DNA from: an uncultured delta proteobacterium
Lineage (GTDB): Bacteria > Desulfobacterota > Syntrophorhabdia > Syntrophorhabdales > WCHB1-27
Direction of reading: 5' to 3'
DNA length: 64,000 bases
NCBI GenBank assembly: GCA_963835595.1
Contig: CAWIGL010000002.1
Span: 2,534,459-2,598,458 of the forward strand
The notes under the pieces are model-generated. The model was not told the origin of the DNA and did not search any database. It saw nothing but the letters and a program-made list of their open reading frames with translations. Position 1 is the first letter of the stretch; the number at the start of each line of letters is the position of its first letter. Positions 1 to 64,000 of the stretch are shown here, one piece after another. The translations under genes and the position numbers were made by a program.

Positions 1-3
1 TTG

Positions 4-32
4 TTGACAAGCAGGCGGTGACAGCCTACAAT
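4..32 (+). promoter_or_regulatory. sigma-70-like promoter TTGACA-17nt-TACAAT upstream of the first Pat-type gene
   Basis: TTGACA at 4-9 and TACAAT at 27-32 with a 17-nt spacer; GAGAGGA Shine-Dalgarno then ATG at 54. Confidence 0.4.
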
Positions 33-53
33 TGAGAGGATCCGGGACAGCAG

Positions 54-2723
54 ATGGGCGACATAAAAAGGATGTTCGATCCCCGAAGCATTGCGCTGAT
101 AGGCGCCAGCGATAAGGAGCGCTCCGCAGGGAGGATCATCCTCGAAAACCTTTTGCTTTCGAAGGAAAGGAAGATCTTCGCGGTAAATCCCGAGAGAAAA
201 AAGCTGTTCAATGTAGTCGAGAGTTATCCGAGCATTTCGCGGGTGCCCTGGCCGGTGGACCTCGCCGTAATAGCGACGCCTGCCCAGACCGTGCCTCCCC
301 TTGTCGAAGAATGCGGCAAGGCTGGGGTCGAGGCGTTGATTATCGTTTCTGCGGGCTTCAAAGAGGTAGGCGCGGAGGGAGAGGGGCTTGAGAGGCGGGT
401 GGCGGAGCTTCAAAAGCAGTACAAGATGCGGCTCCTCGGCCCCAATTGCCTGGGGTACATCAGGCCCCAGCTCGACCTGAACACGACCCCCGTCGAGGCC
501 ATGCCCGTCACAGGGAATATCGCCTTCATCTCGCAGAGCGGCGCCTTCGGGAGGGCGCTGCTCCATTGGGGCATCAGCGCCCGTGTGGGTTTCAGCATGT
601 TCGTTTCCCTTGGGTCGATGATCGACGTCGATTTCGGCGAGATGATCGATTTTCTCGGCTACGACAGCCACACGAGAAGTGTCATGATCTACATGGAGGA
701 AAGCATAGGCGACGTGAAGAGGTTCATGAGCGCTGCCCGAGGCTTTGCCCGCAACAAGCCTATCGTTTTGCTCCGGCCGCCCCGCCTCGGCGAGGGCGGA
801 ACCCCTGCCCGGACCCATACGGGACAGATGGCCGCAAGCGACCGCGTGTGTGACGCAGTGCTCAAAAGGGTCGGCGTCGTGCGCGTGAAGTCTACAGCCG
901 ACCTGTTCAATACTGCCGCTGTCCTTTATTCCAGACGCTTGCCGAAAGGCCCCAGGGTAGCAATCATCGCTAACGCCTTCGGCATTGCCTCGATGGCCGG
1001 CCATACCCTGCTGGAGCTCGGCGGCAGGCTTGCAGGACTCTCGGAGGAGACGCTGGCTGCCCTGGATTCCATCATGCCCCCTTACTGGAAGAAGGGCAAC
1101 CCCGTGGACATCTTGAGAGACGCAGATGCGGAGCGTTATACGAAGGCCATCAAGATCTGCCTGCACGACGCGGAGGTGGACGGGATATTGGTCATCTTTG
1201 CCCCGGAAGACACGGTCGGGCCCGAAGAGCTGGCCTCTGCCGTAGCGATGACGGCTAAGGAGGCCGCGAAGCCCGTTATCGCGTCATGGATGGGCAGCAG
1301 AGACATGGGGGGCGCGAGGGAGGTCTTCCTTGAGAGCAACGTGCCGATGTACGACTCACCCGAAGAAGCCGTAAGGACCTATCTTTATATGTACAACTAC
1401 GAGCGAAACCTGGAGCTGCTCTATGAGACGCCTGCCGACCTTCCCGTGGACCAGGCGCCGCCGAAGAACACCCTGAAGGCGCTGATAAAGAGGGTGGCGG
1501 GCACGGGCAGGCTCGTCCTTACCGAGGAAGAGGCGAAGCGGTTTCTCAGCAGCTACGGCATACCCGTGAACAGGGCCTACCCGGTGCAGAGCGTAGGGCA
1601 GGCGGTAAACGTGGCAGGAGCGATCGGGTATCCCCTGGTGCTCAAGGCTGCCTCGACGGATATCGCCTGCAAGAGCGAGGCGGGGTGCACCATCACAGGC
1701 ATCAGCTCGGAGACGGAGCTGAAGGAAGGGTGCGAGAAGCTTACAAAAAGGATCGAGCAGCTTTACCCCGGCGTAAAGACAGCGGGCTTCACCGTTCAAA
1801 AGATGATGGAAAAAATAGATTTCGAGATCATTTTGGGGGCGAAGAAAGACGAGGATTTCGGGTCTGTCATCCTCTTTGGTATGGGCGGCGCGGACGTGGA
1901 GATCTTCAGCGACTTTTCCATCGGCCTGCCTCCCCTGAACCAGACGCTCGGCAGGAGGCTGATGGAGGAGACGAGGCTGTATCGGCTGATTCAGGGCCGC
2001 AGGGGGAAGCCCCAGGCAGACCTGAAGCAGCTTGAGCAGATCATCGTCAGTTTTTCGAACCTTATCGTCGATTTCCCTGAAATCCTGGAGATGGACATCA
2101 ACCCCATCGCCGTTTGCGACGGCGAGGCCTGTGCACTCGATGCGAAGATCGTGATAGACAAGAATTGCCTCAACCATAGGGCCCGTTATCCGCACCTGGT
2201 CCTTACCCCCTATCCCACCAAGTATATTACGGACTGGACCCTTGCAGACGGTACCCCCGTCCTTCTGCGGCCCATAAGGCCGGAGGATGAGCCGCTGGAG
2301 CACGAGATGCTGACAAGCCTGTCGAAGGAGACGCTGCGCCAGCGGTTCTTTCAGGTCATAAAGCACATCAGCCATGAGATGCATATAAGGTTCTGCAACA
2401 TAGATTACGACAGGGAAATGGCGATTGTGGCCGAGATCAGGCAAGACGGGAAGCGCAGGATTATAGGCATAGGCAGGCTCATCGTGGAGCCGGATGCGAA
2501 GAAAGGGGAGTTCGCCGTAGTGGTCCACGATGACTTTCACGGCAAGGGCCTTGGATACAAGCTGGCCGATATGGTGATCGGAATAGCCCAGGAGAAAGGG
2601 CTTGAGGAGTGTTACGCCTTTATCCAGTCCGACAACAGGAAGATGCTCGGTTTATGCGGAAAGCTTGGATGCAGCATGGAGAACCTGCCGGACGGCATCA
2701 CCAGGGTAAGTCTTCTCGCCTGA
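54..2723 (+). CDS. Pat/PatZ-type bifunctional protein: NDP-forming acyl-CoA synthetase-like domains fused to a C-terminal GNAT acyltransferase domain (889 aa)
   Basis: N-terminal CoA-binding Rossmann region (MFDPRSIALIGASDKERSAGRII), succinyl-CoA-synthetase-like and ATP-grasp regions with SHTG-like His motif (ARTHTGQMA), C-terminal GNAT core (IGIGRLIV...HDDFHGKGLGYKL). Length and order match Pat-type protein lysine acetyltransferases. Confidence 0.85.
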   Translation: MGDIKRMFDPRSIALIGASDKERSAGRIILENLLLSKERKIFAVNPERKKLFNVVESYPSISRVPWPVDLAVIATPAQTVPPLVEECGKAGVEALIIVSAGFKEVGAEGEGLERRVAELQKQYKMRLLGPNCLGYIRPQLDLNTTPVEAMPVTGNIAFISQSGAFGRALLHWGISARVGFSMFVSLGSMIDVDFGEMIDFLGYDSHTRSVMIYMEESIGDVKRFMSAARGFARNKPIVLLRPPRLGEGGTPARTHTGQMAASDRVCDAVLKRVGVVRVKSTADLFNTAAVLYSRRLPKGPRVAIIANAFGIASMAGHTLLELGGRLAGLSEETLAALDSIMPPYWKKGNPVDILRDADAERYTKAIKICLHDAEVDGILVIFAPEDTVGPEELASAVAMTAKEAAKPVIASWMGSRDMGGAREVFLESNVPMYDSPEEAVRTYLYMYNYERNLELLYETPADLPVDQAPPKNTLKALIKRVAGTGRLVLTEEEAKRFLSSYGIPVNRAYPVQSVGQAVNVAGAIGYPLVLKAASTDIACKSEAGCTITGISSETELKEGCEKLTKRIEQLYPGVKTAGFTVQKMMEKIDFEIILGAKKDEDFGSVILFGMGGADVEIFSDFSIGLPPLNQTLGRRLMEETRLYRLIQGRRGKPQADLKQLEQIIVSFSNLIVDFPEILEMDINPIAVCDGEACALDAKIVIDKNCLNHRARYPHLVLTPYPTKYITDWTLADGTPVLLRPIRPEDEPLEHEMLTSLSKETLRQRFFQVIKHISHEMHIRFCNIDYDREMAIVAEIRQDGKRRIIGIGRLIVEPDAKKGEFAVVVHDDFHGKGLGYKLADMVIGIAQEKGLEECYAFIQSDNRKMLGLCGKLGCSMENLPDGITRVSLLA

Positions 2724-3015
2724 GATTCCGGACAGGGCCGCACCGGCTTCAACGCCCGCCCTGACAAGCGATTCAATCTCGCCGGGCATCTTCCCGGGCT
2801 CGCAGTTGAGGATAATAGCGACGGCAAGGGGGAGAAATCATTGCCTCTGATGTATCTTCCTTCCTCCGGCGGATAATCGGGGTGGGGATCCACCTTGAAC
2901 GTGCAGCCCTCCTTCGGGAAGAGGATGGCCATCATCCCCTAAATGTTCGGGATAATGGCATCCATCGCGCAACACGCATCGGTTTGCTCAGTCATATTGC
3001 CTCCATTCAACATTG

Positions 3016-3041
3016 CCCTCGCGGATGCTCATCCGCGAGGG
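3016..3041. terminator. GC-rich hairpin (11-bp stem CCCTCGCGGAT / ATCCGCGAGGG) between convergent Pat1 and thioredoxin-like genes
   Basis: Perfect inverted repeat, followed on plus strand by GTGTTTCC; sits between two convergent stop codons. Confidence 0.35.
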
Positions 3042-3077
3042 TGTTTCCTTGCTCAACAACGGAAGGTGCGCAGCTCG

Positions 3078-3329
3078 TCAACCCAGCAGCTTCTTGATCT
3101 CCTCTACGGAGAGCACCTTGCCGACGCTCTTCACCTGGCCGTCGATCGCAAAGCCCGGCGTCATCATCACGCCTAACTCCATGATTTTCTTGATGTCCGT
3201 CACCTTTTCGACCTCGGCGTTCGCGCCCATCTGCTTCACCGCCTCTTCCGCGTTGTGGGTCAGCTTTACGCATTTTGCGCAGCCCGTGCCCAAAATTTGA
3301 ATCTTCATTTGTCCATTGCCTCCTTTCAT
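3078..3329 (-). CDS. Small thioredoxin-fold redox-active disulfide protein (83 aa, CxxC = GCAKC)
   Basis: MKIQILGTGCAKCVKL... is typical of the mini-thioredoxin (Thioredoxin_3-like) found next to DUF318/ArsP-type permeases. Confidence 0.8.
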   Translation of the reverse strand: MKGGNGQMKIQILGTGCAKCVKLTHNAEEAVKQMGANAEVEKVTDIKKIMELGVMMTPGFAIDGQVKSVGKVLSVEEIKKLLG

Positions 3330-3464
3330 CGATTTTGTCGCGCTATTCCAGGCCCGCGTTTATCTCACGGGCGCAAGCGTGTCGTCTATCTCGTCCAGCC
3401 CGGCGTCGATCAACGCCGTATTCTTCATCGATTGCCACGTCCTCCCCTTGCAATGTCGCGCCCC

Positions 3465-4412
3465 TTAGAGGATGGCATTGAACAGATATCCGACGATAAT
3501 GATCGCTCCCGTTACTATGCCCGCAAAGATGCCTATCAGCTTGGGCTTGATTACCTTGCGGAGGATGATCATCTCCGGCGTCGATATGGCCACGACGGAC
3601 ATCATGAAGGCAAGGGCCGTGCCCATGGGCAGCCCTTTCTCGACCAGCGCCTGGACGATGGGTATCGTTCCCGCCGCGTTCGAATAGAGGGGGATGCCTA
3701 TGAGGACGGCGATAGGCACGGCAAAGGGGTTGCCCGGCCCGGCGTATCTGGCGACGAAATCGGTAGGCGCATAGCCGTGGATCACGCCGCCGAACCCGAT
3801 GCCGATGAGGATGAACGGCCAGATGCGTCCGAGGATGTCCGTCGTGTAGCCGCGAGCGTACTGCAGCCGCTCCCCCCAGGTCGGAACAGCTATCTCCGTT
3901 TCTCCCATGCGGATCCGGTAGACGTAGTCTTCCACGAGGTGCTCCAGCTTGAGCTTTCCGATGACGATGCCGGCGAAGAAGGCGATGACAACGCCCGTAG
4001 CCGTATAAAGGAGGGCGATCCGCCATCCGAACAGCCCCCACAGCATCACGAGAGCCACTTCGTTCACCGTGGGAGAGGATATGAGGAAAGAAAAAGTGAC
4101 CCCTAGCGGCAGTCCCGACTCCAGAAAGCCGATAAACATGGGGATCGCCGAGCAGGAGCAGAAGGGGGTTACGATGCCGAGCAGGGCCGCAAGGAGGTTC
4201 CCGACATATTGTTTCCGGTTGCCGAGAAGCTTCCGGGATTTTTCAGGCGGGAAGAAGCTCCGTATGATTGCAACGCCGAAGATAATCACGACAAGGAGCA
4301 GAAAGACCTTCATCGTGTCGTAGAAGAAGAAATCGAGGGCCTCGGCAAGCCTCGTTCCGGGGTGAATGCCCATAAGCCTATATACCAGCGAATCAGCGAT
4401 GTACTGCAACAT
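3465..4412 (-). CDS. Permease of the ArsP/DUF318 family (315 aa, multi-TM, TPFCSCS motif)
   Basis: Hydrophobic throughout; conserved TPFCSCSAIP motif as in organoarsenical efflux permease ArsP. Confidence 0.8.
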   Translation of the reverse strand: MLQYIADSLVYRLMGIHPGTRLAEALDFFFYDTMKVFLLLVVIIFGVAIIRSFFPPEKSRKLLGNRKQYVGNLLAALLGIVTPFCSCSAIPMFIGFLESGLPLGVTFSFLISSPTVNEVALVMLWGLFGWRIALLYTATGVVIAFFAGIVIGKLKLEHLVEDYVYRIRMGETEIAVPTWGERLQYARGYTTDILGRIWPFILIGIGFGGVIHGYAPTDFVARYAGPGNPFAVPIAVLIGIPLYSNAAGTIPIVQALVEKGLPMGTALAFMMSVVAISTPEMIILRKVIKPKLIGIFAGIVTGAIIIVGYLFNAIL

Positions 4413-4490
4413 GCCCGTTAACCTCCTCTATCCTAGCCGCGCCTCTGATGGCATATTGGCAAAAGTCCCAACACATGGGCATAAAAATAC

Positions 4491-4817
4491 TCATCCGAAT
4501 CGCTTGCACAGGCAGACCTGCTGCCGTTTTACGTTGCTCTCGATGACGGCGGTAACGCAGCCGAAGAAATCGGTGACGCAGGGGACCTCCAGGCGGTAGA
4601 TCATATCCGCCCCTTCTTTCCTGGAAGAGAGGATGCCCGCCTCCTTCAGCACGAGGAGGTGCTTCGAGACCGTCGACTTGTCGAGGTCGAACAGACCGTT
4701 CAGGGACGCGAACGTTTGCTCGCCCCCTTTCAGCACGTCGATCACCATGAGCCGGACCGGGTGGCTCATGGCTTTGATTATTCTGCTCCTTATCTCTGCT
4801 TCTTCAAAGGTTATCAT
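4491..4817 (-). CDS. ArsR/SmtB-family metalloregulator (108 aa from the ATG; the ORF-track start at 4877 is a TTG)
   Basis: Winged HTH MSHPVRLMVIDVLKGGEQTFASL...STVSKHLLVLKEAGIL; C-terminal Cys cluster CVTDFFGCV...VCLC. Confidence 0.7.
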   Translation of the reverse strand: MITFEEAEIRSRIIKAMSHPVRLMVIDVLKGGEQTFASLNGLFDLDKSTVSKHLLVLKEAGILSSRKEGADMIYRLEVPCVTDFFGCVTAVIESNVKRQQVCLCKRFG

Positions 4818-4964
4818 AATCACCCGCCCGCAAGAAGACTTATTGGTTAATATACCAACAAACCAATAGTTTGTCAAGGGAATTTTTCACGAAGGATATG
4901 GTGGAGCCCGGTCGCACGGGAATCATTCTTGCAATATGCTGCGGAGAGAGTCTTGATCTCCGAC

Positions 4965-4995
4965 GGCCCGTAAAAACCCGCGCGGGCCTTTTATT
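4965..4995. terminator. Short GC hairpin (GGCCCG...CGGGCC, inner palindrome CCCGCGCGGG) with flanking T/A runs, just 3' of the sigma-54 activator gene
   Basis: Inverted repeat 4965-4988 followed by TTTTATT on plus strand; AAAA/TTTTT flanks when read on minus strand. Confidence 0.3.
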
Positions 4996-6616
4996 CCTGA
5001 CGCCGCCCGCCGTGCGATGCGCGGGCCGCCCCCTGCGCCGGGTCCATTCTCTTGCCGCGACCGAAGGGGATACCCAGCTTCTGCATCCTGTATCGAAGGG
5101 TGGCGGGGTTCATGCCGAGCACCGAGGCGGCCCCGTTCTTCCCCTCGATCTTCCCTCCGGTGATCTCCATCACGTGCCTGATATGGCGTGCCTCCACATC
5201 GTCCAGCCTGAGCTTTGCCAATTCCTCGGCCCCGTTGGCCCCGCCTTCTGCGGGGCGGGACCGGCCTTCCGTTGAGGCGGCCCCGTTCTCCTTATCGGCG
5301 GAGCCGGCTATGTCGTCGAAGGCCAGGAGCTTGCCGTCGCACTGTATCAGCGCCCGCTCCACCACGTTGGCCACCTCACGGACGTTACCGGGCCAGTCAT
5401 AGCCGATGAGGCGCTCGATGGCGCCTGCCGCCGGCGACGGGATGGAGTGGAAGCCGAGCTCCCGCGCCTTCCTCTCGATGAAATATTCGACCAGCGCCGG
5501 TATATCGGCCCTCCGCTCGCGCAGCGGCGGGATGCGGATAGGGTAGACCTTGAGGCGGTAGTAGAGGTCGTCCCTGAAGGCGCCTTCCGCGACGAGCTTC
5601 TCCAAGCTCCTGTGTGTAGCGGAGATAATCCTTATGTCCACCTTGATGGGCTGGGAGCCGCCCACGCGCTCGATCTCCTTTTCCTGGAGCACCCGCAGGA
5701 GCCGCACCTGCGCCGGGAGGGGCAGCTCCCCCACCTCGTCGAGGAAAATGGTCCCTTTGTCGGCCCGCTCGAAGCGTCCCCTCCTGTCCGTGAGCGCGCC
5801 CGTAAAGGCCCCTTTTTCATGGCCGAAAAGCTCGCTGTCGATGAGCGATTCGGGGATGGCGCCGCAGTTGACGGTTATCATCGGCCCGGCGCTCCTGGGG
5901 GAAAGGTTATGGATGGCGTTTGCTATGATCTCCTTGCCGCTGCCCGTCTCGCCTACAAGGAGGACCGGGCTCGACAACGGCGCTACCCTGTATACCTGCT
6001 CCATCACGTTTTTAAGGCCGAAATTCGTCCCTACGATCTGTGCCCCCGTGTTCCTCCGCAGCTCGTTATGGAGATACCTGTTGTCGTCGGCCAGCTTCTC
6101 TTTCAGCTTCAGAAGCTCCAGGTACTGGCGGCTGTTGGCCAGCGCGATCCCCACCGGCTCGTTGACGAGGGACCACAGCTCGGCGTGCTCCTCCGTATAT
6201 CTCCCCTTTCCGGTCGCCCGTACGATGAGCGAGCCGATGAATTTGCTCTGGATGATGAGGCGAGCCACTATTACTGAAGACTCGGGCCATTTATATTGCA
6301 AGCCGACCTCTTTTATTATAGGGTCCTGGAAGTAGTCGTTTTTCATCCGCACCCTGCGGAACTGCTGGACGTTATCGAGCTCGTTCCTCACGAAAATGGG
6401 CATGGGCACGCCGTCGGAGCCCGTGGAAAAGCCCTTCTCGTCCGCCCGCGCGAAGATCTCCAGCACCCCTGTTGCCTGGTTATAGACGGTCAGGATCAGC
6501 TCGTCGGCAGGCATTACGTCCCGGATAAAGAGAAGGCAGCGCCAAAGAGCCTCGCCTATATTGAGGCTCCCGCAAATGCGAAAGATGAACTCGCGGAAAA
6601 AGTCGTTCTTGTTCAT
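4991..6616 (-). CDS. Sigma-54-dependent transcriptional activator (N-terminal GAF sensor, AAA+ sigma-54 interaction domain with GAFTGA, C-terminal Fis-type HTH), 541 aa
   Basis: GETGSGKE Walker A, GAFTGA, RERRADIP, C-terminal ...ASVLGMNPATLRYRMQKLGI. Confidence 0.85.
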   Translation of the reverse strand: MNKNDFFREFIFRICGSLNIGEALWRCLLFIRDVMPADELILTVYNQATGVLEIFARADEKGFSTGSDGVPMPIFVRNELDNVQQFRRVRMKNDYFQDPIIKEVGLQYKWPESSVIVARLIIQSKFIGSLIVRATGKGRYTEEHAELWSLVNEPVGIALANSRQYLELLKLKEKLADDNRYLHNELRRNTGAQIVGTNFGLKNVMEQVYRVAPLSSPVLLVGETGSGKEIIANAIHNLSPRSAGPMITVNCGAIPESLIDSELFGHEKGAFTGALTDRRGRFERADKGTIFLDEVGELPLPAQVRLLRVLQEKEIERVGGSQPIKVDIRIISATHRSLEKLVAEGAFRDDLYYRLKVYPIRIPPLRERRADIPALVEYFIERKARELGFHSIPSPAAGAIERLIGYDWPGNVREVANVVERALIQCDGKLLAFDDIAGSADKENGAASTEGRSRPAEGGANGAEELAKLRLDDVEARHIRHVMEITGGKIEGKNGAASVLGMNPATLRYRMQKLGIPFGRGKRMDPAQGAARASHGGRRQE

Positions 6617-6705
6617 TGGCTTTTCCGACCCCCGTAAATCAAGAATTTACTCTTGACTAATGCCCCCGTTCATTGTACGCTTTTAAGCACGATCGAATGT
6701 GAGAA

Positions 6706-6719
6706 TTCTCACGTGCGTA
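6706..6719. promoter_or_regulatory. Perfect 14-bp palindrome GTGAGAATTCTCAC, candidate upstream activator site for the adjacent sigma-54 activator
   Basis: Perfect dyad about 105 bp upstream of the -24/-12 element, in the divergent intergenic region. Confidence 0.35.
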
Positions 6720-6823
6720 ATAATCTACAATATATCTTCCAATTATGACAGATAATTCTATGGCATTTAATAGTATCCCCTATCTACTTCCCTTCCGGCC
6801 AAAGACGTGGGTAACTTCTCGAC

Positions 6824-6839
6824 TCTGGCACGTTTTATG
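6824..6839 (+). promoter_or_regulatory. Sigma-54 (-24/-12) promoter candidate CTGGCACGTTTTATGC
   Basis: TGGCACG-N4-ATGC versus consensus TGGCACG-N4-TTGCW (one mismatch), correct GG/GC spacing, faces the ABM-like ORF and Pat2-hdr-mvh genes. Confidence 0.45.
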
Positions 6840-6853
6840 CTTACTATTCACCG

Positions 6854-7138
6854 ATGCTGTGGATGGAAATGATCCGTCTGAGAACGACGAAGTCTCAAGT
6901 GGAGGCAGTCGCCCGCCTGATCCTTGACAATGTCAGGCAGGCGGCCGGCGAATCGGGCCTCCTTCGGGTCCATATGTACCACAGTGCGAAATATCGGGCA
7001 GACCTGGCGCTCAGTCTTATGTGGGAGACCAATGCGATGCAAAACGAAGGGAGCAGGACCGGTCTGAGCATAAGCGAGGCGCTCAAGAATTTCGGCCTTG
7101 TCGAGCACTCGATATGGATGGAGAAGGAGGCGACGTGA
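6854..7138 (+). CDS. Small ABM-like (dimeric alpha+beta barrel, antibiotic-biosynthesis-monooxygenase-like) protein, about 90 aa; start uncertain (alternatives at 6863 and 6869)
   Basis: Pattern ...GESGLLRVHMYHS...ADLALSLMWETNA...FGLVEHSIW resembles the ABM fold signature (..GCLRYELHRD...FVLYEVWES..); no strong SD. Confidence 0.35.
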   Translation: MLWMEMIRLRTTKSQVEAVARLILDNVRQAAGESGLLRVHMYHSAKYRADLALSLMWETNAMQNEGSRTGLSISEALKNFGLVEHSIWMEKEAT

Positions 7139-7172
7139 GCAAAAGCACTGTTGCGGGGATTGGGAGCGCTTA

Positions 7173-9908
7173 ATGGGCGACATAAGAAAAATGTTCGAAC
7201 CGAAAACTATTGCGGTTTTCGGCGATATGGCCGCAGAGGGTTCCGTAGAAAGGATACTCCTCGCCAACCTCCTGCTCTCGGACAGGCATAAGACCTTCTG
7301 GGTACACGCCGGCGCAAACGACGGGGAACCCCTGAAAAAGGTGAAAAAAGGCACAAAGCCGAAGCCCTTGGTGGTCAGCCCGACGGGTGAGTCGATGTTC
7401 GACCTGGTCTCGTATCCCGACGTGGCGAGCATCCCGGAAAAGGTAGACCTCGCGGTAATCTCAAGCCCTGCGCCCGCAGTCCCTCAAATAGTTGAGGAAT
7501 GCGGGAAAGCGGGGGTGGAGGGGATCGCTATCATTTCCGGAGGCTTCAGGGAGGCCGGAGAGGAAGGGCTAAAGCTGGAGGAGGAGGTCAGCCGGATAAG
7601 CAAAACCTACGGCATGAGGGTGCTGGGGCCCAACCGGGGCAGCATCATAAGGCCGAGCATCGGCCTCAACACGTCGATCTTCGACGTGCAGCCCGGTGAA
7701 GGGAACATCGCGTTCATTTCGCAGAGCGCCTCGATTGCGCGCGTAGTCCTCGACTGGGCGGCGAACGCCCATGTGGGCTTCAGCATGGTCATCTCCCTCG
7801 GCTCGATGGCCGATATAGACTTCGGCGACCTTATCGATTTCCTCGGCGAAGACCCGCTGACGCGGAGCATCATGATCTACATGGAGTCGGTCGGCAATGC
7901 GCGCAAATTCATAAGCGCGGCCCGCAGCTTCGCCAGGAGCAAGCCGATCATAGTCGTAAAGTCGGGCCAGTTCAAGGAGAGCGCGCGGGCGTCCCGTTCC
8001 CATACGGGGTCGGTCTCAGGCTACGACAAGGCATACGAGGTTGCCTTCAGGCGGGCAGGGGTCGTCCGGGTCCGGGAGATCATGGACCTTTTCAACGCTT
8101 CGGAGGTGCTCCATTCCAAGAACCTGCCGGGAGGGCCGTCGCTCGCGATAGTAACGAACGCCGGCGGCCTGGGCGTAATGGCAACGGATATCCTCATCGA
8201 CCTCGGGGGGAAGCTGGCCCGGCTGTCGCAGGAGTCGATAAACGCGCTGAGCGCTTTCCTGCCGTCCCATTGGAGCAAGAATAACCCCGTGGACCTTTTC
8301 GGGGATGCCGATATCGAGCGCTACACGAAGGCAGTCAACGTCTGTCTCGCAGACAGCAATGTGGACGGGATCCTCGTGATCTACGCGTCGAGCACGGCCG
8401 CCGAGCCTTCAGGGCTCGCGGCGGCCGTGGCGGAGATCGCCAGGCAGGCGGCGAAGCCCGTGATCGTCACCTGGATGGGCGGCGCCGCCGTTCAGGAAGG
8501 CAAAAAGGCGTTCAAGGAGATACGGATACCCGTCTACGAGACGCCGGAAGAGGCCATAAAGACGTACCTATATATGTATCGCTACAAGAGGAACCTCGAG
8601 CTCCTCTACGAGACCCCCGCCGACCTGTCCGTTGACCAGTCTCCCCCGAAGAACAACCTGAAGGCGTTCATCCGGCGGACCCTCAAGGAAGGAAAGATGG
8701 TCCTTACAGAGGCGGAATCGAAGAACTTCCTGAACAGCTACGGCATTCCGAGCACTATCCCCCATGCGGTAGAAAGCGTCGAAGCCGCCTCCAGTTGGGC
8801 GGACAGGATGGGCTACCCCATAGTCCTCAAGGTGGTCTCCCCCGATGTCCTCCGCAGGAGCGAGGTGGGCGGGACGGCGGTCGTCTATTCGGCCGGCAGG
8901 CTCCGGTCCGAATACGACGCGTTGCTGAGGAGGGTAGGGGAGAATCGCCCGGGTGCGAAAATCACCGGCGTAACGGTCGAAAAGATGGTCGAGGGCATCG
9001 AAAATCAGCTTGCCCTGGGGGCCAACAAAGATACCGATTTTGGGTGCATGATTTACTTTGGCATGGGTGGTATAGGTTCGGATGTTTACAGAGATATCTC
9101 ATTCGGGATACCACCCCTCAACCAGACCCTCGCCAGGCTCCTCATGGAGGAGACCGAGGTCTACAAGGTGCTCAAGGGCGGCGGCTCCAGGAAGCCGGCG
9201 GATTTGCGCGAGATCGAGCAGATCATCGTCAGCTTCTCCGATCTCGTAATCGACTTCCCCGAGATAGCAGAGATCAGCATTAACCCGATTGTCATATCGA
9301 AAGGCAAACCGCTCGCGGTGAACGCCCGGATAACCCTTGAAAGCGGAGAGGTTGGGCAGACAAGCCAGTATCCCCATCTGGTCATTACTCCTTATCCTAT
9401 GCGTTACGTGAGCCAGTGGCTGCTCGCGGACGGCAAGCACGTGCTGCTCCGGCCGATAAAACCGGAGGACGAGCCGCTGGAGCACGAGCTGCTCAGCTCG
9501 CTCTCGGAAGCTACGATGAGGGCGCGGTTTTTCTCGATCATCAAGGACATCTCCCATGAGATGCTCATCCGGTACTGCAACATCGACTACGACAGGGAGA
9601 TGGCTATAGTCGCCGAGGTGCGGGAGAACGAGAAGAGGAAGATGATAGGCATAGGGCGCCTGATCGTAGACAGGGAGTTCAAGTCCGGGGAGTTTGCGGT
9701 GCTCGTCCATGACGACTACCAGGGGAAGGGGTTGGGCCTGAAGCTCGTGGACGTGCTTATCGGCATTGCGGAGGATAAAGGACTCGACCGTATTTACGGC
9801 GAGATACTGACAGAGAATGAAAAAATGATCGCGGTATGCAGAAAGCTCGGATTTACCGTCGAGACGGCTGACGAGGAGATGACCAGGGTCAACCTCGAGC
9901 TCCGTTGA
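7173..9908 (+). CDS. Second Pat/PatZ-type acyl-CoA-synthetase-like/GNAT fusion protein (911 aa from MGDIRKMF; ORF-track upstream extension rejected)
   Basis: Start aligns with paralog 1 (MGDIKRMFDP vs MGDIRKMFEP); SRSHTGSVSG His motif; C-terminal GNAT (IGIGRLIV...HDDYQGKGLGLKL). Confidence 0.85.
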   Translation: MGDIRKMFEPKTIAVFGDMAAEGSVERILLANLLLSDRHKTFWVHAGANDGEPLKKVKKGTKPKPLVVSPTGESMFDLVSYPDVASIPEKVDLAVISSPAPAVPQIVEECGKAGVEGIAIISGGFREAGEEGLKLEEEVSRISKTYGMRVLGPNRGSIIRPSIGLNTSIFDVQPGEGNIAFISQSASIARVVLDWAANAHVGFSMVISLGSMADIDFGDLIDFLGEDPLTRSIMIYMESVGNARKFISAARSFARSKPIIVVKSGQFKESARASRSHTGSVSGYDKAYEVAFRRAGVVRVREIMDLFNASEVLHSKNLPGGPSLAIVTNAGGLGVMATDILIDLGGKLARLSQESINALSAFLPSHWSKNNPVDLFGDADIERYTKAVNVCLADSNVDGILVIYASSTAAEPSGLAAAVAEIARQAAKPVIVTWMGGAAVQEGKKAFKEIRIPVYETPEEAIKTYLYMYRYKRNLELLYETPADLSVDQSPPKNNLKAFIRRTLKEGKMVLTEAESKNFLNSYGIPSTIPHAVESVEAASSWADRMGYPIVLKVVSPDVLRRSEVGGTAVVYSAGRLRSEYDALLRRVGENRPGAKITGVTVEKMVEGIENQLALGANKDTDFGCMIYFGMGGIGSDVYRDISFGIPPLNQTLARLLMEETEVYKVLKGGGSRKPADLREIEQIIVSFSDLVIDFPEIAEISINPIVISKGKPLAVNARITLESGEVGQTSQYPHLVITPYPMRYVSQWLLADGKHVLLRPIKPEDEPLEHELLSSLSEATMRARFFSIIKDISHEMLIRYCNIDYDREMAIVAEVRENEKRKMIGIGRLIVDREFKSGEFAVLVHDDYQGKGLGLKLVDVLIGIAEDKGLDRIYGEILTENEKMIAVCRKLGFTVETADEEMTRVNLELR

Positions 9909-9965
9909 GGCGGTCCGGGCAGACCGTGTCCTGCGGATCAGTATTTATTATAAGGAGGCAGTGAG

Positions 9966-10616
9966 ATGAAGAGTCCCACACCTGCACCATACAGCTATTC
10001 CGGCGCCAGCGCCCGTCCCTCGCTCCTTTACGAAGTGAGGAAGGTGCTGAAGTACCAGTCTGAGCTGAACCCGGAGTTCGGCAAGGACGTAGCCCAGAAG
10101 GCCCACGGGGAGAACCTCTTCGCGTGCATACAGTGCGGCACATGCTCAGGCACCTGCCCGGTGAGCCATTATATGGACTACACGCCGAGGAGGATCATCG
10201 CGATGGTCCGCTCAGGGTTCGAGGAAGAGGTCCTGGCGAGCTCGACCATCTGGCTTTGCGCCTCCTGCTACCAGTGCACGGTAGATTGCCCGAAGCAGAT
10301 CAAGATTACGGATATCATGTACGCCCTGAAGCAGAAGGCTATAGCGCGCCACGTCTATCCGGCCAAGTTCCCCATACCCATCATGGCCGAGGAGTTCTAC
10401 AAGAACGTTGCGAAGAACGGCAGGAACTCGGAAGGCGCCCTCATGATAAACATGGCGCGCAGGACGAGCATCTTCAATCTCTTCAAGTACACGCGCCTCG
10501 GGATGAAGCTCTTTATGACGGGCAGGATGGCCCTCAGGGAGGAGGGCATAGAGAACAAGGCGCAGCTCCGCACGCTTCTGCGGGGCGTAGAAAAGGCTGA
10601 GGAGGAAGCGAGATGA
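9966..10616 (+). CDS. hdrC: Heterodisulfide reductase subunit C-like (two 4Fe-4S ferredoxin motifs)
   Basis: CIQCGTCSGTCP and CASCYQCTVDCP motifs; 216 aa; AAGGAGG RBS; directly upstream of hdrB. Confidence 0.8.
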   Translation: MKSPTPAPYSYSGASARPSLLYEVRKVLKYQSELNPEFGKDVAQKAHGENLFACIQCGTCSGTCPVSHYMDYTPRRIIAMVRSGFEEEVLASSTIWLCASCYQCTVDCPKQIKITDIMYALKQKAIARHVYPAKFPIPIMAEEFYKNVAKNGRNSEGALMINMARRTSIFNLFKYTRLGMKLFMTGRMALREEGIENKAQLRTLLRGVEKAEEEAR

Positions 10617-11494
10617 AGTATCTCTATTATCCAGGCTGTTCCCTGAAGAGCACCGGCAAGCCTTACGAGGAATCGCTGAAGGCGGTCTTCTCCGCGCTCA
10701 ACGTCCCCCTCGAAGAGCTTCGGGACTGGAATTGCTGCGGCGCCACTGCCTACATGGCCGTAGACGAGGTGAAGTCCTTCGCCCTCTCCGCGCGCAACCT
10801 GGCCCTTGCTGAGAAGCAGGGCGAGCCGGCGGAAAACGGCCATGTCCAGCTCGTCGCCCCATGTTCCGCCTGCTATGCCCTCCACCTGAAGACCCAGCAC
10901 TACCTTGACGAGAAGGAGGACATAAGGAAGAAGGTCGAGCGGGGGCTGAAAGAGGCGTCTCTCACCTATGAGGGAAGGGTCGATGTGCGCCATCCCCTCG
11001 ACGTGCTGGTGAACGACATCGGGACCGAAAAGATAAAAGAGGCGGTAAAATCGCCCCTCGGAAACAAGGTGGCGTGCTACTACGGCTGCCAGATCGTCAG
11101 GCCGTATGCGACGTTCGACAACCAGGCAAGCCCGACCAGCCTCGATAAGCTGATGCAGGCCATAGGGGCCACGCCCGTAGAATGGGCCATGAAGACGCGC
11201 TGCTGCGGCGGCACGCTCGTCGGCACGATCAGGGAGGTCGGCTTCCGTCTCAACTATCTCATCCTCAAGGAGGCGGAGAGGAAGGGGGCCGATACCCTGG
11301 CCACTACCTGCCCCTTGTGCCAGTTCGGTCTGGAATGTTTTCAGCCCGACGTGAACGCCAGCTGGCAGGCGAGCTTCCATACCCCTGTCGTCTACTTTAC
11401 GCAGTTGTTGGGGCTGGCCCTCGGCATCCCGGAGAAAAAGCTAGGTATGCAACGGCTCTTCGTGCCGTACAAGAAGGCTCAAATAGGAGGTTAG
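10613..11494 (+). CDS. hdrB: Heterodisulfide reductase subunit B-like (two CCG cysteine-rich domains)
   Basis: NCCGATAY...CYYGCQ and TRCCGGT...CPLCQF motifs; ATGA start/stop overlap with hdrC. Confidence 0.85.
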   Translation: MKYLYYPGCSLKSTGKPYEESLKAVFSALNVPLEELRDWNCCGATAYMAVDEVKSFALSARNLALAEKQGEPAENGHVQLVAPCSACYALHLKTQHYLDEKEDIRKKVERGLKEASLTYEGRVDVRHPLDVLVNDIGTEKIKEAVKSPLGNKVACYYGCQIVRPYATFDNQASPTSLDKLMQAIGATPVEWAMKTRCCGGTLVGTIREVGFRLNYLILKEAERKGADTLATTCPLCQFGLECFQPDVNASWQASFHTPVVYFTQLLGLALGIPEKKLGMQRLFVPYKKAQIGG

Positions 11495-11497
11495 CGA

Positions 11498-13486
11498 ATG
11501 GCAGCGAACGGACTACCAAAAGTAGGGGTCTACCTATGCGACTGCGGCACGAACATCGCCGCCACAGTCGACGTGCCGGCAGTGGTGGAATTTGCTTCCA
11601 CCCTCCCCGGCGTAGTAGTCGCCCGGGAATATAAATACATCTGCTCGGAGCCGGGGCAGCAGTTGATCCAGCAGGACATCAAGGAAAAGAACCTTGAGAG
11701 GGTCGTTGTCGCTTCCTGCTCGCCAAGGATGCACGAGCCGACATTCCAGGCGGCCGTGGCGAAGGCGGGCCTTAACCCCTTCTATTTCGCTATGGTCAAC
11801 ATCAGGGAGCACGTCTCGTGGGTCGTCAAAGACAAGGACCTGGCCACCGCCAAGGCGAAGAGGCTCCTTCGGGCCGCGGTGGGAAGGGTCGTCCTCCAGG
11901 AAGAGCTTTTCTCCCGGACGGACCCGGTCACCCCGGCCGCGATGGTGGTGGGCGGAGGCATCGCCGGCATCCAGTCGGCGCTGACGATCGCCGACGCGGG
12001 CTACAAGATCTACCTCGTCGAGCGCAACCCCTCGATCGGCGGCCATATGGCCCAGCTCGACAAAACGTTCCCGACGCTAGACTGTAGCACCTGAATCCTC
12101 GGCCCCAAGATGATGGATGCCGGTCGGCATCCGAACATCACCCTGCTGACGAATAGCGAAGTGACGAATGTCTCGGGCTACGTGGGTAATTACAAGGTAA
12201 GCGTAAAGAAGAAGCCGCGCTATATCAAGGAGGAGCTTTGTGTGGGCTGCCTCCAGTGCATAGACGGCTGCACCTATAAAGAGGCGAAGTTCGCCGACGA
12301 GTTCCAGATGGGCCTCGGCAAGCGCAAGCCCATCTACCTGCCCTTCCCCCAGGCGACCCCCCAGGTCGTGCTCATCGACCCGGACCGCTGCATCCAGTTG
12401 AAGACGGGGAAATGCAAAAAGACCTGTGCGGAGGCCTGCGACAGGAAGGCCATCGACTTCGACCAGAAAGAAGAGACCATCGAGGTCGATGTGGGCGCCA
12501 TTGTCGTCTCGACGGGCTTCGAGACCTTCGACGCGGCGAGGCTCCCGCAGTACGGCTACGGCGTTTATCCGAACGTCTATACGGGCCTCGAAGTCGAGAG
12601 GCTTACGAGCGCTTCCGGGCCTACCGGCGGCGAAGTGGTCCTGCGGGACGGCAGCCACCCGAAGAGCGTCGGCATCGTCCACTGCGTCGGCTCCCGCGAC
12701 GAGAAGACGAACCGCTGGTGCTCAAGGGTCTGCTGTATGTATTCGTTGAAGCTGGCCCACATGGTTAAGGACCACACGGGCGCCGACGTCTATAATTTCT
12801 ACATCGATATGCGCACCCCCGGAAAGAGCTACGAGGAGTTCTACGACAAGCTCCTCTCCGAGGGCGTCAATTTCGTCCGTGGCCGCGTAGCCGAGGTTAC
12901 CGACTGGGCGATAAGGCCGGAGGAGGAAGGGAAGCTCGTGATCCGGGTGGAAGATACCCTCGTCGGCGTGGTGAGAAGGATTCCCGTCGATATGGTCATC
13001 CTTTCCACGGGTCTCCAGCCCCAGGCGGACGCCGGTGCAGTGGCGTCGATGTTCGGCATAAGCCGGACCGCGGACGGCTTCTTCGCGGAGGCCCATCCGA
13101 AGCTGCGGCCGGTCGAGACGAATACCGACGGGGTCTATCTTGCGGGCTGCGCCCAGGGGCCCAGGGACGTGCCCGATACGGTCGCCCATGCAGGGGCGGC
13201 CGCGTCGATGGTCATCGGTCTTCTCAACAGGGGACAGGTGACCATATCGCCGACAGTGGCCGCGGTAGATGAGAAGCTATGCTCCGCCTGCAAGACGTGC
13301 CTCTCCGTCTGCCCGTACCAGGCGATCAGCTTCGACGCCGGGAAGAAGGTGGCGGGCGTCAACGAAGCCCTGTGCAAGGGGTGCGGCACCTGCGTGGCTG
13401 CCTGCCCTGCGGGGGCAATCACGGGCCGCCATTTCTCGGACGAGCAGATCGTTGCCCAGATAGAAGGGCTTCTCAAAACTGCTTAA
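11498..13486 (+). CDS. hdrA: Heterodisulfide reductase subunit A-like flavoprotein with an in-frame TGA (12092-12094) read as selenocysteine; 662 aa
   Basis: FAD motif VVGGGIAGIQSAL; the two ORF-track pieces (11498-12094, 12110-13486) share one frame, split only by TGA inside FPTLDCST-U-ILGPKMM (Cys in non-Sec HdrA: DCSMCILAPKM); several 4Fe-4S Cys clusters downstream. Confidence 0.8.
12108..12139 (+). other. SECIS-like stem-loop 13 nt downstream of the hdrA UGA (GAUG[AUG]GAUGCC-GGUC-GGCAUC[CGAA]CAUC)
   Basis: Two-tier hairpin, apical loop GGUC, at the spacing of bacterial SECIS elements. Confidence 0.4.
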
Positions 13487-13495
13487 AGGAGCACG

Positions 13496-13930
13496 ATGAT
13501 GAACTTTGAACCAAAAATAATCGCCTTCCTCTGCAATTGGTGCACTTACACCGCAGCCGATGCGGCAGGCGTCGCCCGTATGGAGCAGCCGGCGAACGTG
13601 GACGTAATCCGCGTCATGTGCACGGGCAGGATAGAGCCCATGTTCGTCATGAAGGCTTTTGCCGAAGGGGCGGACGGGGTTATCGTTTCCGGCTGCCATC
13701 CGCCGGGAGACTGCCATTACACGAACGGCAACTTCAAGACCTTCCGCCGTATGCCTCTTTTGGCGACGCTCCTTTCCCAGTTCGGCATCGAGAAGGGGAG
13801 GTTCCACTGGGGCTGGATATCCGGCGCGGAGGCGCCCAAGTGGGCGGAACTTGCCCGGAGCTTCACCGAACAGGTACGCGGCCTGGGGCCACTCGACTGG
13901 AAGGCCCAGCTCGCGAGCAAGGAGGATTAG
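13496..13930 (+). CDS. mvhD: MvhD/FlpD-like iron-sulfur protein (methyl-viologen-reducing hydrogenase delta subunit)
   Basis: MMNFEPKIIAFLCNWCTYTAAD...VMCTGRIEP...VSGCHPPGDCHY, characteristic MvhD Cys pattern. Confidence 0.8.
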   Translation: MMNFEPKIIAFLCNWCTYTAADAAGVARMEQPANVDVIRVMCTGRIEPMFVMKAFAEGADGVIVSGCHPPGDCHYTNGNFKTFRRMPLLATLLSQFGIEKGRFHWGWISGAEAPKWAELARSFTEQVRGLGPLDWKAQLASKED

Positions 13931-13931
13931 C

Positions 13932-14891
13932 ATGGCTGATAAACTGAAGCTCGCCCTCTACTGGGCTGCATCGTGCGGAGGCTGCGAGATCGCCATCGTC
14001 GAGCTGCGCGAGAAGATACTTATCGTCGACCAGGTGGCCGACATTCTCTTCTGGCCGGTCGCTGTAGACACAAAGTATAAGGACGTGGAGGCCATGCCGG
14101 ACGGCCACATCGACGTCTGCCTGTTCAACGGGGCGATCCGCACGAGCGAGAACGAGCACTTGGCCCACCTCCTGCGGAAGAAATCAAAGGTCCTCGTCGC
14201 CTTCGGCTCCTGCGCGAACGAAGGCTGCATGCCCGGCCTGGCGAACCTCTACGACCGGGAGTCGATTTTCAGTTACGCCTATCTGGAATCCCCGTCGGTG
14301 GACAACCCGAACAAGGTCGTCCCCCAGACGCAGAACAAGATGCCCGAAGGGGAGATCGAGATACCCAAGTTCTACCAGACGGTCAAGACGCTTTCTCAGG
14401 TCGTCGATGTAGACTACCACGTACCCGGCTGTCCGCCGCAGGCCCCGCAGATATGGGCGGTGATAGAGGCGATAGTCCAGGGCAAGCTCCCCGCGAAAGG
14501 GAGCGTGGTCGGCGCGAACGACAAGACCGTCTGCGACGAGTGCAAGCACGAGCGCAAGGAGAAGGCGATCAAGAAGTTTTACCGCACCTACGAGATCATC
14601 CCCGAGTCCACGCAGTGCCTCTTCGACCAGGGCCTGATTTGTGCCGGACCGGCTACGAGGGGCGGCTGCGGCGCACTCTGCACGAAGGTCGATGTGCCCT
14701 GCCGGGGCTGCTACGGACCCCCGCCCCATATCGTAGACCAGGGGGCTGCCCTGATGTCTGCCGCGGCGTCCGTGGTGGATGCGGATACGGAAGAGGAGGC
14801 GGCCCGCATCGTGGGCGAGATCGCCGACCCTATAGGGACCTTCTACCGCTTCGGCTTGCCGGCGTCGCTCCTGCACCGGAAGAAGATGTAA
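13932..14891 (+). CDS. mvhG: [NiFe] hydrogenase small subunit (F420-non-reducing / Mvh type)
   Basis: MADKLKLALYWAASCGGCEIA... small-subunit N-terminal Cys motif; real start is internal to ORF-track 13659-14891, preceded by AAGGAGGA. Confidence 0.8.
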   Translation: MADKLKLALYWAASCGGCEIAIVELREKILIVDQVADILFWPVAVDTKYKDVEAMPDGHIDVCLFNGAIRTSENEHLAHLLRKKSKVLVAFGSCANEGCMPGLANLYDRESIFSYAYLESPSVDNPNKVVPQTQNKMPEGEIEIPKFYQTVKTLSQVVDVDYHVPGCPPQAPQIWAVIEAIVQGKLPAKGSVVGANDKTVCDECKHERKEKAIKKFYRTYEIIPESTQCLFDQGLICAGPATRGGCGALCTKVDVPCRGCYGPPPHIVDQGAALMSAAASVVDADTEEEAARIVGEIADPIGTFYRFGLPASLLHRKKM

Positions 14892-14931
14892 TGCGGACGC
14901 AGGGGCCCAAGAAAGTTATAAGGAGAGCGCT

Positions 14932-16395
14932 ATGAAGAAGATAAGCATTGATCCCGTGACCCGGCTCGAAGGACACGGAAGGATAGACCTCTTCCTGGAC
15001 GACCAGGGAGAGGTGGCCAATGCCTATATGGTCATCCCCGAGCTTAGGGGGTTCGAGAAATTCTCCCAGGGGAGGTGCGTCGAGGAATTGACGGACATTA
15101 CCCCCCGCATCTGCGGCGTCTGCCCGGAGGCGCACCATCTCGCCGCCACCAAGGCCACGGACGAGGTTTTCCACGTCGATCCGCCGCCGGCGGCAAAGAA
15201 GCTGAGGGAGCTTTTCTACTCCGCCTTTTATGTAGCGGACCACACGGTCCACTTCTATATCCTGGGCGGGCCCGACTTCGTGATGGGCCCCGACGCCCCC
15301 GTTGCGGAGCGCAACATCCTGGGGGTGATCCATAAGGTAGGGGTGGAGATCGGCTCGAAGGTGATCGAGGCCAGGGGCAAGGCGATGGACGTCATCGGCA
15401 TGTTGGGGGGCAGGAAGATCCATCCCACCTTCGGGATCGCCGGGGGCGTGATGAAGTCCCTCACCGAAGAGGAGAGGAAGCAGGTGGAGCAGACGGCTGC
15501 CGACTCGATAGAGTTCGGCCTGTTCAGCCTGAAGCTCTTCAAGGACATCGTCCTCGCCAACAAGGGCTATCTCGACCTTATAATGTCGCCCATCTTCACC
15601 ATGCCGACGTACTACATGGGCATGGTGGACGACAAGAACAAGGTCAATTTCTACGACGGGAAGATCAGGGTGGTCGATCCCGAAGGGAAGGAGTTCGTAA
15701 AGTACAGCCCCAAGGATTACCTGGAGCACGTGGCGGAGCGCGTCGAGCCCTGGACGTATCTCAAGTTCCCGTATCTGAAGAAGGTGGGCTGGAAGGGCCT
15801 TACCCTGGGCAAGGATTCGGGGGTGTACCAGGCGACGCCGCTCTCCCGCCTCAACGCGTCGGACGGCATGGCTACGCCTAGGGCGCAGGAGGCCTATGAG
15901 GAGATGTTCAAGACGTTCGGCCATAAGCCCGTTCACAATCTCCTGGCTACGCACTGGGCGCGCCTGATCGAGCTTCTCTATGCGGCTGAGCGCCTCCAGG
16001 AGCTCTCCAGGGACCCCGGCATCACAGACCCGAAGGTCCGCAACATACCGACGGAGAAGCCGACGGAAGGCGTAGGCATCGTAGAGGCGCCCAGAGGCAC
16101 CCTTACCCATCACTATATCACCGATGAGAAGGGCATCGTAACGAAGGCGAACCTTATAGTCGGCACGACAAACAACTACGCGCCCATCTCCATCGCCGTG
16201 AAGCAGGCGGCGCAGGGGCTTATCAAGAAGGGCGTCGAGGTGACGGAGGGCATCCTCAACCGCGTGGAAATGGCCTTCCGCCTCTACGACCCGTGCTTCG
16301 GCTGCGCCACGCATACGCTCCCAGGCAGGATGCCGCTCGTCATCAATATCATGGACCCGAATGGAGAGGTAGTGCGGCAGATAAGAAGGGATTAA
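14932..16395 (+). CDS. mvhA: [NiFe] hydrogenase large subunit (Mvh type), Cys rather than Sec at the active site
   Basis: N-terminal RICGVCPEAHH (CxxC) and C-terminal DPCFGCATH (DPCxxCxxH) Ni-Fe ligand motifs; 487 aa. Confidence 0.85.
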   Translation: MKKISIDPVTRLEGHGRIDLFLDDQGEVANAYMVIPELRGFEKFSQGRCVEELTDITPRICGVCPEAHHLAATKATDEVFHVDPPPAAKKLRELFYSAFYVADHTVHFYILGGPDFVMGPDAPVAERNILGVIHKVGVEIGSKVIEARGKAMDVIGMLGGRKIHPTFGIAGGVMKSLTEEERKQVEQTAADSIEFGLFSLKLFKDIVLANKGYLDLIMSPIFTMPTYYMGMVDDKNKVNFYDGKIRVVDPEGKEFVKYSPKDYLEHVAERVEPWTYLKFPYLKKVGWKGLTLGKDSGVYQATPLSRLNASDGMATPRAQEAYEEMFKTFGHKPVHNLLATHWARLIELLYAAERLQELSRDPGITDPKVRNIPTEKPTEGVGIVEAPRGTLTHHYITDEKGIVTKANLIVGTTNNYAPISIAVKQAAQGLIKKGVEVTEGILNRVEMAFRLYDPCFGCATHTLPGRMPLVINIMDPNGEVVRQIRRD

Positions 16396-16407
16396 GTAGG
16401 ATGTTCG

Positions 16408-16460
16408 GTAGACAAAAACAGCCCGCTCCTGGCAGGAGCGGGCTGTTTTTGTCTACCACG
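16408..16460. terminator. Bidirectional rho-independent terminator: perfect 23-bp stem (GGTAGACAAAAACAGCCCGCTCC / GGAGCGGGCTGTTTTTGTCTACC) with 4-nt loop
   Basis: Starts 13 nt after the mvhA stop; symmetric A/T tracts give a T-run on either strand. Confidence 0.7.
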
Positions 16461-16702
16461 TCAGGGGGCCGGGATCCTTCCGCGCCTTTTCCGCCGTTTT
16501 CTCGGCGCGCCTCCTCAATGTACTACAAATGTACGATTTCGTCGGGCGCCTTCGAAAACCAACGGAAAATCCATCGAAAATCTCCCGGCCCTGAACCCTC
16601 AGCTGCACTGCCTGCATATTTTTTGTTTCTTTGTACGGACGTGGTTGTTTTCAGACGGAGAAATAGCACCTTACTTAGCGTTTTCACAGGACCTGCCGGG
16701 CT

Positions 16703-16795
16703 TTACATACCTTTCTTTTCCTGATGCCTGATGACCAGATAGAACACGCCTGCGAAAATCGCTGTTGGGACGGCAATTGCCGCTACATATTCCAT
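16703..16795 (-). CDS. Unannotated 30-aa single-TM peptide MEYVAAIAVPTAIFAGVFYLVIRHQEKKGM
   Basis: ATG preceded by AAGGAGG at optimal spacing; 46 nt downstream of the CoA-transferase-GNAT gene stop; hydrophobic core plus basic C-terminus. Confidence 0.4.
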   Translation of the reverse strand: MEYVAAIAVPTAIFAGVFYLVIRHQEKKGM

Positions 16796-16846
16796 GTTAT
16801 TTCCCGGCCTCCTTATCTTTCGGAGTGATCTCAGCCGCAAAACGGC

Positions 16847-18736
16847 CTACGCCTTGAACCGCATGTCGAGGAGATATTCCGTCTGAAGGGCCTTGCGTTT
16901 GAGGTCGAAGTCCATTTTCTCGAAAAGGCGGAGGGCCGGCTCGTTCTCCTTTGCGATTTTCACGGTGAAGCCGAGCAGTCCGCGCCTGCGGGCGATCCGC
17001 TTGAGATACCAGAGTATCTCGGTGCCGACGCCCAGGTTCCGGCGGCTTTCGCTTACGAGCACCGCGACCTCGGCGGTGTGCCGGTCGTCGCTCATCACGT
17101 ATTTGCCCAGGCCGACAAACGTCTCTCCGCCGTCGCCTTTCAGGAGCGCCAGTATCGCCATCTCACGGGTATAATCGATAAGCCCCGCATCGCCCGGCCC
17201 GGCCGCGGCGTGCAAGAAACTGCGGCAGGCCTCCCCGCCCGTCCCTACCGGCAGGGTGGCCAGGAAGTCCCTGAGCATCGACTCATCGGACGTCTTGACC
17301 GGTCTTAAGAAGACCTCCAGGCCGGTTTTGGTCTTGCGCCTGGCTTCGAGGTGCTCCGGGTAGAGTCCCTTCTTGCCGGGGGCGTAAGCCTGGCTCTCGT
17401 AGACGAGGTTTTGCCGCTTCGCCTCTTCGAGGAGCGCAGGCTGAAAGGCCGGGTGCGCTATGGCGATGAGGGACATGGCCCTTTCCCGGAGGCTCCTCCC
17501 GTGGATGTAGGCTATGCCGTGCTCGGTGATGACGTAGTGTATATCGCCCCGCGTCAGGGTGACGCCCGCCCCTTCTTTCAGGAAAGGCACTATCCTCGAT
17601 ACTGTCCCCTTGCGGGCCGTCGATGGGAGGACCAGGATGCTCTTCCCCTGGGGCGCCATGACCGCGCCCCGCATGAAATCGGCCTGCCCCCCGATGCCGC
17701 TGTAGAACGTCCTGCCGAGGGATTCGGACGTAGCCTGGCCCGTCAGGTCGATCTCGAGGGCGGTATTGATGGCGGTCATGTTGTTTATCCGCGAGATGAC
17801 CGATGGGCTGTTCGTATAGTCTATCGTCTTGAACTCGAAGGTAGGGTTATCGTTTATGTACGCATAGGTCGCTTTCTTGCCCATGCAGAACGCTGCGACG
17901 GTCTTGCCCGTGTCGATGCTCTTCCGCTTGTTGTTGACGACCCCCTTTCGCATCAGGTCCACGATGCCGTCCGGCAGCAGCTCCGTGTGGACCCCGAGGT
18001 CGTGCTTCGTGTTGAGGTACGATATGACCGCCGAAGGTATGCTTCCGTAGCCGACCTGTATCGTATCCCCGTCCTCTACGACGTTGCTCACGTATTTGCC
18101 CATGCGCCTGACGGTTTCGTCGGGAAGGTCCGTCTCGTACTCAAGGAGCGGCTCGTCGTGGGGAAGCAGGAAGTCTACCTGGCCGATATGGACGAAGCTG
18201 TCGCCGTGGACGCGCGGCATGTTCGAGTTGACCTGGGCGATCACGAGCGAGGCGACCTGCACGGCCTCCTTCACTATATCGACGCTGATGCCCAGGCTCA
18301 TGTACCCGTGCTCGTCCGGCGGGGACGTCTGTATGAGGGCGACGTCGATGGGTATCGTGTGGCGTCTGAGCAGGGCGGGCACCTGCGAGAGGAATATGGG
18401 GATATAGTTGGCCTCGCCCTTGTTGACGGCCTCCCGCGTATCCTTGCCGATGAAGAAGGAGCTGCGGCGGAAGTTGCTGCCGAACTTGTTCGAGCTGTAA
18501 GGATCGACGCCGAGCGTCCAGATGTGGAGCGCCTCCGCGTAAGAGAACGTCGTGGGGTGCGACTCGACGTAACGTATCAGCGCCTTCACGAGGTATTGCG
18601 GCTCTCCGCAGGCCGTGCCGATGAAGATCCTGTCGCCCGCCTGGACCTGGCTGAGTATCTGCTCTTCGGCGACAAACTTCTCCGGATAGGTCTTCATCAT
18701 CTTCCGCATAACCGAGCCTTCCTGCCGGCGTTGCAC
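16847..18736 (-). CDS. Acetyl-CoA hydrolase/transferase-family (Cat1/AbfT-like) domain fused to a C-terminal Pat-type GNAT domain (629 aa)
   Basis: First ~470 aa resemble 4-hydroxybutyrate/acetate CoA-transferases; last ~150 aa (IDYTREMAILAL...AEVAVLVSESRRNLGVGTEIL) align with the Pat1/Pat2 GNAT domains (IDYDREMAIVAE...GEFAVVVHDDFHGKGLG). Confidence 0.8.
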   Translation of the reverse strand: MQRRQEGSVMRKMMKTYPEKFVAEEQILSQVQAGDRIFIGTACGEPQYLVKALIRYVESHPTTFSYAEALHIWTLGVDPYSSNKFGSNFRRSSFFIGKDTREAVNKGEANYIPIFLSQVPALLRRHTIPIDVALIQTSPPDEHGYMSLGISVDIVKEAVQVASLVIAQVNSNMPRVHGDSFVHIGQVDFLLPHDEPLLEYETDLPDETVRRMGKYVSNVVEDGDTIQVGYGSIPSAVISYLNTKHDLGVHTELLPDGIVDLMRKGVVNNKRKSIDTGKTVAAFCMGKKATYAYINDNPTFEFKTIDYTNSPSVISRINNMTAINTALEIDLTGQATSESLGRTFYSGIGGQADFMRGAVMAPQGKSILVLPSTARKGTVSRIVPFLKEGAGVTLTRGDIHYVITEHGIAYIHGRSLRERAMSLIAIAHPAFQPALLEEAKRQNLVYESQAYAPGKKGLYPEHLEARRKTKTGLEVFLRPVKTSDESMLRDFLATLPVGTGGEACRSFLHAAAGPGDAGLIDYTREMAILALLKGDGGETFVGLGKYVMSDDRHTAEVAVLVSESRRNLGVGTEILWYLKRIARRRGLLGFTVKIAKENEPALRLFEKMDFDLKRKALQTEYLLDMRFKA

Positions 18737-18771
18737 GAATCCGCCCCTTTCTATCGATATTATGAGAATGT

Positions 18772-21090
18772 ATGCAGTACCTGAAGTCTACCACCATCCT
18801 ACGCACTTTTGTAGCGGTAATTGAGCCGCCTGGGCCGCGGCGAGAGGCTTTTCCGCCTGCCTTTAAGCATATGGCCGTATGGGCGATAAATATGATTGGA
18901 GATGTAATCCCGATGGGAGACGCCAGGTCACTACAGGAGCACACGCCCGATGCGTTAACGGTGCTCTATGCGGCGGTCTCGGCAGGCCGGCAAGTGCCGG
19001 CGCCGGATAATGTCCCGCCCGCCCGGTCCGCGCACGGGAGGTTGGAAGGTCTCTGCCGGATCGCGGTCGAGAGGGGGGGCAGCGTCGTAAAGAAGGGCGA
19101 CGATTCGATGCTCGCCTGCTTTGCCGACCCGGTCGAAGCGGCAAAGGCGGCGATCAGGATGCAGAAGAGCGCGCCCGGTCAGGAGGGCGGCGAGAGTCCT
19201 TTCGCCATACGCATCGCGCTTCATTGCGGCAGGGGGTACTTCGGCGACGGCGCCGTCCACGGCGATCTCGCCGGTTTTGCCGCAAGGGCCGAGAACGTCG
19301 CAAGGGGCGGCTGCATTTACGTCACCGCCGCCGCCTTCGCCGCACTACGGGAGATGAAGGACGTCGGTCTCAACCAGGTGGATATGCCGCAGGGTGTCCT
19401 TACCGGCGGTTTTACCTTCTACGAGCTTGTTTGGAGCGCGGACACGGACTGCTCGCCCGGTGCTGCGCCGGGCGCTCGCCCCGGCACAGCCGGCGACGTC
19501 CGGTTCTTCGCGCACGGCCAGGCCCTGCTGGAAGGAAGGCACGCGCCGTGTTTTTACTGCGGGACGGGGAAGCACCTTACGACGGATTGCCCGTCGAAGC
19601 ACCTGCCGTACGCAACCCACGGGCTGGCAAGGCTCGGCCGTTTATCGATGGCAGAGATGAACGACCTGTTTGCCCGATATCTTGACGCGGCGGGGGAAAA
19701 ACTTCCCGCGCCCGCGGAAGCGGACGAGGGAGACCCCGCCTATCTTGCCCCCTGGGGCTTCTACGAGCTGAAAAAGGTCTTCCAAATCCGTTTCATGAAC
19801 GTTATATGGAGCGCCTCGCCCAAGGACGACTGGTACAGGGTCAGGGAGAGCGGGAGGGAGACATCGGCCAAGGGAGGCGTCCTCTGGATCGCGCGCGACT
19901 GCATCAGGGCCTCCGACCTCAGTGAGGCCGAGAAGCTCCTGACGCGCTACAGCCGGCAGAATTGGAAAGACTACAGGTCCGCGTGCGGCCTGGCCTTCAT
20001 CAGCGTAGAGCGCGGCGAGTACAGGGCCGCGGGCGATCTTTTCCGGGAGGCCCTCAACCAGGCGGCAAGCCCTGTCCAGAAAACCTATATATACCTTCTT
20101 GTCTCGCGCATCTGCGAGCTTCTCGACAAGCGCGACAAGTCGCTGGAGGCGCTTAAAGAGGCGCTGAGGATCGAGCCTTACTGCCTGGAAGCCAGGTTCG
20201 AGGAGGTAATCCGCCATTTTCAGATGGAGCGGCAGACGGAGGGTCTCAACCGGCTCGCCAAGCTGCTTCAGCTTTCGCATGAATTCTATATCCCTGCCCT
20301 CATCTCCCCTGAATTGTCCGAATTCCGCCCGCTCATTCTGCCCGAGCTCGACAAGCTGAGGGCGCAGGTCCGCGACGAGGCGCTGGAGGCCGCGAAGGAG
20401 GCGGACGGAGATGCCGCCGCCCTCGCGCGCTTTTTGGACGCCGCTGACGCGGACGTGGCGGAGATAATGGCCATGCAGGAGCGCCTCCACGGGCTTTTGG
20501 CCAAACCGGAGGTATTCCTCCTGTGCCGTGACGCATTTCACACTGCAAAGAGGATCACGGCGGACTGCGGCGCAGTCGAGCGTGAGCGCAGGGAGGACGC
20601 CGTGAAAGTCTTGAGGGGCTTGAGGGAGCGCGCCGGGGCGCTGCTCCAGGGCGGGGCAATGGCGGCAAGGATGGCGTTGCGCGTCCGTCCCATCATCGAG
20701 CAGCTCAAGCGTATCGAGGAGGACCTGCGCCGGCGCGAGCCTTTTGCCCGCTGCGTGGACCGGTCCGCGCAGGCATCGCTCGATCTCGACGCGGCCGAAG
20801 AGATAGCGAGACGATGGAAGGAGCGGGCCGAGCTTCTGCACGCCTGCGGCACGTTCTGCAAAGACCTCTGTTTCGTCCTGTTCATTACCGCCGTAACTGG
20901 ATTGGTGCTTTTCCCAGGATTCTTATACTGCCTGGATGCGCTCAACGAGGGATGGGCGCTGTCGTCCGTCGAGCTGTGGCCGGCCCAGAAGTCCGTGCTT
21001 ATCGCCGGTACCGTCCTCGCGGTCGTGCTTGCCTTTGGCCACGCCTTAATGGGCAGGCTCAGGACAGAAGGCGGCGCAAGGCCGAAATAG
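18772..21090 (+). CDS. Multidomain signalling-like protein: degenerate class-III nucleotidyl-cyclase-like domain, CCHC zinc knuckle, TPR-like repeats, coiled coil, two C-terminal TM helices (up to 772 aa; start may be at 18871)
   Basis: KGDDSMLACFADPVEAAKAAIRMQKS...IRIALHCGRGYFGDG...AENVARGGCIYVTAAAF (cyclase fold, first metal-binding Asp apparently lost); CFYCGTGKHLTTDC fits CX2CX4HX4C; hydrophobic C-terminus. Confidence 0.6.
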   Translation: MQYLKSTTILRTFVAVIEPPGPRREAFPPAFKHMAVWAINMIGDVIPMGDARSLQEHTPDALTVLYAAVSAGRQVPAPDNVPPARSAHGRLEGLCRIAVERGGSVVKKGDDSMLACFADPVEAAKAAIRMQKSAPGQEGGESPFAIRIALHCGRGYFGDGAVHGDLAGFAARAENVARGGCIYVTAAAFAALREMKDVGLNQVDMPQGVLTGGFTFYELVWSADTDCSPGAAPGARPGTAGDVRFFAHGQALLEGRHAPCFYCGTGKHLTTDCPSKHLPYATHGLARLGRLSMAEMNDLFARYLDAAGEKLPAPAEADEGDPAYLAPWGFYELKKVFQIRFMNVIWSASPKDDWYRVRESGRETSAKGGVLWIARDCIRASDLSEAEKLLTRYSRQNWKDYRSACGLAFISVERGEYRAAGDLFREALNQAASPVQKTYIYLLVSRICELLDKRDKSLEALKEALRIEPYCLEARFEEVIRHFQMERQTEGLNRLAKLLQLSHEFYIPALISPELSEFRPLILPELDKLRAQVRDEALEAAKEADGDAAALARFLDAADADVAEIMAMQERLHGLLAKPEVFLLCRDAFHTAKRITADCGAVERERREDAVKVLRGLRERAGALLQGGAMAARMALRVRPIIEQLKRIEEDLRRREPFARCVDRSAQASLDLDAAEEIARRWKERAELLHACGTFCKDLCFVLFITAVTGLVLFPGFLYCLDALNEGWALSSVELWPAQKSVLIAGTVLAVVLAFGHALMGRLRTEGGARPK

Positions 21091-21092
21091 GG

Positions 21093-21300
21093 CGTGTCGT
21101 CCTGGGCCGCACGGCCCTGGGACCTAAGGCCCAGATCGGCGCCGGGCCTCAAGCGATGTACGGCTACCTGCGCCACCGGAGCTCGGTCCTCAACCTCGCG
21201 GCCCCGAGTATCCTGGCCATGCTTCCCGCGCCGAAGCAGGCTCCGGACCACGCCACCCCTTCAAGGAATAGCCGGCGGAATGACCGGAGCTTGCCCTTCA
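21093..21300 (+). repeat. Roughly 200-bp inverted duplicate of the 3' end of the femAB-like gene at 35545-35755 (about 88% nt identity); non-functional gene fragment
   Basis: Plus-strand 21093-21262 matches the reverse complement of 35585-35755 nearly base-for-base (GRVVLGRTALGPKAQIGAGPQAMYGYLRHRSSVLNLAAPSILAMLPAPKQAPD), and weakly ~40 nt past the stop; starts right after the 21090 stop. Confidence 0.7.
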
Positions 21301-21343
21301 CGACTGGCCTTTGCTCACTGAAAGCCCTACCTGGCGGGCAGAT

Positions 21344-21366
21344 CGCGCGGTCCGCGCTTTTTTTTG
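21344..21366 (+). terminator. Rho-independent terminator GCGCGG-T-CCGCGC followed by T9
   Basis: GC stem then TTTTTTTTT, downstream of the 18772-21090 gene and the duplicated fragment. Confidence 0.5.
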
Positions 21367-21585
21367 TCGATCATGGTATAATGAATACGTTCCGCTGGTG
21401 GCTATCACCAATCAACCCACGTTTAACCGCTTCTGCGTATTCCTGAAAAGCCATCCGAGGCTCGGGGTGCCGTGTCAGTAAACCCCCAACAAAAGAAAGG
21501 CACCGTTAAAGGCTGCGAACGGCCATCTCGCAAATTGGTCGTCGATACGACACCAAACAATGGACGCGGGCAAGGAGTGCCAAAT

Positions 21586-21882
21586 ATGGACAACAGTACA
21601 AGTGCGAAAACCTTCAATGGCCAATTTCCCCCGAGAAGGACATTCTTGCGTGCGAAAGAAAAGCCGCTCCGCACGAAGAATTACCTCGACTTCTTGGTTC
21701 ACTATGATGCGGAGCTTGTGCAGATCGATGGGCCGATAATGGTCGTCAGATGCAAAACCGGCGCCGAATTGCCGTTAGAGCAAAAAGGCAAACTGCAAAT
21801 GGTGAAGGCCCTACTTGATGAATTTGCAACGGTCGATGGGACCAACAAAGCGATAATAGACTACAAATTCTCACACTCTTGA
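21586..21882 (+). CDS. Low-GC hypothetical protein (98 aa) with AAGGAG RBS and an extended -10 (TGGTATAAT at 21377-21385)
   Basis: MDNSTSAKTFNGQFPPRRTFLRAKEKPLRTKNYLDFLVHYDAELVQIDGPIMVVRC...; surrounding DNA is visibly lower GC than the rest. Confidence 0.45.
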   Translation: MDNSTSAKTFNGQFPPRRTFLRAKEKPLRTKNYLDFLVHYDAELVQIDGPIMVVRCKTGAELPLEQKGKLQMVKALLDEFATVDGTNKAIIDYKFSHS

Positions 21883-22001
21883 GTTTTTGCTCAGATCAGA
21901 GTCGACTAGTTTTGACTGAGCACGAGCGAAGGGTACGCATTGGACAGAAGCGATATGGGCAGGGAACTCGATGAATTTATCAAGAACCTGATTCGTGAAG
22001 G

Positions 22002-25000
22002 ATGAACCGGAACCTCTTCCCTTTAAGGGCCATTTTTCACAGAAGCGCGCTCACGAAAAAGGGCGCCGGCGAGGATGCGCCGCTGCGGTCTGACCTTTTC
22101 AGCGCTTCTCAGATGGAACAACACGGCAGGACCCTTGCGGCCCTGCACGCCGTGGGCGAGGATCATGCCCCGGAGAGGTTGTTGGCAAGGCTTGCTGCAA
22201 ACGAAGCCGTCCTTCTTGAAGTCCGCGACATAGTGGCTGAGGCCGTGAAGGCAAGCCGCAGGATTACCCCGGCCGGAGAATGGCTGCTCGACAACTTCTA
22301 TCTTATCGAAGAACAAATCAGGACGGCGAAAAGGCTGCTGCCGAAGGGGTACGCCAAGGGGCTGCCCCGCCTCAAAGACGGCCCGTCCAAGGGTCTTCCC
22401 CGCGTATATGATGTCGCCCTTGAGACGATTTCCCACGGCGATGGCCGGGTGGACCCGGAGGGCCTCGAAAGCTTCGTCGCCGCCTATCAGACGGTTACCA
22501 CGTTGCGGTTGGGCGAGCTATGGGCGATTCCCATCATGCTGCGTCTGGCATTGATCGAGAACCTCAGAAGGGTTGCAACGCGGATCGCCACCGACAGGAT
22601 CGACCGGAACTTCGCCGATTACTGGGCCGATAAAATAACGGAGACGGCAGAAACTGACCCGAAGAGTTTGATCCTGACAGTTGCCGACATGGCCAGGTCA
22701 AACCCGCCGATGGTCAGTTCCTTTGTTGCGGAGTTTACCCGTCGCCTCCAGGGACACGGCGCCCCACTTGCGCTCCCCCTTACCTGGATCGAGCAGCAGC
22801 TTTCCGGGTCGTACCTGACCATAGAACAGATGGTGCAATCGGAAAACCAGCAACAGGCGGCCGACCAGCTTTCCATGAGCAACAGCATCGGAAGCCTGCG
22901 CTTCCTTTCCGCCATGGACTGGCGCGAATTCGTCGAACGGATGAGCACCGTCGAGCGGACCCTGCGGGAGGACCCTGCCGGAGCCTATGGCAAAATGGCT
23001 TTTACCACCCGTGATCGCTACCGTCATGTCGTGGAGGAGATAACAAAGAAGAGCGGACTCGCCGAAGACGAGGTGGCCCGTCTCGCGATCGGTCTCGCCG
23101 GGGAAGCTGCAAACGGAACAAACGGCGATAACCGGGCGAGACACGTGGGTTACTACCTCATCGATGGGGGACTGCCAAAGCTCGAAGCCCGCGTCCGGGT
23201 CAGGTCGTCCGTCACCGACATGATTCGAAACATGGGTCGGAGATTTTCCCTGCCGGTCTATCTTGGCTCGATCCTCTCACTGGTGCTTATTTTCGCCGCA
23301 GGCATGGTCGCAGAGACCGCATCCAGCGGCATACGCGGCTCTCTGTTGTGGATCGTCGGCGTGCTCTCGCTCTTCTCGGTAAGCTCACTCGCGATAGCAC
23401 TGGTCAACCTTTTCACGACGCGTCTTGTCACACCCCATCCTCTGCCGCGAATGGACTTCTCCAAGGGGATTCCTCCCGAATCGTCTACCCTGGTCGTGGT
23501 CCCGACCATGCTGACGAGCCCTGAGAATATCGGCCATCTCGCCGACGCCCTGGAAGTCCGGTTTCTGGCAAACCGGGACGATAACCTCCGCTTTGGCCTG
23601 CTTACCGACTTCCGGGACGCCCCCGAGGAAGAGCCGACCGGGGACGAAGCACTCCTGCTACTGGCCCGGCAAAGCATAGAAGCGTTGAATGACAAATACA
23701 ATGGCCCGGCCGGCGATCTCTTTTTCCTGTTTCACCGCTCCCGTCAATGGAACCGGCAGGAACAAGCCTGGATGGGCTACGAGAGGAAGCGGGGGAAGCT
23801 CGCGGAACTGAATGCGCTTCTGCGCGGAGGAGCAGGCGCCGGATTCTCTCTCGTAGTCGGCAATACCAAAGACCTGTCGAACGTCAGATACGTCATCACC
23901 CTCGACACGGACACGGAGCTTCCGCGCGATTCCGCGCGGCAGCTCGCGGGGGCAATGGCCCATCCCCTCAATCTTCCCCTCTACGATGCGGATAAAGGGC
24001 GCATCGTGGCCGGATACGGCATTCTTCAGCCACGGGTGGCGATAAGCCTGACCGGCACCGACCGGTCGCGCTATGCCCGCATGTGGGGGAGCGATGCCGG
24101 CATCGATCCCTACACCCGTGTGGTCTCCGATGTCTACCAGGACCTCTTCGGCGAAGGCTCGTTCATCGGCAAGGGCATCTACGACGTTGACGCCTTCGAG
24201 CGGGTGCTCAAAGGACGTTTACCCGAGAACCTTATTCTGAGCCATGACCTCATCGAAGGGTGTTACGTGCGCTCGGGACTCATCAGCGACGTGCAGTTGT
24301 TTGAGGAGTACCCGTCACGGTACGGCGCGGACGTAAGCCGCCGCCGCCGCTGGATTCGGGGCGATTGGCAGGTTCTCAGGTGGCTCTTCCCCGGCGTTCC
24401 CGGCCTCAATGCCCGCTTCCGGAAGAACCCGCTCACCCCGTTGTCGCGCTGGAAGATACTCGACAACCTTCGGCGCAGTCTCGTGTCGCCGGCATTGACG
24501 CTTCTCGCGCTGGCCGGTTGGTGTGCGCTGCCGTCCCCCTGGTTCTGGGCTGCATCGATCATTGCTATCGTGCTGATCCCTTCCCTGATTGGCTCCCTCG
24601 TGGAGATCCTGAAAAAGCCTGACGACGTGCTCATGGGCCAACACCTCGCCGGTGCGGTCCGGTCCGCCGGCAGAAGCGTCACCCAGGCGATCTTCGTGCT
24701 CCTCTGCCTGCCTCATGAGGCATTCTTCGGCGGGGCCGCGATTCTGCACACCCTGTGGCAGATGCTGGTTTCAGGCAGGGGTCTTTTGGAATGGAACCCT
24801 TCAGGGGAAGCGGAGCGGGCGAGCCGGACGGATCTTGCCGGGTCCTGGCTGGCCATGTGGATCGCGCCGGTCATCGCCGCTGCGACGGCGGGGTATCTCC
24901 TGCATGCACGGCCTGTCGCACTGACCGCGGCTCTGCCGATCTTAAGCCTGTGGTTTATCTCTCCGGTTATCGCCTGGTGGATCAGTAAGCCCCTCCGTCC

Positions 25001-28000
25001 GAGGAGATCACGGCTGACCGGGGAGCAGGTGATTTTCCTGAGGAAGCTTTCCCGCAAGACCTGGGCTTTTTTCGAGGCTTTCGTCGGTCGTGACGACCAT
25101 TGGCTGCCGCCCGACAATTATCAGGAAGAGCCGCTTGCGGTGGTTGCGCACCGGACATCGCCCACCAACATGGGGCTTGCCCTGCTTGCGAATTTGTCGG
25201 CGTGCGACTTCGGCTACATTTCCGTCGGGCAGCTCATCGACCGCACGGACAAAGCCTTCCGCACGATGGCAGGCCTGGAGCAGCACCGGGGCCACTTTTA
25301 CAATTGGTATGACACGGAGTCCCTGAAACCCTTGCTGCCCATATATGTGTCGTCGGTGGACAGCGGGAACCTGGCCGCAAGCCTTCTCACCTTACGGGCG
25401 GGATTGCTCGCGCTGCCCGACGAGAAACCATTGGGAGCACGGTTCTTTGACGGTCTTGGGGACACGTTGATGGTGCTTTCGGACGCGGTGGGGACGAGCA
25501 GGCCTGCCGCCCTTGCCCGGATGGAGAAGGACCTGGAGTCGGCACGCGCGTCGCGTCCGGATTCAACGCTCATAACCGTGAAAGAGAGCATCGACCGCCT
25601 GGCGGCCTCTGCGACGGAGCTGGTCCGCGATCTCTCGACCCCCCCTGACGGCGACGCCCTATGGTGGGCCCGCACTTTTACGGCGCAGTGTCGGGCCGCC
25701 CTCGATGAGCTTACCTTGTGGCTGCCCTGGACCCGGCTTCCCTCAACTCTAAAGGACTCTCCGGGCTTTTCCAATATCCCGACGCTACGCCAATTGGCCT
25801 GCCTTGACGATATCGCCTCAAGCCTCCGCGCCAGGGAACGCATTGCCGTACTCGCTGACCTTGCCGGTCTTTCCTGGGAATTCGCCCTTCGCATGGAATG
25901 GGACTTTCTCTATGACAGGGCGCGCCATCTGCTCACCATCGGCTACAACGTGAGCAACAGCCGGAGGGATGACAGTTACTATGACCTGCTGGCGTCGGAG
26001 GCCCGGCTTAGCAGCTTCATTGCCATTGCGCTGGGACAACTACCCCAGGAAAGCTGGTTTGCCCTGGGCCGCCTCCTCACCGTAGCCGGTGGAGAGCCGA
26101 TTCTCCTCTCCTGGAGCGGCTCCATGTTCGAATACCTGATGCCGCTCATCGTGATGCCGACCTACGAGCACACGCTTCTCGACCAGACCTGCAAGGCGGC
26201 TGTCGCAAGGCAGATCGACTACGGAAAGAAGCGAGGCGTGCCGTGGGGGATTTCTGAATCGGGCTACTATATGATCGACGGTCATCTCAACTACCAGTAT
26301 TCCGCCTTTGGCGTGCCCGGCCTGGGACTCAAACGTGGACTCGCCGGTGACCTGGTCGTTGCCCCCTATGCCTCGGCATTGGCGCTCATGCTGGCGCCCG
26401 AGGAGGCAGCAAGGAACCTTGAAGCGTTGGCGTCCCGCGGGATTCTCGGCAGGTACGGTTTTTATGACGCCATCGATTACACCCCGACCCACCTGCCCCG
26501 AGGCCGCTCTAGCGCCGTGGTCCGGTCCTTCATGGCCCATCACCAGGGCATGAGCCTGCTCTCCCTTGTCTATCTGCTGCTCGACCGGCCCATGCAAAAA
26601 AGATTCGAGTCGGACCCCGCATTCCAGGCGACCGTGCTGTTGCTTAAGGAGCGGCTGCCAAAGGCCACGGCCTTCTACTCGCACGCCTCTGAGCTTTCCG
26701 AAACGCATACAGCAAGACATTCTGCAGAGGAAAAGCCTGTACGCGTCTACTCGACCCCTCACACACCCACACCGGAGGTACAACTCCTGTCGAACGGCAG
26801 ATATCACGTGATGATCACCAACGCAGGCGGCGGCTACAGTCGTTGGAAAGACATAGCGGTGACCCGCTGGCGTGAAGACACCACCTGTGACAATTGGGGG
26901 ACCTTCTGCTACATCCGGGATGTCGCGAGCGGCGTCTACTGGTCAACGGCTTACCAGCCGGTCAAAAAGGCGTCCAAAGAATATGAGGCGATATTCTCGG
27001 AAGGGCGGGCGGAGTTCCGCCGCCAAGATGAGGGCCTCGACACCCATACGGAGATCGGGGTATCACCCGAGGACGATGCCGAGCTGCGCCGGATCACCAT
27101 TACCAACCATTCGGAGACGGCACGGACAATCGACATCACGAGCTACGCCGAGGTCGTCCTTGCATTACCTGCCGCAGACGCACTGCACCCCGCTTTTAGT
27201 AACCTCTTCGTTCAAACCGAGGTCATCCGGCCACAGAGTGCGATCATAGCAACCCGCCGACCCCGTTCCGTCGACGAGCAACCACCGTGGATGTTTCACG
27301 TGATGGCGGTCCACGGCGCTGACAAGGGTGAGATGTCTTACGAGACCGACCGCATGCGATTTATCGGCCGGGGGAAGACTGTTGCCGCGCCCGCCGCAAT
27401 GAGCAGCCTCTCCCCGCTGTCCGGCAGCGAGGGACCGGTGCTCGATCCCATCGTCGCCGTCCGGTGTCGCATCACCCTCGCATCTGCGGCATCGGCATCG
27501 GTTAACGTAGTCACCGGTGTGGGCGAAACGCGCGATGAATGTATGCGAATGGTCGGAAAATACCAGGACCGCCATCTTGCCGACCGCGTTTTCGAGCTGG
27601 CATGGACCCATAGCCAGGTGCTTCTGCGGCAGATCAATGCGACAGAGGCCGACGTGCAGCTCTATGCGCGGCTCGCGGCCTCCGTCCTCTACGCCAATTC
27701 AGCGCTTCGCGCAGCCCCCGGCCTCCTCCTGAAGAACCTCCGGGGTCAATCGGGCCTCTGGGGCTATTCCATCTCCGGCGATCTCCCTATCGTGCTTCTT
27801 CGGATCGAAGATCAGGCGAACATCGAGCTGGCGCGTCAGCTTATCCAGGCCCACGCGTACTGGCGGCTCAAGGGACTGGCCGTCGACCTGGTGGTCTGGA
27901 ACGAAGACCATGCCGGCTACCGGCAGGCGCTGCACGACCAGATCATGGGGCTCATTGCCGCGGGTGCTGACGCGAACTTACAGGACCGGCCCGGCGGCAT

Positions 28001-29144
28001 CTTCGTAAGGCCCGCCGACCAGATAGCCGAGGAAGACCGCCTTCTCTTCCAGGCCGTCGCACGGGCCGTCATCAGCGACAGCCGGGGAACGCTCGCGGAA
28101 CAGATGGACCGTCGAGGTCCTGCGGAGCCGACAGTTCCCGCCCTGGCTCCGACCCGCACGCATCGCCCCATCCCTCCCGCCATTGCGCCCATGCCGCGAG
28201 AGGACCTGGTATTCTTCAACGGGATAGGGGGATTCACGCCGGACGGCCGGGAGTATGTCATTTCAACCGGCCATGATCAGGTCACACCGGCGCCGTGGGT
28301 AAACGTGCTGGCAAACCCTTTTCTTGGGACCGTTGTCTCCGAGAGCGGTTCTGCCTACACGTGGAGCGAGAATGCCCACGAGTTCCGCCTCACCCCCTGG
28401 CACAACGATCCCGTGAGCGATTCCGGAGGGGAGGCATTCTACATTCGCGACGAAGAACGCGGTCATTTCTGGTCTCCGATGCCGTTTCCCGCCAGGGGCG
28501 CCACGCCTTACGTCACCCGGCACGGGTTCGGCTACTCGGTGTTCGAGCATACCGAGCGTGGAGTCAGCTCCGAGGCGTGGGTGTACGTGGCCATGGACGC
28601 ACCCGTCAAATTCACCGTCCTGAAGGTGCGCAATCGTTCGGGCCGGAGCAGGCGGCTATCCGTGACCGGATATGCGGAATGGGTACTGGGAGATGTGCGG
28701 CCGAAATCAGTCATGCACATCATCACGGAGGTTGACCCTCAAACGGGCGCGCTCCTGGCGCGCAATCCCTACAATACGGAATTCGGCAATCGGGTTACCT
28801 TTTTCAACGTGAACCACGCCACCCGAACCGTGAGCGGCGACCGGACCGAGTTCCTTGGCCGCAACGGCGACCTCGGCCACCCCGCCGCCATGAGCCGGTC
28901 ACGGCTTTCCGGGAGGGTCGGGGCCGCGCTCGATCCATGCGGCGCGATGCAAGTGGCCTTTGATCTCGAAGACGGAGAAGAACGGGAGGTCATCTTCACC
29001 CTCGGCTCGGCGCAGAGTAGCCGACGACGCAGCCGGTCTCGCCAGTCGCTTCCGCGACTCCGTTGCGGCAAGAGAGGCACTCGATGGAGTGTGGCGCTAC
29101 TGGAACCGGACGCTCGGCGCAGTCCGGGTGGAAACACCGGATGA
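22002..29144 (+). CDS. Cyclic beta-1,2-glucan synthase (Cgs/NdvB/ChvB)-like giant protein: N-terminal membrane GT84-type glycosyltransferase region plus start of the GH94 phosphorylase-like region (2380-aa intact ORF)
   Basis: TM clusters near aa 420-480 and 800-1000; TLDTDTELP DxD motif; size and topology match Cgs. Homology leaves this frame at about 29018 and continues in shifted frames to 30624. Confidence 0.75.
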
Positions 29145-30624
29145 GTCCGTCAATTTCCTTGCCAACGGCTGGCTCCTGTATCAGACGCTCGCCTGTCGTC
29201 TCTGGGGACGAAGCGGCTACTACCAGTCGGGCGGCGCTTTTGGCTTCCGCGACCAGTTGCAGGATACCATGGCCCTCATCCACGCCGAGCCGCGCCTCGT
29301 GCGGGAACACCTGCTTACTTGCGCGGGCCGCCAGTTTTCCGAAGGAGATGTTCAGCATTGGTGGCATCCGCCGGCGGGCCGCGGGGTGCGCACCCACTGT
29401 TCCGATGACTTCCTCTGGCTCCCCCTCGCAACGTGCCGCTACGTCCAGAGTACCGGCGATACGGGGGTACTGGACGAATCGGTTCACTTCATCAAAGGAC
29501 GCCCGGTCAATCCGGAGGAGGACTCCTATTATGACCTTCCGGGCCGGTCCGGGGAGACGGCCAGCGCTTTACGATCATTGCGTGCGGGCCATCAATCGGG
29601 GCCTCAAGGAAGGTGAACACGGCCTTCCCCTCATCGGTTCCGGGGACTGGAACGACGGCATGAACATGGTGGGCCGGGAAGGCAAAGGCGAGAGTGTCTG
29701 GCTGGCGTTCTTCACGTGTGAGGTGCTTGGCCGGTTCTCCCGGCTCGCGCGGCTCCGGGGTGATCTCGATTTCAGTAAGAAGTGTGAGAGCGAGGTAGGC
29801 AGGCTCCGCCGCAGCATCGAACAGAACGGATGGGATGGTGCAGTGGTATCGCCGCGCCTACTTCGATGACGGCACCCCCCTCGGCTCGGCGGGCAACCCT
29901 GAATGCCGGATCGACTCGATAGCGCAAAGCTGGTCCGTGCTCTCGGGTGCGGGTGACGCCGTCCGTTCCCGGATGGCGATGGACGCCCTCGATACGCATC
30001 TGGTCCACCGCACGACGCCTTGTCCAGCTTCTGGACCCACCATTTGACAAATCCAACCTGAATCCGGGTTACATCAAAGGGTATCTCCCCGGCGTGAGGG
30101 AAAACGGCGGACAGTACACCCACGGGGCGATATGGGCGGCCATGGCATTTGCGAAACTTGGTGACAGCCAACGGGCGTGGGAGCTTCTCACCATGATCAA
30201 CCCGGTGAACCACGGGAAGTCCGCACAGGGTATAGAACGATATAAGGTTGAGCCCTACGTCGTCGCGGCCGACGTCTACGCAGTCCCGCCGCACACGGGA
30301 AGGGGCGGATGGACATGGTACACGGGGTCGGCCGCATGGATGTACCGTTTTATCGTGGAATCGCTCCTTGGTCTCACGATAGAAACCGACAAGCTGTCCT
30401 TTACGCCCTGCATCCCCGCTGAATGGGATGGTTTCACAATGCGCTATCGCTTCCGTGAAACCACCTACCACATAAAGGTCCGGCAAGGACACGCAGGAGA
30501 AGTTGAGGCAGCGACCGTCTCCCTGGATGGGGTCGTGCAGGAAGGGAAGGAAATACCCCTTGTTGACGACCGGGGGGAACATTTCGTGGAAGTGACGGCG
30601 GTGTCACGATCCTTTCCGGGATGA
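29019..30624 (+). pseudogene. C-terminal GH94 catalytic portion of the same Cgs-like gene, in three shifted frames (apparent +1 insertions near 29018, 29566, 29847 and 30010)
   Basis: GH94 signatures follow in successive frames: [17 protein letters not shown]...[97 protein letters not shown]...GRGGWTWYTGSAAWMYR. The full gene would be ~2870 aa. Confidence 0.6.
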
Positions 30625-30902
30625 GATTCCCCGGACAGTTGGAGGCGGACTATACCTCATGTCATCCGCGCGCGCACTCACGGACCGTACGAATAAGCTC
30701 TGGTCCGGCGGTGACCTCGATGTTCCGCTGATCGTGATGAAGGATCCGTCGAAGAAGGCATTGATGATATTCCCCCTAAATATCTCAAAACGATACAAAT
30801 ACAGGAACATTACCATCGGCAATCCATAAAAATGGTTGCCCATGCGGGATCCCCCTGAAATCGCCCCATGATACAAGTTCTCGTCTGTTCCCGTAAGGCG
30901 CC

Positions 30903-30950
30903 TCTGACTTTAGAAAAAGAAATACCCCGGTCAGGTTGCCACAAGGCAGC
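30903..30950 (-). terminator. Rho-independent terminator for the flotillin-like gene (16-bp stem with one mismatch, loop ACAA, T-rich tail on minus strand)
   Basis: CCCCGGTCAGGTTGCC / GGCAGCCTGACCGGGG about 40 nt past the stop; minus-strand read ends TATTTCTTTTTCT. Confidence 0.55.
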
Positions 30951-30989
30951 CTGACCGGGGCGATCGAACCGGAGCTGAACCAACTGTTC

Positions 30990-33011
30990 TTATTTTGCTA
31001 TGTCGGCGGAGGGTTGGCTCGATGAGCGTTCCGCGGCCGATGCCGGAACATTCGCCACGGTCCCGGGCGCGAGCTTGGCCATCAGGAGCGCCCCTAACCC
31101 TTCCAAGACTCCGCCACCCGAACCACTGCCGCCAACGACAAAGGTGTTGGGCGTGAACGGAACGGTGCTTTTCGAGAGAGCCTCGACCGCGTTAACGAGA
31201 GCCGTGGCCCCCTGACCCAATGCCTCGACCTGTTTTTGGTAGGCCTCGGCCCTGGCCAAGCCGATGGCCCTGACTTGAGCGCCTTGGGCAGCGCCGGTCC
31301 GCTCGATGTAGGTGGCCTCGCCGTCGGCCTCGGCCTTGCGAGCTTCGGCGTTATTCTTCTTGATATTCACGCCGACCGCCGACTGAGCAAGCCCCGCCTG
31401 CATGTCGGCAGTTCCTTTGGCTTTCTCGGTCTCGACGCGCTGGTCTTGGGCCTGCCTCTGCATCTTGAAGGTCTCAACTTCCTGATGAGCCACCTCGCGC
31501 TGAGTCAGCACCGTGACCAGCGGCTCCGGGTAAATCACATCCTGGATGTAGACGCCCCGGGTCTCGATTTCGTACTCGGCGAGCTTTTCTTGTATATACT
31601 GGAACGCTTCCTCCTGAACAATCTGGCGTGTCTGGATAAACTTGATCGCTTCCATGCCGCCGATCTTGTCGCGGAAGAGGTTGCCGACGGCCGCCTGCAG
31701 GACTTCGTTCACCAGGTTTTCCATTGAACCGACCATGGAAATAACCCGAGGCGCCTTTGTGTCCGGCACGTGAATCAGCACCTGGAGATCGATGGAGAAC
31801 ACGAAGCCCTCATTGCTCTTGGCGGTGATAGGCTCAAGACGTGCATCGAGCCCGTGAGCCCCGGTCACGTCTTTAGCCCAGTCGAGCTTGAGGATAGCCG
31901 TGAGGACCACCTTGGCGTCGTAGATCCTGGGGTTGATGGGATACTTTCCGGTTCTTAATGCTTCTTGCCAGATACCTTGATGGCCGGGCCGCACCAGGCT
32001 CCCAAACTTGAAACCTGCGCCTGAAATATCCTGAGTCGGCAAACCAACGTAGGCTTTAATGACACCGACTTGGCCTTGTTCGACAACCAGCATCGGGACC
32101 TGTTCTACGCGTACCAGGAACGGGTTCAGGTTATATGCGCCGTAGAGAAGCGGGTCGTGCTGGAGGCCGATTTTTCCACCGGCATCCAAAAACTTTTGGA
32201 AATCCTGGTAGTTGTTATGCAAGTCGTTCTTGCTCCCAAGGATTAGCCCCATTAGCTGGAAGTCGGTGACGTCATCTTTCTTTTCAAGTTCTTTGATGTC
32301 CTCAAACTTTCCAAGCCGGCTGGCGATGGCGCCCGCTGGAAGCGGCTCGCCATCGAGTGTCGTGACGATGCCTATCATGTCCAGGACTTTTCCTCCCTCA
32401 GCGGGTTTTGGCGCAATGCGGGTGACCTCCAGTTGCATGGCTTCAAGGCCGAAAGCTGCGACCGTAAGCCCGTCTTTTGCTCCGGCAAGTTTCCTGTATT
32501 CATCGGAAACCGGCACGCCAAAGACCTGCGGCTTGGTAATGACCAAAAAAGCCACGGGGTGAATCGGAGCCAGCGTGCCCGGAGAGAGAACCGGCCTCTG
32601 AACGCCTTTTTGGCCGCCCTTCTCAATAAAGATTTTTAGATCAGTGAAATTACCGAACTCGGGTTTGTATACGCCCGATTTTGCGCCGATAGGTGTCGGC
32701 TGGCCGACTTGCGCGATCACCACGCCGATTTGGCCCGCAGGCACTTGAACCCACGGATGTTTCGTGACGTCGTAAACCAGGCAAAGCTTGAAACGGAGGC
32801 CGGGCATGAGTAGCTCGGCCTGATAACCGGCTTCGCCCACGAAAGCCACCGGGTTGTTGCCGGGCAGTTTAGCTCCGAACCGTTTACGGACCAGTCCGAT
32901 CTGGGTCGGGCCGATGCTGTAAATCGATTTGAAAGACACCGCTACTATGAAGAGCACCAGCAAACCGATTAGCGCACCTTCCGGAAACACGAAAGACGTT
33001 GTTCCTAACAT
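30990..33011 (-). CDS. Flotillin-like SPFH/band-7 membrane protein (YqiK-like), 673 aa from MLGTT (ORF-track start at 33062 would overlap the conserved leader element)
   Basis: N-terminal TM (MLGTTSFVFPEGALIGLLVLFIVAVSF), SPFH core, Ala/Gln/Glu-rich coiled-coil tail; ATG 33011 preceded by GGGGAGGG. Confidence 0.75.
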   Translation of the reverse strand: MLGTTSFVFPEGALIGLLVLFIVAVSFKSIYSIGPTQIGLVRKRFGAKLPGNNPVAFVGEAGYQAELLMPGLRFKLCLVYDVTKHPWVQVPAGQIGVVIAQVGQPTPIGAKSGVYKPEFGNFTDLKIFIEKGGQKGVQRPVLSPGTLAPIHPVAFLVITKPQVFGVPVSDEYRKLAGAKDGLTVAAFGLEAMQLEVTRIAPKPAEGGKVLDMIGIVTTLDGEPLPAGAIASRLGKFEDIKELEKKDDVTDFQLMGLILGSKNDLHNNYQDFQKFLDAGGKIGLQHDPLLYGAYNLNPFLVRVEQVPMLVVEQGQVGVIKAYVGLPTQDISGAGFKFGSLVRPGHQGIWQEALRTGKYPINPRIYDAKVVLTAILKLDWAKDVTGAHGLDARLEPITAKSNEGFVFSIDLQVLIHVPDTKAPRVISMVGSMENLVNEVLQAAVGNLFRDKIGGMEAIKFIQTRQIVQEEAFQYIQEKLAEYEIETRGVYIQDVIYPEPLVTVLTQREVAHQEVETFKMQRQAQDQRVETEKAKGTADMQAGLAQSAVGVNIKKNNAEARKAEADGEATYIERTGAAQGAQVRAIGLARAEAYQKQVEALGQGATALVNAVEALSKSTVPFTPNTFVVGGSGSGGGVLEGLGALLMAKLAPGTVANVPASAAERSSSQPSADIAK

Positions 33012-33027
33012 TGATTCCCTCCCCTTT

Positions 33028-33094
33028 GTTTGACAAACTGCACTATGATACCGTGGCTGCACGTAACGCAGGATTGGCCTGCGCCTTCCGTCAA
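33028..33094 (-). promoter_or_regulatory. Conserved ~65-nt leader element shared with groES (copy 1, upstream of flotillin-like gene)
   Basis: Minus-strand TTGACGGAAGGCGCAGGCCAATCCTGCGTTACGTGCAGCCACGGTATCATAGTGCAGTTTGTCAAA is ~70% identical to the groES element, with an internal dyad and a TATCATAGT/CATTATAGT box ~35 nt before each ATG. Confidence 0.35.
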
Positions 33095-33107
33095 CCTCCC
33101 TATTCGA

Positions 33108-33136
33108 ATAAAGGGGGACCGCAGGGTCCCCCTTTG
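33108..33136 (-). terminator. groEL terminator hairpin AAAGGGGGACC-GCA-GGGTCCCCCTTT
   Basis: Perfect 11-bp stem ~50 nt downstream of the groEL stop, flanked by A/T. Confidence 0.45.
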
Positions 33137-33186
33137 ATTCGTTGTCTTCTATTCGTTGTCCCTCTTCTTCCTTTGGGACCTGCCGG

Positions 33187-34845
<1,659 letters not shown>

Positions 34846-34851
34846 CTACTC

Positions 34852-35142
34852 TTAGTCTTCGATGATAGCGAGAATGTCATCCTCCCTCAGGATCAGGTGG
34901 TCCTCGCCGTCAATCTTGATATCCGTGCCCGAGTATTTGCCGAAGAGGATCTTATCGCCCACCTTTACTTCGGGGGTCACTCTATGTCCCTTCTCGGTCA
35001 TCTTGCCGGCCCCGACGGCAACCACGCGCCCTTCCTGGGGTTTCTCTTTGGCCGCATCGGGAATGATGATCCCACCCTTTGTCTTCTCCTCCTCTTCGAG
35101 CCTCTTGATGATGATTCTGTCCTGTAATGGTGTGAACTTCAT
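34852..35142 (-). CDS. groES: Co-chaperonin GroES (96 aa)
   Basis: [38 protein letters not shown]...; 18 nt upstream of groEL; AGGAAAGGAG RBS. Confidence 0.95.
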
Positions 35143-35164
35143 TGTTTCACGCTCCTTTCCTCAC

Positions 35165-35230
35165 TTTGAGGAATCTGACTATAATGCCGTGGTTGCATGT
35201 CGCGCGAGATCTGCCCGCGCCGTCTGTCAA
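35165..35230 (-). promoter_or_regulatory. Conserved ~65-nt leader element shared with the flotillin-like gene (copy 2, upstream of groES); no CIRCE/HrcA operator
   Basis: Minus-strand TTGACAGACGGCGCGGGCAGATCTCGCGCGACATGCAACCACGGCATTATAGTCAGATTCCTCAAA; see copy 1. Confidence 0.35.
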
Positions 35231-35544
35231 TCTCTCTATTCACACGTTCTTTCCGGAGCCGCTCCTGCCTGAAACGCCTGCGGCTAATCCTCACCGAAGC
35301 CTCGTCAAATAGCGCGCTTTCCATCCTGCGGCCCTCACCGGTCCGCTTTTGTCTTTCCGCCCCGCCCCACAAACGGTCCATTCACGGTGATACGCCTTAG
35401 ATATTGATAATAAAAGGGGGCTTGAGATACAAGGAGGCAAACCGTGACTATCGGCCCAACTATTCCATTATCTGTATCTAGTATAAACCTTATTATTGCG
35501 GTGCGCAACAAGGGGGTAGGCCGATGGTCGATGGCGGCTGAAGG

Positions 35545-35755
35545 CTCGGATTGCCGCATTGGCAAGGCCGGCCCCGCCGGCTATGCCTTAAAGGGATGGC
35601 GGTCGGGGGCCTGTTTTGGCGCGGGAAGCACCGCCAGGATGCTGGGGACCGCCAGGTTAAGGACCGAGCTGCGGTGGCGCAGGTAATCGTACATCGGTTG
35701 AGGCCTGGCGCCGATCTGGGCCTTCGGTCCGAGGGCTGTGCGGCCCAGGACGACG
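35545..35755 (-). repeat. Source copy of the ~200-bp inverted duplication (3' end of the femAB-like gene plus ~40 nt downstream)
   Basis: Reverse complement matches 21093-21300 at ~88% identity. Confidence 0.7.
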
Positions 35756-36966
35756 CGCGACGCTCGCATCTCGATTGCCTGTGACACACACGCGTAGACC
35801 AGGGAGACGTACAGCGGAAGGTCTCCGGCCGCGGCAGCCTTGTCGAAGCCCATGTAGTAGCCAAAGGCGCTGTCCCCGTCCCGGATGATGGTGATGAAAC
35901 CGAGGATCTTGCCGCCTTCCTTGGGGCGGGCCACCACAGTACGAAAATCGTTCTGATAATGGCGTGCAAGGACGGGGATCCACTTTTCTCTGATAGTCGC
36001 CAGGCGCAGCTTCTTGCGATCGTGCACCTGATGGTAGAGCCCGTAGATCTCGGCGGCGAGGGCCTCCACCTCGTCCGGAGTGATGCGCTCGAGCACGATC
36101 CCTGATTCATCCAGGCTTTGTAGGGTCTTTTTTATCCTGGTCCGATAGGCGGACTTCATGTCATTGAGGCAATCGTCAAACCCGGCCCAGGATGGTTTTA
36201 GCTCAAGCACCATGTTCGGCTCCGTCTCGAAGCGGCGAAAATTGAAATTCCGCAAGGCTGCCCCCGCCCCGGCCTGCTCGTCCGTCAGGTCCTTTATCAT
36301 CACCATGTCCGACTCGCCGAAGATTGTGCTGGACCTCCTTATGCGGCTAAGCGCCTCTACTACCGCCGGCCAGAGCCTCGCCGGGTCTTCGCCCTCGGCG
36401 AAGGCAGCACCGTGCGGACCCGTAGAAAGCAGGTTTCCGCAGACTAAGAAGCGCAAGTGGACCCAGGCAACCGGGAATTCCGCGGCACGCTCTGCGACCT
36501 TCAGCAGGTGCCGAAAGCGGTGCCAGAGGTTTGCTGCTACGTCAGGCCACAACTCCCCCGGGACGGCCGCCGGCACAGCTTCCCCACGGAAGGGCCACAG
36601 CAAGAGATCGTCGTACAGCAGAACCCGCTTGCGGACCCGGCTGATGGAGCGCTGCGAAGCCTCTCCCAGGGAATGCCAAAAACCGGGCGTCTTTTCGGGA
36701 AGGCTACCGGGGGACAGGTCCGCAACCCGGATCTCAAGGCTTTGCGCAACCACTGTGGCAACGGGCCTGTCACCTGCGTAAACGATGGCATAGTACGTGG
36801 ATAGGTTGCCGGGGAGGTGCTGTTCCAGAAGCCGAAGGAAGGGGCGCGAGAGGAACAGCCCGGAACGGGCCGCCACGCGGTCCCAGTCATCGGGGTTCAG
36901 AAAGGCGATGGAATCGGCAAGGACAAAACGCAATTCGGGAGGGGCAATGGGATCGGATTCAGACAT
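35581..36966 (-). CDS. FemAB-like GNAT-fold acyltransferase of the PEP-CTERM/exosortase-associated type (461 aa)
   Basis: ~460 aa, C-terminal region ...GFITIIRDGDSAFGYYMGFD...VVLGRTALGPKAQIGARP typical of the FemAB-related/BioF2-like acyltransferase family; adjacent to EPS genes. Confidence 0.6.
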   Translation of the reverse strand: MSESDPIAPPELRFVLADSIAFLNPDDWDRVAARSGLFLSRPFLRLLEQHLPGNLSTYYAIVYAGDRPVATVVAQSLEIRVADLSPGSLPEKTPGFWHSLGEASQRSISRVRKRVLLYDDLLLWPFRGEAVPAAVPGELWPDVAANLWHRFRHLLKVAERAAEFPVAWVHLRFLVCGNLLSTGPHGAAFAEGEDPARLWPAVVEALSRIRRSSTIFGESDMVMIKDLTDEQAGAGAALRNFNFRRFETEPNMVLELKPSWAGFDDCLNDMKSAYRTRIKKTLQSLDESGIVLERITPDEVEALAAEIYGLYHQVHDRKKLRLATIREKWIPVLARHYQNDFRTVVARPKEGGKILGFITIIRDGDSAFGYYMGFDKAAAAGDLPLYVSLVYACVSQAIEMRASRVVLGRTALGPKAQIGARPQPMYDYLRHRSSVLNLAVPSILAVLPAPKQAPDRHPFKA

Positions 36967-37161
36967 AGCTTCCTTCCTATTGTGTTATCCAGGCGTGGGA
37001 CAGCCAGCACGTCTGCCGTAAAAGTCTACCTTAGTTGGTTATAAAAAACGACAATTCCTTACAGAAACCTAGATGGGGAAAGGTCAGGTCGTGGGTGCCC
37101 GGCAAAAGCAGGCATCGGTTTCTATCCTGGGAATCCTGTACTCGATTCTTTTAAAAAAAAG

Positions 37162-37235
37162 TGCCCCCGGCGTGACTCGAACACGCGGCACCAGGATTAG
37201 GAATCCTGTGCTCTATCCACCTGAGCTACGGGGGC
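37162..37235 (-). tRNA. tRNA-Arg (anticodon CCT), 74 nt, no encoded CCA, followed by a T-run
   Basis: Cloverleaf: acceptor GCCCCCG/CGGGGGC, D-arm GCTC-AGGTGGATA-GAGC, anticodon arm CAGGA-TTCCTAA-TCCTG, variable GTGCC, T-arm GCGTG-TTCGAGT-CACGC, discriminator A. Confidence 0.85.
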
Positions 37236-37419
37236 ACGTAGAAATTGTACTCATTGAGATGGCAATCTACAACCGTTTCTAAGGTTTTTCTATCACGGAA
37301 GCGGTGGCGGGGTCAAGTGTTTCATCCGCGCCGGCCCCATTCGCCGGCCGCTCCGCGGAAAGTCCATGGAACAAAGTCCACCGAACAAATTCTTGCCGTA
37401 GGTAAAGGTTTCATAATAG

Positions 37420-38436
<1,017 letters not shown>

Positions 38437-38963
38437 TAAAGCGCCGTCCGCACTGGACGGCAAGCGGCATAGACTACGTTTTCCGATAAGACCGCGAAAA
38501 AAACCGATCTCCCCGGAAGTTTATGCTTTTGGCAGCCCCGGCCGATAATATCCACAGGACTGACGGAGGGCCGGCGCGCAGGCGCGCCGGCTCGTCGTGG
38601 TGCTGCGGCTCAAGGAAGGCGCGGATACGGCAGAAACAAAATAATTGCCGGGACTAAGCTTTTGTAATAGAATACGTACTGATTTACAGGGCGCATCAGA
38701 GAAAGTTGCAGTTTGTTTTATAATTCTTCGGTCCCGGTAATGAAGCGCCAGCAGCACGCCTCGTGGCGGTAGCCCCTTCGAGGACAGCCATTGTCCGGTA
38801 TTCGACACCTCACTTCTTGCTGTCCGGCCTGCGGAGCGGTCCCAGATTATGCACGTCCCCATATGAGGGCGAAGGGACGGATGCGGCTTGAAGACCACCT
38901 TCCGCGCTTCAGCGGAAACGTGCCTGCGGGGCTGAAAGCGTCCATCCCCGAATAGCGACGAGA

Positions 38964-40601
38964 ATGGTCAGCACCCTTCTCATATCAACCTTCGTAACCA
39001 TCCTCTTTATCCCACTTTTCAGCAAAGCGGCGCTTAAGCTGAATATCGGGCTGGACATGCCGAACGGGAGGAAGGTGCACCAGCATCCCATACCCAGGGT
39101 GGGCGGGGTCGCGATGATCCTGGGTGTTTATGCATCCTCCCTTTTTTTTGCGCCGAACGAGCATTTCCTGAAGGCGTACGTGATATCGAGCCTGTTCATC
39201 GTCTGCTTCGGCATCATGGACGATTTTAAAGGCATCGACTTTCGCCTCAAATTTCTTGCGCAGGTGGTAGCGGCGCTCGTGATCGTCACATACGGCGGAG
39301 TCAAGATCAAGAGCCTCGGCGGACTGCTGCCCGAAGAAATGCTGCTGCCGGAGACGATCTCCTTGCTGTTGACGGTCATTGCCATCGTCGGCGTTACCAA
39401 TGCGGTCAACCTGGCGGACGGGCTCGACGGCCTTGCTGGAGGCATCTGCCTTTTGAGCTTCTGCTGTATATCCTACCTCGCCTACCTGGAGGGGGAAGTC
39501 ACGCTATGCCTCCTGGCCCTTGCCCTGGCAGGCGCCATATTCGGTTTTCTGAGGTACAATACGTACCCGGCCGAGCTTTTCATGGGCGATACGGGGAGCC
39601 AGTTCCTAGGTTTCTCGGCGATCACCCTGTCGCTGGCCCTCACGCAGCGCCAGACGCCCCTGAGCCCGCTTTTGCCCCTTCTTATACTCGGGTTTCCCGT
39701 GCTCGATACGCTCACGGTAATGGCCCAGAGACTTTCTGAAAGGAAGTCCCTTTTTGCAGCCGACAGGAACCATTTTCACCATAAGCTGATGAGCCTCGGT
39801 TTCTATCACAGCGAGTCCGTGCTGGTTATCTACACGGTCCAGGCATTGCTCGTCAGCGCCGCCTTCATCTTCAGGTTCAACACGGAATGGTTTATCCTTG
39901 TAAGCTATCTGTTGTTCTCGGCGGCGGTTCTCGCCGGATTTCACATTGCGCGAAGCCGCCACTGGAAGCTGCACAGGTATCACTTCCTCGACCACATCAT
40001 CAAGGGCCGGCTGAGGGGCCTGCGCGGGCAGGGGATTGTCATCAGGACGTGCTTCAGCGTGGCGCGCTTCGGCGTGCCTTTGCTACTCTTCGTTACCTGT
40101 CTGCTCCCTTCCGAGATACCTTCCGGCCTCTCCCTCCTGTCTGTCGCTTTCCTGGGCGCCCTGCTGCTAGTCTGGTGTTTCAAGAAGGCCTGGATGAGGG
40201 GATGCCTCACGGCCGTCGTCTACCTGTTCGTGCCTTTCATCATCTCTCTCGATGTCGAGAAGGGCAGCAACGTGGGCGACGTATTATCCAAGCTCTATAA
40301 CCTGTCTTATATACTCCTCATCTTTTTCGTCGTCCTCACCCTGAAATTCACGAGGAGGAGGCAGGGTTTCAAGACGACCCCCATGGACTTCCTTATCCTT
40401 TTCATCGCCCTTGTCGTCCCCCACGCGCTCTCCCGGTATCTGCACATAGAAAATCTTACGATTATCGCTGCGAAGACGGTCATGTTCTATTTCAGCTACG
40501 AGGTCCTTATAGGCGAGCTGCGGGGAAAGCTTACGAGGCTTGCCGCAGCGAGCATGTTGCCTTTGATTGCCGTGATGGTGCGGGGGTTGACGCACTGGTG
40601 A
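38964..40601 (+). CDS. MraY/WecA-family (GT4) polyprenyl-phosphate sugar-1-phosphate transferase with an extra C-terminal membrane domain (545 aa)
   Basis: NAVNLADGLDGLAGG motif, multi-TM, MGDTGSQFLGF; initiating transferase of an EPS/O-antigen-type pathway. Confidence 0.75.
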   Translation: MVSTLLISTFVTILFIPLFSKAALKLNIGLDMPNGRKVHQHPIPRVGGVAMILGVYASSLFFAPNEHFLKAYVISSLFIVCFGIMDDFKGIDFRLKFLAQVVAALVIVTYGGVKIKSLGGLLPEEMLLPETISLLLTVIAIVGVTNAVNLADGLDGLAGGICLLSFCCISYLAYLEGEVTLCLLALALAGAIFGFLRYNTYPAELFMGDTGSQFLGFSAITLSLALTQRQTPLSPLLPLLILGFPVLDTLTVMAQRLSERKSLFAADRNHFHHKLMSLGFYHSESVLVIYTVQALLVSAAFIFRFNTEWFILVSYLLFSAAVLAGFHIARSRHWKLHRYHFLDHIIKGRLRGLRGQGIVIRTCFSVARFGVPLLLFVTCLLPSEIPSGLSLLSVAFLGALLLVWCFKKAWMRGCLTAVVYLFVPFIISLDVEKGSNVGDVLSKLYNLSYILLIFFVVLTLKFTRRRQGFKTTPMDFLILFIALVVPHALSRYLHIENLTIIAAKTVMFYFSYEVLIGELRGKLTRLAAASMLPLIAVMVRGLTHW

Positions 40602-40632
40602 CGCGCTAATCTAACCTTACAAGGAGACGAGA

Positions 40633-43026
40633 TTGAGACCATTTGTACGAATCGTTCTGCCGCTTCTGATAACGGCATCGCTGGCTGCCGGCTGCGGCGG
40701 CCCCGATCAGAAAAAAATGAAATTCTTAAACAAAGGGAAGGCCCTTTACGAGAAGGGCGACTACGTGAGGGCAAAGCTGGAATTCAAGAACGCCGTGCAG
40801 ATAGACCCCAAGTTCGCGGAAGCCTTTTACATGCTGGGGCTGGCCGGCATGAGATCGGGGAACCTGAACGACGCGTATGGCAATTTGTCGAAGGCCCTCG
40901 AGCTTGAGCCCGGCCACCTGAAGGCGCGGGCGGAGCTTGCCGGTGTGCTGCTCCAGGGCCGGCAATTCGACAAGGCCATCGAGAACGCCGATCTTGTCCT
41001 TGCGAAGGATGCCGGGAACGAAAAGGTCATCATAGTGAAAGGGGCGGCCCTGCTTGCCAAAGGAGAATCTGCAAAAGCGCGTGCGCTGATGGAGGACCTT
41101 TCGGCTAAAGGATCGCAAACACCCGATCTCTTTATCGTTTTGTCCGCCTCTTTCTCGCAGCAGAACGACGCGCGGCACGCAGAGGAAGCGCTCCGGAAAG
41201 GGATAGAGCTTAACCCTAAGTCTGTCAGCCTCAACCTTGCCCTCGTCGACCTTATGGCAAGGAGCAAGCGCGTCGGTGATGCCATCGAGGCGATGCAGCA
41301 CGTAGTCGCCCTCGACCCCGCCGAAGCCGCGTACAAGCTGATCCTGGCCGGCCTCTACTGGGACGGGGGGCATGAGGATAAGGCCCGCGACATCCTGAAG
41401 GACGTCGCCGCCGGGGACGGCAAAAACGAGGACGGCTGGCTGAGGGTCTCAGGGTTCTATCTTTCGAAGAACCGGCTGGGCGATGCGGAAAAGGCGCTTA
41501 CGGACGGAATCGGGAAATTTGGCCGCAGCATCAAGCTGCGCCTGGCGCTGAGCGAGCTGTATTTGAATACCGGCAGGTCGGACGCCGCCAAGAAGACGCT
41601 CATCGACTGCCTGGGATTGGAAAAAGACCCGGCCAACCCCGACATCATCCTTGCCAAGAACGCCCTTGCGAGGGTTTGCCTTTCGAGGGGAGAGATCGAC
41701 GAGGCCGGCAAATATGCGGAGCAGGTGCTGAAAGAATCGCCCAAGAACCTCGACGCCCATTTTTTCAGAGGCAACGTATTTCTCGCTAAGGGGGAGGGTA
41801 TCAGCGCAGTTCCTGAATTTCGGACGGTGGTGAACGAAAGGCCGCAGTTTATTCCCGCCTACGTCCGTATGGCCGAGGCCCATGCGATGAATAACGAGCT
41901 TAATCTCGCCTCCGACGTGCTTTTGAACGCCCTCAAGGTCGATCCGAAGTCCCGCGAGGCGGGCATGGCCCTCGCCCGGCTGTTCGTCATCCAGAAGCAA
42001 TACGGAAAGGCGGAGGAGCAGCTTAACAAGATGGCGGCCGGCAACCCGGCAGACCTCGACATTAAGGCGGAGCTGGGCGACCTCTTCTTCGTAAAAGGCG
42101 AGATGGGCCGCGCGGAGGCCGAGTATGGGGAGATCAAGAAGCGTGCGCCGAAAAACCCGGCAGGGTACGCAAAGCTCGGCGCCCTTTTTCTGCGAGAGGA
42201 AAAGCTGGATAAGGCCGGAAATGAATTCGAGCAGGCCTTGAAGCTTGCGCCCGATTCGGCCGATCTATTGTCTGCGGTCGTACATGTCTTCATGGCGCAA
42301 AAAAAGTATGATGCCGCCGTTTCTCTGTGTGAAGAAAAGATAAAACGGAACGGCAGCAACGCCGGTGCGTACTACCTTCTGGGGCAGGTTTACGGGACCC
42401 GGAAAGAGTTCCAGAAAGCGGAAGGCGCGTTCACGAAGGCGATGGAGCTGCAGCCCTCCTGGACCGCGCCCCTCGGCGGCCTGGCGCAGCTCTATGTCGC
42501 CCAGGGCCAAACTGCCGCGGCCGTGAAGAAACTGGAGGACCGGCTGAAGACGGAGCCGGAAAACGGGAACGTCAAGCTCCTGCTGGCCCAGCTCTATTAC
42601 AGGAACAAGGAATACGGAAAGTCCATCGACATCTATGAAAAGACCCTTCAGAAACAACCCGGCAACTGGGCCGTGGCCAATGACCTTGCGTTCATTCTTG
42701 CCGAGCAGGCCAGGTCAAAAAAGGACCTTGAAAGGGCGCGCGACCTGGCTCAGAGGGCCCTCAGCGCCCGGCCCGACGAGCCGCGCATCCAGGACACCCT
42801 CGGATGGGTCTTTTATAATCAGGGCGATACGGAGCGCGCGTCTCAGCTCATCCAGAAGGCGTACTCGAAAATGGCGAGCAGCCCGGCCGTTAACTACCAT
42901 ATGGGCATGATTTCGTATAAAACGGGGAGGCTGGCCCAGGCAAAGGACTACCTGGCAAGGGCCGTTAATTCCGGCGAGCCCTTTCAGGGGAAGGAAGAGG
43001 CGCAGAAGATATTGGGAAAGCTGTAA
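40633..43026 (+). CDS. TPR-repeat lipoprotein of the PEP-CTERM-system type (PrsT-like), 797 aa
   Basis: Lipoprotein signal MRPFVRIVLPLLITASLAAGCGG, then ~20 TPR units. Confidence 0.7.
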   Translation: MRPFVRIVLPLLITASLAAGCGGPDQKKMKFLNKGKALYEKGDYVRAKLEFKNAVQIDPKFAEAFYMLGLAGMRSGNLNDAYGNLSKALELEPGHLKARAELAGVLLQGRQFDKAIENADLVLAKDAGNEKVIIVKGAALLAKGESAKARALMEDLSAKGSQTPDLFIVLSASFSQQNDARHAEEALRKGIELNPKSVSLNLALVDLMARSKRVGDAIEAMQHVVALDPAEAAYKLILAGLYWDGGHEDKARDILKDVAAGDGKNEDGWLRVSGFYLSKNRLGDAEKALTDGIGKFGRSIKLRLALSELYLNTGRSDAAKKTLIDCLGLEKDPANPDIILAKNALARVCLSRGEIDEAGKYAEQVLKESPKNLDAHFFRGNVFLAKGEGISAVPEFRTVVNERPQFIPAYVRMAEAHAMNNELNLASDVLLNALKVDPKSREAGMALARLFVIQKQYGKAEEQLNKMAAGNPADLDIKAELGDLFFVKGEMGRAEAEYGEIKKRAPKNPAGYAKLGALFLREEKLDKAGNEFEQALKLAPDSADLLSAVVHVFMAQKKYDAAVSLCEEKIKRNGSNAGAYYLLGQVYGTRKEFQKAEGAFTKAMELQPSWTAPLGGLAQLYVAQGQTAAAVKKLEDRLKTEPENGNVKLLLAQLYYRNKEYGKSIDIYEKTLQKQPGNWAVANDLAFILAEQARSKKDLERARDLAQRALSARPDEPRIQDTLGWVFYNQGDTERASQLIQKAYSKMASSPAVNYHMGMISYKTGRLAQAKDYLARAVNSGEPFQGKEEAQKILGKL

Positions 43027-43092
43027 AAGACGGGATGGGGCAGACGAGCCACCGATAAAGCCCGGCATAGAGAGTTAAGAAAGACCGCATCG

Positions 43093-43124
43093 AAAAAAGG
43101 CAGGGGCATCCCCCTGCCTTTTTA
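43093..43124. terminator. Perfect bidirectional terminator AAAAAAGGCAGGGG-CAT-CCCCTGCCTTTTT between convergent genes
   Basis: 8-bp GC stem flanked by A6/T5 on both sides; sits exactly between the 43026 and 43122 stops. Confidence 0.7.
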
Positions 43125-43931
43125 TCTTTTCTGGTACTTGTTCAGGATCAGCCCGATAACCTTCTCGGACGGGAGGAGCTGCAAGGCGCTCCGCACGTCC
43201 GCGAGGGGCGTGGAGCCGGCGGAGACCACCATCAGGATATGGTCCATCTGCGGCGCGAAGGCCAGGGCATCGGCGCTGGTCAGGATGCCGGGCACGTCGA
43301 AGAAGACATAGCGCTCCGGGTAGCGGTTCTTCATATCCTCGACCAATTCCTTCATCTTCGGAGAGGCCAGGAGCTCCGTGGTGTCCGGGACTGTCCCGCC
43401 GCCCGATATAAGGGTGAGCTTCTCGAAACCCGGCCAGATAATCAAATCGGAGATCGGCTGGTCGTTCAAAAGGTGGTCGATAAGCCCCTTATCGCTTTTT
43501 ATCCCCAGGAACTCGTGTATGCGCTGCTTGCGGAAATCGCAGTCCACGAGGAGGACCGTCTGCCTGAACTCGCGGGCGAAGGCAAAAGAGAGGTTGATCG
43601 CCGTGGTGGTCTTGCCTTCGCCTGAGAGGGGGCTGGTGACCATGATTGCCCTTCCGCCCTGTTCTTCCGTCTTTTGCAGGATCTGGGTCCGTAAGACCTT
43701 ATACGGCCCCATATAGGGCGAGGCCGGCAGCACGCCCACGCAGCGGTTTGAGGCAGCAGTGAGGGGGTTGAGCCAGGCGGCCCGGGACTGGGTGTAGCTC
43801 GGAGAGATCCAGCCTGGCTTTCCTTTCTCCACAGCCTGGGGCGGCTCGCCGGGCTTCATCTCCGGCGGTGCTTCCGCGCCTTGGGCCTTATTCCGCTTTG
43901 CGGCTTTTGCTCGGTTCCAGAACGCCGCCAC
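43122..43931 (-). CDS. BY-kinase-like P-loop ATPase of exopolysaccharide loci (PEP-CTERM-locus tyrosine autokinase-like), 269 aa
   Basis: Walker A SPLSGEGKTTTAINLSFAFA, Walker B VLLVDCDFR, ...VFFDVPGIL. Confidence 0.7.
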   Translation of the reverse strand: MAAFWNRAKAAKRNKAQGAEAPPEMKPGEPPQAVEKGKPGWISPSYTQSRAAWLNPLTAASNRCVGVLPASPYMGPYKVLRTQILQKTEEQGGRAIMVTSPLSGEGKTTTAINLSFAFAREFRQTVLLVDCDFRKQRIHEFLGIKSDKGLIDHLLNDQPISDLIIWPGFEKLTLISGGGTVPDTTELLASPKMKELVEDMKNRYPERYVFFDVPGILTSADALAFAPQMDHILMVVSAGSTPLADVRSALQLLPSEKVIGLILNKYQKR

Positions 43932-43941
43932 GAGCCTCCTC

Positions 43942-45531
43942 CTATATCATCAGCCGTCTTGCGAGCCTTGCCCAGAAGACTTCGAGGTCCATAACGAAGA
44001 AATGGAACAGCGCTATACCCACGGCCAGTCCGAGCACAACAGCGATCAATAGCTTTATCTTTAACCTTCGCGCCCTTCGCCTGTCTTCTTCGGTTATGAT
44101 CCGGGGGATTGCGCCGAGCACCGGGAAGCCCGTTGCGCTGGTCAACTGGGCTGCGTTCCTGACCGACTGGTCCGACTGCTCCTTGAGGGCCACGTTCCCC
44201 ACCCCTGCACCTATGCCAAGAAAGAGGCCGATCAAAAGGACTGCCGGCACCTTCGGCTTGACCGGTTTTTCAGGCAGCCTTGCAGGGTCGATGAGGGTGA
44301 ATCTCTCGCCCATTTGTTCCTTTTCGAGCCCCTGGGCCACCTTTGCCTCCAGCACCCTCTTCATGAGGTCCTGGTACTTCATATCGGTGTTTGTGCGTTC
44401 CGCCATCAGCGCCTTGTACGTTTCCTCGACGCGGGGGGCCGCCTCCGTCCTCTGGATGTACTCGTCCCGCTTCCTGCGCATCTCGCCTATCTGCCTTTTC
44501 ACCGATTCGATATCCGACTGCACCCCTGCCAGTTGGGAGGCGATTGTCACATAGGATGGGTTGTTTGCCTGGTCTGTCACGGAGGTCAGGGGTTTTTGCT
44601 CCGATTCCTCGTCAACGGACCGCTCGGCAATGCGCTTTTCCAGCGCCTCGACGTCCATCCTCGTTTTCCTCACGTCGGGGTATTTGTCGGAGTACCGGCT
44701 TTCGAGCTGGATCAGCTTGGCCTTCAGCTCCTTGAGCAGCGTCCTGTCCTGGTCCTTGCTCTCCGTGGGGATGCTGGCAAGCTGCGTTTCAAGGTATTCT
44801 TCCTTCTCTTTCAGGCCTTTAAGATCGTCGGTAAGCTTGGTAAGGTCGCTTTCCGTCCTGTCAAGCCCCTGAAAGTTGATTGGCAGCAACTCCGGTATGG
44901 AATTGATATTCTTTGCCTTGAAAATGGCTATCTTCGAGTCCAGGCTTGCGAGCTGCTCCTGCATGTTCTTCGCCTCTTCCTCAAGGAACCTTGCCGCCCC
45001 GGCCGTTTGCCGCTCGCGGGTCTTCAGGTTCTCTTCCAGGTAGAGCGACGCGAGCATGTTGGCGACTTCCTGGACCACCTGGGGATTTCTTCCGTCATAG
45101 GAAAGGGAGAAGGCGATAGTCGCCTGCATGGGCGTCGCGCTTCTCTTGTCCGCCACGTCCGCGCTTATCATTTGCAGCTTGATGTCTTTCCGCATCAAGT
45201 CTACGATCTCTTCCGTGGTCATCTTCCGCTTGAGGTCCGCATAGAGGCCGAAATGGTTGATGATCTCAAGAAGCCTGGTGGTGCTCATGATCCGCTGGTT
45301 GATCGATTGAAGGCGCTGCTCCACGAACCCCGTCACCGTGGTAATGACGAAGTCGCGGGGTATCTCCTGCTCCTCGATGAGTATCGTGGACGTCGATCTG
45401 TACGTCCGGGGCCAGACTACGGCGGCGACCAGCGATACCGCGAAGACGATGACGATGGGCAGGGAGAGGGACCATTTCCTTCTCCGCAGGATATCTATAT
45501 AGTCGCTTATTGTCTTTACGTCTTCTTCCAT
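43942..45531 (-). CDS. Polysaccharide chain-length determinant protein (Wzz/GumC-like, PEP-CTERM locus subfamily), 529 aa
   Basis: N-terminal TM (LPIVIVFAVSLVAAVVW), long coiled-coil periplasmic region, C-terminal TM. Confidence 0.75.
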   Translation of the reverse strand: MEEDVKTISDYIDILRRRKWSLSLPIVIVFAVSLVAAVVWPRTYRSTSTILIEEQEIPRDFVITTVTGFVEQRLQSINQRIMSTTRLLEIINHFGLYADLKRKMTTEEIVDLMRKDIKLQMISADVADKRSATPMQATIAFSLSYDGRNPQVVQEVANMLASLYLEENLKTRERQTAGAARFLEEEAKNMQEQLASLDSKIAIFKAKNINSIPELLPINFQGLDRTESDLTKLTDDLKGLKEKEEYLETQLASIPTESKDQDRTLLKELKAKLIQLESRYSDKYPDVRKTRMDVEALEKRIAERSVDEESEQKPLTSVTDQANNPSYVTIASQLAGVQSDIESVKRQIGEMRRKRDEYIQRTEAAPRVEETYKALMAERTNTDMKYQDLMKRVLEAKVAQGLEKEQMGERFTLIDPARLPEKPVKPKVPAVLLIGLFLGIGAGVGNVALKEQSDQSVRNAAQLTSATGFPVLGAIPRIITEEDRRRARRLKIKLLIAVVLGLAVGIALFHFFVMDLEVFWARLARRLMI

Positions 45532-45723
45532 GAACCTTTCCTGCCGGAGGGGAAATCCGTTTTTATGGTAGCACAGGGCGACATCAGGTATCTATAAAAA
45601 AAGATTTCCATCTTTTACCCGTCTATTTTTGTGCTGTGAATAAGTATAACACGGTTATATGGCAAGGTGTTGAGGATGGATCATGGGTTGTGGACCGGAA
45701 GGCGGCGCCTGGGGGCGCCGGGA

Positions 45724-46779
45724 CTAGGCCGTCGCCGGCCCGGCGGACTCGCCCTGGGGGAGGCGTTTTACGGAATGCTTGAGACCTTCGACCTTCGACT
45801 GGACAAGTCCCCTCGTCTCGGCCGCCTGTATGAACCCCTTGAACTGGTTGAACCCCAAACCGTTGAAGTAGAGCTTTTTCTCGATCAGCTTGGAGTTTAC
45901 GTTTCTGTAAGAGTGGTAGCCGGGTTGGCCGCCCTTGTCGAACTCGGTAAGGACGTCAATGAGGACCTGAAAGGCTTGCTGCATCGGCCCCTCCCGCTTC
46001 AACCCCTTCGGGACCGGGTAGATCAAGGATTCGGCGCCCTTGCCCTCTATCTTGACAAAGCCGGCTTTGACCGCTGCGCTCACGAAATCGCTCCAGTGGG
46101 AGAAGCTCAGCTTTTTCTCGTTGAAATTGGGGTTCAGCATCTTCATTCGGATCTTCAGCGATCCGATGCCTGGGTTTATCTTCTTCTTTAGCATCGTATC
46201 GGCTGCCTCGGCCAGGACCTGGAACCAGTCCTCGATGGCCATTGGGGATGCTGCGGCCGCGGGCGGCCCGCCTTTCGCCTGCGCCGTCTTGTCGTCGGGC
46301 GTGGGGGCCGCTTTTTCGGTGGCTTCTTCGTCGTTTCCTCCGGGCATCAGCTCGCGGTAATCGACATAGCTGTCCGCCAGGGCCAGGAGGTCTTCGGAGG
46401 CGTTCTGCGTGTTGCAGACGATATGGACCATCTTGCCCGCCCGTCTCAGGGCGAGCACGAGGAAACGAAAGTCGCTGTCCCCCGTGACCAGCATGAACGT
46501 ATCGATGTGGTCGTGGATGCGGAGGATCTCAAGCGTGTCGGAGACCAGGACCATGTCGGAGCTGTTCTTGCGGCCTTTCGGTATATGGACCAAGTAAAAA
46601 TACCGGCGGGTCAGCGACGGGGCCAGCTTCGAGAAGACCGCGTTCGTCCAGTTGCCGTAAGCGCGGGCGGTCACAATGCGGCCCTTCGACTCCGCGTGCT
46701 CGATGAGGCCCTCAAGGAAAAGGGAATCTGCGCCTGGGTTGACGTTTTCCAGGTCCCAAAGCAAGGCTACGTTATTCAT
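45724..46779 (-). CDS. NYN (PIN-like nuclease) domain protein with C-terminal OST-HTH/LOTUS domains (351 aa)
   Basis: MNNVALLWDLENVNP...FMLVTGDSDF is the NYN/LabA signature; two ~70-aa helical C-terminal modules consistent with LOTUS/OST-HTH. Confidence 0.65.
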   Translation of the reverse strand: MNNVALLWDLENVNPGADSLFLEGLIEHAESKGRIVTARAYGNWTNAVFSKLAPSLTRRYFYLVHIPKGRKNSSDMVLVSDTLEILRIHDHIDTFMLVTGDSDFRFLVLALRRAGKMVHIVCNTQNASEDLLALADSYVDYRELMPGGNDEEATEKAAPTPDDKTAQAKGGPPAAAASPMAIEDWFQVLAEAADTMLKKKINPGIGSLKIRMKMLNPNFNEKKLSFSHWSDFVSAAVKAGFVKIEGKGAESLIYPVPKGLKREGPMQQAFQVLIDVLTEFDKGGQPGYHSYRNVNSKLIEKKLYFNGLGFNQFKGFIQAAETRGLVQSKVEGLKHSVKRLPQGESAGPATA

Positions 46780-46973
46780 GGCTCTATTATACAGGTTTAT
46801 GCGGATGGGTGCAATGTGTGTGGTCTCCGGGGTGGATAGGTGGGGGCGATCGTATACTGGATGGTTATGGGTAGCTGGGCTCGCGCCTGTTCAGAATCGC
46901 GCTATGCGGCGCCCTGCTCAACGTATGGCCTCCGATGTACGTACAGTACAGTCTCCCAACCTTGATTTTTATC

Positions 46974-47000
46974 TTGACAGCGTTTTTGAGAGAGTATAAT
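46974..47000 (+). promoter_or_regulatory. Sigma-70-like promoter TTGACA-15nt-TATAAT for the acyl-CoA dehydrogenase gene
   Basis: Canonical hexamers in a low-GC stretch 70-95 nt upstream of ATG 47070. Confidence 0.45.
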
Positions 47001-47005
47001 GTTAT

Positions 47006-47023
47006 ATGTAGGACATTATACAT
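47006..47023 (+). promoter_or_regulatory. Palindromic operator candidate ATGTAGGACAT (and flanking ATGTA...TACAT), GntR-type GT-N-AC dyad just downstream of the -10
   Basis: Perfect ATGT-N3-ACAT dyad overlapping the predicted start site; a GntR/FCD regulator lies 1.2 kb downstream. Confidence 0.35.
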
Positions 47024-47069
47024 TAGTATTCAGCGCTGGTTATAACATTAAGCAAGGAGGAGTAACGGG

Positions 47070-48218
47070 ATGCCCCTTTTTGAAGACAATGGGGAGCAGC
47101 GCAGTTTCAGGCAGGTATTCAAAAAGTTTGTGGCGAGAGAGGTCACACCTTACATTGAGGAGTGGGAGAAGAACAATGCCATTCCAAGGGAGCTGTGGAA
47201 GAAGTTCGGAAAGCAGGGCTTTCTATGTCCTTGGCTGCCGGAAGACTATGGGGGGGCGGGTCTCGACTATACCTACAACATGATTATCAACGAAGAGTTG
47301 ATCAGAGGTGACGCTGTTAGCACGGGAGTGCCCTTGCACAGCGACGTAGCAGTTCCCTACATCTACTCTTACGGCTCGGAAGAGCTCAAAAAGCGCATTT
47401 TACCGAGGTGTACAACCGGGGATTACATATCCGCCATCGGTCTGACGGAGCCGAACGCAGGGTCGGACCTTGCTGCCATCCGGACCAAGGCCGTGAGAGA
47501 CGGAGATTGTTACGTTATCAACGGGCAGAAAACGTTCATCACCAACGGCATGTTCGCTGATATCATCATCCTAGCCTGCAAGGTCGATTCGCCCAGTGTG
47601 TCACGCGGTATCAGCATGATAGTCGTGGAGGCCGACGCTCCCGGCTTCTCGCGCGGCAGGCAGCTAACAAAAATGGGTTTTCACATGCAGGACACGGCAG
47701 AGCTTTTTTTTGAAGACTGCCGTGTCCCGGTCGGCAACCTCCTTGGCGAGGAAGGAAAAGGCTTCAAGTACATGATGGAAAAGCTGAGTCACGAACGACT
47801 GGAAGTGTGCATCAAATGCCAGGTATTAGCTGAGGAGTGTCTGAAGGAGGCCGTAAAATACGCTAAGGTGCGCGAAGCCTTTGGTCGTCCGATAGCGAAC
47901 TTCCAGCACAACGCGTTCAAGCTCGCAGAAATGGCCACAGAAGTCCAGATAGGCAGAACCCTCATTGATACGCTTGTTGCTGAATTCGCCAAAGGCGAGG
48001 ACATCACGATGAAGGTTTCGATGGCAAAGGCATGGTTGGCTGAAATGGCGAACAGGGTCGCGTACCAGGCGGTTCAGATACACGGCGGTTACGGCTATAT
48101 GGAAGAGTACAGGATCTGCCGTCTCTACCGCGATGTCCGAATCTTCCCTATAATAGCGGGCACAACCGAGATTATGAAACTCATTGTCGCCCGGGGCTTG
48201 GGGCTCGACCCCGCATAA
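47070..48218 (+). CDS. Acyl-CoA dehydrogenase (382 aa)
   Basis: ACAD family N-terminal, middle beta-barrel and C-terminal helical domains; AAGGAGG RBS. Confidence 0.85.
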   Translation: MPLFEDNGEQRSFRQVFKKFVAREVTPYIEEWEKNNAIPRELWKKFGKQGFLCPWLPEDYGGAGLDYTYNMIINEELIRGDAVSTGVPLHSDVAVPYIYSYGSEELKKRILPRCTTGDYISAIGLTEPNAGSDLAAIRTKAVRDGDCYVINGQKTFITNGMFADIIILACKVDSPSVSRGISMIVVEADAPGFSRGRQLTKMGFHMQDTAELFFEDCRVPVGNLLGEEGKGFKYMMEKLSHERLEVCIKCQVLAEECLKEAVKYAKVREAFGRPIANFQHNAFKLAEMATEVQIGRTLIDTLVAEFAKGEDITMKVSMAKAWLAEMANRVAYQAVQIHGGYGYMEEYRICRLYRDVRIFPIIAGTTEIMKLIVARGLGLDPA

Positions 48219-48299
48219 TGAATTGATGCGGGGTCTGCGAGTTGACCTTGGCTCTCGACAGCCTTTGTCGTACGCAACGCGCTAAGGAAGAATGGTACC

Positions 48300-49055
48300 A
48301 TGTTTGAAAATTTAAAAGGGAAACGGTTATTTGAAAGAATTGTCGATCAGGTTAAAGAAGCGGTTCTTTCTGGAAAGCTGAAGGTCGGCGATAAGCTCCC
48401 GCCCGAACATGAGCTGGCCCGAGAGTTCGGTGTGAGCAGGAACGCGGTGAGAGAAGCATTGAGGATATTGGAGCTTTCCGGGCTTGTGAACATCAGGAAG
48501 GGTAGTCATGGCGGTTGCTTTATCCAGAAACTGAGCAGTAATAAGAAATTAATCGATTATCTCACAGACAACTGGAGCCTGGGCCAGATTACCCTTAGCC
48601 ACCTTACGGAAGCCCGGTACTGGCTTGAAGCGATGGTTATGGATATCATCGCAGACAGAATAACGGAAAAGGACGTCGATAGGCTCCGCAAATCGATTGA
48701 TAAACTGGAGCGACTCTACGATGAGGGAGATGATAAGGAACTGGTCGACGAGAATTTGAACTTCCACATTTTGCTTGTGAAACTGACGGGGAACACCATC
48801 CTCATCGACACGCTGTCTGCAATTCTGGAGTTGCTTTCCTATATGATGCGGGAAGTGAAGCCGGGGAGACGCATTGTGTCGAGTAGCTGCAAGGCTCACC
48901 GGCAGATCCTGGAACTCCTGGAAGCCGGCCAGATTGAGCGTGCGAAAGCTGTCAACAATGCTCATCTCCGGGATGTGAGCGCCCCGCTAATGAAACTCGC
49001 TGCGGAGCGCAAGGCTCCGCCCAACCTGCAAGCAGCCGGACAGTTATTTCTATGA
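48300..49055 (+). CDS. GntR-family regulator with FCD (FadR C-terminal-like) ligand-binding domain
   Basis: N-terminal winged HTH (...ELAREFGVSRNAVREALRILELSGLV...) and helical C-terminal FCD domain. Confidence 0.8.
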   Translation: MFENLKGKRLFERIVDQVKEAVLSGKLKVGDKLPPEHELAREFGVSRNAVREALRILELSGLVNIRKGSHGGCFIQKLSSNKKLIDYLTDNWSLGQITLSHLTEARYWLEAMVMDIIADRITEKDVDRLRKSIDKLERLYDEGDDKELVDENLNFHILLVKLTGNTILIDTLSAILELLSYMMREVKPGRRIVSSSCKAHRQILELLEAGQIERAKAVNNAHLRDVSAPLMKLAAERKAPPNLQAAGQLFL

Positions 49056-49073
49056 ACAAGGAGGAATCACGAA

Positions 49074-50520
49074 ATGTACAGCGACTTAAGGGAGTTTCTG
49101 AATGACCTGGAAAAGCGAGGAGAGCTGGTTCGCGTCAAAAAGGAAATTACCGGGGGGCACGAAGTATTCTCGCTGATATGGGAATTGGGTAAAAGAAAGG
49201 GTCCGGCTGTGATACTCGAAAACGTGAAGGGGTATGACGTACCCATCGTCACCAATATCTTCGGGACCCTCGATCGATTTGCCATGGCTTGCGGCTTTCC
49301 ACTGGGTTTGGGCGTCAAGGAGTACCGGGACCTGTTTACCGCGCAGCTTGACCAAAGCAAGTGGCAGAAGCCAAAGCTTGTGAAAACAGGGCCGTGCAAA
49401 GAGGTGATCCTGAAAGGGAACAAAGTCGACCTGGGCAAATTCCCGATCCTTCAGTGGAGCCCATCCGATGGCGGCGCCTATATAACCCTCCCTCTCGTTA
49501 TAGCAAAGGATGATAAGTTCGGTCCCAATGCGGGCATATACAGGATGATGGTGCACGACAAAAAGAGTACGGGCATAATGTGCAACATCTTCCAGGACCA
49601 GGGTATCTATTACGACAAGACCAAGAAAAAAGGCCGGAAGAGCATGCCCTGCGCTGTGGCGATTGGCGCGGACCCCGCCCTCTACATGGCAGCCGGGACC
49701 AAGATTCCTCTGAACAGTGACGAGTTTGCCTTCGCTTCGGCTTTGCGTGGGGGAGCTCCCGTAGAAGTGGTCAAGTGTGAGACCGTGGACCTGGAGGTGC
49801 CGGCAACCGCAGAGATAGTTCTTGAAGGAGAGATATCATTTGACAATAATAAGATGGAAGGGGCCCTTCGGCGAATGGATGGGCTACTTTGAAGAGGGAA
49901 TGTTTCTCCCCGTGTTCGATGTGAAATGCATAACCCATAGAAAGAACCCGCTCTTCCTTACCACGATCGAAGGCCCTAGTTTGGGAGACGCGGAGATGCT
50001 CCGGATGATTCAGCAGTGTTCGACCTTCACCCTCCAGGCTAAGGAAAGGATTACAGGGTGTACCGGAGCGTGGCTGCCACCGTCAGGCAGGGATTTTACT
50101 GCGATCATCGCTATAAAGAAACGCTACCCTGGCTGGGGCAAGGAGGCCATCTACCAGGCTTTCTCCCTGCCGTACATCGCATCTACGTGCAACATCGTCA
50201 TTGTGACGGACGACGATATCGATATCAGCGACTCGGAAGAAGTCATCTGGGCCTTATCGACGAGGGTAGACCCCCATCAGGATGTAATCATCACCCCTCC
50301 AATCGGGGGATACGCCCTGAACCCGGCCGGCAGCGTGAGGCCGGTAAAATTCCCCCAGAGGGGACAGACGGACATCACCTTCCGCTCGTTGATGGGCATC
50401 GATGCCACACTGAAATGGGAAGGCGAAGGGAGGACCCGCCCTACCGCTAAGCTGGTTAAACCTGAGCCTGAGACATTGCAGAAGGTGATCGCCAACTGGG
50501 CGAAGTATGGGTTACCGTGA
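49074..50520 (+). CDS. UbiD-family (prFMN-dependent) decarboxylase/carboxylase; frame interrupted by one extra G in a GGGG run (~49849-49852)
   Basis: ORF-track pieces 49074-49892 and 49822-50520 join as ...ISFDNNKMEGPFGEWMGYFEEG... (EGPFGE-Y-GYY motif) if one G is removed; full length ~481 aa. Confidence 0.65.
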
Positions 50521-50681
50521 AACGGCTTGAGTCTCGGGAATAACGGCGCCGGGCGGCTCGGCTGATTTGGGGGACAATAGGCATGGGCGCGTGACGGCCG
50601 GAGAGGTTCAAATACGCACACGGGATAGGATCAACCGATGTGCACGTAAAAGAGACTATGGCAGCAAAAAGGGGGGTTGTC

Positions 50682-51713
50682 ATGAGACGATTTGCAATAG
50701 TAAGGATTGCAGCATGCACGCTCTTCTGCGGAGTGGCACTGGTTCTTTCTTGGGCGAACGGATACGGCGGGGAGATCAGGGTCAAAGTTGCAAACTGGTA
50801 CGCCGTAGGCCATAAGCAAGACGTGCTTATGAGAAGCTACTGCGAGGAGCTGGAAAAAAGGGCCGGCGGAAAGCTGAAGGTAAAGTACTACCCGGCCAGT
50901 ACGCTCGTCAACGCCGTCCAACAGTACGATGCGGTGGTTAAAGGCATTGCCGATATAGGAAACCAGGTGCTGGGTTACACGATGGGGAGGTTCCCGTTCT
51001 CCCAGATTCTGGACTTTCCCCTGGGATTTCCCCAAGGCGGTGGACCGACCATGATCGCGAACGAGTTTTATAAGAAGTTCAAGCCAAAAGAGTTCGATGA
51101 GGTAAAGGTGTTGTGGTTCCATGCGCAGCCTGCCGGATTTCTGCACACGAAGGCAAGGCCCGTAGCTAGACTCGAAGATATAAAAGGGCTGAGGCTGCGT
51201 TGCTACGGCTCTAATGCGAAGTTTGTAAAATTGCTAGGGGCTGCGCCGGTTGCAATGCCGATGGGCGACGTTTACGACGCGCTGTCAAAAGGAGTTGTGG
51301 ACGGCCTGCTGTCCAGTTATGAGTCGCTTCATGGCTGGAAGACAGGCGAGCTTGTAAAATACAGCACCGAAAATGAGGACTCTGCCTACTCTGCGGCTTT
51401 CCTGATCATGATGAACAAAAAGAAGTTTGCTTCCCTTTCTCACGATACCCAGGCGTTGATCGATCGCATGAGTGAGGAATACACGGCGAAGTATGCGCAG
51501 ATGTGGGCGGATCAAAGCATGGTTGCCTCCGACTGGCTCAAGGAGAGGGGCGTCAAGACTATCCACCTGTCCAAAGAGGAAGAAGCACGCTGGTATGAAA
51601 AAGGGTCAAAACCCCTTGTCGATGAGTACATAAAAGAAATGAACTCGGCCCGCTTACCGGGTGATCAGGCAGTGCGATTCATACAGGAGGCCCTGAAGCG
51701 CTACAAGAAATAG
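50682..51713 (+). CDS. dctP: TRAP transporter solute-binding protein (DctP family)
   Basis: Signal peptide MRRFAIVRIAACTLFCGVALVLSWANG; start 50682 preceded by GGGGGG. Confidence 0.8.
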   Translation: MRRFAIVRIAACTLFCGVALVLSWANGYGGEIRVKVANWYAVGHKQDVLMRSYCEELEKRAGGKLKVKYYPASTLVNAVQQYDAVVKGIADIGNQVLGYTMGRFPFSQILDFPLGFPQGGGPTMIANEFYKKFKPKEFDEVKVLWFHAQPAGFLHTKARPVARLEDIKGLRLRCYGSNAKFVKLLGAAPVAMPMGDVYDALSKGVVDGLLSSYESLHGWKTGELVKYSTENEDSAYSAAFLIMMNKKKFASLSHDTQALIDRMSEEYTAKYAQMWADQSMVASDWLKERGVKTIHLSKEEEARWYEKGSKPLVDEYIKEMNSARLPGDQAVRFIQEALKRYKK

Positions 51714-51771
51714 CGGGCATCCCTACGTTTTGGGGTATCCGTAAGGGGGAGCAATAAGAGGGGGAGTCGCA

Positions 51772-52257
51772 ATGCATTACTTCATTAACGTCGTTTTGAG
51801 ATCGAGTAAATTTCTGAATATTGTGGGAGGCATAACACTGGTCCTCATGATGCTCCTCACGGTAACCGATGTCGTCCTGCGTTTTTTCGGGAAACCCATC
51901 ACCGGGACATACGAGCTGATGGGTTTTTTCGGTGCCCTGGTCATCGGTTTTGCCCTTGCTCAAACAACGCTCGACGAAGCTCATGTGGCCATGGACATAG
52001 TTACCCAAAAACTCCCCCCCCGCAACAGAGACGTTCTACTCGTCAGCACCAAGGTAGTAAGTCTTGTGCTCTTTGCCCTGATATCGTGGTCGCTGTTTCT
52101 AAAAGGGCATGACCTGTATAAAACCAGAGAGGTCTCTCTCACGCTCCGAGTGCCTTACTATCCGGTTGCTTACGGCCTCTCATTGTGTGGCCTGGTGGAG
52201 TGTTTTGTCCTGTTGTCCGACATCATCCGTATAGCATTGGGGAGGGAGGGGAAATGA
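51772..52257 (+). CDS. dctQ: TRAP transporter small permease (DctQ family), 4 TM
   Basis: 161 aa, four hydrophobic segments, between dctP and dctM. Confidence 0.75.
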   Translation: MHYFINVVLRSSKFLNIVGGITLVLMMLLTVTDVVLRFFGKPITGTYELMGFFGALVIGFALAQTTLDEAHVAMDIVTQKLPPRNRDVLLVSTKVVSLVLFALISWSLFLKGHDLYKTREVSLTLRVPYYPVAYGLSLCGLVECFVLLSDIIRIALGREGK

Positions 52258-53555
52258 ATGAAGTTGTAGTGGGCATCGTTGCCCTGTTTGCCCTTCTATG
52301 TATATTTGCGACCGGTATTCCATTGGCGTTTGCCATGACCCTGGTTGGTTTTGGGGGTTTTGTCTTACTCAATGATTTCGGGATTGCCCTGGGGCTTCTA
52401 TCAAACGATTTCTTCGACTCCCTCGCCAATTATGGCCTCACAGCCGTCCCTCTCTTTGTTCTTATGGGTCAGATAGCGCTAAATTCGAGCATTGCGAAAG
52501 GCTTACACAACGCGGCCCACAAGTTCCTCGGACACATTCCTGGCGGGCTCGCGACGGCTACGGTCGTTGGCGCCACTGTCTTCAAATCTATATGCGGATC
52601 GATGATCGCCACCTCTGCAACGTTTGCCAGCATTGCCATCCCTGAGATGGACAGGTACCACTATAAGAAAGAACTCTCGACAGGGATAGTAGCCTCCGTC
52701 GGGACTCTGGGCAACCTTCTTCCCCCGAGCGTAATACTGATATTGTTGGGCCTCATGACGGAGCAGTCGATTGGCAAGCTTTTTATGGCCGGCATATTCC
52801 CCGGACTTATACTGGCGTTATTCTTTGTGTTCGTCATTTTCGGCTGGTGCAGATTGAACCCCTTGATAGGGCCTAAGAGCGAACGGTATTCCTGGTCGGA
52901 GAGACGAGCCAGCCTTCCCGCCGTGATGTGGCCGGTCATAATATTCGTTGTTCTCGTTGGCGGACTTATGTATGGTCTCTTTACGCCGACCGAAGCAGGC
53001 AGCATAGGGACGTTCGCGGTGCTCGTGCTATGCATTCTCCGGAGAGACATACAATTCAAGAGCTTTATAAAAGCCGTCAATGAGGCACTCCGTACCTCGT
53101 GCATGGTCCTTATGCTGGTCGCTTCCTCTGCCATACTGAGCCACTTCATAGCAATCACAGAATTACCTCAGATAGCCGCCGATTGGGTCGTCGGACTCAA
53201 GATGCACCGGGTTCTTGCGATGATGATGATCTTCCTGGTTTATCTCGTGGGTGGTTCCGTGATCGATGACCTAGCCTTTCTTATCCTCGCGACGCCGATC
53301 TTTTTCCCCATCATGGTCAAGCTGGGCTACGATCCGATTTGGGCCTGCATAATGATAGCCCTTATCAACTGTTTAGGCGTCGTTCTCCCGCCGCTCGCGG
53401 TAACCGTCTTCGTCGTGAAGCAGATTACGAAGACGCCCATAGGTACAATTTACAGAGGGGTGTATCCGTTCCTGATTTCGATGGTCCTGTGCATCATCCT
53501 GTTGTTTATCTTCCCTCAGATTGCCACATATCTGCCGAGTGTGCTCATGAAATAG
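52254..53555 (+). CDS. dctM: TRAP transporter large permease (DctM family)
   Basis: Start MNEVVVGIVALFA overlaps the dctQ stop (ATGA); 433 aa, ~12 TM. Confidence 0.85.
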   Translation: MNEVVVGIVALFALLCIFATGIPLAFAMTLVGFGGFVLLNDFGIALGLLSNDFFDSLANYGLTAVPLFVLMGQIALNSSIAKGLHNAAHKFLGHIPGGLATATVVGATVFKSICGSMIATSATFASIAIPEMDRYHYKKELSTGIVASVGTLGNLLPPSVILILLGLMTEQSIGKLFMAGIFPGLILALFFVFVIFGWCRLNPLIGPKSERYSWSERRASLPAVMWPVIIFVVLVGGLMYGLFTPTEAGSIGTFAVLVLCILRRDIQFKSFIKAVNEALRTSCMVLMLVASSAILSHFIAITELPQIAADWVVGLKMHRVLAMMMIFLVYLVGGSVIDDLAFLILATPIFFPIMVKLGYDPIWACIMIALINCLGVVLPPLAVTVFVVKQITKTPIGTIYRGVYPFLISMVLCIILLFIFPQIATYLPSVLMK

Positions 53556-53571
53556 CCGTCAGAGATGCCGG

Positions 53572-55170
53572 GTGCCGAGGAGGGCGCAGATGGATTTGGG
53601 AGAACTTCCCCGCAGAAACGCAAGGCGTTATCCCGGGAAAATCTGCCTTGTGGACAAGGGCAGACGGTATACCACGGAGTCGTTTAACGAACGGGTAAAC
53701 CGGCTCGCCAACGGATTAGGGAGACTCGGCATAAACAGGGGCGACCGGGTGGCGATACTGCTTCAGAATTGCAGCGAGTATGTGGAAACCTACTTCGGGG
53801 CAGCCAAGGCAGGCGCAATAGTGGTCCCCTTGAATACGCGGCTGAATGCCAAAGAATATGACAAATACTTAGAGATTACCGTTCCTTCCGCCCTGGTTAC
53901 CGGCGAACAATTTCAGGATGTGACGGCGAAAATCGGACACGGCGGACCCATCGTACGACAAGTGATTTCCGTGGGAAACGTGACGCATAAGGGAGGCATT
54001 CCTTACGAATCTCTTCTTTCAGGCTCATCGCCGTCGGAGCCCTCCATGGAAGTAAGTGAGGACGACGTCGCAGCCATTTTTTTTACCAGCGGCACGACAG
54101 GGTTTCCCAAGGGCGCCATGTGGACCCATCGCAATATCCTGGAGCAAATGGTTAACCTACAGATCGAATTGCCTTTTTCCCTGGACGACACCGGCCTCGT
54201 AGTGCTGCCGATGTTTCATGGACCTGTAACGATCCCGATCCTCCATCAACTGCTGTACATCGGGGGCGGCATAGTGATATCGCCTTATGCCAGTTTCAAT
54301 CCAGGCCAGTTTTTGGATACAATTGCCAGGGAAAAGATAACGTGCACATTCCTCGTACCGACGATGTTGGTGCAGCTCGTGGAGTGCGGGGAGATAGATC
54401 GGTATCGTGAAAGCATAAAGCAGTTAAGGCAGATCAAGTATGCCGCATCGGCGGCTTCCAAGTCCGTATTGAAGAAGGCCGTTGATCTGTTTGGCCCTAT
54501 CCTTACTCAGGGTTACGGTATGACGGAAACTTTGGGAGGTGTAACGTTCCTGCCAAAGGAAGATCACGCCCACTCTTCGGACAATGAACGAAGGCTGTCT
54601 TCCTGCGGCAAAGAATATATTAACGTTCATGTTAAGATAGTGAATGAAAACGGCAATGAGGTTCCGCATGGCGAGGTGGGTGAGATCCTTGTCAAAGCCG
54701 ATAAGAATTTCGTCGGATACTGGGAAATGCCCGAGGAAAGCGCCCAAGTCCTTAAAAGTGGGTGGCTCCATACCTCGGACCTCGGCATGTTCGACGAAGA
54801 AAGATATCTCTACCTCGTGGACCGAAAAAAAAATATGATCATCAGCGGAGGTGAAAACATATACCCGGCCGAGATCGAGGCAGTCATCAACAGCCATCCC
54901 AAGGTCAAGGAAAGCGCCGTGGTGGGGGTGCCCGATCCCAAGTGGGGGGAGTCGGTCAAGGCTTTCGTCGTCCTGAGGGATGGAGAGGAAGCGACGGAAG
55001 ACGAGATCATCGGCATCTGTCTTGAAAACCTCGGAAGCTACAAGAAACCGAGGTTCGTCGATTTCATCGACGAGCTGCCGAGAAACAGCATGGGAAAGGT
55101 TCTCAAGCACGTACTGAAGGCTAACCCTGGTACGAAGGACGAGTTTCAGTTACCCGTTGTCAAGAAATAG
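53572..55170 (+). CDS. AMP-forming acyl/aryl-CoA ligase (class I adenylate-forming enzyme), 532 aa
   Basis: AMP-binding motifs FTSGTTGFPKGA, GYGMTE, conserved C-terminal Lys region (...PRNSMGKVLK). Confidence 0.85.
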   Translation: MPRRAQMDLGELPRRNARRYPGKICLVDKGRRYTTESFNERVNRLANGLGRLGINRGDRVAILLQNCSEYVETYFGAAKAGAIVVPLNTRLNAKEYDKYLEITVPSALVTGEQFQDVTAKIGHGGPIVRQVISVGNVTHKGGIPYESLLSGSSPSEPSMEVSEDDVAAIFFTSGTTGFPKGAMWTHRNILEQMVNLQIELPFSLDDTGLVVLPMFHGPVTIPILHQLLYIGGGIVISPYASFNPGQFLDTIAREKITCTFLVPTMLVQLVECGEIDRYRESIKQLRQIKYAASAASKSVLKKAVDLFGPILTQGYGMTETLGGVTFLPKEDHAHSSDNERRLSSCGKEYINVHVKIVNENGNEVPHGEVGEILVKADKNFVGYWEMPEESAQVLKSGWLHTSDLGMFDEERYLYLVDRKKNMIISGGENIYPAEIEAVINSHPKVKESAVVGVPDPKWGESVKAFVVLRDGEEATEDEIIGICLENLGSYKKPRFVDFIDELPRNSMGKVLKHVLKANPGTKDEFQLPVVKK

Positions 55171-55195
55171 CACAACAGACATGCTATAATACGTC

Positions 55196-55717
55196 GTGGC
55201 TATTCCGCCTTTGCCTTCCATGCTCATTGCGCTGGGTCTTCTTCTTGTATCGATAGTGGTGTCCAACCGCTTTAGAAAGCAGTCGCTTATAGGAAGGAAA
55301 GTGTCGCGGGTGCTTGTCGTGTGCGCAGTGCCGCTCCTCGTCGTCGGCTTCGGCCTCCATTTCAGCGGGCCTGCCCCCGGCAAGGCTTCGGGAGCGGCAC
55401 GGTCCGCGTCATCGGGCGCAGGCGCGCCGGCCGGCCGCAGCGCCGGTGATGCCGCCGTCCACCGTCCCCCCGCAGGGTGGAGCTTTTCCTTCGAGCCGAA
55501 ATCGGTGCGCTGGGGCGAGCAGGTGGAGATTCGCGTTGTCCCGCCGAAGGAGGACGTGACGATTTATTACAATGGGAGGCCGCTGCCTGCGCGGCCGAAG
55601 GGCAAGGGAACGTTTGTCGTGACCGTGCCCACGATGAGCAAGGACGGCCGCTTCAGTCTCGAATGCGGTGGAGAAAGGGTAGAGGCGTCGGAACGGCTCA
55701 CTGTCTCTGCCTATTGA
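55196..55717 (+). CDS. Hypothetical membrane-anchored protein (173 aa)
   Basis: Two N-terminal hydrophobic helices, Ala/Gly/Ser-rich linker, beta-rich C-terminus; coding assignment weak. Confidence 0.35.
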   Translation: MAIPPLPSMLIALGLLLVSIVVSNRFRKQSLIGRKVSRVLVVCAVPLLVVGFGLHFSGPAPGKASGAARSASSGAGAPAGRSAGDAAVHRPPAGWSFSFEPKSVRWGEQVEIRVVPPKEDVTIYYNGRPLPARPKGKGTFVVTVPTMSKDGRFSLECGGERVEASERLTVSAY

Positions 55718-55773
55718 GGCGGGCGGACAGCCGGTCGTGGGATAGAGTCCATTCTTCCAGGGGAGGTCTTTCC

Positions 55774-55977
55774 ATGCCTTATGTCAATATCAAAGTTACA
55801 AGGGAAGGGGTTACGGCGGAGCAGAAAGAGAAGCTGGTAAAGGGCGTTACCGACCTGTTGCGCGACGTGCTCGGCAAGAACCCGGCCACGGTCTTCGTCG
55901 TTATAGACGAGGTGGAAACGGACAACTGGGGTGTCGCCGGGGAGACGATCGCCGCAAGGCGAAAACGGGGTCAGTGA
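55774..55977 (+). CDS. 4-oxalocrotonate tautomerase-family protein (67 aa)
   Basis: MPYVNIKVTREGVTAEQKEKLVKGVTDLLRDVLGKNPATVFVVIDEVETDNW: Pro1 after Met, beta-alpha-beta fold; GGGAGG RBS. Confidence 0.8.
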   Translation: MPYVNIKVTREGVTAEQKEKLVKGVTDLLRDVLGKNPATVFVVIDEVETDNWGVAGETIAARRKRGQ

Positions 55978-55980
55978 CGG

Positions 55981-57290
55981 TTACGCGCCGCCTGTCTGCC
56001 TTGAGGCGGCGTACGCCATAGCCTGCGCCTTTTCGGTGATCTCGCCGGAGATCTGCTTCTCCCGTATCTCGCGGAGCACCTGCCCGAGGGCCGGTCCCTC
56101 GCTGAAGCCCGCGGCTAAGAGGTCGTGGCCTGTCACGATCCTCGGCAGGGGCGTGGTCTTCCATTCGGCGTATCCTGAGAGCACTTCCCGGCAGCGTCTC
56201 CTCACCTGGGCGGTCGATTCGTTCTCCCGTCCGCCCGAATTCCCGTAGAGGTCGAGAAGGGTGAGAAAGACGAGGGCGGGGGTGAGGTCTTCCATCCTGT
56301 AGACGATCCTCCTTATGGCCTTTTCCGTAGCCTCTCCCGTGCTTATGAGGAAGATGCGCATGTGGTTCTCGATGAGGTTCCTGACTGCCCTTGATTCCGA
56401 TGCGCTGAACCTCAGCCTTTCCATGACCCCGGCCGCGATATCGCTCGAATGGCGCTCGTGGTAGTAGAAATGGACGCGCCCCTTCTCTTCGTCGAAGGAA
56501 AACGTCTCCGGCTTGCCGAGGTCGTGAAAAAGCAGGCCGTAGCCCGCCAGGCGCGTATCCACGCCGGTGAACTGATGAAACTTTTTGATCTTCCCCACGT
56601 GCCTGAAGCCGCCTATCGTGTGGCCGAGGACGCTCGGCCGCAGGCGCTTTTCCGCGTCCATCTCCGCAAGGCGCAGCAGCTCCGGGAATATCTCGAAGAG
56701 AAGGCCCGTCTCCTCCATAGTCCTCATCCCACGGTAAGGGTTTGCCGACAGCATAATCAGGTCGAGCTCGTACTTGACCCTCTCCGCCGCGCGTGCTGTG
56801 GATGAGCCCCTTTTCCGCCTTTATGGCGTCCTTCAAGGCCGGGTCGAGGCTGAAGCCGGACAATGAGCAGAGGTGCCTCATCGCCTTCACCATCCTTAAC
56901 GGGTCCTCGCTGAGGCACTCCTTCCTGGGATAGCGTATGACCCCGTTCTTAAGGTCTTCGAGACCGCCGAGGGGGTCGAGCAGCCTGCCGTCGCCGATCG
57001 CGTAAGCCATGGCATTGATCGTGAAATCGCGCCGCCGCAGGTCATCCTCGATGCTCCCCGCCAGTATGGTGATGTCGAGGGTAACGCCGGCTGCGACGAT
57101 CCGGTGCGTCTGAACGGGTTTTTTGCCGAGGAGGAAAGCCGGGCGCGCCGAATATCTCCTCTGATCCGGGCGATGTCTTCGGCGCGCGCGAGGGCAAGGT
57201 CGTAGTCGTTCGGCGACGCGGCCGAGGGCAAGCTCCCTCAAGGCGCCGCCGACGAGGAAGACGGGGCCGGCGAAGCCGGCCGCTCCTGAT
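55981..57290 (-). pseudogene. cca: CCA-adding enzyme / poly(A)-polymerase-family tRNA nucleotidyltransferase with HD domain; at least three frame disruptions (~57210, ~57140, ~56790); N-terminus unresolved
   Basis: Head-domain segments lie in different frames: PVFLVGGALRELALGR / NDYDLALARAEDIARIRGDIRR / SARPAFLLGKK...DLRRRDFTINAMA...KGLIHS, then shifted ...ARAAERVKYELDLIMLSANPY... into the HD ORF 55981-56754. Confidence 0.55.
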
Positions 57291-57916
57291 CCTCCCGACG
57301 ACGTCGAGCCTTGTCGATCCTTTCGGCCAGGGCGGATGGAGAAAGACGCGGAAGGCTTACGCATCGTGAGCGATGGCGGCCAGATCGTCCGCCATCCCTT
57401 CGAGAAGGCGCATCATGTCGGGGTAGAGGGCCGACGCCGCGGGCCTGGACGCGTCGGCCGCCGGGCCGCCTCCGTTCCCGGCCGCCCACTCCTCGGACCT
57501 TCTCGGCAACTACGGCGGTGTTCGAAAGGACGTAGCGCCGGAAACGGGAGTCGTTCCGGCAGCCGTCATGTCGCTTGCGTCCCTCGCCGCGTCCCTTCAC
57601 GAGCGTCATGACCTCGCTCACCTGCGCTGGCGGCCTTGTCCGTCAACGGGGATATCGGCCTCGAGGCCGGCCTGCATCCGCTGCATGCAGCCCTTCGGCC
57701 GCTGCTGCAGAGCCGGCGAGGCGCCTGCGACCTTTTCTTTGCGCGCGGCCCCTTCCAGAAGCGCGCAGGCCGATGCGAGCGTCCGCCCGGCGGCCTCCCG
57801 CGCCTGCGCTCAGCCGTCTTGCGTCGCGCGCAAAGAGGGACCGCTTGGCCTCGTCGAGGACCTTCGCGAGGCAGGCGAGCATACCGGCCTTCGATTCCGC
57901 TATGCCTTTTCCCGTC

Positions 57917-59089
57917 TCATTTTTGTCCATGATTCCGTCTCTGCTGTTTTATGCGTTTTTCGATAGAGGCGTCCCGGCGCTGCCCTCGCGTCTTTATCAG
58001 GGCGTCCAGCCTGCGCCGCGCAGCCTCATACCGGGCCAGCCGCCTGAAGGCGTCGATCTTCTCCCTGTCCTTGACCCTTCGCGCGGTCGAGGCATTCCTT
58101 CAGGAAGTCGATCGAGCGGTCGTACGTCTTCCGGTCAACGGGGAAGGGATGGCCGTCCTTGCCGCCGTGGGCGAAGCTGAACCGGGCAGGGTCGGTGAAG
58201 CTGGGCGGCGCGTCGTAGACGATCTCGGAGACGAGGGTGAGGGCGGCGAGCGTCCTCGGCCCCACGCCGCGCACCTCCAGCAGGTCCCTGTAAGCTGCAG
58301 GCTGCGACTCGTGGAGCGCCCGGAAGACCTTGCCCAGCCGCTTGCCGTCCACGTCGCCCGGCGTGATATAGTGCCGCTCCGGCATGGCCAGGCAGACGTC
58401 CTTCCACACCTCGGCCATCTTGTCGGGGTTCTCCTGCGTGAACTCGACCGTCGCCGCGCGGGTCGGCCCGCTCTCCGCGGCGACGAGGTTGAGGCTTATC
58501 TCCGTCTTGTCGCAGGTTATGCCCGTATGGGGCTCGCACGTAACGTCGAGGTCGTCCCGCGAGAGCCACTGGTAGCGCCTGGCCGTCCTCTCCTCGCCGT
58601 TCATCCCCTGCTGGATGACCGCCCAGTCGCCTTCCTGCGAGCAGACGAGCACGTGGTGGTAGAGGTCGTAGCCGTCCTGCACGAGGCTGTTATCGACCTT
58701 GGCGCACAGGCGGCTCATCGTGACAAACTCTCCCATGTCCATGTCCCACCGCGCCCCGACGCCTGCCAGCTCTTCCGGCGTGCGCAGCGCGGTGCGCCCC
58801 TTGCCGCCGCATACGGCGACGGGCAGGTCTTCCCCTGACCGCGGCCAGGCCCTTCCTTCAATGCGCCGCACAGGGTCGTCGTCAGGCCGCTGGAATGCCA
58901 GTCGAACCCGACCACGCAGCCCAGGGCCTGGAACCAGACAGGATCGGCCATGCGCCTCACGAGCTCGCCGGGTCCGAACTCTATGACGATAAGCGAGGCT
59001 ATGGCAGCCGACAACTGCCGCATCCTCTCGAAAAGCCATCCCGGCGCCTTGCCGTAGTGCAAGGGGAGGGACGTGACGCTCCTTCTCAT
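57917..59089 (-). pseudogene. DUF763-family protein with at least two frame disruptions (~58850 and ~58075)
   Basis: N-terminus MRRSVTSLPLHYGKAPGWLFERMRQLSAAIASLIVIEFGPGELVRRMADPVWFQALGCVVGFDWHSSGLTTTLCGALKEG matches DUF763 starts; continues in a second frame (58026-59039) and a third for the tail ...KDREKIDAFRRLARYEAARRRLDALIK... Confidence 0.5.
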
Positions 59090-59343
59090 TCCTTCACTAC
59101 ATAGACCGTGTCGTTCTCGTGGACCTTCTCTTTCACCTTGATCCCGACCTCGTCGCCGACGCCGACTTTTTGCACGGTCGCGTGCTCCACCTGCATGGAA
59201 TCGACCGTCTGCTCGAAGTCGGTCGTATGGCCCTTGATCTTGATCCTGTCTCCCGCCTTCAGCTCGCCGGCCGTTATCTTTATTGCCGCAACGCCGATCT
59301 TCCCGAAAAACTTCTCGACCTTTCCTGTGGGTATCTCTTCCAT
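59086..59343 (-). CDS. Small beta-barrel protein (85 aa) resembling EF-Tu domain-2-like translation-factor-like proteins
   Basis: MEEIPTGKVEKFFGKIGVAAIKITAGELKAGDRIKIKGHTTDFEQTVDSMQVEHATVQKVGVGDEVGIKVKEKVHENDTVYVVKE; start at internal ATG 59343. Confidence 0.55.
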   Translation of the reverse strand: MEEIPTGKVEKFFGKIGVAAIKITAGELKAGDRIKIKGHTTDFEQTVDSMQVEHATVQKVGVGDEVGIKVKEKVHENDTVYVVKE

Positions 59344-59518
59344 AGCGACCCCCCGCTTGTTTTTCTTAATTGTACCACGTAAGGACCAGGGGGACAATCG
59401 ATCTCTTGCTGTCTGCCGGCGGTCCGGCCGATGACACTGTGCAGGCGGCAGGGTATCCTTGAGTTGAAAGAGGCCGTGATTCGTCATATAATCGCAGGCG
59501 GCGGGAAGGGGCCTTTAC

Positions 59519-61374
59519 ATGGAGGAGAAGAAGCTCATCGAGGTAGCTGTCGAGCCGGGGGGCAGGGTCGTCAGACGTGAGGCGCGGCACGACACTGGCC
59601 GTCGCTGCCGGGCTGGCGGGGCTCGAGGTGAGCTGCCGTGCGGGGGCAAGGGCAAATGCTGCCGGTGTGCCGCAGAGGCGGAAGGGGTGCTGAGCGCCCC
59701 GACGCCGGTGGAAAAATCGGCATGTCCGGCGCGGCCTGCTCAAAACCGGCCAGCGCCTGATGTGCCAGGCGAAGGTGCTCGGCAAGGCGGCGGTCCGCGT
59801 CCCGGAGACGGCCCTTTCGGTCTCCGCGCAGATCATGGAAGAGGGGAGTGCGTCCCGTCGCCTGCGAGCTCGATCCCAACGTGAGGCGCATTGTTCTCGA
59901 CCTACTGCTTGCCGAGCAGGAGGACCAGGCCGCGGACAGGGAGCGCCTGGAGCGCGGGCTGTCGAAAGCCGGCGTCTTGAAGCCCGCTTTCGACCTGCCG
60001 GTCCTGCGCTACCTCGGCCAAAGGCTCCGGGACGGCTCGTTCAAATGCGCCGTGACCCTTATCGGCAACGAGGTAGTGGACGTGCGGCCGCCTCCCGGGC
60101 GGCGCGCGTCCTCGGCATGGCGTTCGACATCGGGACGACCACCGTCGTCGGCTACCTCATCGACCTTGCCTCCGGCCGGGAGCTGGCGGTCGCTTCTGCC
60201 CTCAACCCGCAGGTCCGCCACGGCTTCGACGTCATATCACGGATCGTCTACGGCATCGAGAATCCTGACGGGGTAGAGGTCGCTAAGCCGGCTCATAAGG
60301 GACCTGATGGGCCGACTTACGGATGAGGCGTGCATGCGCGCGGACGTGAGCAGCCGCGACGTATACGAGGTCTGCGTCGCGGGGAACACAACGATGACGC
60401 ACCTCTTCCTCGGGATTGACCCGCACTACCTTGCCCTTGCGCCGTACGTGCCGGTGACGAGCGCGGCGGTCTCCGTAAAGGCTGGGTCCCTGGGCCTGCC
60501 GATGCACCCTGGCGGAAGCGTTTACGTCCTGCCGGGCATCGGGAGCTTTATCGGCGCCGACACTACCGGTGTGATCCTCTCCACCCGTTTCGATGAAGAC
60601 CGGGGGCCGGGCCTCGCCATCGATATAGGCACGAACGGGGAGATCGTCGGCCGGGACAGGTCCGGCCGGCTCTTCGCCCTCTCGACTGCCGCCGGGCCTG
60701 CCTTCGAGGGGTCGCGGATATCGAGCGGTCTGCGCGGCATGAAGGGCGCCATCGAGCACGTGAGCGCGTCGGGGTCGAGGCTACAGGTCAGGACCATCGG
60801 CGGGGTCGAGCCGGTCGGCATATGCGGCTCCGGCCTGGTCGATGCCCTCGCGGTCATGCGAAGAGCAGGGGTCCTCGATGAGACGGGCCGCCTGGCCGGG
60901 CCTGACGAAAAGTCACTTGGGCGGGCCTTCCGCAGGCGCGTCGTCCGGGGGCCGTCCGGCCCGGAGTTCGTGCTTGGGAAGGGCGGCCGGAACATGGCGC
61001 AGGTCGCCGTCACGCAGAAAGACATAAGAGAGTCCCAGTTGGCCAAGGGCGCCATAACGGCGGGGATCAAGATCATGCTCGCCCGGATGGGCGTGGACGA
61101 GGGCGACCTTGCCGAGGTGCTCCTTGCAGGGGCATTCGGCAACTACATCGACAAGGCCAATGCCCGCGCCATAGGTCTTTTGCCGAACGTCTCGCTCGAT
61201 TCGATAAAGGCCGTAGGCAACGCAGCCGGCGAGGGGGCGAAGGTTGCCCTACTGTCCGGGAAGGCGCGGGACGAGGCGGAGGCGATGGTGCGGCGGGTGG
61301 AGGTGATAAACCTCGCCCATACGGGCGATTTCCAGAAAAGGTTCCTCGAAGGCATGTCTTTGAAAGAGGCGTAA
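59519..61374 (+). pseudogene. RACo-like corrinoid-activation-type protein (N-terminal [2Fe-2S] ferredoxin domain plus ASKHA/DUF4445 ATPase domain) split over at least four frames
   Basis: Homology jumps frames near 59730, 59850, 60110 and 60310: ...LPCGGKGKCCRC... / MCQAKVLGKAAVRVPE... / ACELDPNVRRIVLDL... / GMAFDIGTTTVVGYLIDLASGRE... / VAGNTTMTHLFLGIDP...LAIDIGTNGEIV... Confidence 0.55.
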
Positions 61375-61791
61375 GCGGCCAATAACCCGTTCCCGCGCTT
61401 TCGGGCCGGCGGGCAGCCGCGCAAAACGGCGGCGCCTCCCCGTGCGCTTTCCTATCTGTTCAAGGTCTTCTTTAAACGGGAGATAGAAGGATGTGGGTGT
61501 CGGTAGTGCGGAGGCTTCGTGCGGGGTGCACGGCGGGGACAGCCGGCAGGGAGGCGCCGGGAAAAATAACGATAACGGCTTGCTGGCTCACATGAAAAAC
61601 AACCACACTGAGCTTCCGCCGCTGCCGGGCCGGCCGCCGCCAATCCGGCCGGCCCGGCAAAGAGGGTGGGGGAGAGCGATATGATACCGCTTATCAGGGC
61701 CCGTTCCCTCACAAAAAGAGAGTTGAAAGGCCCCGAATTTTTACGGGTGGCGCAGGAAAGCACGCACACAGGCCGGACGGGGGGCCGGGCT

Positions 61792-61998
61792 TTACTCCTT
61801 CCCGGGGATTATGCCGTCGATGAGCTTTACGATGGACCCCCGGTAGATTCGTAAGCAGCCCCTGACCTTGATGCCGGTGATCAACCCCTGTCGATACCAT
61901 CGATAGACAGTTTTTAGAGAAACACTAAGGAATGCCGCCACGTCGCGCGGTCTCAGCAGGGTCTTGTCGGGCAGGTCCCGGAACTCTTCATTATCCAC
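61792..61998 (-). CDS. Excisionase/MerR-type HTH small protein (68 aa) starting at a GTG that overlaps the stop of the response-regulator gene (TAGTG); alternatively a C-terminal HTH fused by frameshift
   Basis: VDNEEFRDLPDKTLLRPRDVAAFLSVSLKTVYRWYRQGLITGIKVRGCLRIYRGSIVKLIDG; no ATG in this frame; paralog of 62695-62901. Confidence 0.45.
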   Translation of the reverse strand: MDNEEFRDLPDKTLLRPRDVAAFLSVSLKTVYRWYRQGLITGIKVRGCLRIYRGSIVKLIDGIIPGKE

Positions 61999-62495
61999 TA
62001 TATCTCCTGAAAGCCTGGAGGGTCGGCCTGAGGACCGGGAGAACCGGCCGGAGATCGTCGGCGTGCCGCCGATGCCTCGCGCCCGGCGGACCTGATCAGG
62101 AACAAAAGGCTTGCCGGGTCGAAAGGCTTGTCCAGGAAAGCGTAGGCTCCCCTTCGGATCGCGTCCTCTCTCGTCTCGGCAGTGGACGTGCCGCTCATCA
62201 TGATGATGGCGGTGTTGCGATTTTCCTTCTTGATGGCCTCCAGCACGCCCAGACCGTCGATGTCGTCCCCGAGGCACAGGTCGAGCACCACGATGTTGAA
62301 CGCAGTCCGCCCGAACTTGTCGATCGCTTCCCTGCCGCTCGATGCGGACATCGACTCCAGACCGGCGGCGCTGAGCCACGACGAAAGCAGGCCGAGGATG
62401 GTCTGGTCGTCGTCTACGACAAGTACCGATGGTTGCTTGCACTCAGACCGAGGACGCCCGCAGGGGGGCATTGGATGTGGTATCTTCTGCTTCAT
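61998..62495 (-). CDS. Response regulator receiver (CheY-like REC) protein; start likely ATG 62495 (ORF track extends to a GTG at 62615)
   Basis: SVLVVDDDQTILGLL... phospho-acceptor Asp in NIVVLDLCL, conserved Thr/Ser (MMSGTS) and Lys (FLDKPF). Confidence 0.65.
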   Translation of the reverse strand: MKQKIPHPMPPCGRPRSECKQPSVLVVDDDQTILGLLSSWLSAAGLESMSASSGREAIDKFGRTAFNIVVLDLCLGDDIDGLGVLEAIKKENRNTAIIMMSGTSTAETREDAIRRGAYAFLDKPFDPASLLFLIRSAGREASAARRRSPAGSPGPQADPPGFQEI

Positions 62496-62694
62496 GTTGG
62501 AGAGAAAGGGTCCAGCCGGCAGGGGGCGGCCCGTGCATGTTTCGCGGATACGCGGGTTGTATGAAGGCCAGGCCGACGCCGGCGGTTCTCGAAAAGACGG
62601 TCGGGGAACCTTCACGCGGGACCGGCGAATCGATAAGCTACCGCCCCTCAGGAACCTGCCTTCTGCTCAGAAAAGGATGCAGCCCGGGCAGGTG

Positions 62695-62901
62695 CTATCT
62701 ATCGGGACCTGTGCCTTCCAATAGGGTCAGAATCGAGCCGCGGTTGATCCTCAGAGATTTGTTTATCCTGATGCCTTCGATGAGGCCGAGCTCGAACCAA
62801 CGGTAGACGGTCCGCTCTGACACGCGTAAGAAAGAAGCTACTTCGCTGGGCCTCAGCATGGTCCTGAGCGGTAACTCTGTCCTTGCGGTCGGCTCATTCA
62901 T
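62695..62901 (-). CDS. Excisionase/MerR-type HTH small protein (68 aa), standalone paralog of 61792-61998
   Basis: MNEPTARTELPLRTMLRPSEVASFLRVSERTVYRWFELGLIEGIRINKSLRINRGSILTLLEG; ATG 62901 preceded by GGAGGA; same 68-aa length as its paralog. Confidence 0.55.
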   Translation of the reverse strand: MNEPTARTELPLRTMLRPSEVASFLRVSERTVYRWFELGLIEGIRINKSLRINRGSILTLLEGTGPDR

Positions 62902-63216
62902 ATCGTCCCATTCCTCCTGGCCGGCGATGTCCGTATGTGCGATGATAGCATCCCCCAAAATGGCGTGTCTAAGACATGTGACCGGAATGTCGCCGATGTC
63001 TAAAAAGATTCGGTAAATACTTAAGGGATGCGATATGTGCAGCGGAGGGACAGTATGTTTTCGCCTGTTTAGGCGTGTCTGGGCAAAGGGAGACGTGTAC
63101 CCAAAAAGCGGCTGAGGCCGTATGGCAGGCCCCGCTACCGCGTACGGACCGGACTACGCTGCGGCACGACGCGCTTGCTTTAAGACGGCATTCTTCAGGA
63201 AAGGCCGTGCCGGTCG

Positions 63217-64000
63217 TTAAAGAAATAGCGGCACGAGGCGCTTGTTCTTTATGTCTGCCAGACCCTTGTCCGTGATCCTCAGGAACGGCAAGCCGGTGAA
63301 GGGTATCGTCTGGAACGCCAGGAAGGGGTTCTCTATCCTGACGCCTATGGCGGCCATCGCCCCGTCCAGCTCCGTCGTCTTCCGGGCGATCTCTTCCATC
63401 GGTAAATCGGAGATACTTCCACAGATAGACATGGCGAGCTCGTAGATGATCCGCCCTTCCCTGGAGACGACGATGCCGCCCTGCAAATCGATCAGGCGGT
63501 TGACCGCGTTCGCCATGTCGGCCTCGTCGCTCCCCACCGTGAGGATGTTGCACGTGTCCCATACGAATGTTGTGGCGAAGGCGCCGCGATTGACGCCGGT
63601 GCCCGTTATGAAGCCCCTTGCCCATTCTTTTTCCGCTGCCTCTCGATATGACGGCCGCAGGCACGATGTCCTTCCCCAGGTCCTTTTGAAGGTATCCGCC
63701 CTCGCTCTCGAGGAGCGCCTCGGCTTCCCGGGTAATGGTCGCGTTGACGAGGTGGATGATGCGAACGCGCTTCGTGCCTGGGTCTGCCGCGATGCGGAAG
63801 TCGTCCGCAGCCACCTTCTCCGTCTTCACCGTATGGTTGACCGCTTCCGGGTAACGATAAGCGGGCGCCTGGCCCTTGAACTCACGGTCTATCACCGTCA
63901 TTTGCCCGTTGAACATCACGTGGCGGACGGAGACCTCGGCAAGGTCGTCGAGGAAAAGGATGTCCGCGCAGCGCATCGGGGCGATGGCCCCGAGGTGGCG
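63217..64000 (-). pseudogene. ade: Adenine deaminase (C-terminal ~260 aa visible; 5' end beyond the window) with one frame disruption in an A5 run near 63605
   Basis: C-terminal ...GSDEADMANAVNRLIDLQGGIVVSREGRIIYELAMSICGSISDLP...LRITDKGLADI; middle part ...HLVNATITREAEALL...KDIVPAAVI in another frame. Confidence 0.5.

What the first reader, a model, noticed from the sequence alone, without database searches (positions are those of the whole stretch)
54..18736. Three paralogous Pat-type GNAT acyltransferase fusion proteins within 19 kb
Two large acyl-CoA-synthetase-like-to-GNAT fusions (54-2723, 7173-9908) and one acetyl-CoA hydrolase/transferase-to-GNAT fusion (16847-18736) carry mutually alignable C-terminal GNAT domains (IDYDREMAIVAE / IDYTREMAILAL; GEFAVVVHDDFHGKGLG / AEVAVLVSESRRNLGVG). 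In characterised bacteria the first architecture is the protein lysine acetyltransferase Pat, which controls acyl-CoA synthetases. Three such proteins with different acyl-CoA-handling N-terminal modules bracket the energy-conserving Hdr/Mvh genes. That suggests either a multi-input lysine-acylation network on central metabolism or substrate channelling from CoA-thioester enzymes to the acyltransferase. Unlike classical Pat, the SHTG-type phosphohistidine motif is retained in both ACS-like domains, so they may be catalytic.
Basis: partly seen in the sequence, partly recalled or inferred. Interest (0 to 1): 0.65.

Follow-up and report, generated by a model that had tools for sequence, protein, structure and literature searches.

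The report
Three acyl-CoA-module/GNAT fusion acyltransferases
Within 19 kb an anaerobic bacterium encodes two relatives of the protein-acetylating enzyme Pat and one uncharacterised CoA-transferase fused to a Pat-type acetyltransferase domain; the Pat relatives look like ordinary regulators, but the third belongs to a widespread family missing from current classifications.

Summary
Observation confirmed. The ORFs at 54-2723 (P1) and 7173-9908 (P2) are 51% identical Pat-like proteins: an NDP-forming acyl-CoA-synthetase-like (ACD-like) module plus a GNAT. The ORF at 16847-18709/18736, minus strand (P3), is a 4-hydroxybutyrate-CoA-transferase-type module fused to a Pat-type GNAT.

Interpretation partly supported.
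- P1 and P2 keep the swinging-loop histidine that E. coli and Salmonella Pat lack.
- Both have lost the second, ATP-grasp catalytic histidine (Cys in P1, Arg in P2).
- They keep only 53-55% of positions invariant in genuine ADP-forming synthetases (PatZ: 48%). Full synthetase activity is therefore unlikely, and they read best as acyl-CoA-sensing lysine acyltransferases.
- P2 sits in a sigma54-type operon (small ORF-P2-hdrCBA-mvhDGA). This operon is conserved in orthologs down to about 68% identity and not beyond, so the Hdr/Mvh link is real but lineage-specific.

P3 belongs to a large uncharacterised family: at least 599 species genomes, bacteria and archaea, 54-61% identity in the best 80. 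Its CoA-transferase catalytic residues are intact. The family's recurrent neighbour is a canonical ADP-forming acyl-CoA synthetase (29 of 67 loci), not Hdr. In the window's lineage the P3 GNAT has eroded (63% of family-conserved positions, against 94% in the CoA-transferase part). This architecture is absent from the type I-V scheme of bacterial GNAT acetyltransferases.

The parts
54..2723 (+). P1: Pat-like protein (ACD-like module plus C-terminal GNAT), 889 aa. Swinging-loop His255 (codon 816-818) is kept; the ATP-grasp His is replaced by Cys539 (codon 1668-1670).
   Evidence: Pfam. Best PDB match is E. coli PatZ 9it0, E 1.4e-144. His positions. 53% of ACD-invariant positions retained.
3014..3043 (+). 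Strong terminator-like hairpin (13-bp stem, T-rich tail) about 290 nt after P1.
4991..6616 (-). Sigma54-dependent transcriptional activator (EBP), divergent from the P2 operon. Its N-terminal sensor region is unassigned (only a weak GAF hint).
   Evidence: Pfam: Sigma54_activat 4.5e-70, HTH_8; weak GAF. Conserved next to P2 orthologs.
6826..6840 (+). Sigma54-type promoter motif TGGCACGTTTTATGC (-24/-12), 14 bp before the small ORF.
   Evidence: The motif TGGCAC-N5-WTGC lies in the same position in L002, L003 and L006.
6854..7138 (+). Conserved small ORF (about 90 aa), first gene of the operon. Function unknown; weak ABM/Dabb-like hint.
   Evidence: 65-78% identical in three relatives. ABM E 0.0054, below the Pfam cut-off.
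7173..9908 (+). P2: Pat-like protein (ACD-like module plus GNAT), 911 aa. Swinging-loop His277 is kept; the ATP-grasp His is replaced by Arg561. A Lys-rich insertion lies in the CoA-binding domain (aa 42-70, window 7296-7382).
   Evidence: 55% of ACD-invariant positions retained.
9966..16395 (+). hdrC-hdrB-hdrA(Sec)-mvhD-mvhG-mvhA, starting 57 bp after P2 with no terminator-like site in the gap. Probably co-transcribed with P2.
   Evidence: Pfam. In-frame TGA in hdrA. Terminator scan. Synteny.
16847..18709 (-). P3: 4-hydroxybutyrate-CoA-transferase-type module (aa 1-445) fused to a Pat-type GNAT (aa about 465-620). An alternative GTG start lies at 18736. Key residues: QVGYG loop 18061-18044, catalytic Glu243 in HTE 17989-17975, GIGGQADF 17698-17675, GNAT Glu547 17074-17057, motif A RNLGVG 17044-17024, divergent segment 17254-17180.
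   Evidence: Pfam. PDB 9vag E 5e-125, 3eh7, 3gk7. Family alignment. Coordinates. Domain-wise conservation.
18772..21090 (+). 772-aa protein of unknown function (weak TPR hints), divergent from P3. It accompanies P3 in the closest relatives.
   Evidence: Homolog next to P3 in L002, L006, L089 and L092.

Best explanation
The three genes encode acyl-CoA-responsive protein N-acyltransferases of the Pat type.

P1 and P2 are diverged paralogs of the type I bacterial lysine acetyltransferase (Pat/PatZ). In that family a large ACD-like N-terminal module binds acyl-CoA, holds the oligomer together and allosterically opens the C-terminal GNAT, which transfers the acyl group to lysines of target enzymes. 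By analogy the targets are most likely acyl-CoA synthetases. In P1 and P2 the ACD-like module is a sensor, not a working synthetase: one of its two catalytic histidines is kept and the other is lost.

P2 is made together with the electron-bifurcating HdrABC-MvhADG complex. They share one sigma54-dependent operon controlled by the adjacent activator, so in this lineage P2's activity is timed with hydrogen and redox metabolism.

P3 is a different solution to the same design. A catalytically intact family-I CoA-transferase takes the place of the ACD-like module in front of a Pat-type GNAT. In most organisms that carry this fusion it is co-encoded with a genuine ADP-forming acyl-CoA synthetase, which points to control of, or cooperation with, the acetate/acyl-CoA/ATP node.

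Shown: architectures, residue states, operon structure and synteny. Inferred: acyltransferase activity, the targets, and the sensor role.
For: Architecture and closest structures:
- P1 matches E. coli PatZ over its full length (E 1.4e-144). P2 has the same Pfam architecture as P1 and is 51% identical to it over the full length.
- The Pat-type GNAT signature (LRP..xxDE, IDYxREMA, catalytic Glu, motif A) aligns in all three proteins and in PatZ.
- The best PDB match of the P3 GNAT is PatZ 710-865.

Sensor rather than enzyme:
- The ATP-grasp His, which is conserved in every solved ACD and in PatZ, is Cys in P1 and Arg in P2.
- Only 53-55% of ACD-invariant positions are kept, against 48% in PatZ and 58-70% in Pat-likes with both His.
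- P1's swinging loop carries Pro and Arg substitutions, and its G308/G309/G312 glycine positions are lost.
- In PatZ the regulatory domain binds AcCoA and drives GNAT activation (PMC12184503).

Operon:
- The sigma54 motif lies at 6826-6840 and is conserved in three relatives.
- The P2-hdrC gap is 57 bp with no terminator-like site.
- EBP-small ORF-P2-hdrCBA-mvhDGA recurs in L002, L006, L089, L092, L093 and L137, and partly in L095.

P3:
- E 5e-125 to a solved 4HB-CoA transferase.
- Glu243 (HTE), the QxGhG loop and GGQxDF are invariant in 21 family members. They correspond to E238, Gly215-Ile219 and Gln337 of 3GK7 (PMC11659651).
- The gene immediately downstream of a P3 homolog is an NDP-forming ACS in 21 of 61 loci by Pfam; no other family occurs more than twice. 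By tblastn the figure is 29 of 67 loci.
- All 21 of these partners carry both catalytic His.
- AMP-forming Acs lies nearby in 10 of 80 loci and directly downstream in L008.
Against: - No biochemical data exist for any of the three proteins or for their close relatives.
- The swinging-loop His is conserved in the P1-like clade even though the second His is absent there (Tyr). This suggests the ACD-like module does more than bind a ligand.
- Succinyl-CoA synthetase (my knowledge) and DddX (PMC8163506) phosphorylate the loop His directly from ATP. Loss of the second His therefore does not strictly exclude catalysis.
- P3's GNAT has lost 37% of family-conserved positions in this lineage, including the Pat-type YxRFxS...HE segment. 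It may have a new acceptor or be decaying.
- In the window P3 is not next to a canonical ACD.
- No deacylase gene was recognised among the window ORFs scanned.
Confidence: 0.55

Rival explanations
1. P1 and/or P2 are truly bifunctional. The N-terminal module is a working ADP-forming acyl-CoA synthetase that makes or consumes the acyl-CoA, and the GNAT regulates it or uses its product.
For: - The swinging-loop His sits in a recognisable (S/T)HTG motif in both.
- 113 of 120 close homologs, and 59 of the GNAT-bearing cluster representatives, keep both catalytic His.
- NCBI names relatives 'bifunctional acetate--CoA ligase family protein/GNAT'.
- P2 orthologs at 67-79% identity still have both His.
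- An operon with a hydrogenase would fit co-expression of the two terminal steps of syntrophic oxidation, acetate + ATP and H2 (inference).
Against: - The second His of the four-step ACD mechanism (His71beta / H535; PMC4500148, PMC11494057) is Cys in P1 and Arg in P2.
- About 45% of ACD-invariant positions are replaced, similar to the inactive PatZ.
- P1's loop and glycine positions are degraded.
Confidence: 0.15
2. P3 is primarily a metabolic CoA-transferase. Together with an ADP-forming synthetase it converts acyl-CoA esters to free acids plus ATP (acyl-CoA + acetate -> acid + acetyl-CoA -> acetate + ATP). The GNAT is only an accessory self-regulating domain or modifies a small molecule.
For: - The CoA-transferase catalytic residues are intact and invariant.
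- 94% of family-conserved CoA-transferase positions are kept, against 63% in the GNAT part.
- A canonical ACD with both His lies directly downstream in 29 of 67 loci.
- Acetate-channel (Gpr1/Fun34/YaaH) genes lie upstream in two loci.
Against: - Outside the window's lineage the GNAT is as conserved as the transferase (98-100% of conserved positions), so it is under strong selection as part of the protein.
- It is specifically Pat-like.
- In the window no canonical ACD is adjacent.
Confidence: 0.3
3. Donor channelling. The CoA-transferase module of P3 makes a non-acetyl acyl-CoA from a free acid, and the fused GNAT uses it at once to put that acyl group on proteins. This would be a one-protein version of the E. 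coli YdiF (CoA-transferase) -> YiaC (GNAT) lactylation pair.
For: - The fusion of an intact transferase to an intact GNAT is kept at 54-61% identity in the best 80 loci, which span many phyla and both domains.
- A two-protein precedent exists (PMC9636275).
Against: There is no structural or biochemical evidence. The AF2 model was too poor (pLDDT 62) to judge geometry. Adjacency to ACD and Acs fits regulation of those enzymes equally well.
Confidence: 0.15
4. The three proteins form a dedicated lysine-acylation network that targets the Hdr/Mvh complex they flank.
For: - The P2-hdr-mvh operon is conserved in the lineage.
- P3 lies convergent to it in the window and in L002, L006, L089 and L092.
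- P3 is still linked to P2 in a rearranged contig (L091), and a P1-like gene lies about 10 kb from P2 in L003 and L090.
Against: - The linkage disappears in P2 homologs of 65% identity or less: none of 72 has a syntenic Hdr/Mvh block, and only L126 carries distant (29-48% id) Hdr-like genes upstream.
- Hdr or Mvh genes lie within 10 kb in only 3 of 80 P3-family loci.
- Co-transcription does not identify a substrate. Known Pat targets are acyl-CoA synthetases (PMC3195501).
Confidence: 0.1

Closest known systems
Type I GNAT protein lysine acetyltransferase Pat / PatZ (YfiQ) of Salmonella enterica and E. coli (PDB 9it0, 9isq)
   Same: P1 and P2 have the same order of modules: CoA-binding, CoA-ligase flavodoxin-like, ATP-grasp, then C-terminal GNAT. 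P1 aligns with PatZ over its full length (E 1.4e-144). They share the GNAT signature LRPIxPEDEP, IDYDREMA and (E)FAV, with 39-41% GNAT identity.
   Different: PatZ has Leu245 where P1 and P2 keep the loop His. PatZ keeps the ATP-grasp His (H531) that P1 and P2 have lost, so the pattern is reversed (PMC12184503). P2 carries a Lys-rich insertion in the CoA-binding domain. P2 lies in an hdr/mvh operon, whereas patZ in E. coli lies between tapT and pssA.
ADP-forming acyl-CoA synthetases (ACD): Ca. Korarchaeum ACD1 (4xyl), P. furiosus ACS, Nitrosopumilus Nmar_0206 (8wzu)
   Same: The five-subdomain fold and the swinging-loop SHTG motif.
   Different: P1 and P2 add a GNAT, lack the second catalytic His (H535 in Nmar_0206, His71beta in P. 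furiosus), and have replaced about 45% of the invariant positions.
4-hydroxybutyrate CoA-transferase AbfT / Cat1-type family I CoA-transferases (3GK7, 3EH7, 9VAG)
   Same: P3 residues 1-445 align end to end (E 5e-125). The catalytic Glu (HTE), the QxGhG loop and GGQxDF are conserved.
   Different: P3 carries a C-terminal linker plus Pat-type GNAT of about 175 aa, which the matched solved transferases (434-476 aa) lack. Its substrates are unknown.
E. coli YdiF (CoA-transferase) + YiaC (GNAT) lysine lactylation pair
   Same: A CoA-transferase supplies the acyl-CoA that a GNAT puts on lysines (PMC9636275). P3 contains both activities in principle.
   Different: These are separate proteins from different subfamilies, and there is no evidence that P3 works this way.
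Type II GNAT acetyltransferase (Streptomyces lividans PatA: N-terminal GNAT, C-terminal ACD-like domain)
   Same: The typical gene pair [CoA-transferase-GNAT][ACD] places a Pat-type GNAT directly before an ACD, which is the same order as in type II enzymes (PMC8556138).
   Different: In the pair the ACD is a separate, catalytically complete protein. An evolutionary link is my speculation and was not tested.

Membership tests
Type I GNAT lysine acetyltransferase (Pat/PatZ) | [quoted passage not shown] | tested here: met
   P1 and P2: Pfam; P1 aligns with PatZ over its full length and P2 is 51% identical to P1 over the full length. P3 does not meet this, because a CoA-transferase module stands in that place.
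Type I GNAT lysine acetyltransferase (Pat/PatZ) | GNAT motif A (Q/R-x-x-G-x-G/A) and the catalytic Glu of the Pat GNAT | tested here: met
   In the alignment with PatZ, P2 has QGKGLG, P3 has RNLGVG and P1 has HGKGLG (His at the first position; PatZ itself has K). The Glu of (G/A)E(F/V)AV aligns in all four.
Type I GNAT lysine acetyltransferase (Pat/PatZ) | Regulatory module described as inactive because the catalytic (swinging-loop) His is absent (PMC3195501, PMC8556138, PMC12184503) | tested here: not met
   P1 His255 and P2 His277 are present where PatZ has Leu245. The same holds for 120 of the 123 aligned sequences (117 of the 120 close homologs), so this 'feature' describes the enterobacterial enzymes and not the family.
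Type I GNAT lysine acetyltransferase (Pat/PatZ) | Acetylates the active-site Lys (PX4GK) of AMP-forming acyl-CoA synthetases | not testable with these tools
   This needs an enzyme assay. A candidate substrate with PRNSMGK exists at 53572-55170.
ADP-forming acyl-CoA synthetase (ACD) | Phosphohistidine on the swinging loop (His254alpha / H256) | tested here: met
   THTG in P1 and SHTG in P2.
ADP-forming acyl-CoA synthetase (ACD) | Second catalytic His in the ATP-grasp subdomain (His71beta / H535) | tested here: not met
   P1 has DIACKSE and P2 has DVLRRSE, against D(I/V)xHKS(D/E) in 4xyl_B, 1wr2, 8wzu, 9y43, PatZ and 21 canonical ACDs.
ADP-forming acyl-CoA synthetase (ACD) | Retention of positions invariant among canonical ACDs | tested here: not met
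   P1 78/146 (53%), P2 80/146 (55%), PatZ 70/146 (48%).
Family I (Cat1/AbfT-type) CoA-transferase | Active-site Glu forming the acyl-enzyme anhydride (E238 of 3GK7), the QxGhG loop and the GGQxDF motif | tested here: met
   P3 has Glu243 in HTE, Q218-V-G-Y-G222 and G340-G-Q-A-D-F. These are aligned with three solved 4HB-CoA transferases and are invariant in 21 family members. Residue roles are from PMC11659651.
Family I (Cat1/AbfT-type) CoA-transferase | CoA-transfer activity and substrate range | not testable with these tools
   NCBIfam scores are far below the equivalog cut-off (butyryl-CoA:acetate CoA-transferase 276 bits against 675), so no substrate can be assigned.
HdrABC-MvhADG electron-bifurcating complex (context genes) | Gene set hdrC (Fer4), hdrB (CCG), hdrA (FAD, Fer4), mvhD (FlpD), mvhG (Oxidored_q6), mvhA (NiFe large subunit) | tested here: met
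   Pfam. hdrA is read through an in-frame TGA.

The most novel reading that the evidence does not exclude
The CoA-transferase-GNAT fusion (the P3 family) is an undescribed sixth type of prokaryotic GNAT protein acyltransferase. Its 'regulatory' domain is an active CoA-transferase that senses or produces the acyl donor. With its conserved partner, a complete ADP-forming acyl-CoA synthetase, it forms a self-regulating acetate/acyl-CoA/ATP module that is widespread in anaerobic bacteria and archaea (Methanothrix, Thermoplasmatota, Dehalococcoidia, Nitrospirota and others). In the window's lineage this module has been rewired. The partner is replaced by Pat-like P2 inside a sigma54-controlled hdr-mvh operon, and the GNAT acceptor-binding region has been remodelled. 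A side reading: in P1-like and P2-like proteins the loop His, retained without the second His, serves as an acyl-CoA/phosphate-dependent phospho-switch for the GNAT.
Probability: 0.2. Interest if true: 0.75.

Novelty: new variant of a known kind. Interest (0 to 1): 0.5.

Why it matters
Reversible lysine acylation is the main known post-translational control of acyl-CoA synthetases, and its bacterial writers are classified into five GNAT types based on a few model organisms. Two points here go beyond that picture.

First, a highly conserved CoA-transferase/Pat-GNAT fusion is present in at least 599 species-level genomes from many bacterial and archaeal phyla. It is usually paired with an ADP-forming acyl-CoA synthetase. 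It has no place in the classification, and my searches found no literature on it.

Second, the textbook statement that the synthetase-like domain of Pat lacks its catalytic histidine holds for enterobacteria but not for most environmental homologs. Those range from fully intact to half or wholly degenerate.

Both points are directly testable with recombinant proteins. They bear on how energy-limited anaerobes (syntrophs, acetoclastic methanogens) control the acetate/acetyl-CoA/ATP node. The specific idea that these enzymes regulate Hdr/Mvh is weakly supported.

Tried and rejected
- **AlphaFold2 of P3 (21-sequence alignment).** Mean pLDDT 62 and pTM 0.43, with much of the CoA-transferase part below 50. 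This is too poor to judge domain packing or channelling, so no fold search was run.
- **Rfam scan of the whole window.** It found only one tRNA and no riboswitch or leader near the three genes.
- **Exact-sequence look-up of the source contig for P2 (P0121).** No record. The organism could only be approximated from named relatives (Syntrophorhabdaceae).
- **Literature searches.** Searches for a CoA-transferase-GNAT fusion, for a characterised Pat-like protein that retains the catalytic His, and for GNATs in syntroph acyl-proteomes found nothing specific.
- **Deep Hdr/Mvh association, rejected.** I considered that the association is a conserved property of either family. It is absent in P2 homologs of 65% identity or less, and Hdr or Mvh genes lie within 10 kb in only 3 of 80 P3-family loci.
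- **Sequencing artefact in the P3 GNAT segment (aa 486-510), rejected.** The window does contain frameshift-type errors elsewhere. However, the same divergent segment occurs in four independent relatives of 73-93% identity.
- **Sensor domains of the sigma54 activator and the function of the small ORF.** Only sub-threshold hints were obtained: GAF E 0.075 and ABM E 0.005.


Full report
**1. The observation**

- Pfam gives P1 (54-2723) and P2 (7173-9908) the same architecture: CoA_binding_2, Succ_CoA_lig, Ligase_CoA_2, ATP-grasp_5 and a C-terminal GNAT.
- P3 (16847-18736, minus strand) has the AcetylCoA_hydro N and C domains plus a C-terminal GNAT.
- NCBIfam agrees. For all three, the best GNAT-specific model is 'acetyltransferase Pat'.
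- P1 and P2 are 51% identical over their whole length.
- The P1 and P3 GNAT regions align at 28% identity, E 2e-14.
- P3 most likely starts at ATG 18709. Sources-629 aa for its cluster members.

'Paralogous' holds strictly only for P1 and P2.

**2. Surroundings**

- P1 is followed by a strong terminator-like hairpin at 3014-3043.
- Next, on the minus strand, come an ArsP-type permease (3465-4412), an ArsR-type regulator (4491-4877) and a sigma54-dependent activator (4991-6616).
- A sigma54-type promoter motif, TGGCACGTTTTATGC, lies at 6826-6840. It sits 14 bp before a conserved small ORF at 6854-7138.
- P2 follows. Only 57 bp later, with no terminator-like site in between, come hdrC, hdrB, hdrA, mvhD, mvhG and mvhA.
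- hdrA is read through an in-frame TGA at a conserved Cys position.
- P3 is convergent to this block. A 772-aa protein without clear domains lies divergent from P3.

**3. Are the ACD-like modules of P1 and P2 intact?**

The best solved relative of P1 is E. coli PatZ (9it0, E 1.4e-144), ahead of genuine ADP-forming synthetases. ADP-forming acetyl-CoA synthetases use two histidines:

- one on the swinging loop (His257alpha in P. furiosus, H254 in ACD1, H256 in Nmar_0206);
- one in the ATP-grasp part (His71beta, H535) (PMC4500148; PMC11494057).

Salmonella Pat and E. coli PatZ lack the first. In PatZ it is Leu245 (PMC3195501; PMC12184503).

The second histidine tells a different story. It is present in every solved ACD, in PatZ (H531) and in 21 canonical ACDs. 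It is Cys539 in P1 (DIACKSE) and Arg561 in P2 (DVLRRSE).

As a wider measure, 146 positions are invariant in 21 canonical ACDs. Retention of these positions is:

| Protein | Retained |
|---|---|
| P1 | 53% |
| P2 | 55% |
| E. coli PatZ | 48% |
| Pat-like proteins with both histidines | 58-70% |

P1 has also lost the G308/G309/G312 glycine positions and carries Pro and Arg substitutions in the swinging loop. The modules are therefore about as degenerate as PatZ's regulatory domain. Retaining one histidine is not enough to call them catalytic.

One caveat applies. In DddX, and in succinyl-CoA synthetase (my knowledge), the loop His takes phosphate directly from ATP (PMC8163506). Loss of the second His is therefore strong evidence against catalysis but not absolute.

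**4. How unusual is the retained histidine?**

It is not unusual.

- Among the 120 closest database homologs of P2, all carrying a GNAT, 113 keep both histidines.
- Among the 153 aligned sequences (150 representatives of 50%-identity clusters found with P1, plus P1, P2 and PatZ), 59 GNAT-bearing ones keep both. The rest show every combination of losses.
- In the P2 clade, orthologs of 67-79% identity still have the second His. Only the window's protein and its relatives of 83% identity or more have Arg.
- In the P1 clade (62-65% identical metagenome sequences), five of seven sequences keep the loop His in a conserved LSHTGQMA motif and have Tyr at the second position; the other two keep both His.

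NCBI already names such proteins 'bifunctional acetate--CoA ligase family protein/GNAT family N-acetyltransferase'. The general statement in reviews that the type I regulatory domain lacks the catalytic His (PMC8556138) describes the enterobacterial enzymes. P1 and P2 are intermediate, half-degenerate members.

**5. Is the link to Hdr/Mvh meaningful?**

The arrangement activator / small ORF / P2 / hdrCBA / mvhDGA recurs in these contigs:

- P2 orthologs of 85%, 83% and 68-69% identity (L002, L089, L092, L093, L137);
- L006, identified through its 80%-identical P3 ortholog;
- partly in L095 (78%).

Other observations on synteny:

- The sigma54 motif lies at the same place in L002, L003 and L006.
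- The contigs L002, L006, L089 and L092 (P2 orthologs of 83-85% identity, P3 orthologs of 79-80%) also have P3 convergent after mvhA, followed by the unknown protein of about 720 aa.
- In the 78% relatives L003 and L090, P2 is followed instead by a convergent HdrA-like/HdrB/HdrC/MetF cluster. A gene 85% identical to the C-terminus of P1 lies about 10 kb away.
- In L091 a P3 homolog lies 3.7 kb upstream of P2.
- None of the 72 P2 homologs of 65% identity or less has the activator-P2-hdr/mvh arrangement; one (L126) carries distant (29-48% id) Hdr-like genes 3-8 kb upstream.
- Hdr or Mvh genes lie within 10 kb in only 3 of 80 P3-family loci.

P2 is thus very probably co-transcribed and co-regulated with the bifurcating hydrogenase/heterodisulfide reductase, and P1, P2 and P3 tend to stay near each other. 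Both hold only within this lineage. That is evidence for shared regulation. It is not evidence that Hdr/Mvh are the substrates.

**6. What is P3?**

Its first 445 residues are a close relative of solved 4-hydroxybutyrate CoA-transferases (9vag E 5e-125; 3eh7, 2oas, 3gk7). The following are present, and invariant in an alignment of 21 family members with 75% mean column identity:

- the active-site Glu (Glu243 in HTE, equivalent to E238 of 3GK7);
- the QxGhG loop;
- the GGQxDF motif (residue roles from PMC11659651).

The C-terminal part matches PatZ residues 710-865 better than any other solved protein.

The fusion is common. The 120 best of 8000 database hits all have both modules. The best 80 loci show 54-61% identity to P3, nearly all over close to its full length. 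Hosts include Syntrophorhabdaceae, Syntrophales, Nitrospirota, Dehalococcoidia, Thermotogota, Bipolaricaulota, Bacillota, Methanotrichaceae, Thermoplasmatota and one Synechocystis.

Sources name these proteins only 'GNAT family N-acetyltransferase' or 'acetyl-CoA hydrolase'. I found no paper on them. The PatZ structure paper's type I-V scheme has no such type.

**7. The conserved partner of the P3 family**

- I took the gene immediately downstream of the P3 homolog in 61 loci and scanned them against Pfam. 21 are NDP-forming acyl-CoA synthetases, and no other family occurs more than twice.
- The upstream gene shows no recurrent family, apart from two acetate-channel (Gpr1/Fun34/YaaH) genes.
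- By tblastn, 29 of 67 loci with enough downstream sequence have such a gene starting within 200 bp on the same strand. 36 of 80 have one somewhere in the locus, and 10 of 80 have an AMP-forming Acs nearby. In L008 the Acs is directly downstream.
- All 21 partners are about 708 aa, lack a GNAT and carry both catalytic histidines in canonical SHTGSLA and DI(L/I)HKSD motifs.

The family's recurrent context is therefore the acetate/acyl-CoA/ATP node. This fits two readings: a Pat-like regulator of acyl-CoA synthetases, or a metabolic CoA-transferase + synthetase pair. It does not fit a dedicated Hdr/Mvh modifier.

**8. P3 in this lineage is atypical**

- Typical P3-family GNATs are 33-37% identical to the P1/P2 GNATs. 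That is nearly as close as PatZ's GNAT (39-41%). They carry the Pat signature SLSxxSxYxRFMSxRxDMPHExLQ...IDYxKEM.
- The window's P3 and its relatives of 73% identity or more replace about 25 residues of this segment (aa 486-510). They are only 25-27% identical to P1/P2 and 39-45% identical to other family GNATs.
- Of positions at least 95% conserved in 116 family members, window P3 keeps 94% in the CoA-transferase part but only 63% in the linker + GNAT part. Typical members keep 98-100% in both.
- Motif A (RNLGVG) and the catalytic Glu remain.
- This lineage is also the one in which no canonical ACD was found in the sequence examined around P3. The GNAT has probably either changed acceptor or is under relaxed selection (inference).

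**9. Most likely mechanism**

By homology with PatZ (PMC12184503), P1 and P2 are oligomeric enzymes. Acyl-CoA binding to the ACD-like module opens the GNAT, which then acylates lysines of target proteins. The most probable targets are acyl-CoA synthetases. One AMP-forming ligase with the PX4GK acceptor motif (PRNSMGK) is encoded in the window at 53572-55170.

P2's expression is tied to hdr/mvh by a sigma54 promoter and the neighbouring activator.

P3 most likely uses an active CoA-transferase module in the role that the ACD-like module plays in Pat, or alongside it. Whether it senses, produces or channels the acyl donor cannot be decided here. The E. coli YdiF/YiaC pair is a two-protein precedent for the last option (PMC9636275).

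The architectures, residue states and synteny are shown. The activities, targets and sensor role are inferred.

**10. Verdict**

- The claim that the synthetase-like domains may be catalytic is weakened.
- The Hdr/Mvh connection is genuine for P2 but lineage-restricted.
- P1 and P2 are new members of a known kind.
- The P3 family is a new variant of a known kind: annotated, widespread and uncharacterised, and missing from the current typology. It is the most interesting lead, more for the family at large than for this somewhat eroded copy.

Noticed in passing
window 11498-13486 (TGA at 12092-12094): hdrA is interrupted by an in-frame TGA at a conserved Cys position (DCST*ILGPK). A stable hairpin follows about 20 nt downstream (-22.5 kcal/mol, z -2.8). 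The same 198 + 458 aa split is called in relatives L002 and L006. This is very probably a selenocysteine-containing HdrA with a SECIS-like element.
   Followed up: partly
window 6826-7138; L002 9653-9965; L003 9570-9883; L006 21169-21481: A conserved sigma54-type promoter motif (TGGCAC-N5-WTGC) is followed by a conserved ORF of about 90 aa with unknown function (65-78% identity; weak ABM/Dabb-like hint only). It always lies directly upstream of P2 orthologs and next to a divergent sigma54 activator whose sensor domain is unassigned.
   Followed up: partly
window 7296-7382 (P2 aa 42-70): A Lys-rich insertion (FWVHAGANDGEPLKKVKKGTKPKPLVVSP) sits in the CoA-binding domain of P2. Similar insertions occur in its orthologs and in some more distant homologs, but not in P1 or PatZ. 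It may be a self-acylation or interaction loop; this is speculation.
   Followed up: partly
L010-L088 (e.g. L012 11863-13995, L020 11866-13995): Across many phyla the CoA-transferase-GNAT gene is followed, after about 20-30 bp, by a complete ADP-forming acyl-CoA synthetase of about 708 aa. This puts a Pat-type GNAT directly before an ACD, the same order as in type II (GNAT-ACD) acetyltransferases. It may hint at how those fusions arose.
   Followed up: partly
window 49074-50520: A UbiD-family decarboxylase gene is split into two overlapping ORFs: UbiD_N plus UbiD positions 3-167, then UbiD positions 163-204 plus UbiD_C. The break falls at a G-run (GAAGGGGCCCTTCGGCGAATGG, about 49858-49866), inside what would read EGPFGEW. 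It is a frameshift from a sequencing error or a pseudogene.
   Followed up: partly
window 59760-61374: A RACo-type (corrinoid activation ASKHA) gene is likewise split near 60307-60326: Raco_middle positions 1-56 in one ORF, and positions 68-162 plus the C-terminal domain in the next. This second frameshift in 64 kb suggests assembly errors.
   Followed up: partly
window 47070-55170: An aromatic or organic-acid degradation-type cluster: acyl-CoA dehydrogenase, GntR/FCD regulator, UbiD-like decarboxylase, TRAP transporter DctPQM, and an AMP-forming acyl-CoA ligase. The ligase's C-terminus carries the Pat acceptor motif PX4GK (PRNSMGK, aa 503-509), making it a candidate substrate of the Pat-like proteins.
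   Followed up: partly
window 22002-29144: A giant 2380-aa protein with two GH94 supersandwich domains and a glucoamylase-like domain. It looks like a cyclic beta-1,2-glucan synthase or phosphorylase.
   Followed up: no
window 35581-36966 (-): A further, unrelated GNAT-fold protein (Acetyltransf_6 / FemAB-like) lies near polysaccharide-biosynthesis genes (epimerase, Glycos_transf_4, GNVR/tyrosine-kinase-like, TPR protein). It is not part of the Pat-type set.
   Followed up: no
window 18772-21090; L002 21373-end; L006 7574-9757: A protein of about 720-770 aa with only weak TPR hints accompanies P3, in divergent orientation, in the closest relatives (55% identity in L089 and L092). Function unknown.
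   Followed up: no

What the first reader, a model, noticed from the sequence alone, without database searches (positions are those of the whole stretch)
11498..13486. HdrA is a selenoprotein here: in-frame UGA at 12092 with a SECIS-like hairpin
The two ORF-track pieces are in the same frame and only the TGA separates them. The TGA falls exactly where Cys-version HdrA proteins have the second Cys of the CSMC motif (here DCST-U-ILGPKM). A two-tier stem-loop with apical GGUC begins 13 nt downstream. Sec-HdrA is known from methanogens and some sulfate reducers and syntrophs. Automated annotation would typically split this gene, and the organism must encode selABCD.
Basis: partly seen in the sequence, partly recalled or inferred. 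Interest (0 to 1): 0.55.

Follow-up and report, generated by a model that had tools for sequence, protein, structure and literature searches.

The report
Selenocysteine codon inside bacterial hdrA
The in-frame TGA in this heterodisulfide-reductase gene (hdrA) is almost certainly a real selenocysteine codon with its recoding hairpin, which is a well-known kind of selenoprotein that gene callers routinely split in two, so it is correct but ordinary.

Summary
One 662-codon hdrA (11498-13486, +) is interrupted only by TGA at 12092-12094. It lies in a canonical hdrC-hdrB-hdrA-mvhD-mvhG-mvhA cluster of a Syntrophorhabdales-like bacterium.

- **Position.** The TGA aligns with Cys197 of the crystallised HdrA (5ODC) and with Sec197 of Methanococcus maripaludis HdrA (9SFI). 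All 120 best full-length homologues have Cys there.
- **Hairpin.** GGAUGCC-GGUC-GGCAUCC (12115-12132) starts 20 nt after the TGA and meets every criterion of the published bacterial SECIS model.
- **Comparative evidence.** At least 120 bacterial genomes carry the same in-frame TGA. In 75 Sec-type genes encoding the same peptide, the synonymous sites of the hairpin are fixed (Gly GGU 75/75, His CAU 75/75), and GCC/CGG co-varies with GUC/CGA. Sixteen Cys-type controls encoding the same peptide use mixed codons.
- **Conservation.** Relatives at 91-99.9% nucleotide identity keep the TGA and the hairpin, and both halves are under purifying selection.
- **Second candidate.** An mvhD with TGA in its CxxC motif lies 2.7 kb upstream of the window in the same genome.

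selA, selB, selC and selD are not in the window and could not be looked for elsewhere in the genome. This is a new member of a known selenoprotein family and an annotation fix, of low novelty.

The parts
9966..10616 (+). hdrC (216 aa, 4Fe-4S dicluster subunit)
   Evidence: Pfam Fer4_8, Fer4_17 and Fer4_9. The same gene is called in related contigs L005-L009.
10613..11494 (+). hdrB (293 aa, two CCG cysteine-rich domains)
   Evidence: Pfam CCG, E = 4e-24, two stretches. A cluster member is named 'heterodisulfide reductase subunit B'.
11498..13486 (+). hdrA, one gene of 662 codons read through UGA-199. AGGAGG lies 8 nt upstream of the ATG. The terminal stop is TAA.
   Evidence: Translation. Full-length alignment to solved HdrA chains 8RVU, 5ODC, 9SFI and 7BKB at E = 1e-190 to 1e-220. 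Against L005, synonymous:non-synonymous codon changes are 31:8 before the TGA and 96:23 after it.
12092..12094 (+). UGA read as selenocysteine (Sec199, in the motif D-C196-S-T-U199)
   Evidence: Aligns with Cys197 of 5ODC and with X(Sec)197 of 9SFI (PMC13518236). All 120 best homologues have Cys here. The TGA is kept in L001 and L005-L009. At least 120 genome loci have the same in-frame TGA.
12095..12109 (+). Five codons (I-L-G-P-K) between the UGA and the next ATG. They are coding sequence, not an intergenic spacer.
   Evidence: The peptide ILxPK is kept in frame in all 121 Sec-type hits and in the Cys-type homologues. The only change against L005 is synonymous, AAG to AAA. No Shine-Dalgarno-like purine run is visible in the sequence.
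12115..12132 (+). Core of the bacterial SECIS: 7-bp stem GGAUGCC/GGCAUCC closing the apical loop GGUC (12122-12125)
   Evidence: -13.0 kcal/mol, z = -3.97. The loop is GGUC at the same offset in 84 of 122 Sec-hdrA genes. The synonymous sites are fixed in 75 Sec-type genes and mixed in 16 Cys-type controls, with Fisher p from 1e-5 to 6e-12. Pair 29:36 co-varies as C:G 51, U:A 32, U:G 14. RNAalifold on the subfamily predicts this hairpin.
12109..12139 (+). Extended two-tier SECIS: lower tier GAUG (12109-12112) pairs with CAUC (12136-12139), below bulged A 12113 and the internal loop AA 12134-12135
   Evidence: -15.5 kcal/mol, z = -3.2. Pairs 19:47 and 20:46 are kept in 118 and 117 of 118 sequences, but they lie in conserved codons, so this is weak evidence.
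13496..13930 (+). mvhD (144 aa), Cys-type (CNWC)
   Evidence: Pfam FlpD, E = 2e-48. Translation.
13932..14891 (+). mvhG, [NiFe] hydrogenase small subunit (319 aa)
   Evidence: Pfam Oxidored_q6. The start is taken from the 319-aa gene call in L005, offset by 8497.
14932..16395 (+). mvhA, [NiFe] hydrogenase large subunit (487 aa), Cys-type C-terminal motif DPCFGC
   Evidence: Pfam NiFeSe_Hases. Translation shows DPCFGCATH, with no Sec. A cluster member is named 'F420-non-reducing hydrogenase large subunit'.

Best explanation
hdrA is a single selenoprotein gene.

**Recoding (inferred from established bacterial Sec biology).** During translation, the hairpin at 12109-12139 (core 12115-12132, apical loop GGUC) acts as a bacterial SECIS. 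It binds SelB-GTP-Sec-tRNA(Sec) and delivers it to the ribosome when UGA 12092-12094 is in the A site. Residue 199 therefore becomes selenocysteine instead of terminating the chain.

**Product.** The result is a 662-residue HdrA, the FAD- and FeS-containing electron-bifurcating subunit of an HdrABC-MvhAGD hydrogenase/heterodisulfide-reductase-type complex. The complex is encoded by the surrounding hdrCBA-mvhDGA cluster. The motif is D-C196-S-T-U199.

**Role of the residue (taken from methanogen structures, not tested here).** In the crystallised methanogen complex, Cys197 ligates the N-terminal [4Fe-4S] cluster of the partner HdrA protomer. In the M. maripaludis cryo-EM structure, Sec197 appears to form a Cys-Sec selenylsulfide that may relay electrons between that cluster and FAD.

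**Shown here:**
- the frame;
- the homology;
- the exact alignment of the TGA;
- conservation of the TGA;
- the SECIS geometry;
- the codon-level selection that maintains the hairpin.

**Inferred:**
- actual Sec insertion;
- presence of selA, selB, selC and selD in the genome;
- the redox role of Sec199;
- the physiological substrate of the complex in a non-methanogen.
For: 1. **Single in-frame TGA in a full-length HdrA**.
2. **Position.** The TGA matches Cys197 of 5ODC and Sec197 of 9SFI (PMC13518236, PMC9012536). Cys is invariant in the 120 best homologues.
3. **SECIS geometry.** All four criteria of the published bSECIS model (PMC13188914, Fig. 2) are met:
   - a 4-nt apical loop and a 7-bp upper stem;
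   - GG at loop positions 1-2, followed by U;
   - 27 nt between the UGA and the loop;
   - -13 to -23.8 kcal/mol.
4. **Comparative test**:
   - At least 120 genome loci from many bacterial phyla have the same in-frame TGA.
   - In 75 non-identical Sec-type genes encoding xILGPKMxD[AV]GRH, Asp is GAU in 74/75, Gly is GGU in 75/75, His is CAU in 75/75, and the Ala/Val wobble is C in 75/75.
   - GCC pairs only with CGG (46/46). GUC pairs with CGA, CGG or AGG (29/29).
   - Sixteen Cys-type genes encoding the same peptide use mixed codons. Only 1 of 16 has all 7 pairs, against 67 of 75 Sec-type genes (p = 1e-10).
   - Wobble sites just upstream of the hairpin (alignment columns 12 and 15) vary freely.
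5. **Domain control.** Three Asgard archaeal Sec-hdrA genes, whose SECIS is expected in the 3' UTR, show no hairpin here.
6. **Conservation in the lineage.**
   - Contigs at 91.4-99.9% nucleotide identity from five other samples, plus an independent Logan assembly, keep the TGA.
   - The 54 nt after the TGA show one synonymous change.
   - The 198-aa and 458/466-aa fragments recur in 5 and 52 cluster members.
   - Both halves are under purifying selection.
7. **TGA is an ordinary stop** in 6 of 25 confident ORFs of the window, so this UGA needs site-specific recoding.
8. **A second candidate selenoprotein gene lies on the same 2,972,084-nt contig**. It is an mvhD reading ...AFCCEY-UGA-AYTAADLAG..., with the TGA at the second Cys of the CxxC motif. 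It has a conserved GGC-loop hairpin and is kept in six related contigs.
Against: - No selA, selB, selD or tRNA-Sec lies in the 64-kb window. The rest of the genome could not be searched, so the Sec machinery is inferred and not seen.
- The two closest full-length relatives found (81% and 75% identity; L002, L003) are Cys-type. The Sec state is therefore not universal in the immediate neighbourhood.
- No Rfam family matches the hairpin, even at E <= 10.
- RNAalifold on all 118 Sec-hdrA sequences together returns no consensus structure. It does return one on the homogeneous subfamily.
- The Sec-type sequences are not phylogenetically independent, so the Fisher p-values overstate significance.
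- There is no experimental evidence of Se incorporation.
Confidence: 0.93

Rival explanations
1. The gene is truly split or is a nonsense pseudogene. Translation ends at TGA 12092, and either the C-terminal 458 residues are made separately from ATG 12110 or the gene is decaying.
For: - Gene callers do produce two ORFs.
- An ATG lies 15 nt after the TGA.
- The closest full-length relatives are uninterrupted Cys-type genes.
Against: - The TGA occupies exactly the invariant Cys/Sec codon.
- The five codons between the TGA and the ATG still encode the conserved ILGPK, in frame, in all 121 Sec-type loci. Their only change against L005 is synonymous.
- No Shine-Dalgarno sequence precedes ATG 12110.
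- Both halves are under purifying selection.
- The same arrangement recurs in at least 120 genomes of many phyla, each with a hairpin maintained at synonymous sites.
- Splitting there would cut the FAD-binding thioredoxin-reductase-like domain in the middle.
Confidence: 0.03
2. The TGA is a sequencing or assembly error for TGT or TGC.
For: - The assembly shows at least one probable homopolymer indel, the UbiD frameshift near 49860.
- The near-identical long-read contig L148 has several frameshifts in a neighbouring gene.
Against: - The change is a substitution, not a homopolymer indel.
- The same TGA is present in an independent Logan assembly of run ERR11596056.
- It is present in four JGI metagenome contigs and in one ENA contig at 91-99.9% identity.
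- It is implied by 52 + 5 clustered fragment sequences.
Confidence: 0.01
3. The UGA is read through without selenium. Either a near-cognate or suppressor tRNA inserts Cys or Trp, or the organism uses a genetic code that reassigns UGA. In both cases the hairpin would only slow the ribosome.
For: - The Sec machinery was not seen.
- Sec/Cys interchange at this residue is tolerated in nature.
Against: - TGA terminates 6 of 25 confident ORFs in the window, so there is no code reassignment.
- The hairpin has the specific loop (GGUC) and the specific spacing that define SelB-binding SECIS elements (PMC13188914).
- Its loop bases are fixed across phyla, for example GGU in 75/75. A mere roadblock would not require that.
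- A second gene with TGA at a CxxC cysteine is in the same genome.
Confidence: 0.03

Closest known systems
Bacterial Sec-containing HdrA selenoprotein family (Zhang, Romero, Salinas and Gladyshev 2006, PMC1794560; reviewed in PMC13188914)
   Same: - The same protein family.
- UGA at the same residue, the second Cys of DCxxC.
- A SECIS hairpin inside the coding sequence immediately downstream.
- It occurs in anaerobic syntrophs and sulfate reducers, next to mvhD/frhD-type and hydrogenase genes.
   Different: - Here only HdrA of this operon is Sec-type. The adjacent MvhD (CNWC) and MvhA (DPCFGC) are Cys-type. In the hdrA-frhD-frhG-frhA operons described for Syntrophobacter and for methanogens, several subunits carry Sec.
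- The host is a Syntrophorhabdales-like lineage, which is not named in those surveys.
HdrA of Methanococcus maripaludis (Sec197; PDB 9SFI/9T1S, PMC13518236) and of the crystallised methanogen HdrABC-MvhAGD complex (Cys197; PDB 5ODC)
   Same: - A full-length alignment that covers residues 7-660 of the window protein.
- Sec199 here aligns with residue 197 there.
- The same hdrABC + mvhAGD partner set.
   Different: - Archaeal Sec insertion uses a SECIS in the untranslated region. This gene has a bacterial in-ORF SECIS, and the Asgard Sec-hdrA loci lack the hairpin at this site.
- The organism is not a methanogen, so CoM-S-S-CoB is not expected to be the substrate. That point is an inference.
E. 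coli fdhF SECIS, the reference SelB-binding hairpin (recalled from textbook knowledge, not tested here)
   Same: - A hairpin immediately 3' of the UGA.
- An apical loop reading GGUC, with the G and U recognised by SelB.
   Different: - Different stem sequence.
- The loop lies about 9 nt further from the UGA in hdrA (27 nt of spacing).
- No sequence homology.

Membership tests
Sec-containing HdrA (bacterial selenoprotein family) | The protein is a bona fide full-length HdrA: N-terminal FeS domain, FAD/thioredoxin-reductase-like domain, inserted ferredoxin domain and C-terminal ferredoxin domain. | tested here: met
   phmmer against PDB gives 8RVU, 5ODC, 9SFI and 7BKB at E = 1e-190 to 2e-220 over residues 7-660. 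Pfam finds FAD_oxidored, Pyr_redox_2 and Fer4 domains.
Sec-containing HdrA (bacterial selenoprotein family) | An in-frame UGA at the position of the conserved redox/ligand cysteine (Cys197 in 5ODC numbering), with the ORF continuing in frame. | tested here: met
   Residue 199 aligns with Cys197 of 5ODC and with X197 (Sec) of 9SFI. Cys is invariant in 120 homologues. 463 further codons follow in frame.
Bacterial SECIS (bSECIS consensus model, PMC13188914 Fig. 2) | An apical loop of 3-9 nt on an upper stem of 4-16 bp. | tested here: met
   A 4-nt loop GGUC (12122-12125) on a 7-bp stem, 12115-12121 paired with 12126-12132.
Bacterial SECIS (bSECIS consensus model, PMC13188914 Fig. 2) | At least one G in the first two loop positions, usually followed by G or U. 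| tested here: met
   The loop is G-G-U-C. GGUC is found in 84 of 122 Sec-hdrA genes.
Bacterial SECIS (bSECIS consensus model, PMC13188914 Fig. 2) | [quoted passage not shown] | tested here: met
   The UGA ends at 12094 and the loop starts at 12122, which gives 27 nt.
Bacterial SECIS (bSECIS consensus model, PMC13188914 Fig. 2) | Folding energy of -7.5 kcal/mol or lower. | tested here: met
   -13.0 kcal/mol for the 20-nt core, -15.5 for 31 nt and -23.8 for 69 nt.
Bacterial SECIS (functional element) | The structure is maintained by selection, seen as covariation or constrained synonymous sites specific to UGA-containing genes. | tested here: met
   Comparison of 75 Sec-type genes with 16 Cys-type genes encoding the same peptide. 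Pair 29:36 co-varies. RNAalifold on the subfamily predicts the hairpin. On the mixed set of 118 sequences RNAalifold finds nothing.
Selenocysteine-decoding organism | selA, selB, selC (tRNA-Sec) and selD are present in the genome. | not testable with these tools
The rest of the 2.97-Mb contig could not be fetched. Indirect support comes from a second conserved UGA-containing gene (mvhD) on the same contig.
Selenoprotein (experimental definition) | Selenium is incorporated at the UGA, shown by 75Se labelling or by mass spectrometry of a Sec peptide. | not testable with these tools
   This needs an experiment.
HdrABC-MvhAGD-type complex | Genes for HdrB (CCG domains), HdrC, MvhD and the [NiFe] hydrogenase small and large subunits are co-located. 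| tested here: met
   hdrC, hdrB, mvhD, mvhG and mvhA flank hdrA on the same strand. The order is the same in L003, L005-L009.

The most novel reading that the evidence does not exclude
The Syntrophorhabdales-like clade may be a recent Cys-to-Sec or Sec-to-Cys switch caught in the act.

- Its nearest relatives (75-81% identity) are Cys-type. One of them (L003) carries a near-SECIS with one mismatch and a GGGC loop. Some distant Cys-type genes (L130, L135) carry a perfect 'fossil' SECIS.
- The 18-nt SECIS core is identical in nucleotide sequence between this clade and Chloroflexota genes that share only about 60% protein identity with it.

If this is mapped on a tree, hdrA could serve as a natural series for studying how in-ORF SECIS elements are born, kept and lost. 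It could also show whether Sec-hdrA spreads horizontally as a module.
Probability: 0.3. Interest if true: 0.35.

Novelty: new member of a known kind. Interest (0 to 1): 0.2.

Why it matters
- **Annotation.** The gene is one 662-residue selenoprotein, not two fragments. The same mis-split is present in dozens of public gene calls for this lineage. The source genome has the same problem in an mvhD 2.7 kb upstream of the window.
- **Physiology.** The result implies that the central electron-bifurcating Hdr-Mvh module of this syntroph-like bacterium depends on selenium.
- **Mechanism.** Residue 197/199 is currently debated as either a ligand of an FeS cluster or a partner in a Cys-Sec selenylsulfide relay (PMC13518236, PMC9012536). 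The strict conservation of Sec at this site in more than 120 bacterial genomes adds weight to a special redox role for the residue. It does not resolve the question.
- **Reuse.** The codon-level contrast between Sec-type and Cys-type genes offers a simple, reusable computational test for in-ORF SECIS elements.

Tried and rejected
- **Rfam.** Neither the whole window at gathering threshold nor 12060-12200 at E <= 10 matched any SECIS family. The library does not appear to hold a model that fits this hairpin.
- **RNAalifold on all 118 bacterial Sec-hdrA regions.** It returned no consensus structure. Sub-families place their hairpins in slightly shifted registers, with loops such as GGC, GUG and GGU. 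On the homogeneous 75-sequence subfamily it does return the hairpin.
- **The outer helix of the minimum-energy fold (12096-12103 with 12145-12152).** Rejected as part of the element. Only 52% of its cells are paired across relatives.
- **Scan for further in-frame TGA genes in the window.** It gave 142 candidates, as expected by chance at 60% G+C. None other than 12092 looked like a coding join.
- **Search for Sec machinery.** The steps were:
  - tRNA scan;
  - NCBIfam and Pfam on about 45 ORFs;

  Nothing was found, and this says nothing about the other 2.9 Mb.
- **Reaching the source contig.** Exact look-ups of window proteins reported a contig of over 1 Mb (2,972,084 nt) but never returned its DNA. 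A look-up from the right edge of the window found nothing.
- **Fragmented hdrA-like gene upstream of the window in L148.** At first it looked like further Sec sites. It is Cys-type (DCSMC) and broken by frameshifts of that long-read contig. The gene is an intact 1469-aa ORF in the JGI contigs.
- **Structure prediction and fold search.** Not used, because sequence identity to solved HdrA structures made them unnecessary.
Full report
**1. The observation**

- The window has two same-frame ORFs on the + strand, 11498-12094 (198 aa) and 12110-13486 (458 aa).
- Translating 11498-13486 in one piece gives 662 codons. The single internal stop is TGA at 12092-12094, in the context LDKTFPTLDCST*ILGPKMMDAGRHP.
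- An AGGAGG lies 8 nt upstream of ATG 11498. No Shine-Dalgarno-like sequence lies between the TGA and the next ATG.
- RNA folding of 12092-12160 gives a stem-loop of -23.8 kcal/mol with apical loop GGUC.
  - The 20-nt core 12114-12133 folds at -13.0 kcal/mol. Its z-score is -3.97, and 0 of 200 shuffles fold as well.
  - The 31-nt two-tier version 12109-12139 folds at -15.5 kcal/mol, z = -3.2.
- The description is therefore correct. The only adjustment concerns where the hairpin starts:
  - the lower tier starts 14 nt after the TGA;
  - the conserved upper stem starts 20 nt after it;

**2. What the gene is**

- With Cys substituted for the stop, the protein aligns over residues 7-660 with solved HdrA chains (8RVU, 5ODC, 9SFI, 7BKB) at E = 1e-190 to 2e-220. 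It carries the expected FAD-binding and ferredoxin Pfam domains.
- The neighbours on the same strand are:
  - hdrC, 9966-10616;
  - hdrB, 10613-11494;
  - mvhD, 13496-13930;
  - mvhG, about 13932-14891;
  - mvhA, 14932-16395.
- This is the classical HdrABC-MvhAGD gene set.
- MvhA ends in DPCFGC and MvhD has CNWC. Both are Cys-type, so HdrA is the only Sec candidate in this operon.
- Exact look-ups place the window's proteins on a contig of 2,972,084 nt. The 90%-identity clusters of GroEL and MvhA contain members that NCBI names 'Syntrophorhabdales bacterium'. That order belongs to the Thermodesulfobacteriota.

**3. Position of the TGA**

- All 120 best full-length homologues have Cys at this residue: DCAAC in 118 and DCSIC in 2.
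- In the alignments to PDB chains, residue 199 falls on Cys197 of 5ODC. It also falls on the 'X' at position 197 of 9SFI_A.
- 9SFI is the M. maripaludis Hdr-Vhu-Fwd structure. Its authors describe Sec197 and a putative Cys-Sec selenylsulfide between the A3 cluster and FAD (PMC13518236).
- An earlier reading of the crystal structure has Cys197 ligating the N-terminal [4Fe-4S] cluster of the partner HdrA (PMC9012536).
- The TGA therefore sits at the one position where Sec is known in this family.

**4. Is the TGA real and conserved?**

- An independent Logan assembly of run ERR11596056 contains the same sequence, including the TGA.
- Four JGI metagenome contigs (91.4% nucleotide identity over the gene) and one ENA contig (99.9%) keep the TGA. 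They have the same 198-aa and 458-aa gene calls.
- The fragments recur in clusters of 5 and 52 members. Every one of the 13 listed members that is not cut at its N-terminal end starts with MMDAGRHPNITLLT.
- Against L005, synonymous:non-synonymous codon changes are 31:8 upstream and 96:23 downstream of the TGA.
- The 18 codons from the TGA onward show one synonymous change, where about four changed codons are expected (P = 0.05).
- TGA terminates 6 of 25 confident ORFs in the window, so the genetic code is standard.

**5. Is the hairpin a SECIS?**

The published bSECIS model (PMC13188914, Fig. 2) sets four requirements, and all are met here.

| Requirement | Value in the window |
|---|---|
| Apical loop of 3-9 nt | 4 nt |
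| Upper stem of 4-16 bp | 7 bp |
| G in loop position 1 or 2, usually followed by G or U | GGU |
| 16-37 nt between the UGA and the loop | 27 nt |
| Free energy of -7.5 kcal/mol or lower | -13 kcal/mol |

*The comparative test.*

The phyla include Thermodesulfobacteriota, Chloroflexota, Planctomycetota, KSB1, Calditrichota, Zixibacteria, Gemmatimonadota and Cloacimonadota, plus three Asgard archaea.
- All 121 matches are in-frame hdrA.
- GGUC occupies the same offset in 84 of 122 sequences.
- For a like-for-like control I took Sec-type and Cys-type genes that encode the same peptide, xILGPKMxD[AV]GRH. There were 75 non-identical Sec-type sequences. The 16 non-identical Cys-type sequences came from a metagenome scan plus L003.

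| Feature | Sec-type (n = 75) | Cys-type (n = 16) | Fisher p |
|---|---|---|---|
| Asp codon GAU | 74 | 13 | not computed |
| Gly codon GGU | 75 | 4 | 6e-12 |
| His codon CAU | 75 | 10 | 1e-5 |
| Ala/Val third base C | 75 | 7 | 1e-8 |
| All 7 stem pairs formed | 67 | 1 | 1e-10 |

- In the Sec-type set, GCC is always partnered by CGG (46/46). GUC is partnered by CGA, CGG or AGG (29/29). A C:A mismatch is never seen.
- These p-values ignore phylogenetic dependence. An internal control is clear, however. Wobble positions just upstream of the hairpin (alignment columns 12 and 15) have no majority base, while those inside it are fixed.
- The count of structure pairs gives 78% of cells paired for the hairpin helix, against 31-54% for the whole structure when the 3' partners are slid by 1-3 columns. 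Pair 29:36 co-varies as C:G 51, U:A 32 and U:G 14.
- RNAalifold finds nothing on the mixed set of 118 sequences, but it predicts the hairpin on the 75-sequence subfamily.
- Other bacterial sub-families have different hairpins at +26 to +31 with G-initial loops. The three Asgard genes have none, as expected for archaeal SECIS elements in untranslated regions.
- Two Cys-type genes (L130, L135) carry a perfect copy of the hairpin. This is most simply read as a fossil SECIS, a phenomenon already described (PMC1794560).

**6. Sec machinery**

- None is in the window:
  - The tRNA scan and Rfam find only one tRNA-Arg.
  - NCBIfam and Pfam scans of all large ORFs find no SelA, SelB or SelD.
- I could not fetch the rest of the source contig.
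- Walking 10 kb to the left on the 99.9%-identical contig L148 showed a metFV-hdrCBA-mvhD cluster.
  - Its mvhD reads MMSFEPNIIAFCCEY-TGA-AYTAADLAGSMRL..., with an AGGAGG upstream.
  - The TGA stands where the window's own MvhD has the second Cys of CNWC.
  - A GGC-loop hairpin follows, with 20 nt between the TGA and its loop.
- The 117-aa ORF after that TGA is on record on a contig of exactly 2,972,084 nt, the window's source contig.
- Six related contigs keep the TGA and the hairpin, while their other synonymous sites differ.
- MvhD/FrhD is a known selenoprotein family (PMC1794560).
- Two independent, conserved UGA-at-cysteine genes in one genome are good indirect evidence for a working Sec system. 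They are not proof.

**7. Mechanism, rivals and verdict**

- The best explanation (confidence 0.93) is SelB- and SECIS-dependent insertion of Sec at residue 199 of a single HdrA polypeptide.
- The rivals fit the data poorly for the reasons given above:
  - a true split or pseudogene (0.03);
  - a sequencing error (0.01);
  - selenium-independent read-through (0.03).
- Bacterial Sec-HdrA has been catalogued since 2006 (PMC1794560), and its archaeal counterpart has been seen at atomic resolution (PMC13518236).
- The finding is therefore a correct identification of a new member of a known family, plus an annotation correction.
- The nuances are modest:
  - only HdrA, and not MvhD or MvhA, is Sec-type in this operon;
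  - the nearest relatives are Cys-type, and one of them has a near-SECIS;
  - the SECIS core is nucleotide-identical across phyla.
- Interest is scored at 0.2.

Noticed in passing
L148 7230-7661 (TGA at 7275-7277). Window position 1 corresponds to L148 9948, so the gene lies about 2.7 kb upstream of the window start. Also L149-L154.: A second candidate selenoprotein gene in the same genome. It is the mvhD (FlpD) of a metF-metV-hdrCBA-mvhD cluster and reads ...AFCCEY-UGA-AYTAADLAG.... The UGA stands at the second Cys of the CxxC motif, and a GGC-loop hairpin follows. Gene callers truncate it to 117 aa. That 117-aa ORF is on record on the 2,972,084-nt source contig, and six related contigs keep the TGA.
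   Followed up: yes
window 49074-49892 and 49822-50520 (junction near 49859-49866): A UbiD-family decarboxylase is split into two frames at a GGGGCCC run. Deleting one G restores the canonical MEGPFGEWMGYF motif. This is probably a homopolymer error of a long-read assembly, or else a real frameshift pseudogene.
   Followed up: partly
window 59760-60326 and 60307-61374: Two adjacent ORFs in different frames match consecutive parts (positions 205-264 and 277-618) of the corrinoid activation protein AcsV. This may be another frameshift or a genuinely two-part gene.
   Followed up: no
L130 4268-4318 and L135 1462-1512 (metagenome contigs): Two Cys-type hdrA genes (TGT) carry a perfect GATGCCGGTCGGCATCC hairpin downstream. 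It looks like a fossil SECIS left by a Sec-to-Cys conversion. L003, the 75%-identical Cys relative of the window gene, has a near-copy with one mismatch and a GGGC loop.
   Followed up: partly
L011, L013, L015, L033, L081, L093 and others (alignment A1, columns 20-45): Other bacterial Sec-hdrA sub-families use different hairpins at the same place, for example GACGCG-GGC-CGCGUC, GGUGUCC-GUG-GGACGCC and GGCCUC-GGU-GAGGUC. All have G-initial loops at +26 to +31. Three Asgard archaeal genes (L026, L061, L065) have no hairpin there.
   Followed up: partly
L148 2650-7220, compared with L149 and L151: The 1469-aa fused HdrA/GltD-like gene of the metFV-hdr cluster is broken into several frames in the ENA long-read contig but is intact in the JGI contigs. 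It is Cys-type (DCSMC) at the position equivalent to Sec199. Its fragmentation is an assembly artefact, not recoding.
   Followed up: partly
window 54-2723 and 7098-9908: There are two paralogous fusions of an ADP-forming acyl-CoA synthetase with a GNAT acetyltransferase, about 890-936 aa each. The second lies directly upstream of hdrC.
   Followed up: no
window 22002-29144: A 2380-aa ORF with GH94 supersandwich, glucoamylase-like and GT2 domains, resembling a cyclic beta-1,2-glucan synthase. An XrtA/PEP-CTERM exopolysaccharide gene set lies further downstream, at 40633-45531.
   Followed up: no

What the first reader, a model, noticed from the sequence alone, without database searches (positions are those of the whole stretch)
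16847..18736. Acetyl-CoA hydrolase/transferase domain fused to a Pat-type GNAT: an alternative donor-generating module
In Pat the GNAT is fused to an inactive or regulatory NDP-forming ACS-like domain. Here the same GNAT type is fused to a Cat1/AbfT-like CoA-transferase domain, which could make the acyl-CoA donor in situ from a free acid plus acetyl/succinyl-CoA. To my knowledge no enzyme of this architecture has been biochemically characterised, though similar fusions are annotated in databases. It is a candidate for non-acetyl (e.g. succinyl/butyryl/propionyl) protein acylation in a fatty-acid/organic-acid-metabolising anaerobe.
Basis: partly seen in the sequence, partly recalled or inferred. 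Interest (0 to 1): 0.55.

Follow-up and report, generated by a model that had tools for sequence, protein, structure and literature searches.

The report
CoA-transferase fused to Pat-type acetyltransferase
This gene encodes a widespread but unstudied protein in which a 4-hydroxybutyrate-type CoA-transferase is joined to the protein-acetylating module of the regulator Pat, making it most likely a new architectural type of metabolic protein acetyltransferase in anaerobic bacteria and archaea.

Summary
Window 16847-18736 (minus strand) is one ORF of 629 aa, or 620 aa from the ATG at 18709. It has AcetylCoA_hydro and AcetylCoA_hyd_C domains that are 38-54% identical to solved 4-hydroxybutyrate CoA-transferases, followed by a GNAT domain that aligns specifically with the Pat/PatZ catalytic module.

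The CoA-transferase nucleophile (E243, matching AbfT E238) and the GIGGQ loop are intact. So are the GNAT general base (E547, matching PatZ E809) and its P-loop. Both domains are under purifying selection.

The fusion is not rare. At least 587 species-level genomes from many anaerobic bacterial and archaeal phyla encode it. I found no paper describing it.

In 24 of 62 informative loci it heads an operon with an ADP-forming acyl-CoA synthetase and a Pta-N-terminal-like protein. That operon is absent here.

In more distant fused relatives the CoA-transferase Glu is replaced in about 40% of clusters, while the GNAT motifs persist. Some relatives also carry a histone-deacetylase-type domain. This favours a Pat-like protein acetyltransferase whose partner domain senses or scaffolds, and here probably still catalyses. 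It does not favour an obligatory donor-generating module. Function remains inferred.

The parts
16847..18736 (-). Whole ORF (629 aa from GTG 18736; probable start ATG 18709 gives 620 aa; stop codon at 16847-16849)
   Evidence: full-length homologues
18152..18703 (-). AcetylCoA_hydro (PF02550), the N-terminal half of the CoA-transferase
   Evidence: E 1.6e-46; coordinates checked
18596..18616 (-). Family-specific invariant motif T-A-C-G-E-P-Q (residues 32-38). It differs from stand-alone 4-hydroxybutyrate CoA-transferases and was used as the scan pattern for related loci.
17981..17989 (-). H241-T242-E243. E243 (codon 17981-17983) is the CoA-transferase nucleophile and aligns with E238 of C. aminobutyricum AbfT (3gk7).
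   Evidence: alignment; invariant in A1
17684..17698 (-). G338-I-G-G-Q342, the GxGG(Q) loop of the CoA-transferase active site
17420..17881 (-). AcetylCoA_hyd_C (PF13336), the C-terminal half of the CoA-transferase
   Evidence: E 2.7e-61
16850..17362 (-). Pat-type module: conserved lead-in 'YPEHLE...LRPVKTSDE' plus the GNAT domain (residues 450-620)
   Evidence: PatZ 710-865; window Pat 766-922; Pfam
17177..17266 (-). GNAT alpha1-alpha2 segment, equivalent to the PatZ gating motif V746-T763. In the target clade it is divergent and shortened.
   Evidence: PMC12184503
17069..17071 (-). E547, the GNAT general base. It aligns with PatZ E809 and SlPatA E123.
   Evidence: for the role of E809
17024..17041 (-). 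R-N-L-G-V-G, the acetyl-CoA pyrophosphate-binding P-loop (Q/R-x-x-G-x-G/A). It aligns with PatZ G822-G824.

Best explanation
The gene encodes a two-module protein of a large uncharacterised family. A class I CoA-transferase of the 4-hydroxybutyrate/butyryl-CoA:acetate type is joined through a conserved linker to the catalytic module of Pat-type protein lysine acetyltransferases. The most likely working model is a Pat-like regulator of acyl-CoA metabolism. The GNAT uses acetyl-CoA, and possibly other short acyl-CoAs, to acylate lysines of target enzymes. By analogy with Pat these targets would be AMP-forming acyl-CoA synthetases. [quoted passage not shown] In the target's subfamily this domain is probably still an active CoA-transferase at the acetate/acyl-CoA node. 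In other genomes it is co-transcribed with an ADP-forming acyl-CoA synthetase that makes ATP from acetyl-CoA. Acetylating the ATP-consuming AMP-forming synthetases would then prevent a futile cycle. Shown here: the architecture, the intact motifs, purifying selection, the distribution and the operon context. Inferred: protein substrates, coupling between the domains, and physiological role.
For: Both catalytic centres are intact. E243 aligns with AbfT E238 and the GIGGQ loop is present. E547 aligns with PatZ E809 and the P-loop with PatZ G822-G824. The CoA-transferase residues (E243, G338/G340/G341) are invariant and E547 is at least 90% conserved in 61 family members. dN/dS is 0.07-0.11 for the CoA-transferase and 0.10-0.17 for the GNAT core. 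The GNAT plus lead-in is specifically Pat-like. In 71 distant fused representatives the CoA-transferase nucleophile is lost in 29, while the GNAT general base is Glu or Asp in 66 and the P-loop is kept in nearly all. This is the same pattern as Pat's inactive ACS-like domain (PMC8556138). Two relatives add a Hist_deacetyl domain after the GNAT (P0173, P0177; E 1e-79 and 3e-85). Both are internal genes on contigs of 22.9 and 18.8 kb. A writer-eraser fusion of this kind points to reversible acetylation. In 24 of 62 loci an ADP-forming acyl-CoA synthetase lies immediately downstream, and 22 of these also have an AAA_26-DRTGG protein. Eight loci have an acetoacetate-CoA ligase nearby. That enzyme class is, to my knowledge, a Pat substrate in Streptomyces.
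Against: No biochemical or genetic data exist for any member, and no protein substrate is identified. In this window the ACD/DRTGG operon is absent and the gene stands alone, convergent with a hydrogenase cluster. The target clade's GNAT alpha1-alpha2 (gating) segment is only 21% identical to the family consensus, and its dN/dS is 0.28-0.54. Its substrate recognition may therefore differ or be weakened. The invariance of the CoA-transferase site in the main family would also fit a purely metabolic enzyme carrying an accessory GNAT. Loss of the Glu also occurs in 15 of 63 stand-alone homologues, mostly as Gly, so Glu loss is not unique to fusions. The AlphaFold model is only moderate (pLDDT 76.8), and the inter-domain geometry could not be inspected.
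Confidence: 0.5

Rival explanations
1. The CoA-transferase makes a non-acetyl acyl-CoA (butyryl-, propionyl-, succinyl- or 4-hydroxybutyryl-CoA) from a free acid plus acetyl-CoA and hands it to the fused GNAT. The protein would then be a dedicated non-acetyl protein acylase.
For: Both active sites are intact and invariant in the target's subfamily. The linker is conserved at 71% pairwise identity, with invariant G445, G448, Y450 and P451, which is compatible with a fixed inter-domain geometry. Family-specific invariant residues lie near the predicted acyl pocket (T32, C34-Q38, E59, W64) and suggest a defined acid substrate.
Against: In the wider fused superfamily 29 of 71 representatives lack the nucleophile Glu but keep the GNAT motifs. 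Donor synthesis therefore cannot be the general reason for the fusion. Nothing tested here shows channelling. The acyl-CoA produced would be freely diffusible, and the cell already contains such CoA esters. The GNAT is closest to acetyl-CoA-using Pat enzymes.
Confidence: 0.15
2. Cis or partner regulation. The GNAT acetylates its own CoA-transferase domain, or the co-encoded ADP-forming acyl-CoA synthetase, giving acetyl-CoA-dependent feedback on that enzyme rather than control of AMP-forming synthetases.
For: There is tight genetic linkage with an ACD that retains its catalytic His motif (28 of 31 have SHTG[SA]) in 24 of 62 loci. Pat itself is a GNAT fused to an ACD-like domain. The two Pat-like proteins in this window still carry the ACD His motif.
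Against: No ACD is adjacent in this window. Branches without the Glu would have no enzyme activity left to regulate in cis. To my knowledge there is no precedent for ACD acetylation.
Confidence: 0.13
3. Simple bifunctional fusion without regulatory meaning. It would be an ordinary short-chain CoA-transferase carrying a GNAT that acetylates a small molecule or a protein N-terminus (RimI/RimJ-like, as JGI annotations say).
For: Database names are generic, for example 'acyl-CoA hydrolase/RimJ/RimL family protein N-acetyltransferase' and 'GNAT family N-acetyltransferase'. There are weak NCBIfam hits to RimI, ArsN1 and AAC(3). The CoA-transferase is more conserved than the GNAT.
Against: The best structural and sequence matches of the GNAT are Pat enzymes over the whole module, including the Pat-specific lead-in. 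The RimI and ArsN hits are far below their cutoffs. Fusions with an HDAC-type deacetylase exist. The GNAT persists in branches where the CoA-transferase site is lost.
Confidence: 0.12
4. In the target too, the CoA-transferase domain is only a ligand sensor, despite its intact motifs, and carries out no physiologically relevant CoA transfer.
For: There is the analogy with Pat and with the fused relatives that lack the Glu. The gene is solitary in this genome.
Against: E243, H241, G338, G340 and G341, plus many other active-site-region residues, are invariant across 61 sequences spanning bacteria and archaea. dN/dS is 0.07-0.11. The main family co-occurs in an operon with ACD.
Confidence: 0.1

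Closest known systems
Pat/PatZ (type I) and SlPatA (type II) GNAT protein lysine acetyltransferases
   Same: The C-terminal 170 aa align with the PatZ catalytic module (residues 710-865). This covers the YP..LE..LRP..DE lead-in, the general base (E809 matching E547) and the P-loop (G822-G824 matching G560-G562). Identity to a canonical Pat in the same window is 27% over 157 aa. In both, a large N-terminal CoA-ester-enzyme-derived domain precedes the GNAT. In distant relatives that domain has lost its catalytic residue, as it has in Pat.
   Different: The partner domain is a class I CoA-transferase (PF02550/PF13336), not an NDP-forming acyl-CoA-synthetase-like domain. In the target it keeps its catalytic residues. 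The gating-motif segment is divergent in the target clade. The architecture is not among the five GNAT KAT types listed in reviews.
4-hydroxybutyrate CoA-transferases (AbfT/Cat2; PDB 3gk7, 3eh7, 2oas, 9vag) and Yersinia pestis RipA
   Same: Residues 7-436 align end to end (E 5e-125 to 1e-83). Foldseek gives target-normalised TM-scores of 0.86-0.90. The catalytic Glu and the GxGGQ loop are conserved.
   Different: The target carries an extra 180-aa Pat-type module. Family-specific invariant residues (T32, C34-Q38, E59, W64, C275) replace those of the stand-alone enzymes. It scores far below the NCBIfam equivalog cutoffs for butyryl-CoA:acetate CoA-transferase (275.8 against 674.8), so substrate specificity is unknown.
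AcuABC system of Bacillus subtilis (GNAT AcuA with HDAC-type deacetylase AcuC controlling AcsA); comparison from my own knowledge and the review PMC8556138
   Same: It pairs a GNAT writer with a Hist_deacetyl-family eraser that acts on an acyl-CoA synthetase. Relatives P0173 and P0177 fuse such a deacetylase domain to the CoA-transferase-GNAT scaffold.
   Different: The target itself has no deacetylase domain, and none is encoded nearby. AcuA is a stand-alone GNAT of a different subfamily.

Membership tests
Acetyl-CoA hydrolase/transferase family, 4-hydroxybutyrate CoA-transferase (AbfT/Cat2) branch of class I CoA-transferases | Both Pfam domains (PF02550 and PF13336) above the gathering score | tested here: met
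   159.2 and 206.5 bits against cutoffs of 24 and 23.7
Acetyl-CoA hydrolase/transferase family, 4-hydroxybutyrate CoA-transferase (AbfT/Cat2) branch of class I CoA-transferases | Fold of the two-lobed CoA-transferase | tested here: met
   Foldseek to 3gk7, 3eh7 and 2oas gives E 4e-46 to 3e-44 and target-normalised TM-scores of 0.86-0.90. The model pLDDT is 76.8.
Acetyl-CoA hydrolase/transferase family, 4-hydroxybutyrate CoA-transferase (AbfT/Cat2) branch of class I CoA-transferases | Nucleophilic glutamate that forms the acyl-anhydride and CoA-thioester intermediates (AbfT E238) | tested here: met
   E243 aligns with E238 of 3gk7 and is invariant in 61 family members.
Acetyl-CoA hydrolase/transferase family, 4-hydroxybutyrate CoA-transferase (AbfT/Cat2) branch of class I CoA-transferases | GxGG(Q/A) loop | tested here: met
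   GIGGQ at 338-342 aligns with G(V/F/T)GGQ of the solved enzymes. G338, G340 and G341 are invariant.
Acetyl-CoA hydrolase/transferase family, 4-hydroxybutyrate CoA-transferase (AbfT/Cat2) branch of class I CoA-transferases | Function-specific (equivalog) score for butyryl-CoA:acetate or succinyl-CoA:acetate CoA-transferase | tested here: not met
   TIGR03948 scores 275.8 against a cutoff of 674.8, NF053666 scores 130 against 740, and NF053853 scores 111.8 against 500.
Acetyl-CoA hydrolase/transferase family, 4-hydroxybutyrate CoA-transferase (AbfT/Cat2) branch of class I CoA-transferases | Measured CoA-transfer activity and acid specificity | not testable with these tools
   This needs recombinant enzyme assays.
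Pat-type GNAT protein lysine acetyltransferases (types I/II) | GNAT domain with the acetyl-CoA P-loop Q/R-x-x-G-x-G/A | tested here: met
   Acetyltransf_1 scores 43.9 bits against 20.7. R557-N-L-G-V-G562 aligns with PatZ G822-G824.
Pat-type GNAT protein lysine acetyltransferases (types I/II) | General-base glutamate (PatZ E809, SlPatA E123) | tested here: met
   E547 aligns with both. The role of E809 is described in PMC12184503.
Pat-type GNAT protein lysine acetyltransferases (types I/II) | Specific similarity of the whole catalytic module, including the lead-in before beta1 | tested here: met
   PatZ is the best PDB hit for the GNAT region (E 4e-8, residues 710-865). BLASTP to the window Pat 766-922 gives E 1e-13.
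Pat-type GNAT protein lysine acetyltransferases (types I/II) | Conserved alpha1-alpha2 gating or substrate segment (PatZ V746-T763) | tested here: not met
   The main fusion family keeps a Pat-like 'S..S.Y(K/R)RF.S' segment. The target clade has a shortened, Gly-rich, divergent segment that is 21% identical to the family.
Pat-type GNAT protein lysine acetyltransferases (types I/II) | Regulatory domain homologous to an NDP-forming acyl-CoA synthetase | tested here: not met
   The N-terminal 440 aa are a CoA-transferase. There are no CoA_binding, Succ_CoA_lig or ATP-grasp_5 hits, unlike window 54-2723 and 7098-9908.
Pat-type GNAT protein lysine acetyltransferases (types I/II) | Acetylation of the active-site lysine of AMP-forming acyl-CoA synthetases | not testable with these tools
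   There is only indirect context: acetoacetate-CoA ligase genes lie near the fusion gene in 8 of 80 loci.
Uncharacterised CoA-transferase~GNAT fusion family (database names: 'GNAT family N-acetyltransferase', 'acyl-CoA hydrolase/RimJ/RimL family protein N-acetyltransferase') | Colinear full-length similarity with both domains and the conserved linker | tested here: met
   Identity is 59-93% at 99-100% coverage to the 120 best hits. Identity is 56-63% to 80 genome loci.
Uncharacterised CoA-transferase~GNAT fusion family (database names: 'GNAT family N-acetyltransferase', 'acyl-CoA hydrolase/RimJ/RimL family protein N-acetyltransferase') | Operon with an ADP-forming acyl-CoA synthetase and an AAA_26-DRTGG protein (present in about 39% of informative loci, so frequent but not universal) | tested here: not met
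   In the window and in its 80-93% relatives, the gene downstream is a convergent NiFe hydrogenase large subunit.

The most novel reading that the evidence does not exclude
The CoA-transferase domain acts as a catalytic sensor. Its covalent state (free Glu, acyl-anhydride or Glu-CoA thioester) would report the cellular ratio of acyl-CoA to free acid, and would gate or feed the fused Pat-type GNAT. On this reading the family is a sixth, previously unrecognised class of prokaryotic lysine acyltransferase that couples the short-chain-acid/CoA-ester pool directly to protein acylation in anaerobes and archaea, including acetoclastic Methanotrichaceae. Branches that lost catalysis, or that gained a deacetylase or an Fe-S domain, would be derived regulators.
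Probability: 0.2. Interest if true: 0.75.

Novelty: new variant of a known kind. Interest (0 to 1): 0.5.

Why it matters
Current classifications of prokaryotic GNAT lysine acetyltransferases list five domain types, and none has a CoA-transferase partner. This family is found in at least 587 species-level genomes across many anaerobic phyla of Bacteria and Archaea. It includes syntrophs, sulfate reducers, Methanotrichaceae and ANME-related archaea, where acyl-CoA pools and energy margins are critical. Its main clade is unusually conserved, at about 60% identity across the two domains of life. If the protein is a Pat-like regulator, it would give a concrete enzymatic route for regulated, as opposed to purely chemical, protein acylation in these organisms. 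It would also offer a natural series of active, inactive, deacetylase-fused and Fe-S-fused variants for studying how metabolic enzymes are recruited as sensor domains.

Tried and rejected
- **Assembly or frameshift artefact:** rejected. Hundreds of colinear homologues exist, and dN/dS is well below 1 in both domains.
- **Divergent GNAT alpha1-alpha2 segment as a local frameshift:** rejected. Relatives P0001-P0004 share it with graded divergence.
- **'Stand-alone' 59%-identical CoA-transferase P0124 as a split version of the fusion:** rejected. The gene runs off the contig end.
- **Literature searches:** six searches for any description of the fusion or its operon found none. One search failed on term syntax.
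- **Gene neighbourhoods of four distant fused relatives:** no recurrent partner was found.
- **The 772-aa divergent neighbour:** no Pfam or NCBIfam assignment.
- **AFDB fold search:** unavailable. The inter-domain geometry of the AlphaFold model could not be inspected with the tools.
- **Rfam scan of the window:** only one tRNA was found.
Full report
**Observation**

The stated coordinates hold a single ORF on the minus strand, 16847..18736, of 629 aa from a GTG start. An ATG at 18709 with a GGAAGG Shine-Dalgarno-like sequence 7 nt upstream gives 620 aa. Residue numbers below use this 620-aa form. The codon-position GC pattern is that of the neighbouring genes.

Pfam finds three domains:
- AcetylCoA_hydro, E 1.6e-46.
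- AcetylCoA_hyd_C, E 2.7e-61.
- Acetyltransf_1, E 3.3e-11, above its gathering score.

The fusion is genuine. All 120 best hits among 5.8 billion proteins are colinear proteins of 614-648 aa at 59-93% identity and 99-100% coverage. A scan of one genome per species found at least 587 genomes encoding a relative.

**The CoA-transferase part**

Residues 7-436 align end to end with solved 4-hydroxybutyrate CoA-transferases: 9vag at E 5e-125, then 3eh7, 2oas and 3gk7. They align more weakly with Y. pestis RipA and only distantly with AarC/Cat1-type enzymes. The AlphaFold model (pLDDT 76.8) superposes on these structures with target-normalised TM-scores of 0.86-0.90.

E243 aligns with E238 of C. aminobutyricum AbfT. 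To my knowledge E238 is the catalytic nucleophile. GIGGQ 338-342 aligns with the GxGGQ loop. In an alignment of 61 family members, H241, E243, G338, G340 and G341 are invariant.

No function-specific NCBIfam model is reached. Butyryl-CoA:acetate CoA-transferase scores 275.8 against a cutoff of 674.8, so the acid substrate is unknown. The family has its own invariant residues (T32, C34-G-E-P-Q38, E59, W64, C275) where stand-alone enzymes differ.

**The GNAT part**

The best solved-structure match of residues 450-603 is E. coli PatZ residues 710-865 (E 4e-8). Next is the GNAT domain of Streptomyces lividans PatA. The alignment includes:
- the lead-in YPEHLE..LRPVKTSDE against PatZ YPHQLE..FRPILPEDE;
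- E547 against the catalytic E809 of PatZ and E123 of SlPatA;
- G560-V-G562 against the PatZ P-loop G822-G824 (roles from PMC12184503).

The same module aligns with a canonical Pat encoded 7 kb away in the window (27% identity over 157 aa, E 1e-13). 'Pat-type GNAT' is therefore justified.

There is one peculiarity. In the target and its four closest relatives (73-93% identity), the alpha1-alpha2 segment that corresponds to the PatZ gating motif is shortened and only 21% identical to the otherwise well-conserved family consensus. It is not a frameshift. dN/dS there is 0.28-0.54, compared with 0.10-0.17 in the GNAT core and 0.07-0.11 in the CoA-transferase. Both domains are thus maintained by selection, but substrate recognition in this clade may have changed.

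**Distribution and context**

The main family is about 56-63% identical across many lineages. Bacterial carriers include Deltaproteobacteria/Thermodesulfobacteriota, Syntrophorhabdus, Nitrospirota, Planctomycetota, Spirochaetota, Dehalococcoidia, Bacillota, Thermotogae and Bipolaricaulota. Archaeal carriers include Methanotrichaceae, Thermoplasmatota and Theionarchaea; ANME-related Methanoperedenaceae and Methanophagales appear among the protein hits.

I clustered the ORFs of 80 loci:
- In 24 of the 62 loci with enough downstream sequence, the next gene on the same strand is an ADP-forming acyl-CoA synthetase. 28 of 31 of these keep the SHTG[SA] phospho-histidine motif.
- 22 of those 24 loci continue with an AAA_26-DRTGG protein that resembles the regulatory N-terminus of class II phosphotransacetylase.
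- A DRTGG-only protein of unknown function is also linked to pta-ack in Desulfovibrio (PMC4481167). The operon therefore looks like an acetyl-CoA-to-acetate, ATP-yielding module.
- Eight loci have an AMP-forming acetoacetate-CoA ligase nearby.

In this window, and in its 80-93% relatives, that operon is absent. The gene is convergent with a cluster made up of an ACD~GNAT gene, hdrCBA, mvhD and NiFe hydrogenase genes. It is divergent from a conserved hypothetical gene of about 725 aa.

**The wider superfamily**

A search of 1.84 billion 50%-identity representatives returned 71 further full-length fusions among the best 150 hits, 32-55% identical to the target, and 63 stand-alone homologues.

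| Group | Nucleophile position | Other motifs |
|---|---|---|
| 71 fused representatives | Glu 42, Asp 14, other 15 | GxGG loop often decayed where Glu is lost. GNAT general base is Glu or Asp in 66. P-loop kept in nearly all. |
| 63 stand-alone homologues | Glu 48, Gly 12, Asp 2, other 1 | GxGGQ intact in the Gly subgroup. |

Unusual-length relatives add further domains:
- P0173 and P0177 carry CoA-transferase-like, GNAT and Hist_deacetyl domains (E 1e-79 and 3e-85). Both lack the nucleophile Glu, and both are internal genes on contigs of 22.9 and 18.8 kb.
- P0125 and P0129 carry an N-terminal 4Fe-4S region.

**Interpretation**

The constant element of the superfamily is a Pat-type acetyltransferase. 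The CoA-transferase domain can lose catalysis, as the ACS-like domain of Pat has done (PMC8556138), and a deacetylase can be appended. This points to reversible protein acetylation, with the CoA-transferase domain acting as an acyl-CoA-binding sensor or scaffold.

In the target's subfamily the transferase site is invariant and the gene often sits in an operon with ACD, so the domain is probably also an active enzyme. A plausible logic, which is inference, runs as follows. The protein works at the acetate/acyl-CoA node, and its GNAT switches off AMP-forming synthetases while ACD is making ATP, which avoids a futile cycle.

It has no direct support, and it cannot explain the Glu-less fusions.

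**Novelty**

Reviews and the 2025 PatZ structure paper list five GNAT KAT architectures, none with a CoA-transferase domain. Six full-text searches found no description of this fusion. Databases name it only generically and inconsistently.

I rate it a new variant of a known kind: a Pat-like KAT with a different partner domain. Interest is moderate, because the architecture is visible in domain databases and all functional claims are inferred.

Noticed in passing
window 54-2723 (+) and 7098-9908 (+): Two further Pat-type proteins (ACD-like CoA_binding, Succ_CoA_lig, Ligase_CoA_2 and ATP-grasp_5 domains plus GNAT; 889 and 936 aa) lie within 19 kb of the target. Reviews describe the ACS-like domain of Pat as inactive because it lacks a catalytic histidine (PMC8556138). 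These two keep the ACD phospho-histidine motif ('RTHTGQ' and 'RSHTGS'). That makes three Pat-type GNAT fusions in one neighbourhood, all with apparently intact partner enzymes.
   Followed up: partly
window 11498-13486 (+), stop codon at 12092-12094: The HdrA-like gene is split into ORFs of 198 and 458 aa by an in-frame TGA in the context 'DCST*ILGPK'. The same 198+458 split is called in relatives L081-L083. This is probably a selenocysteine codon rather than a disruption.
   Followed up: partly
window 7098-16395 (+); L081:11886-21127: The ACD~GNAT (Pat-like) gene sits 58 bp upstream of hdrC-hdrB-hdrA-mvhD and the NiFe small and large subunit genes, downstream of a divergent sigma-54 activator. 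This order is conserved in relatives whose fusion protein is 80% identical. A protein acetyltransferase apparently leading an Hdr/Mvh operon is unusual.
   Followed up: partly
window 18772-21090 (+): A 772-aa ORF lies divergent from the target. Its true start is probably about 45 codons later, since relatives have 724-727 aa. It has a coding-like GC pattern and no Pfam or NCBIfam family, only faint TPR hits. It contains a CxxC...C..H knuckle-like motif and C-terminal hydrophobic helices. It is conserved as the divergent neighbour in L081-L084.
   Followed up: partly
L086:8001-11042 (P0173) and L092:2122-4989 (P0177): These are triple fusions of a CoA-transferase-like domain (nucleophile Glu replaced by Asp or Gly), a GNAT and a histone-deacetylase-family domain. 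An acetylation writer and eraser sit on one polypeptide.
   Followed up: partly
L087:1340-4243 (P0125); also P0129: These relatives of about 960 aa carry an N-terminal 4Fe-4S cluster region in front of a Glu-less CoA-transferase domain and a GNAT. They may be redox-sensing variants.
   Followed up: no
for example L006:8001-13039 and L014:8001-13030 (24 loci in all): A three-gene operon is conserved across distant bacterial and archaeal phyla: the CoA-transferase~GNAT gene, an ADP-forming acyl-CoA synthetase, and an AAA_26-DRTGG (Pta N-terminal-like) protein.
   Followed up: yes
L019, L073 (Methanotrichaceae); L037, L043 (Dehalococcoidales): There are two copies of the fusion gene side by side or within 3 kb. 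In the Dehalococcoidales loci a DUF3795 gene lies between them or next to them.
   Followed up: no
stand-alone homologues such as P0185, P0206, P0219, P0226: 12 of 63 stand-alone 4-hydroxybutyrate-CoA-transferase-like representatives have Gly (HSG or HTG) in place of the catalytic Glu but keep an intact GxGGQ loop. This subgroup presumably has altered chemistry or no CoA-transfer activity.
   Followed up: no
window 22002-29144 (+) and 29947-30624 (+): A 2380-aa GT2 and GH94 protein (cyclic beta-1,2-glucan synthase-like) is followed, after an 800-bp gap, by a separate ORF carrying the C-terminal part of the GH94 catalytic domain. This could be a frameshift, a split gene or a sequencing error.
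   Followed up: no
window 46000-56000: This stretch has lower GC (0.52-0.56, against about 0.60 elsewhere), and few ORFs show the genome's typical GC3. It includes a truncated UbiD-like ORF (49822-50520) overlapping another ORF (49074-49892). It may be foreign or degraded DNA.
   Followed up: no
window 37162-37235 (-): This single tRNA gene is the only Rfam match in the window.
   Followed up: no
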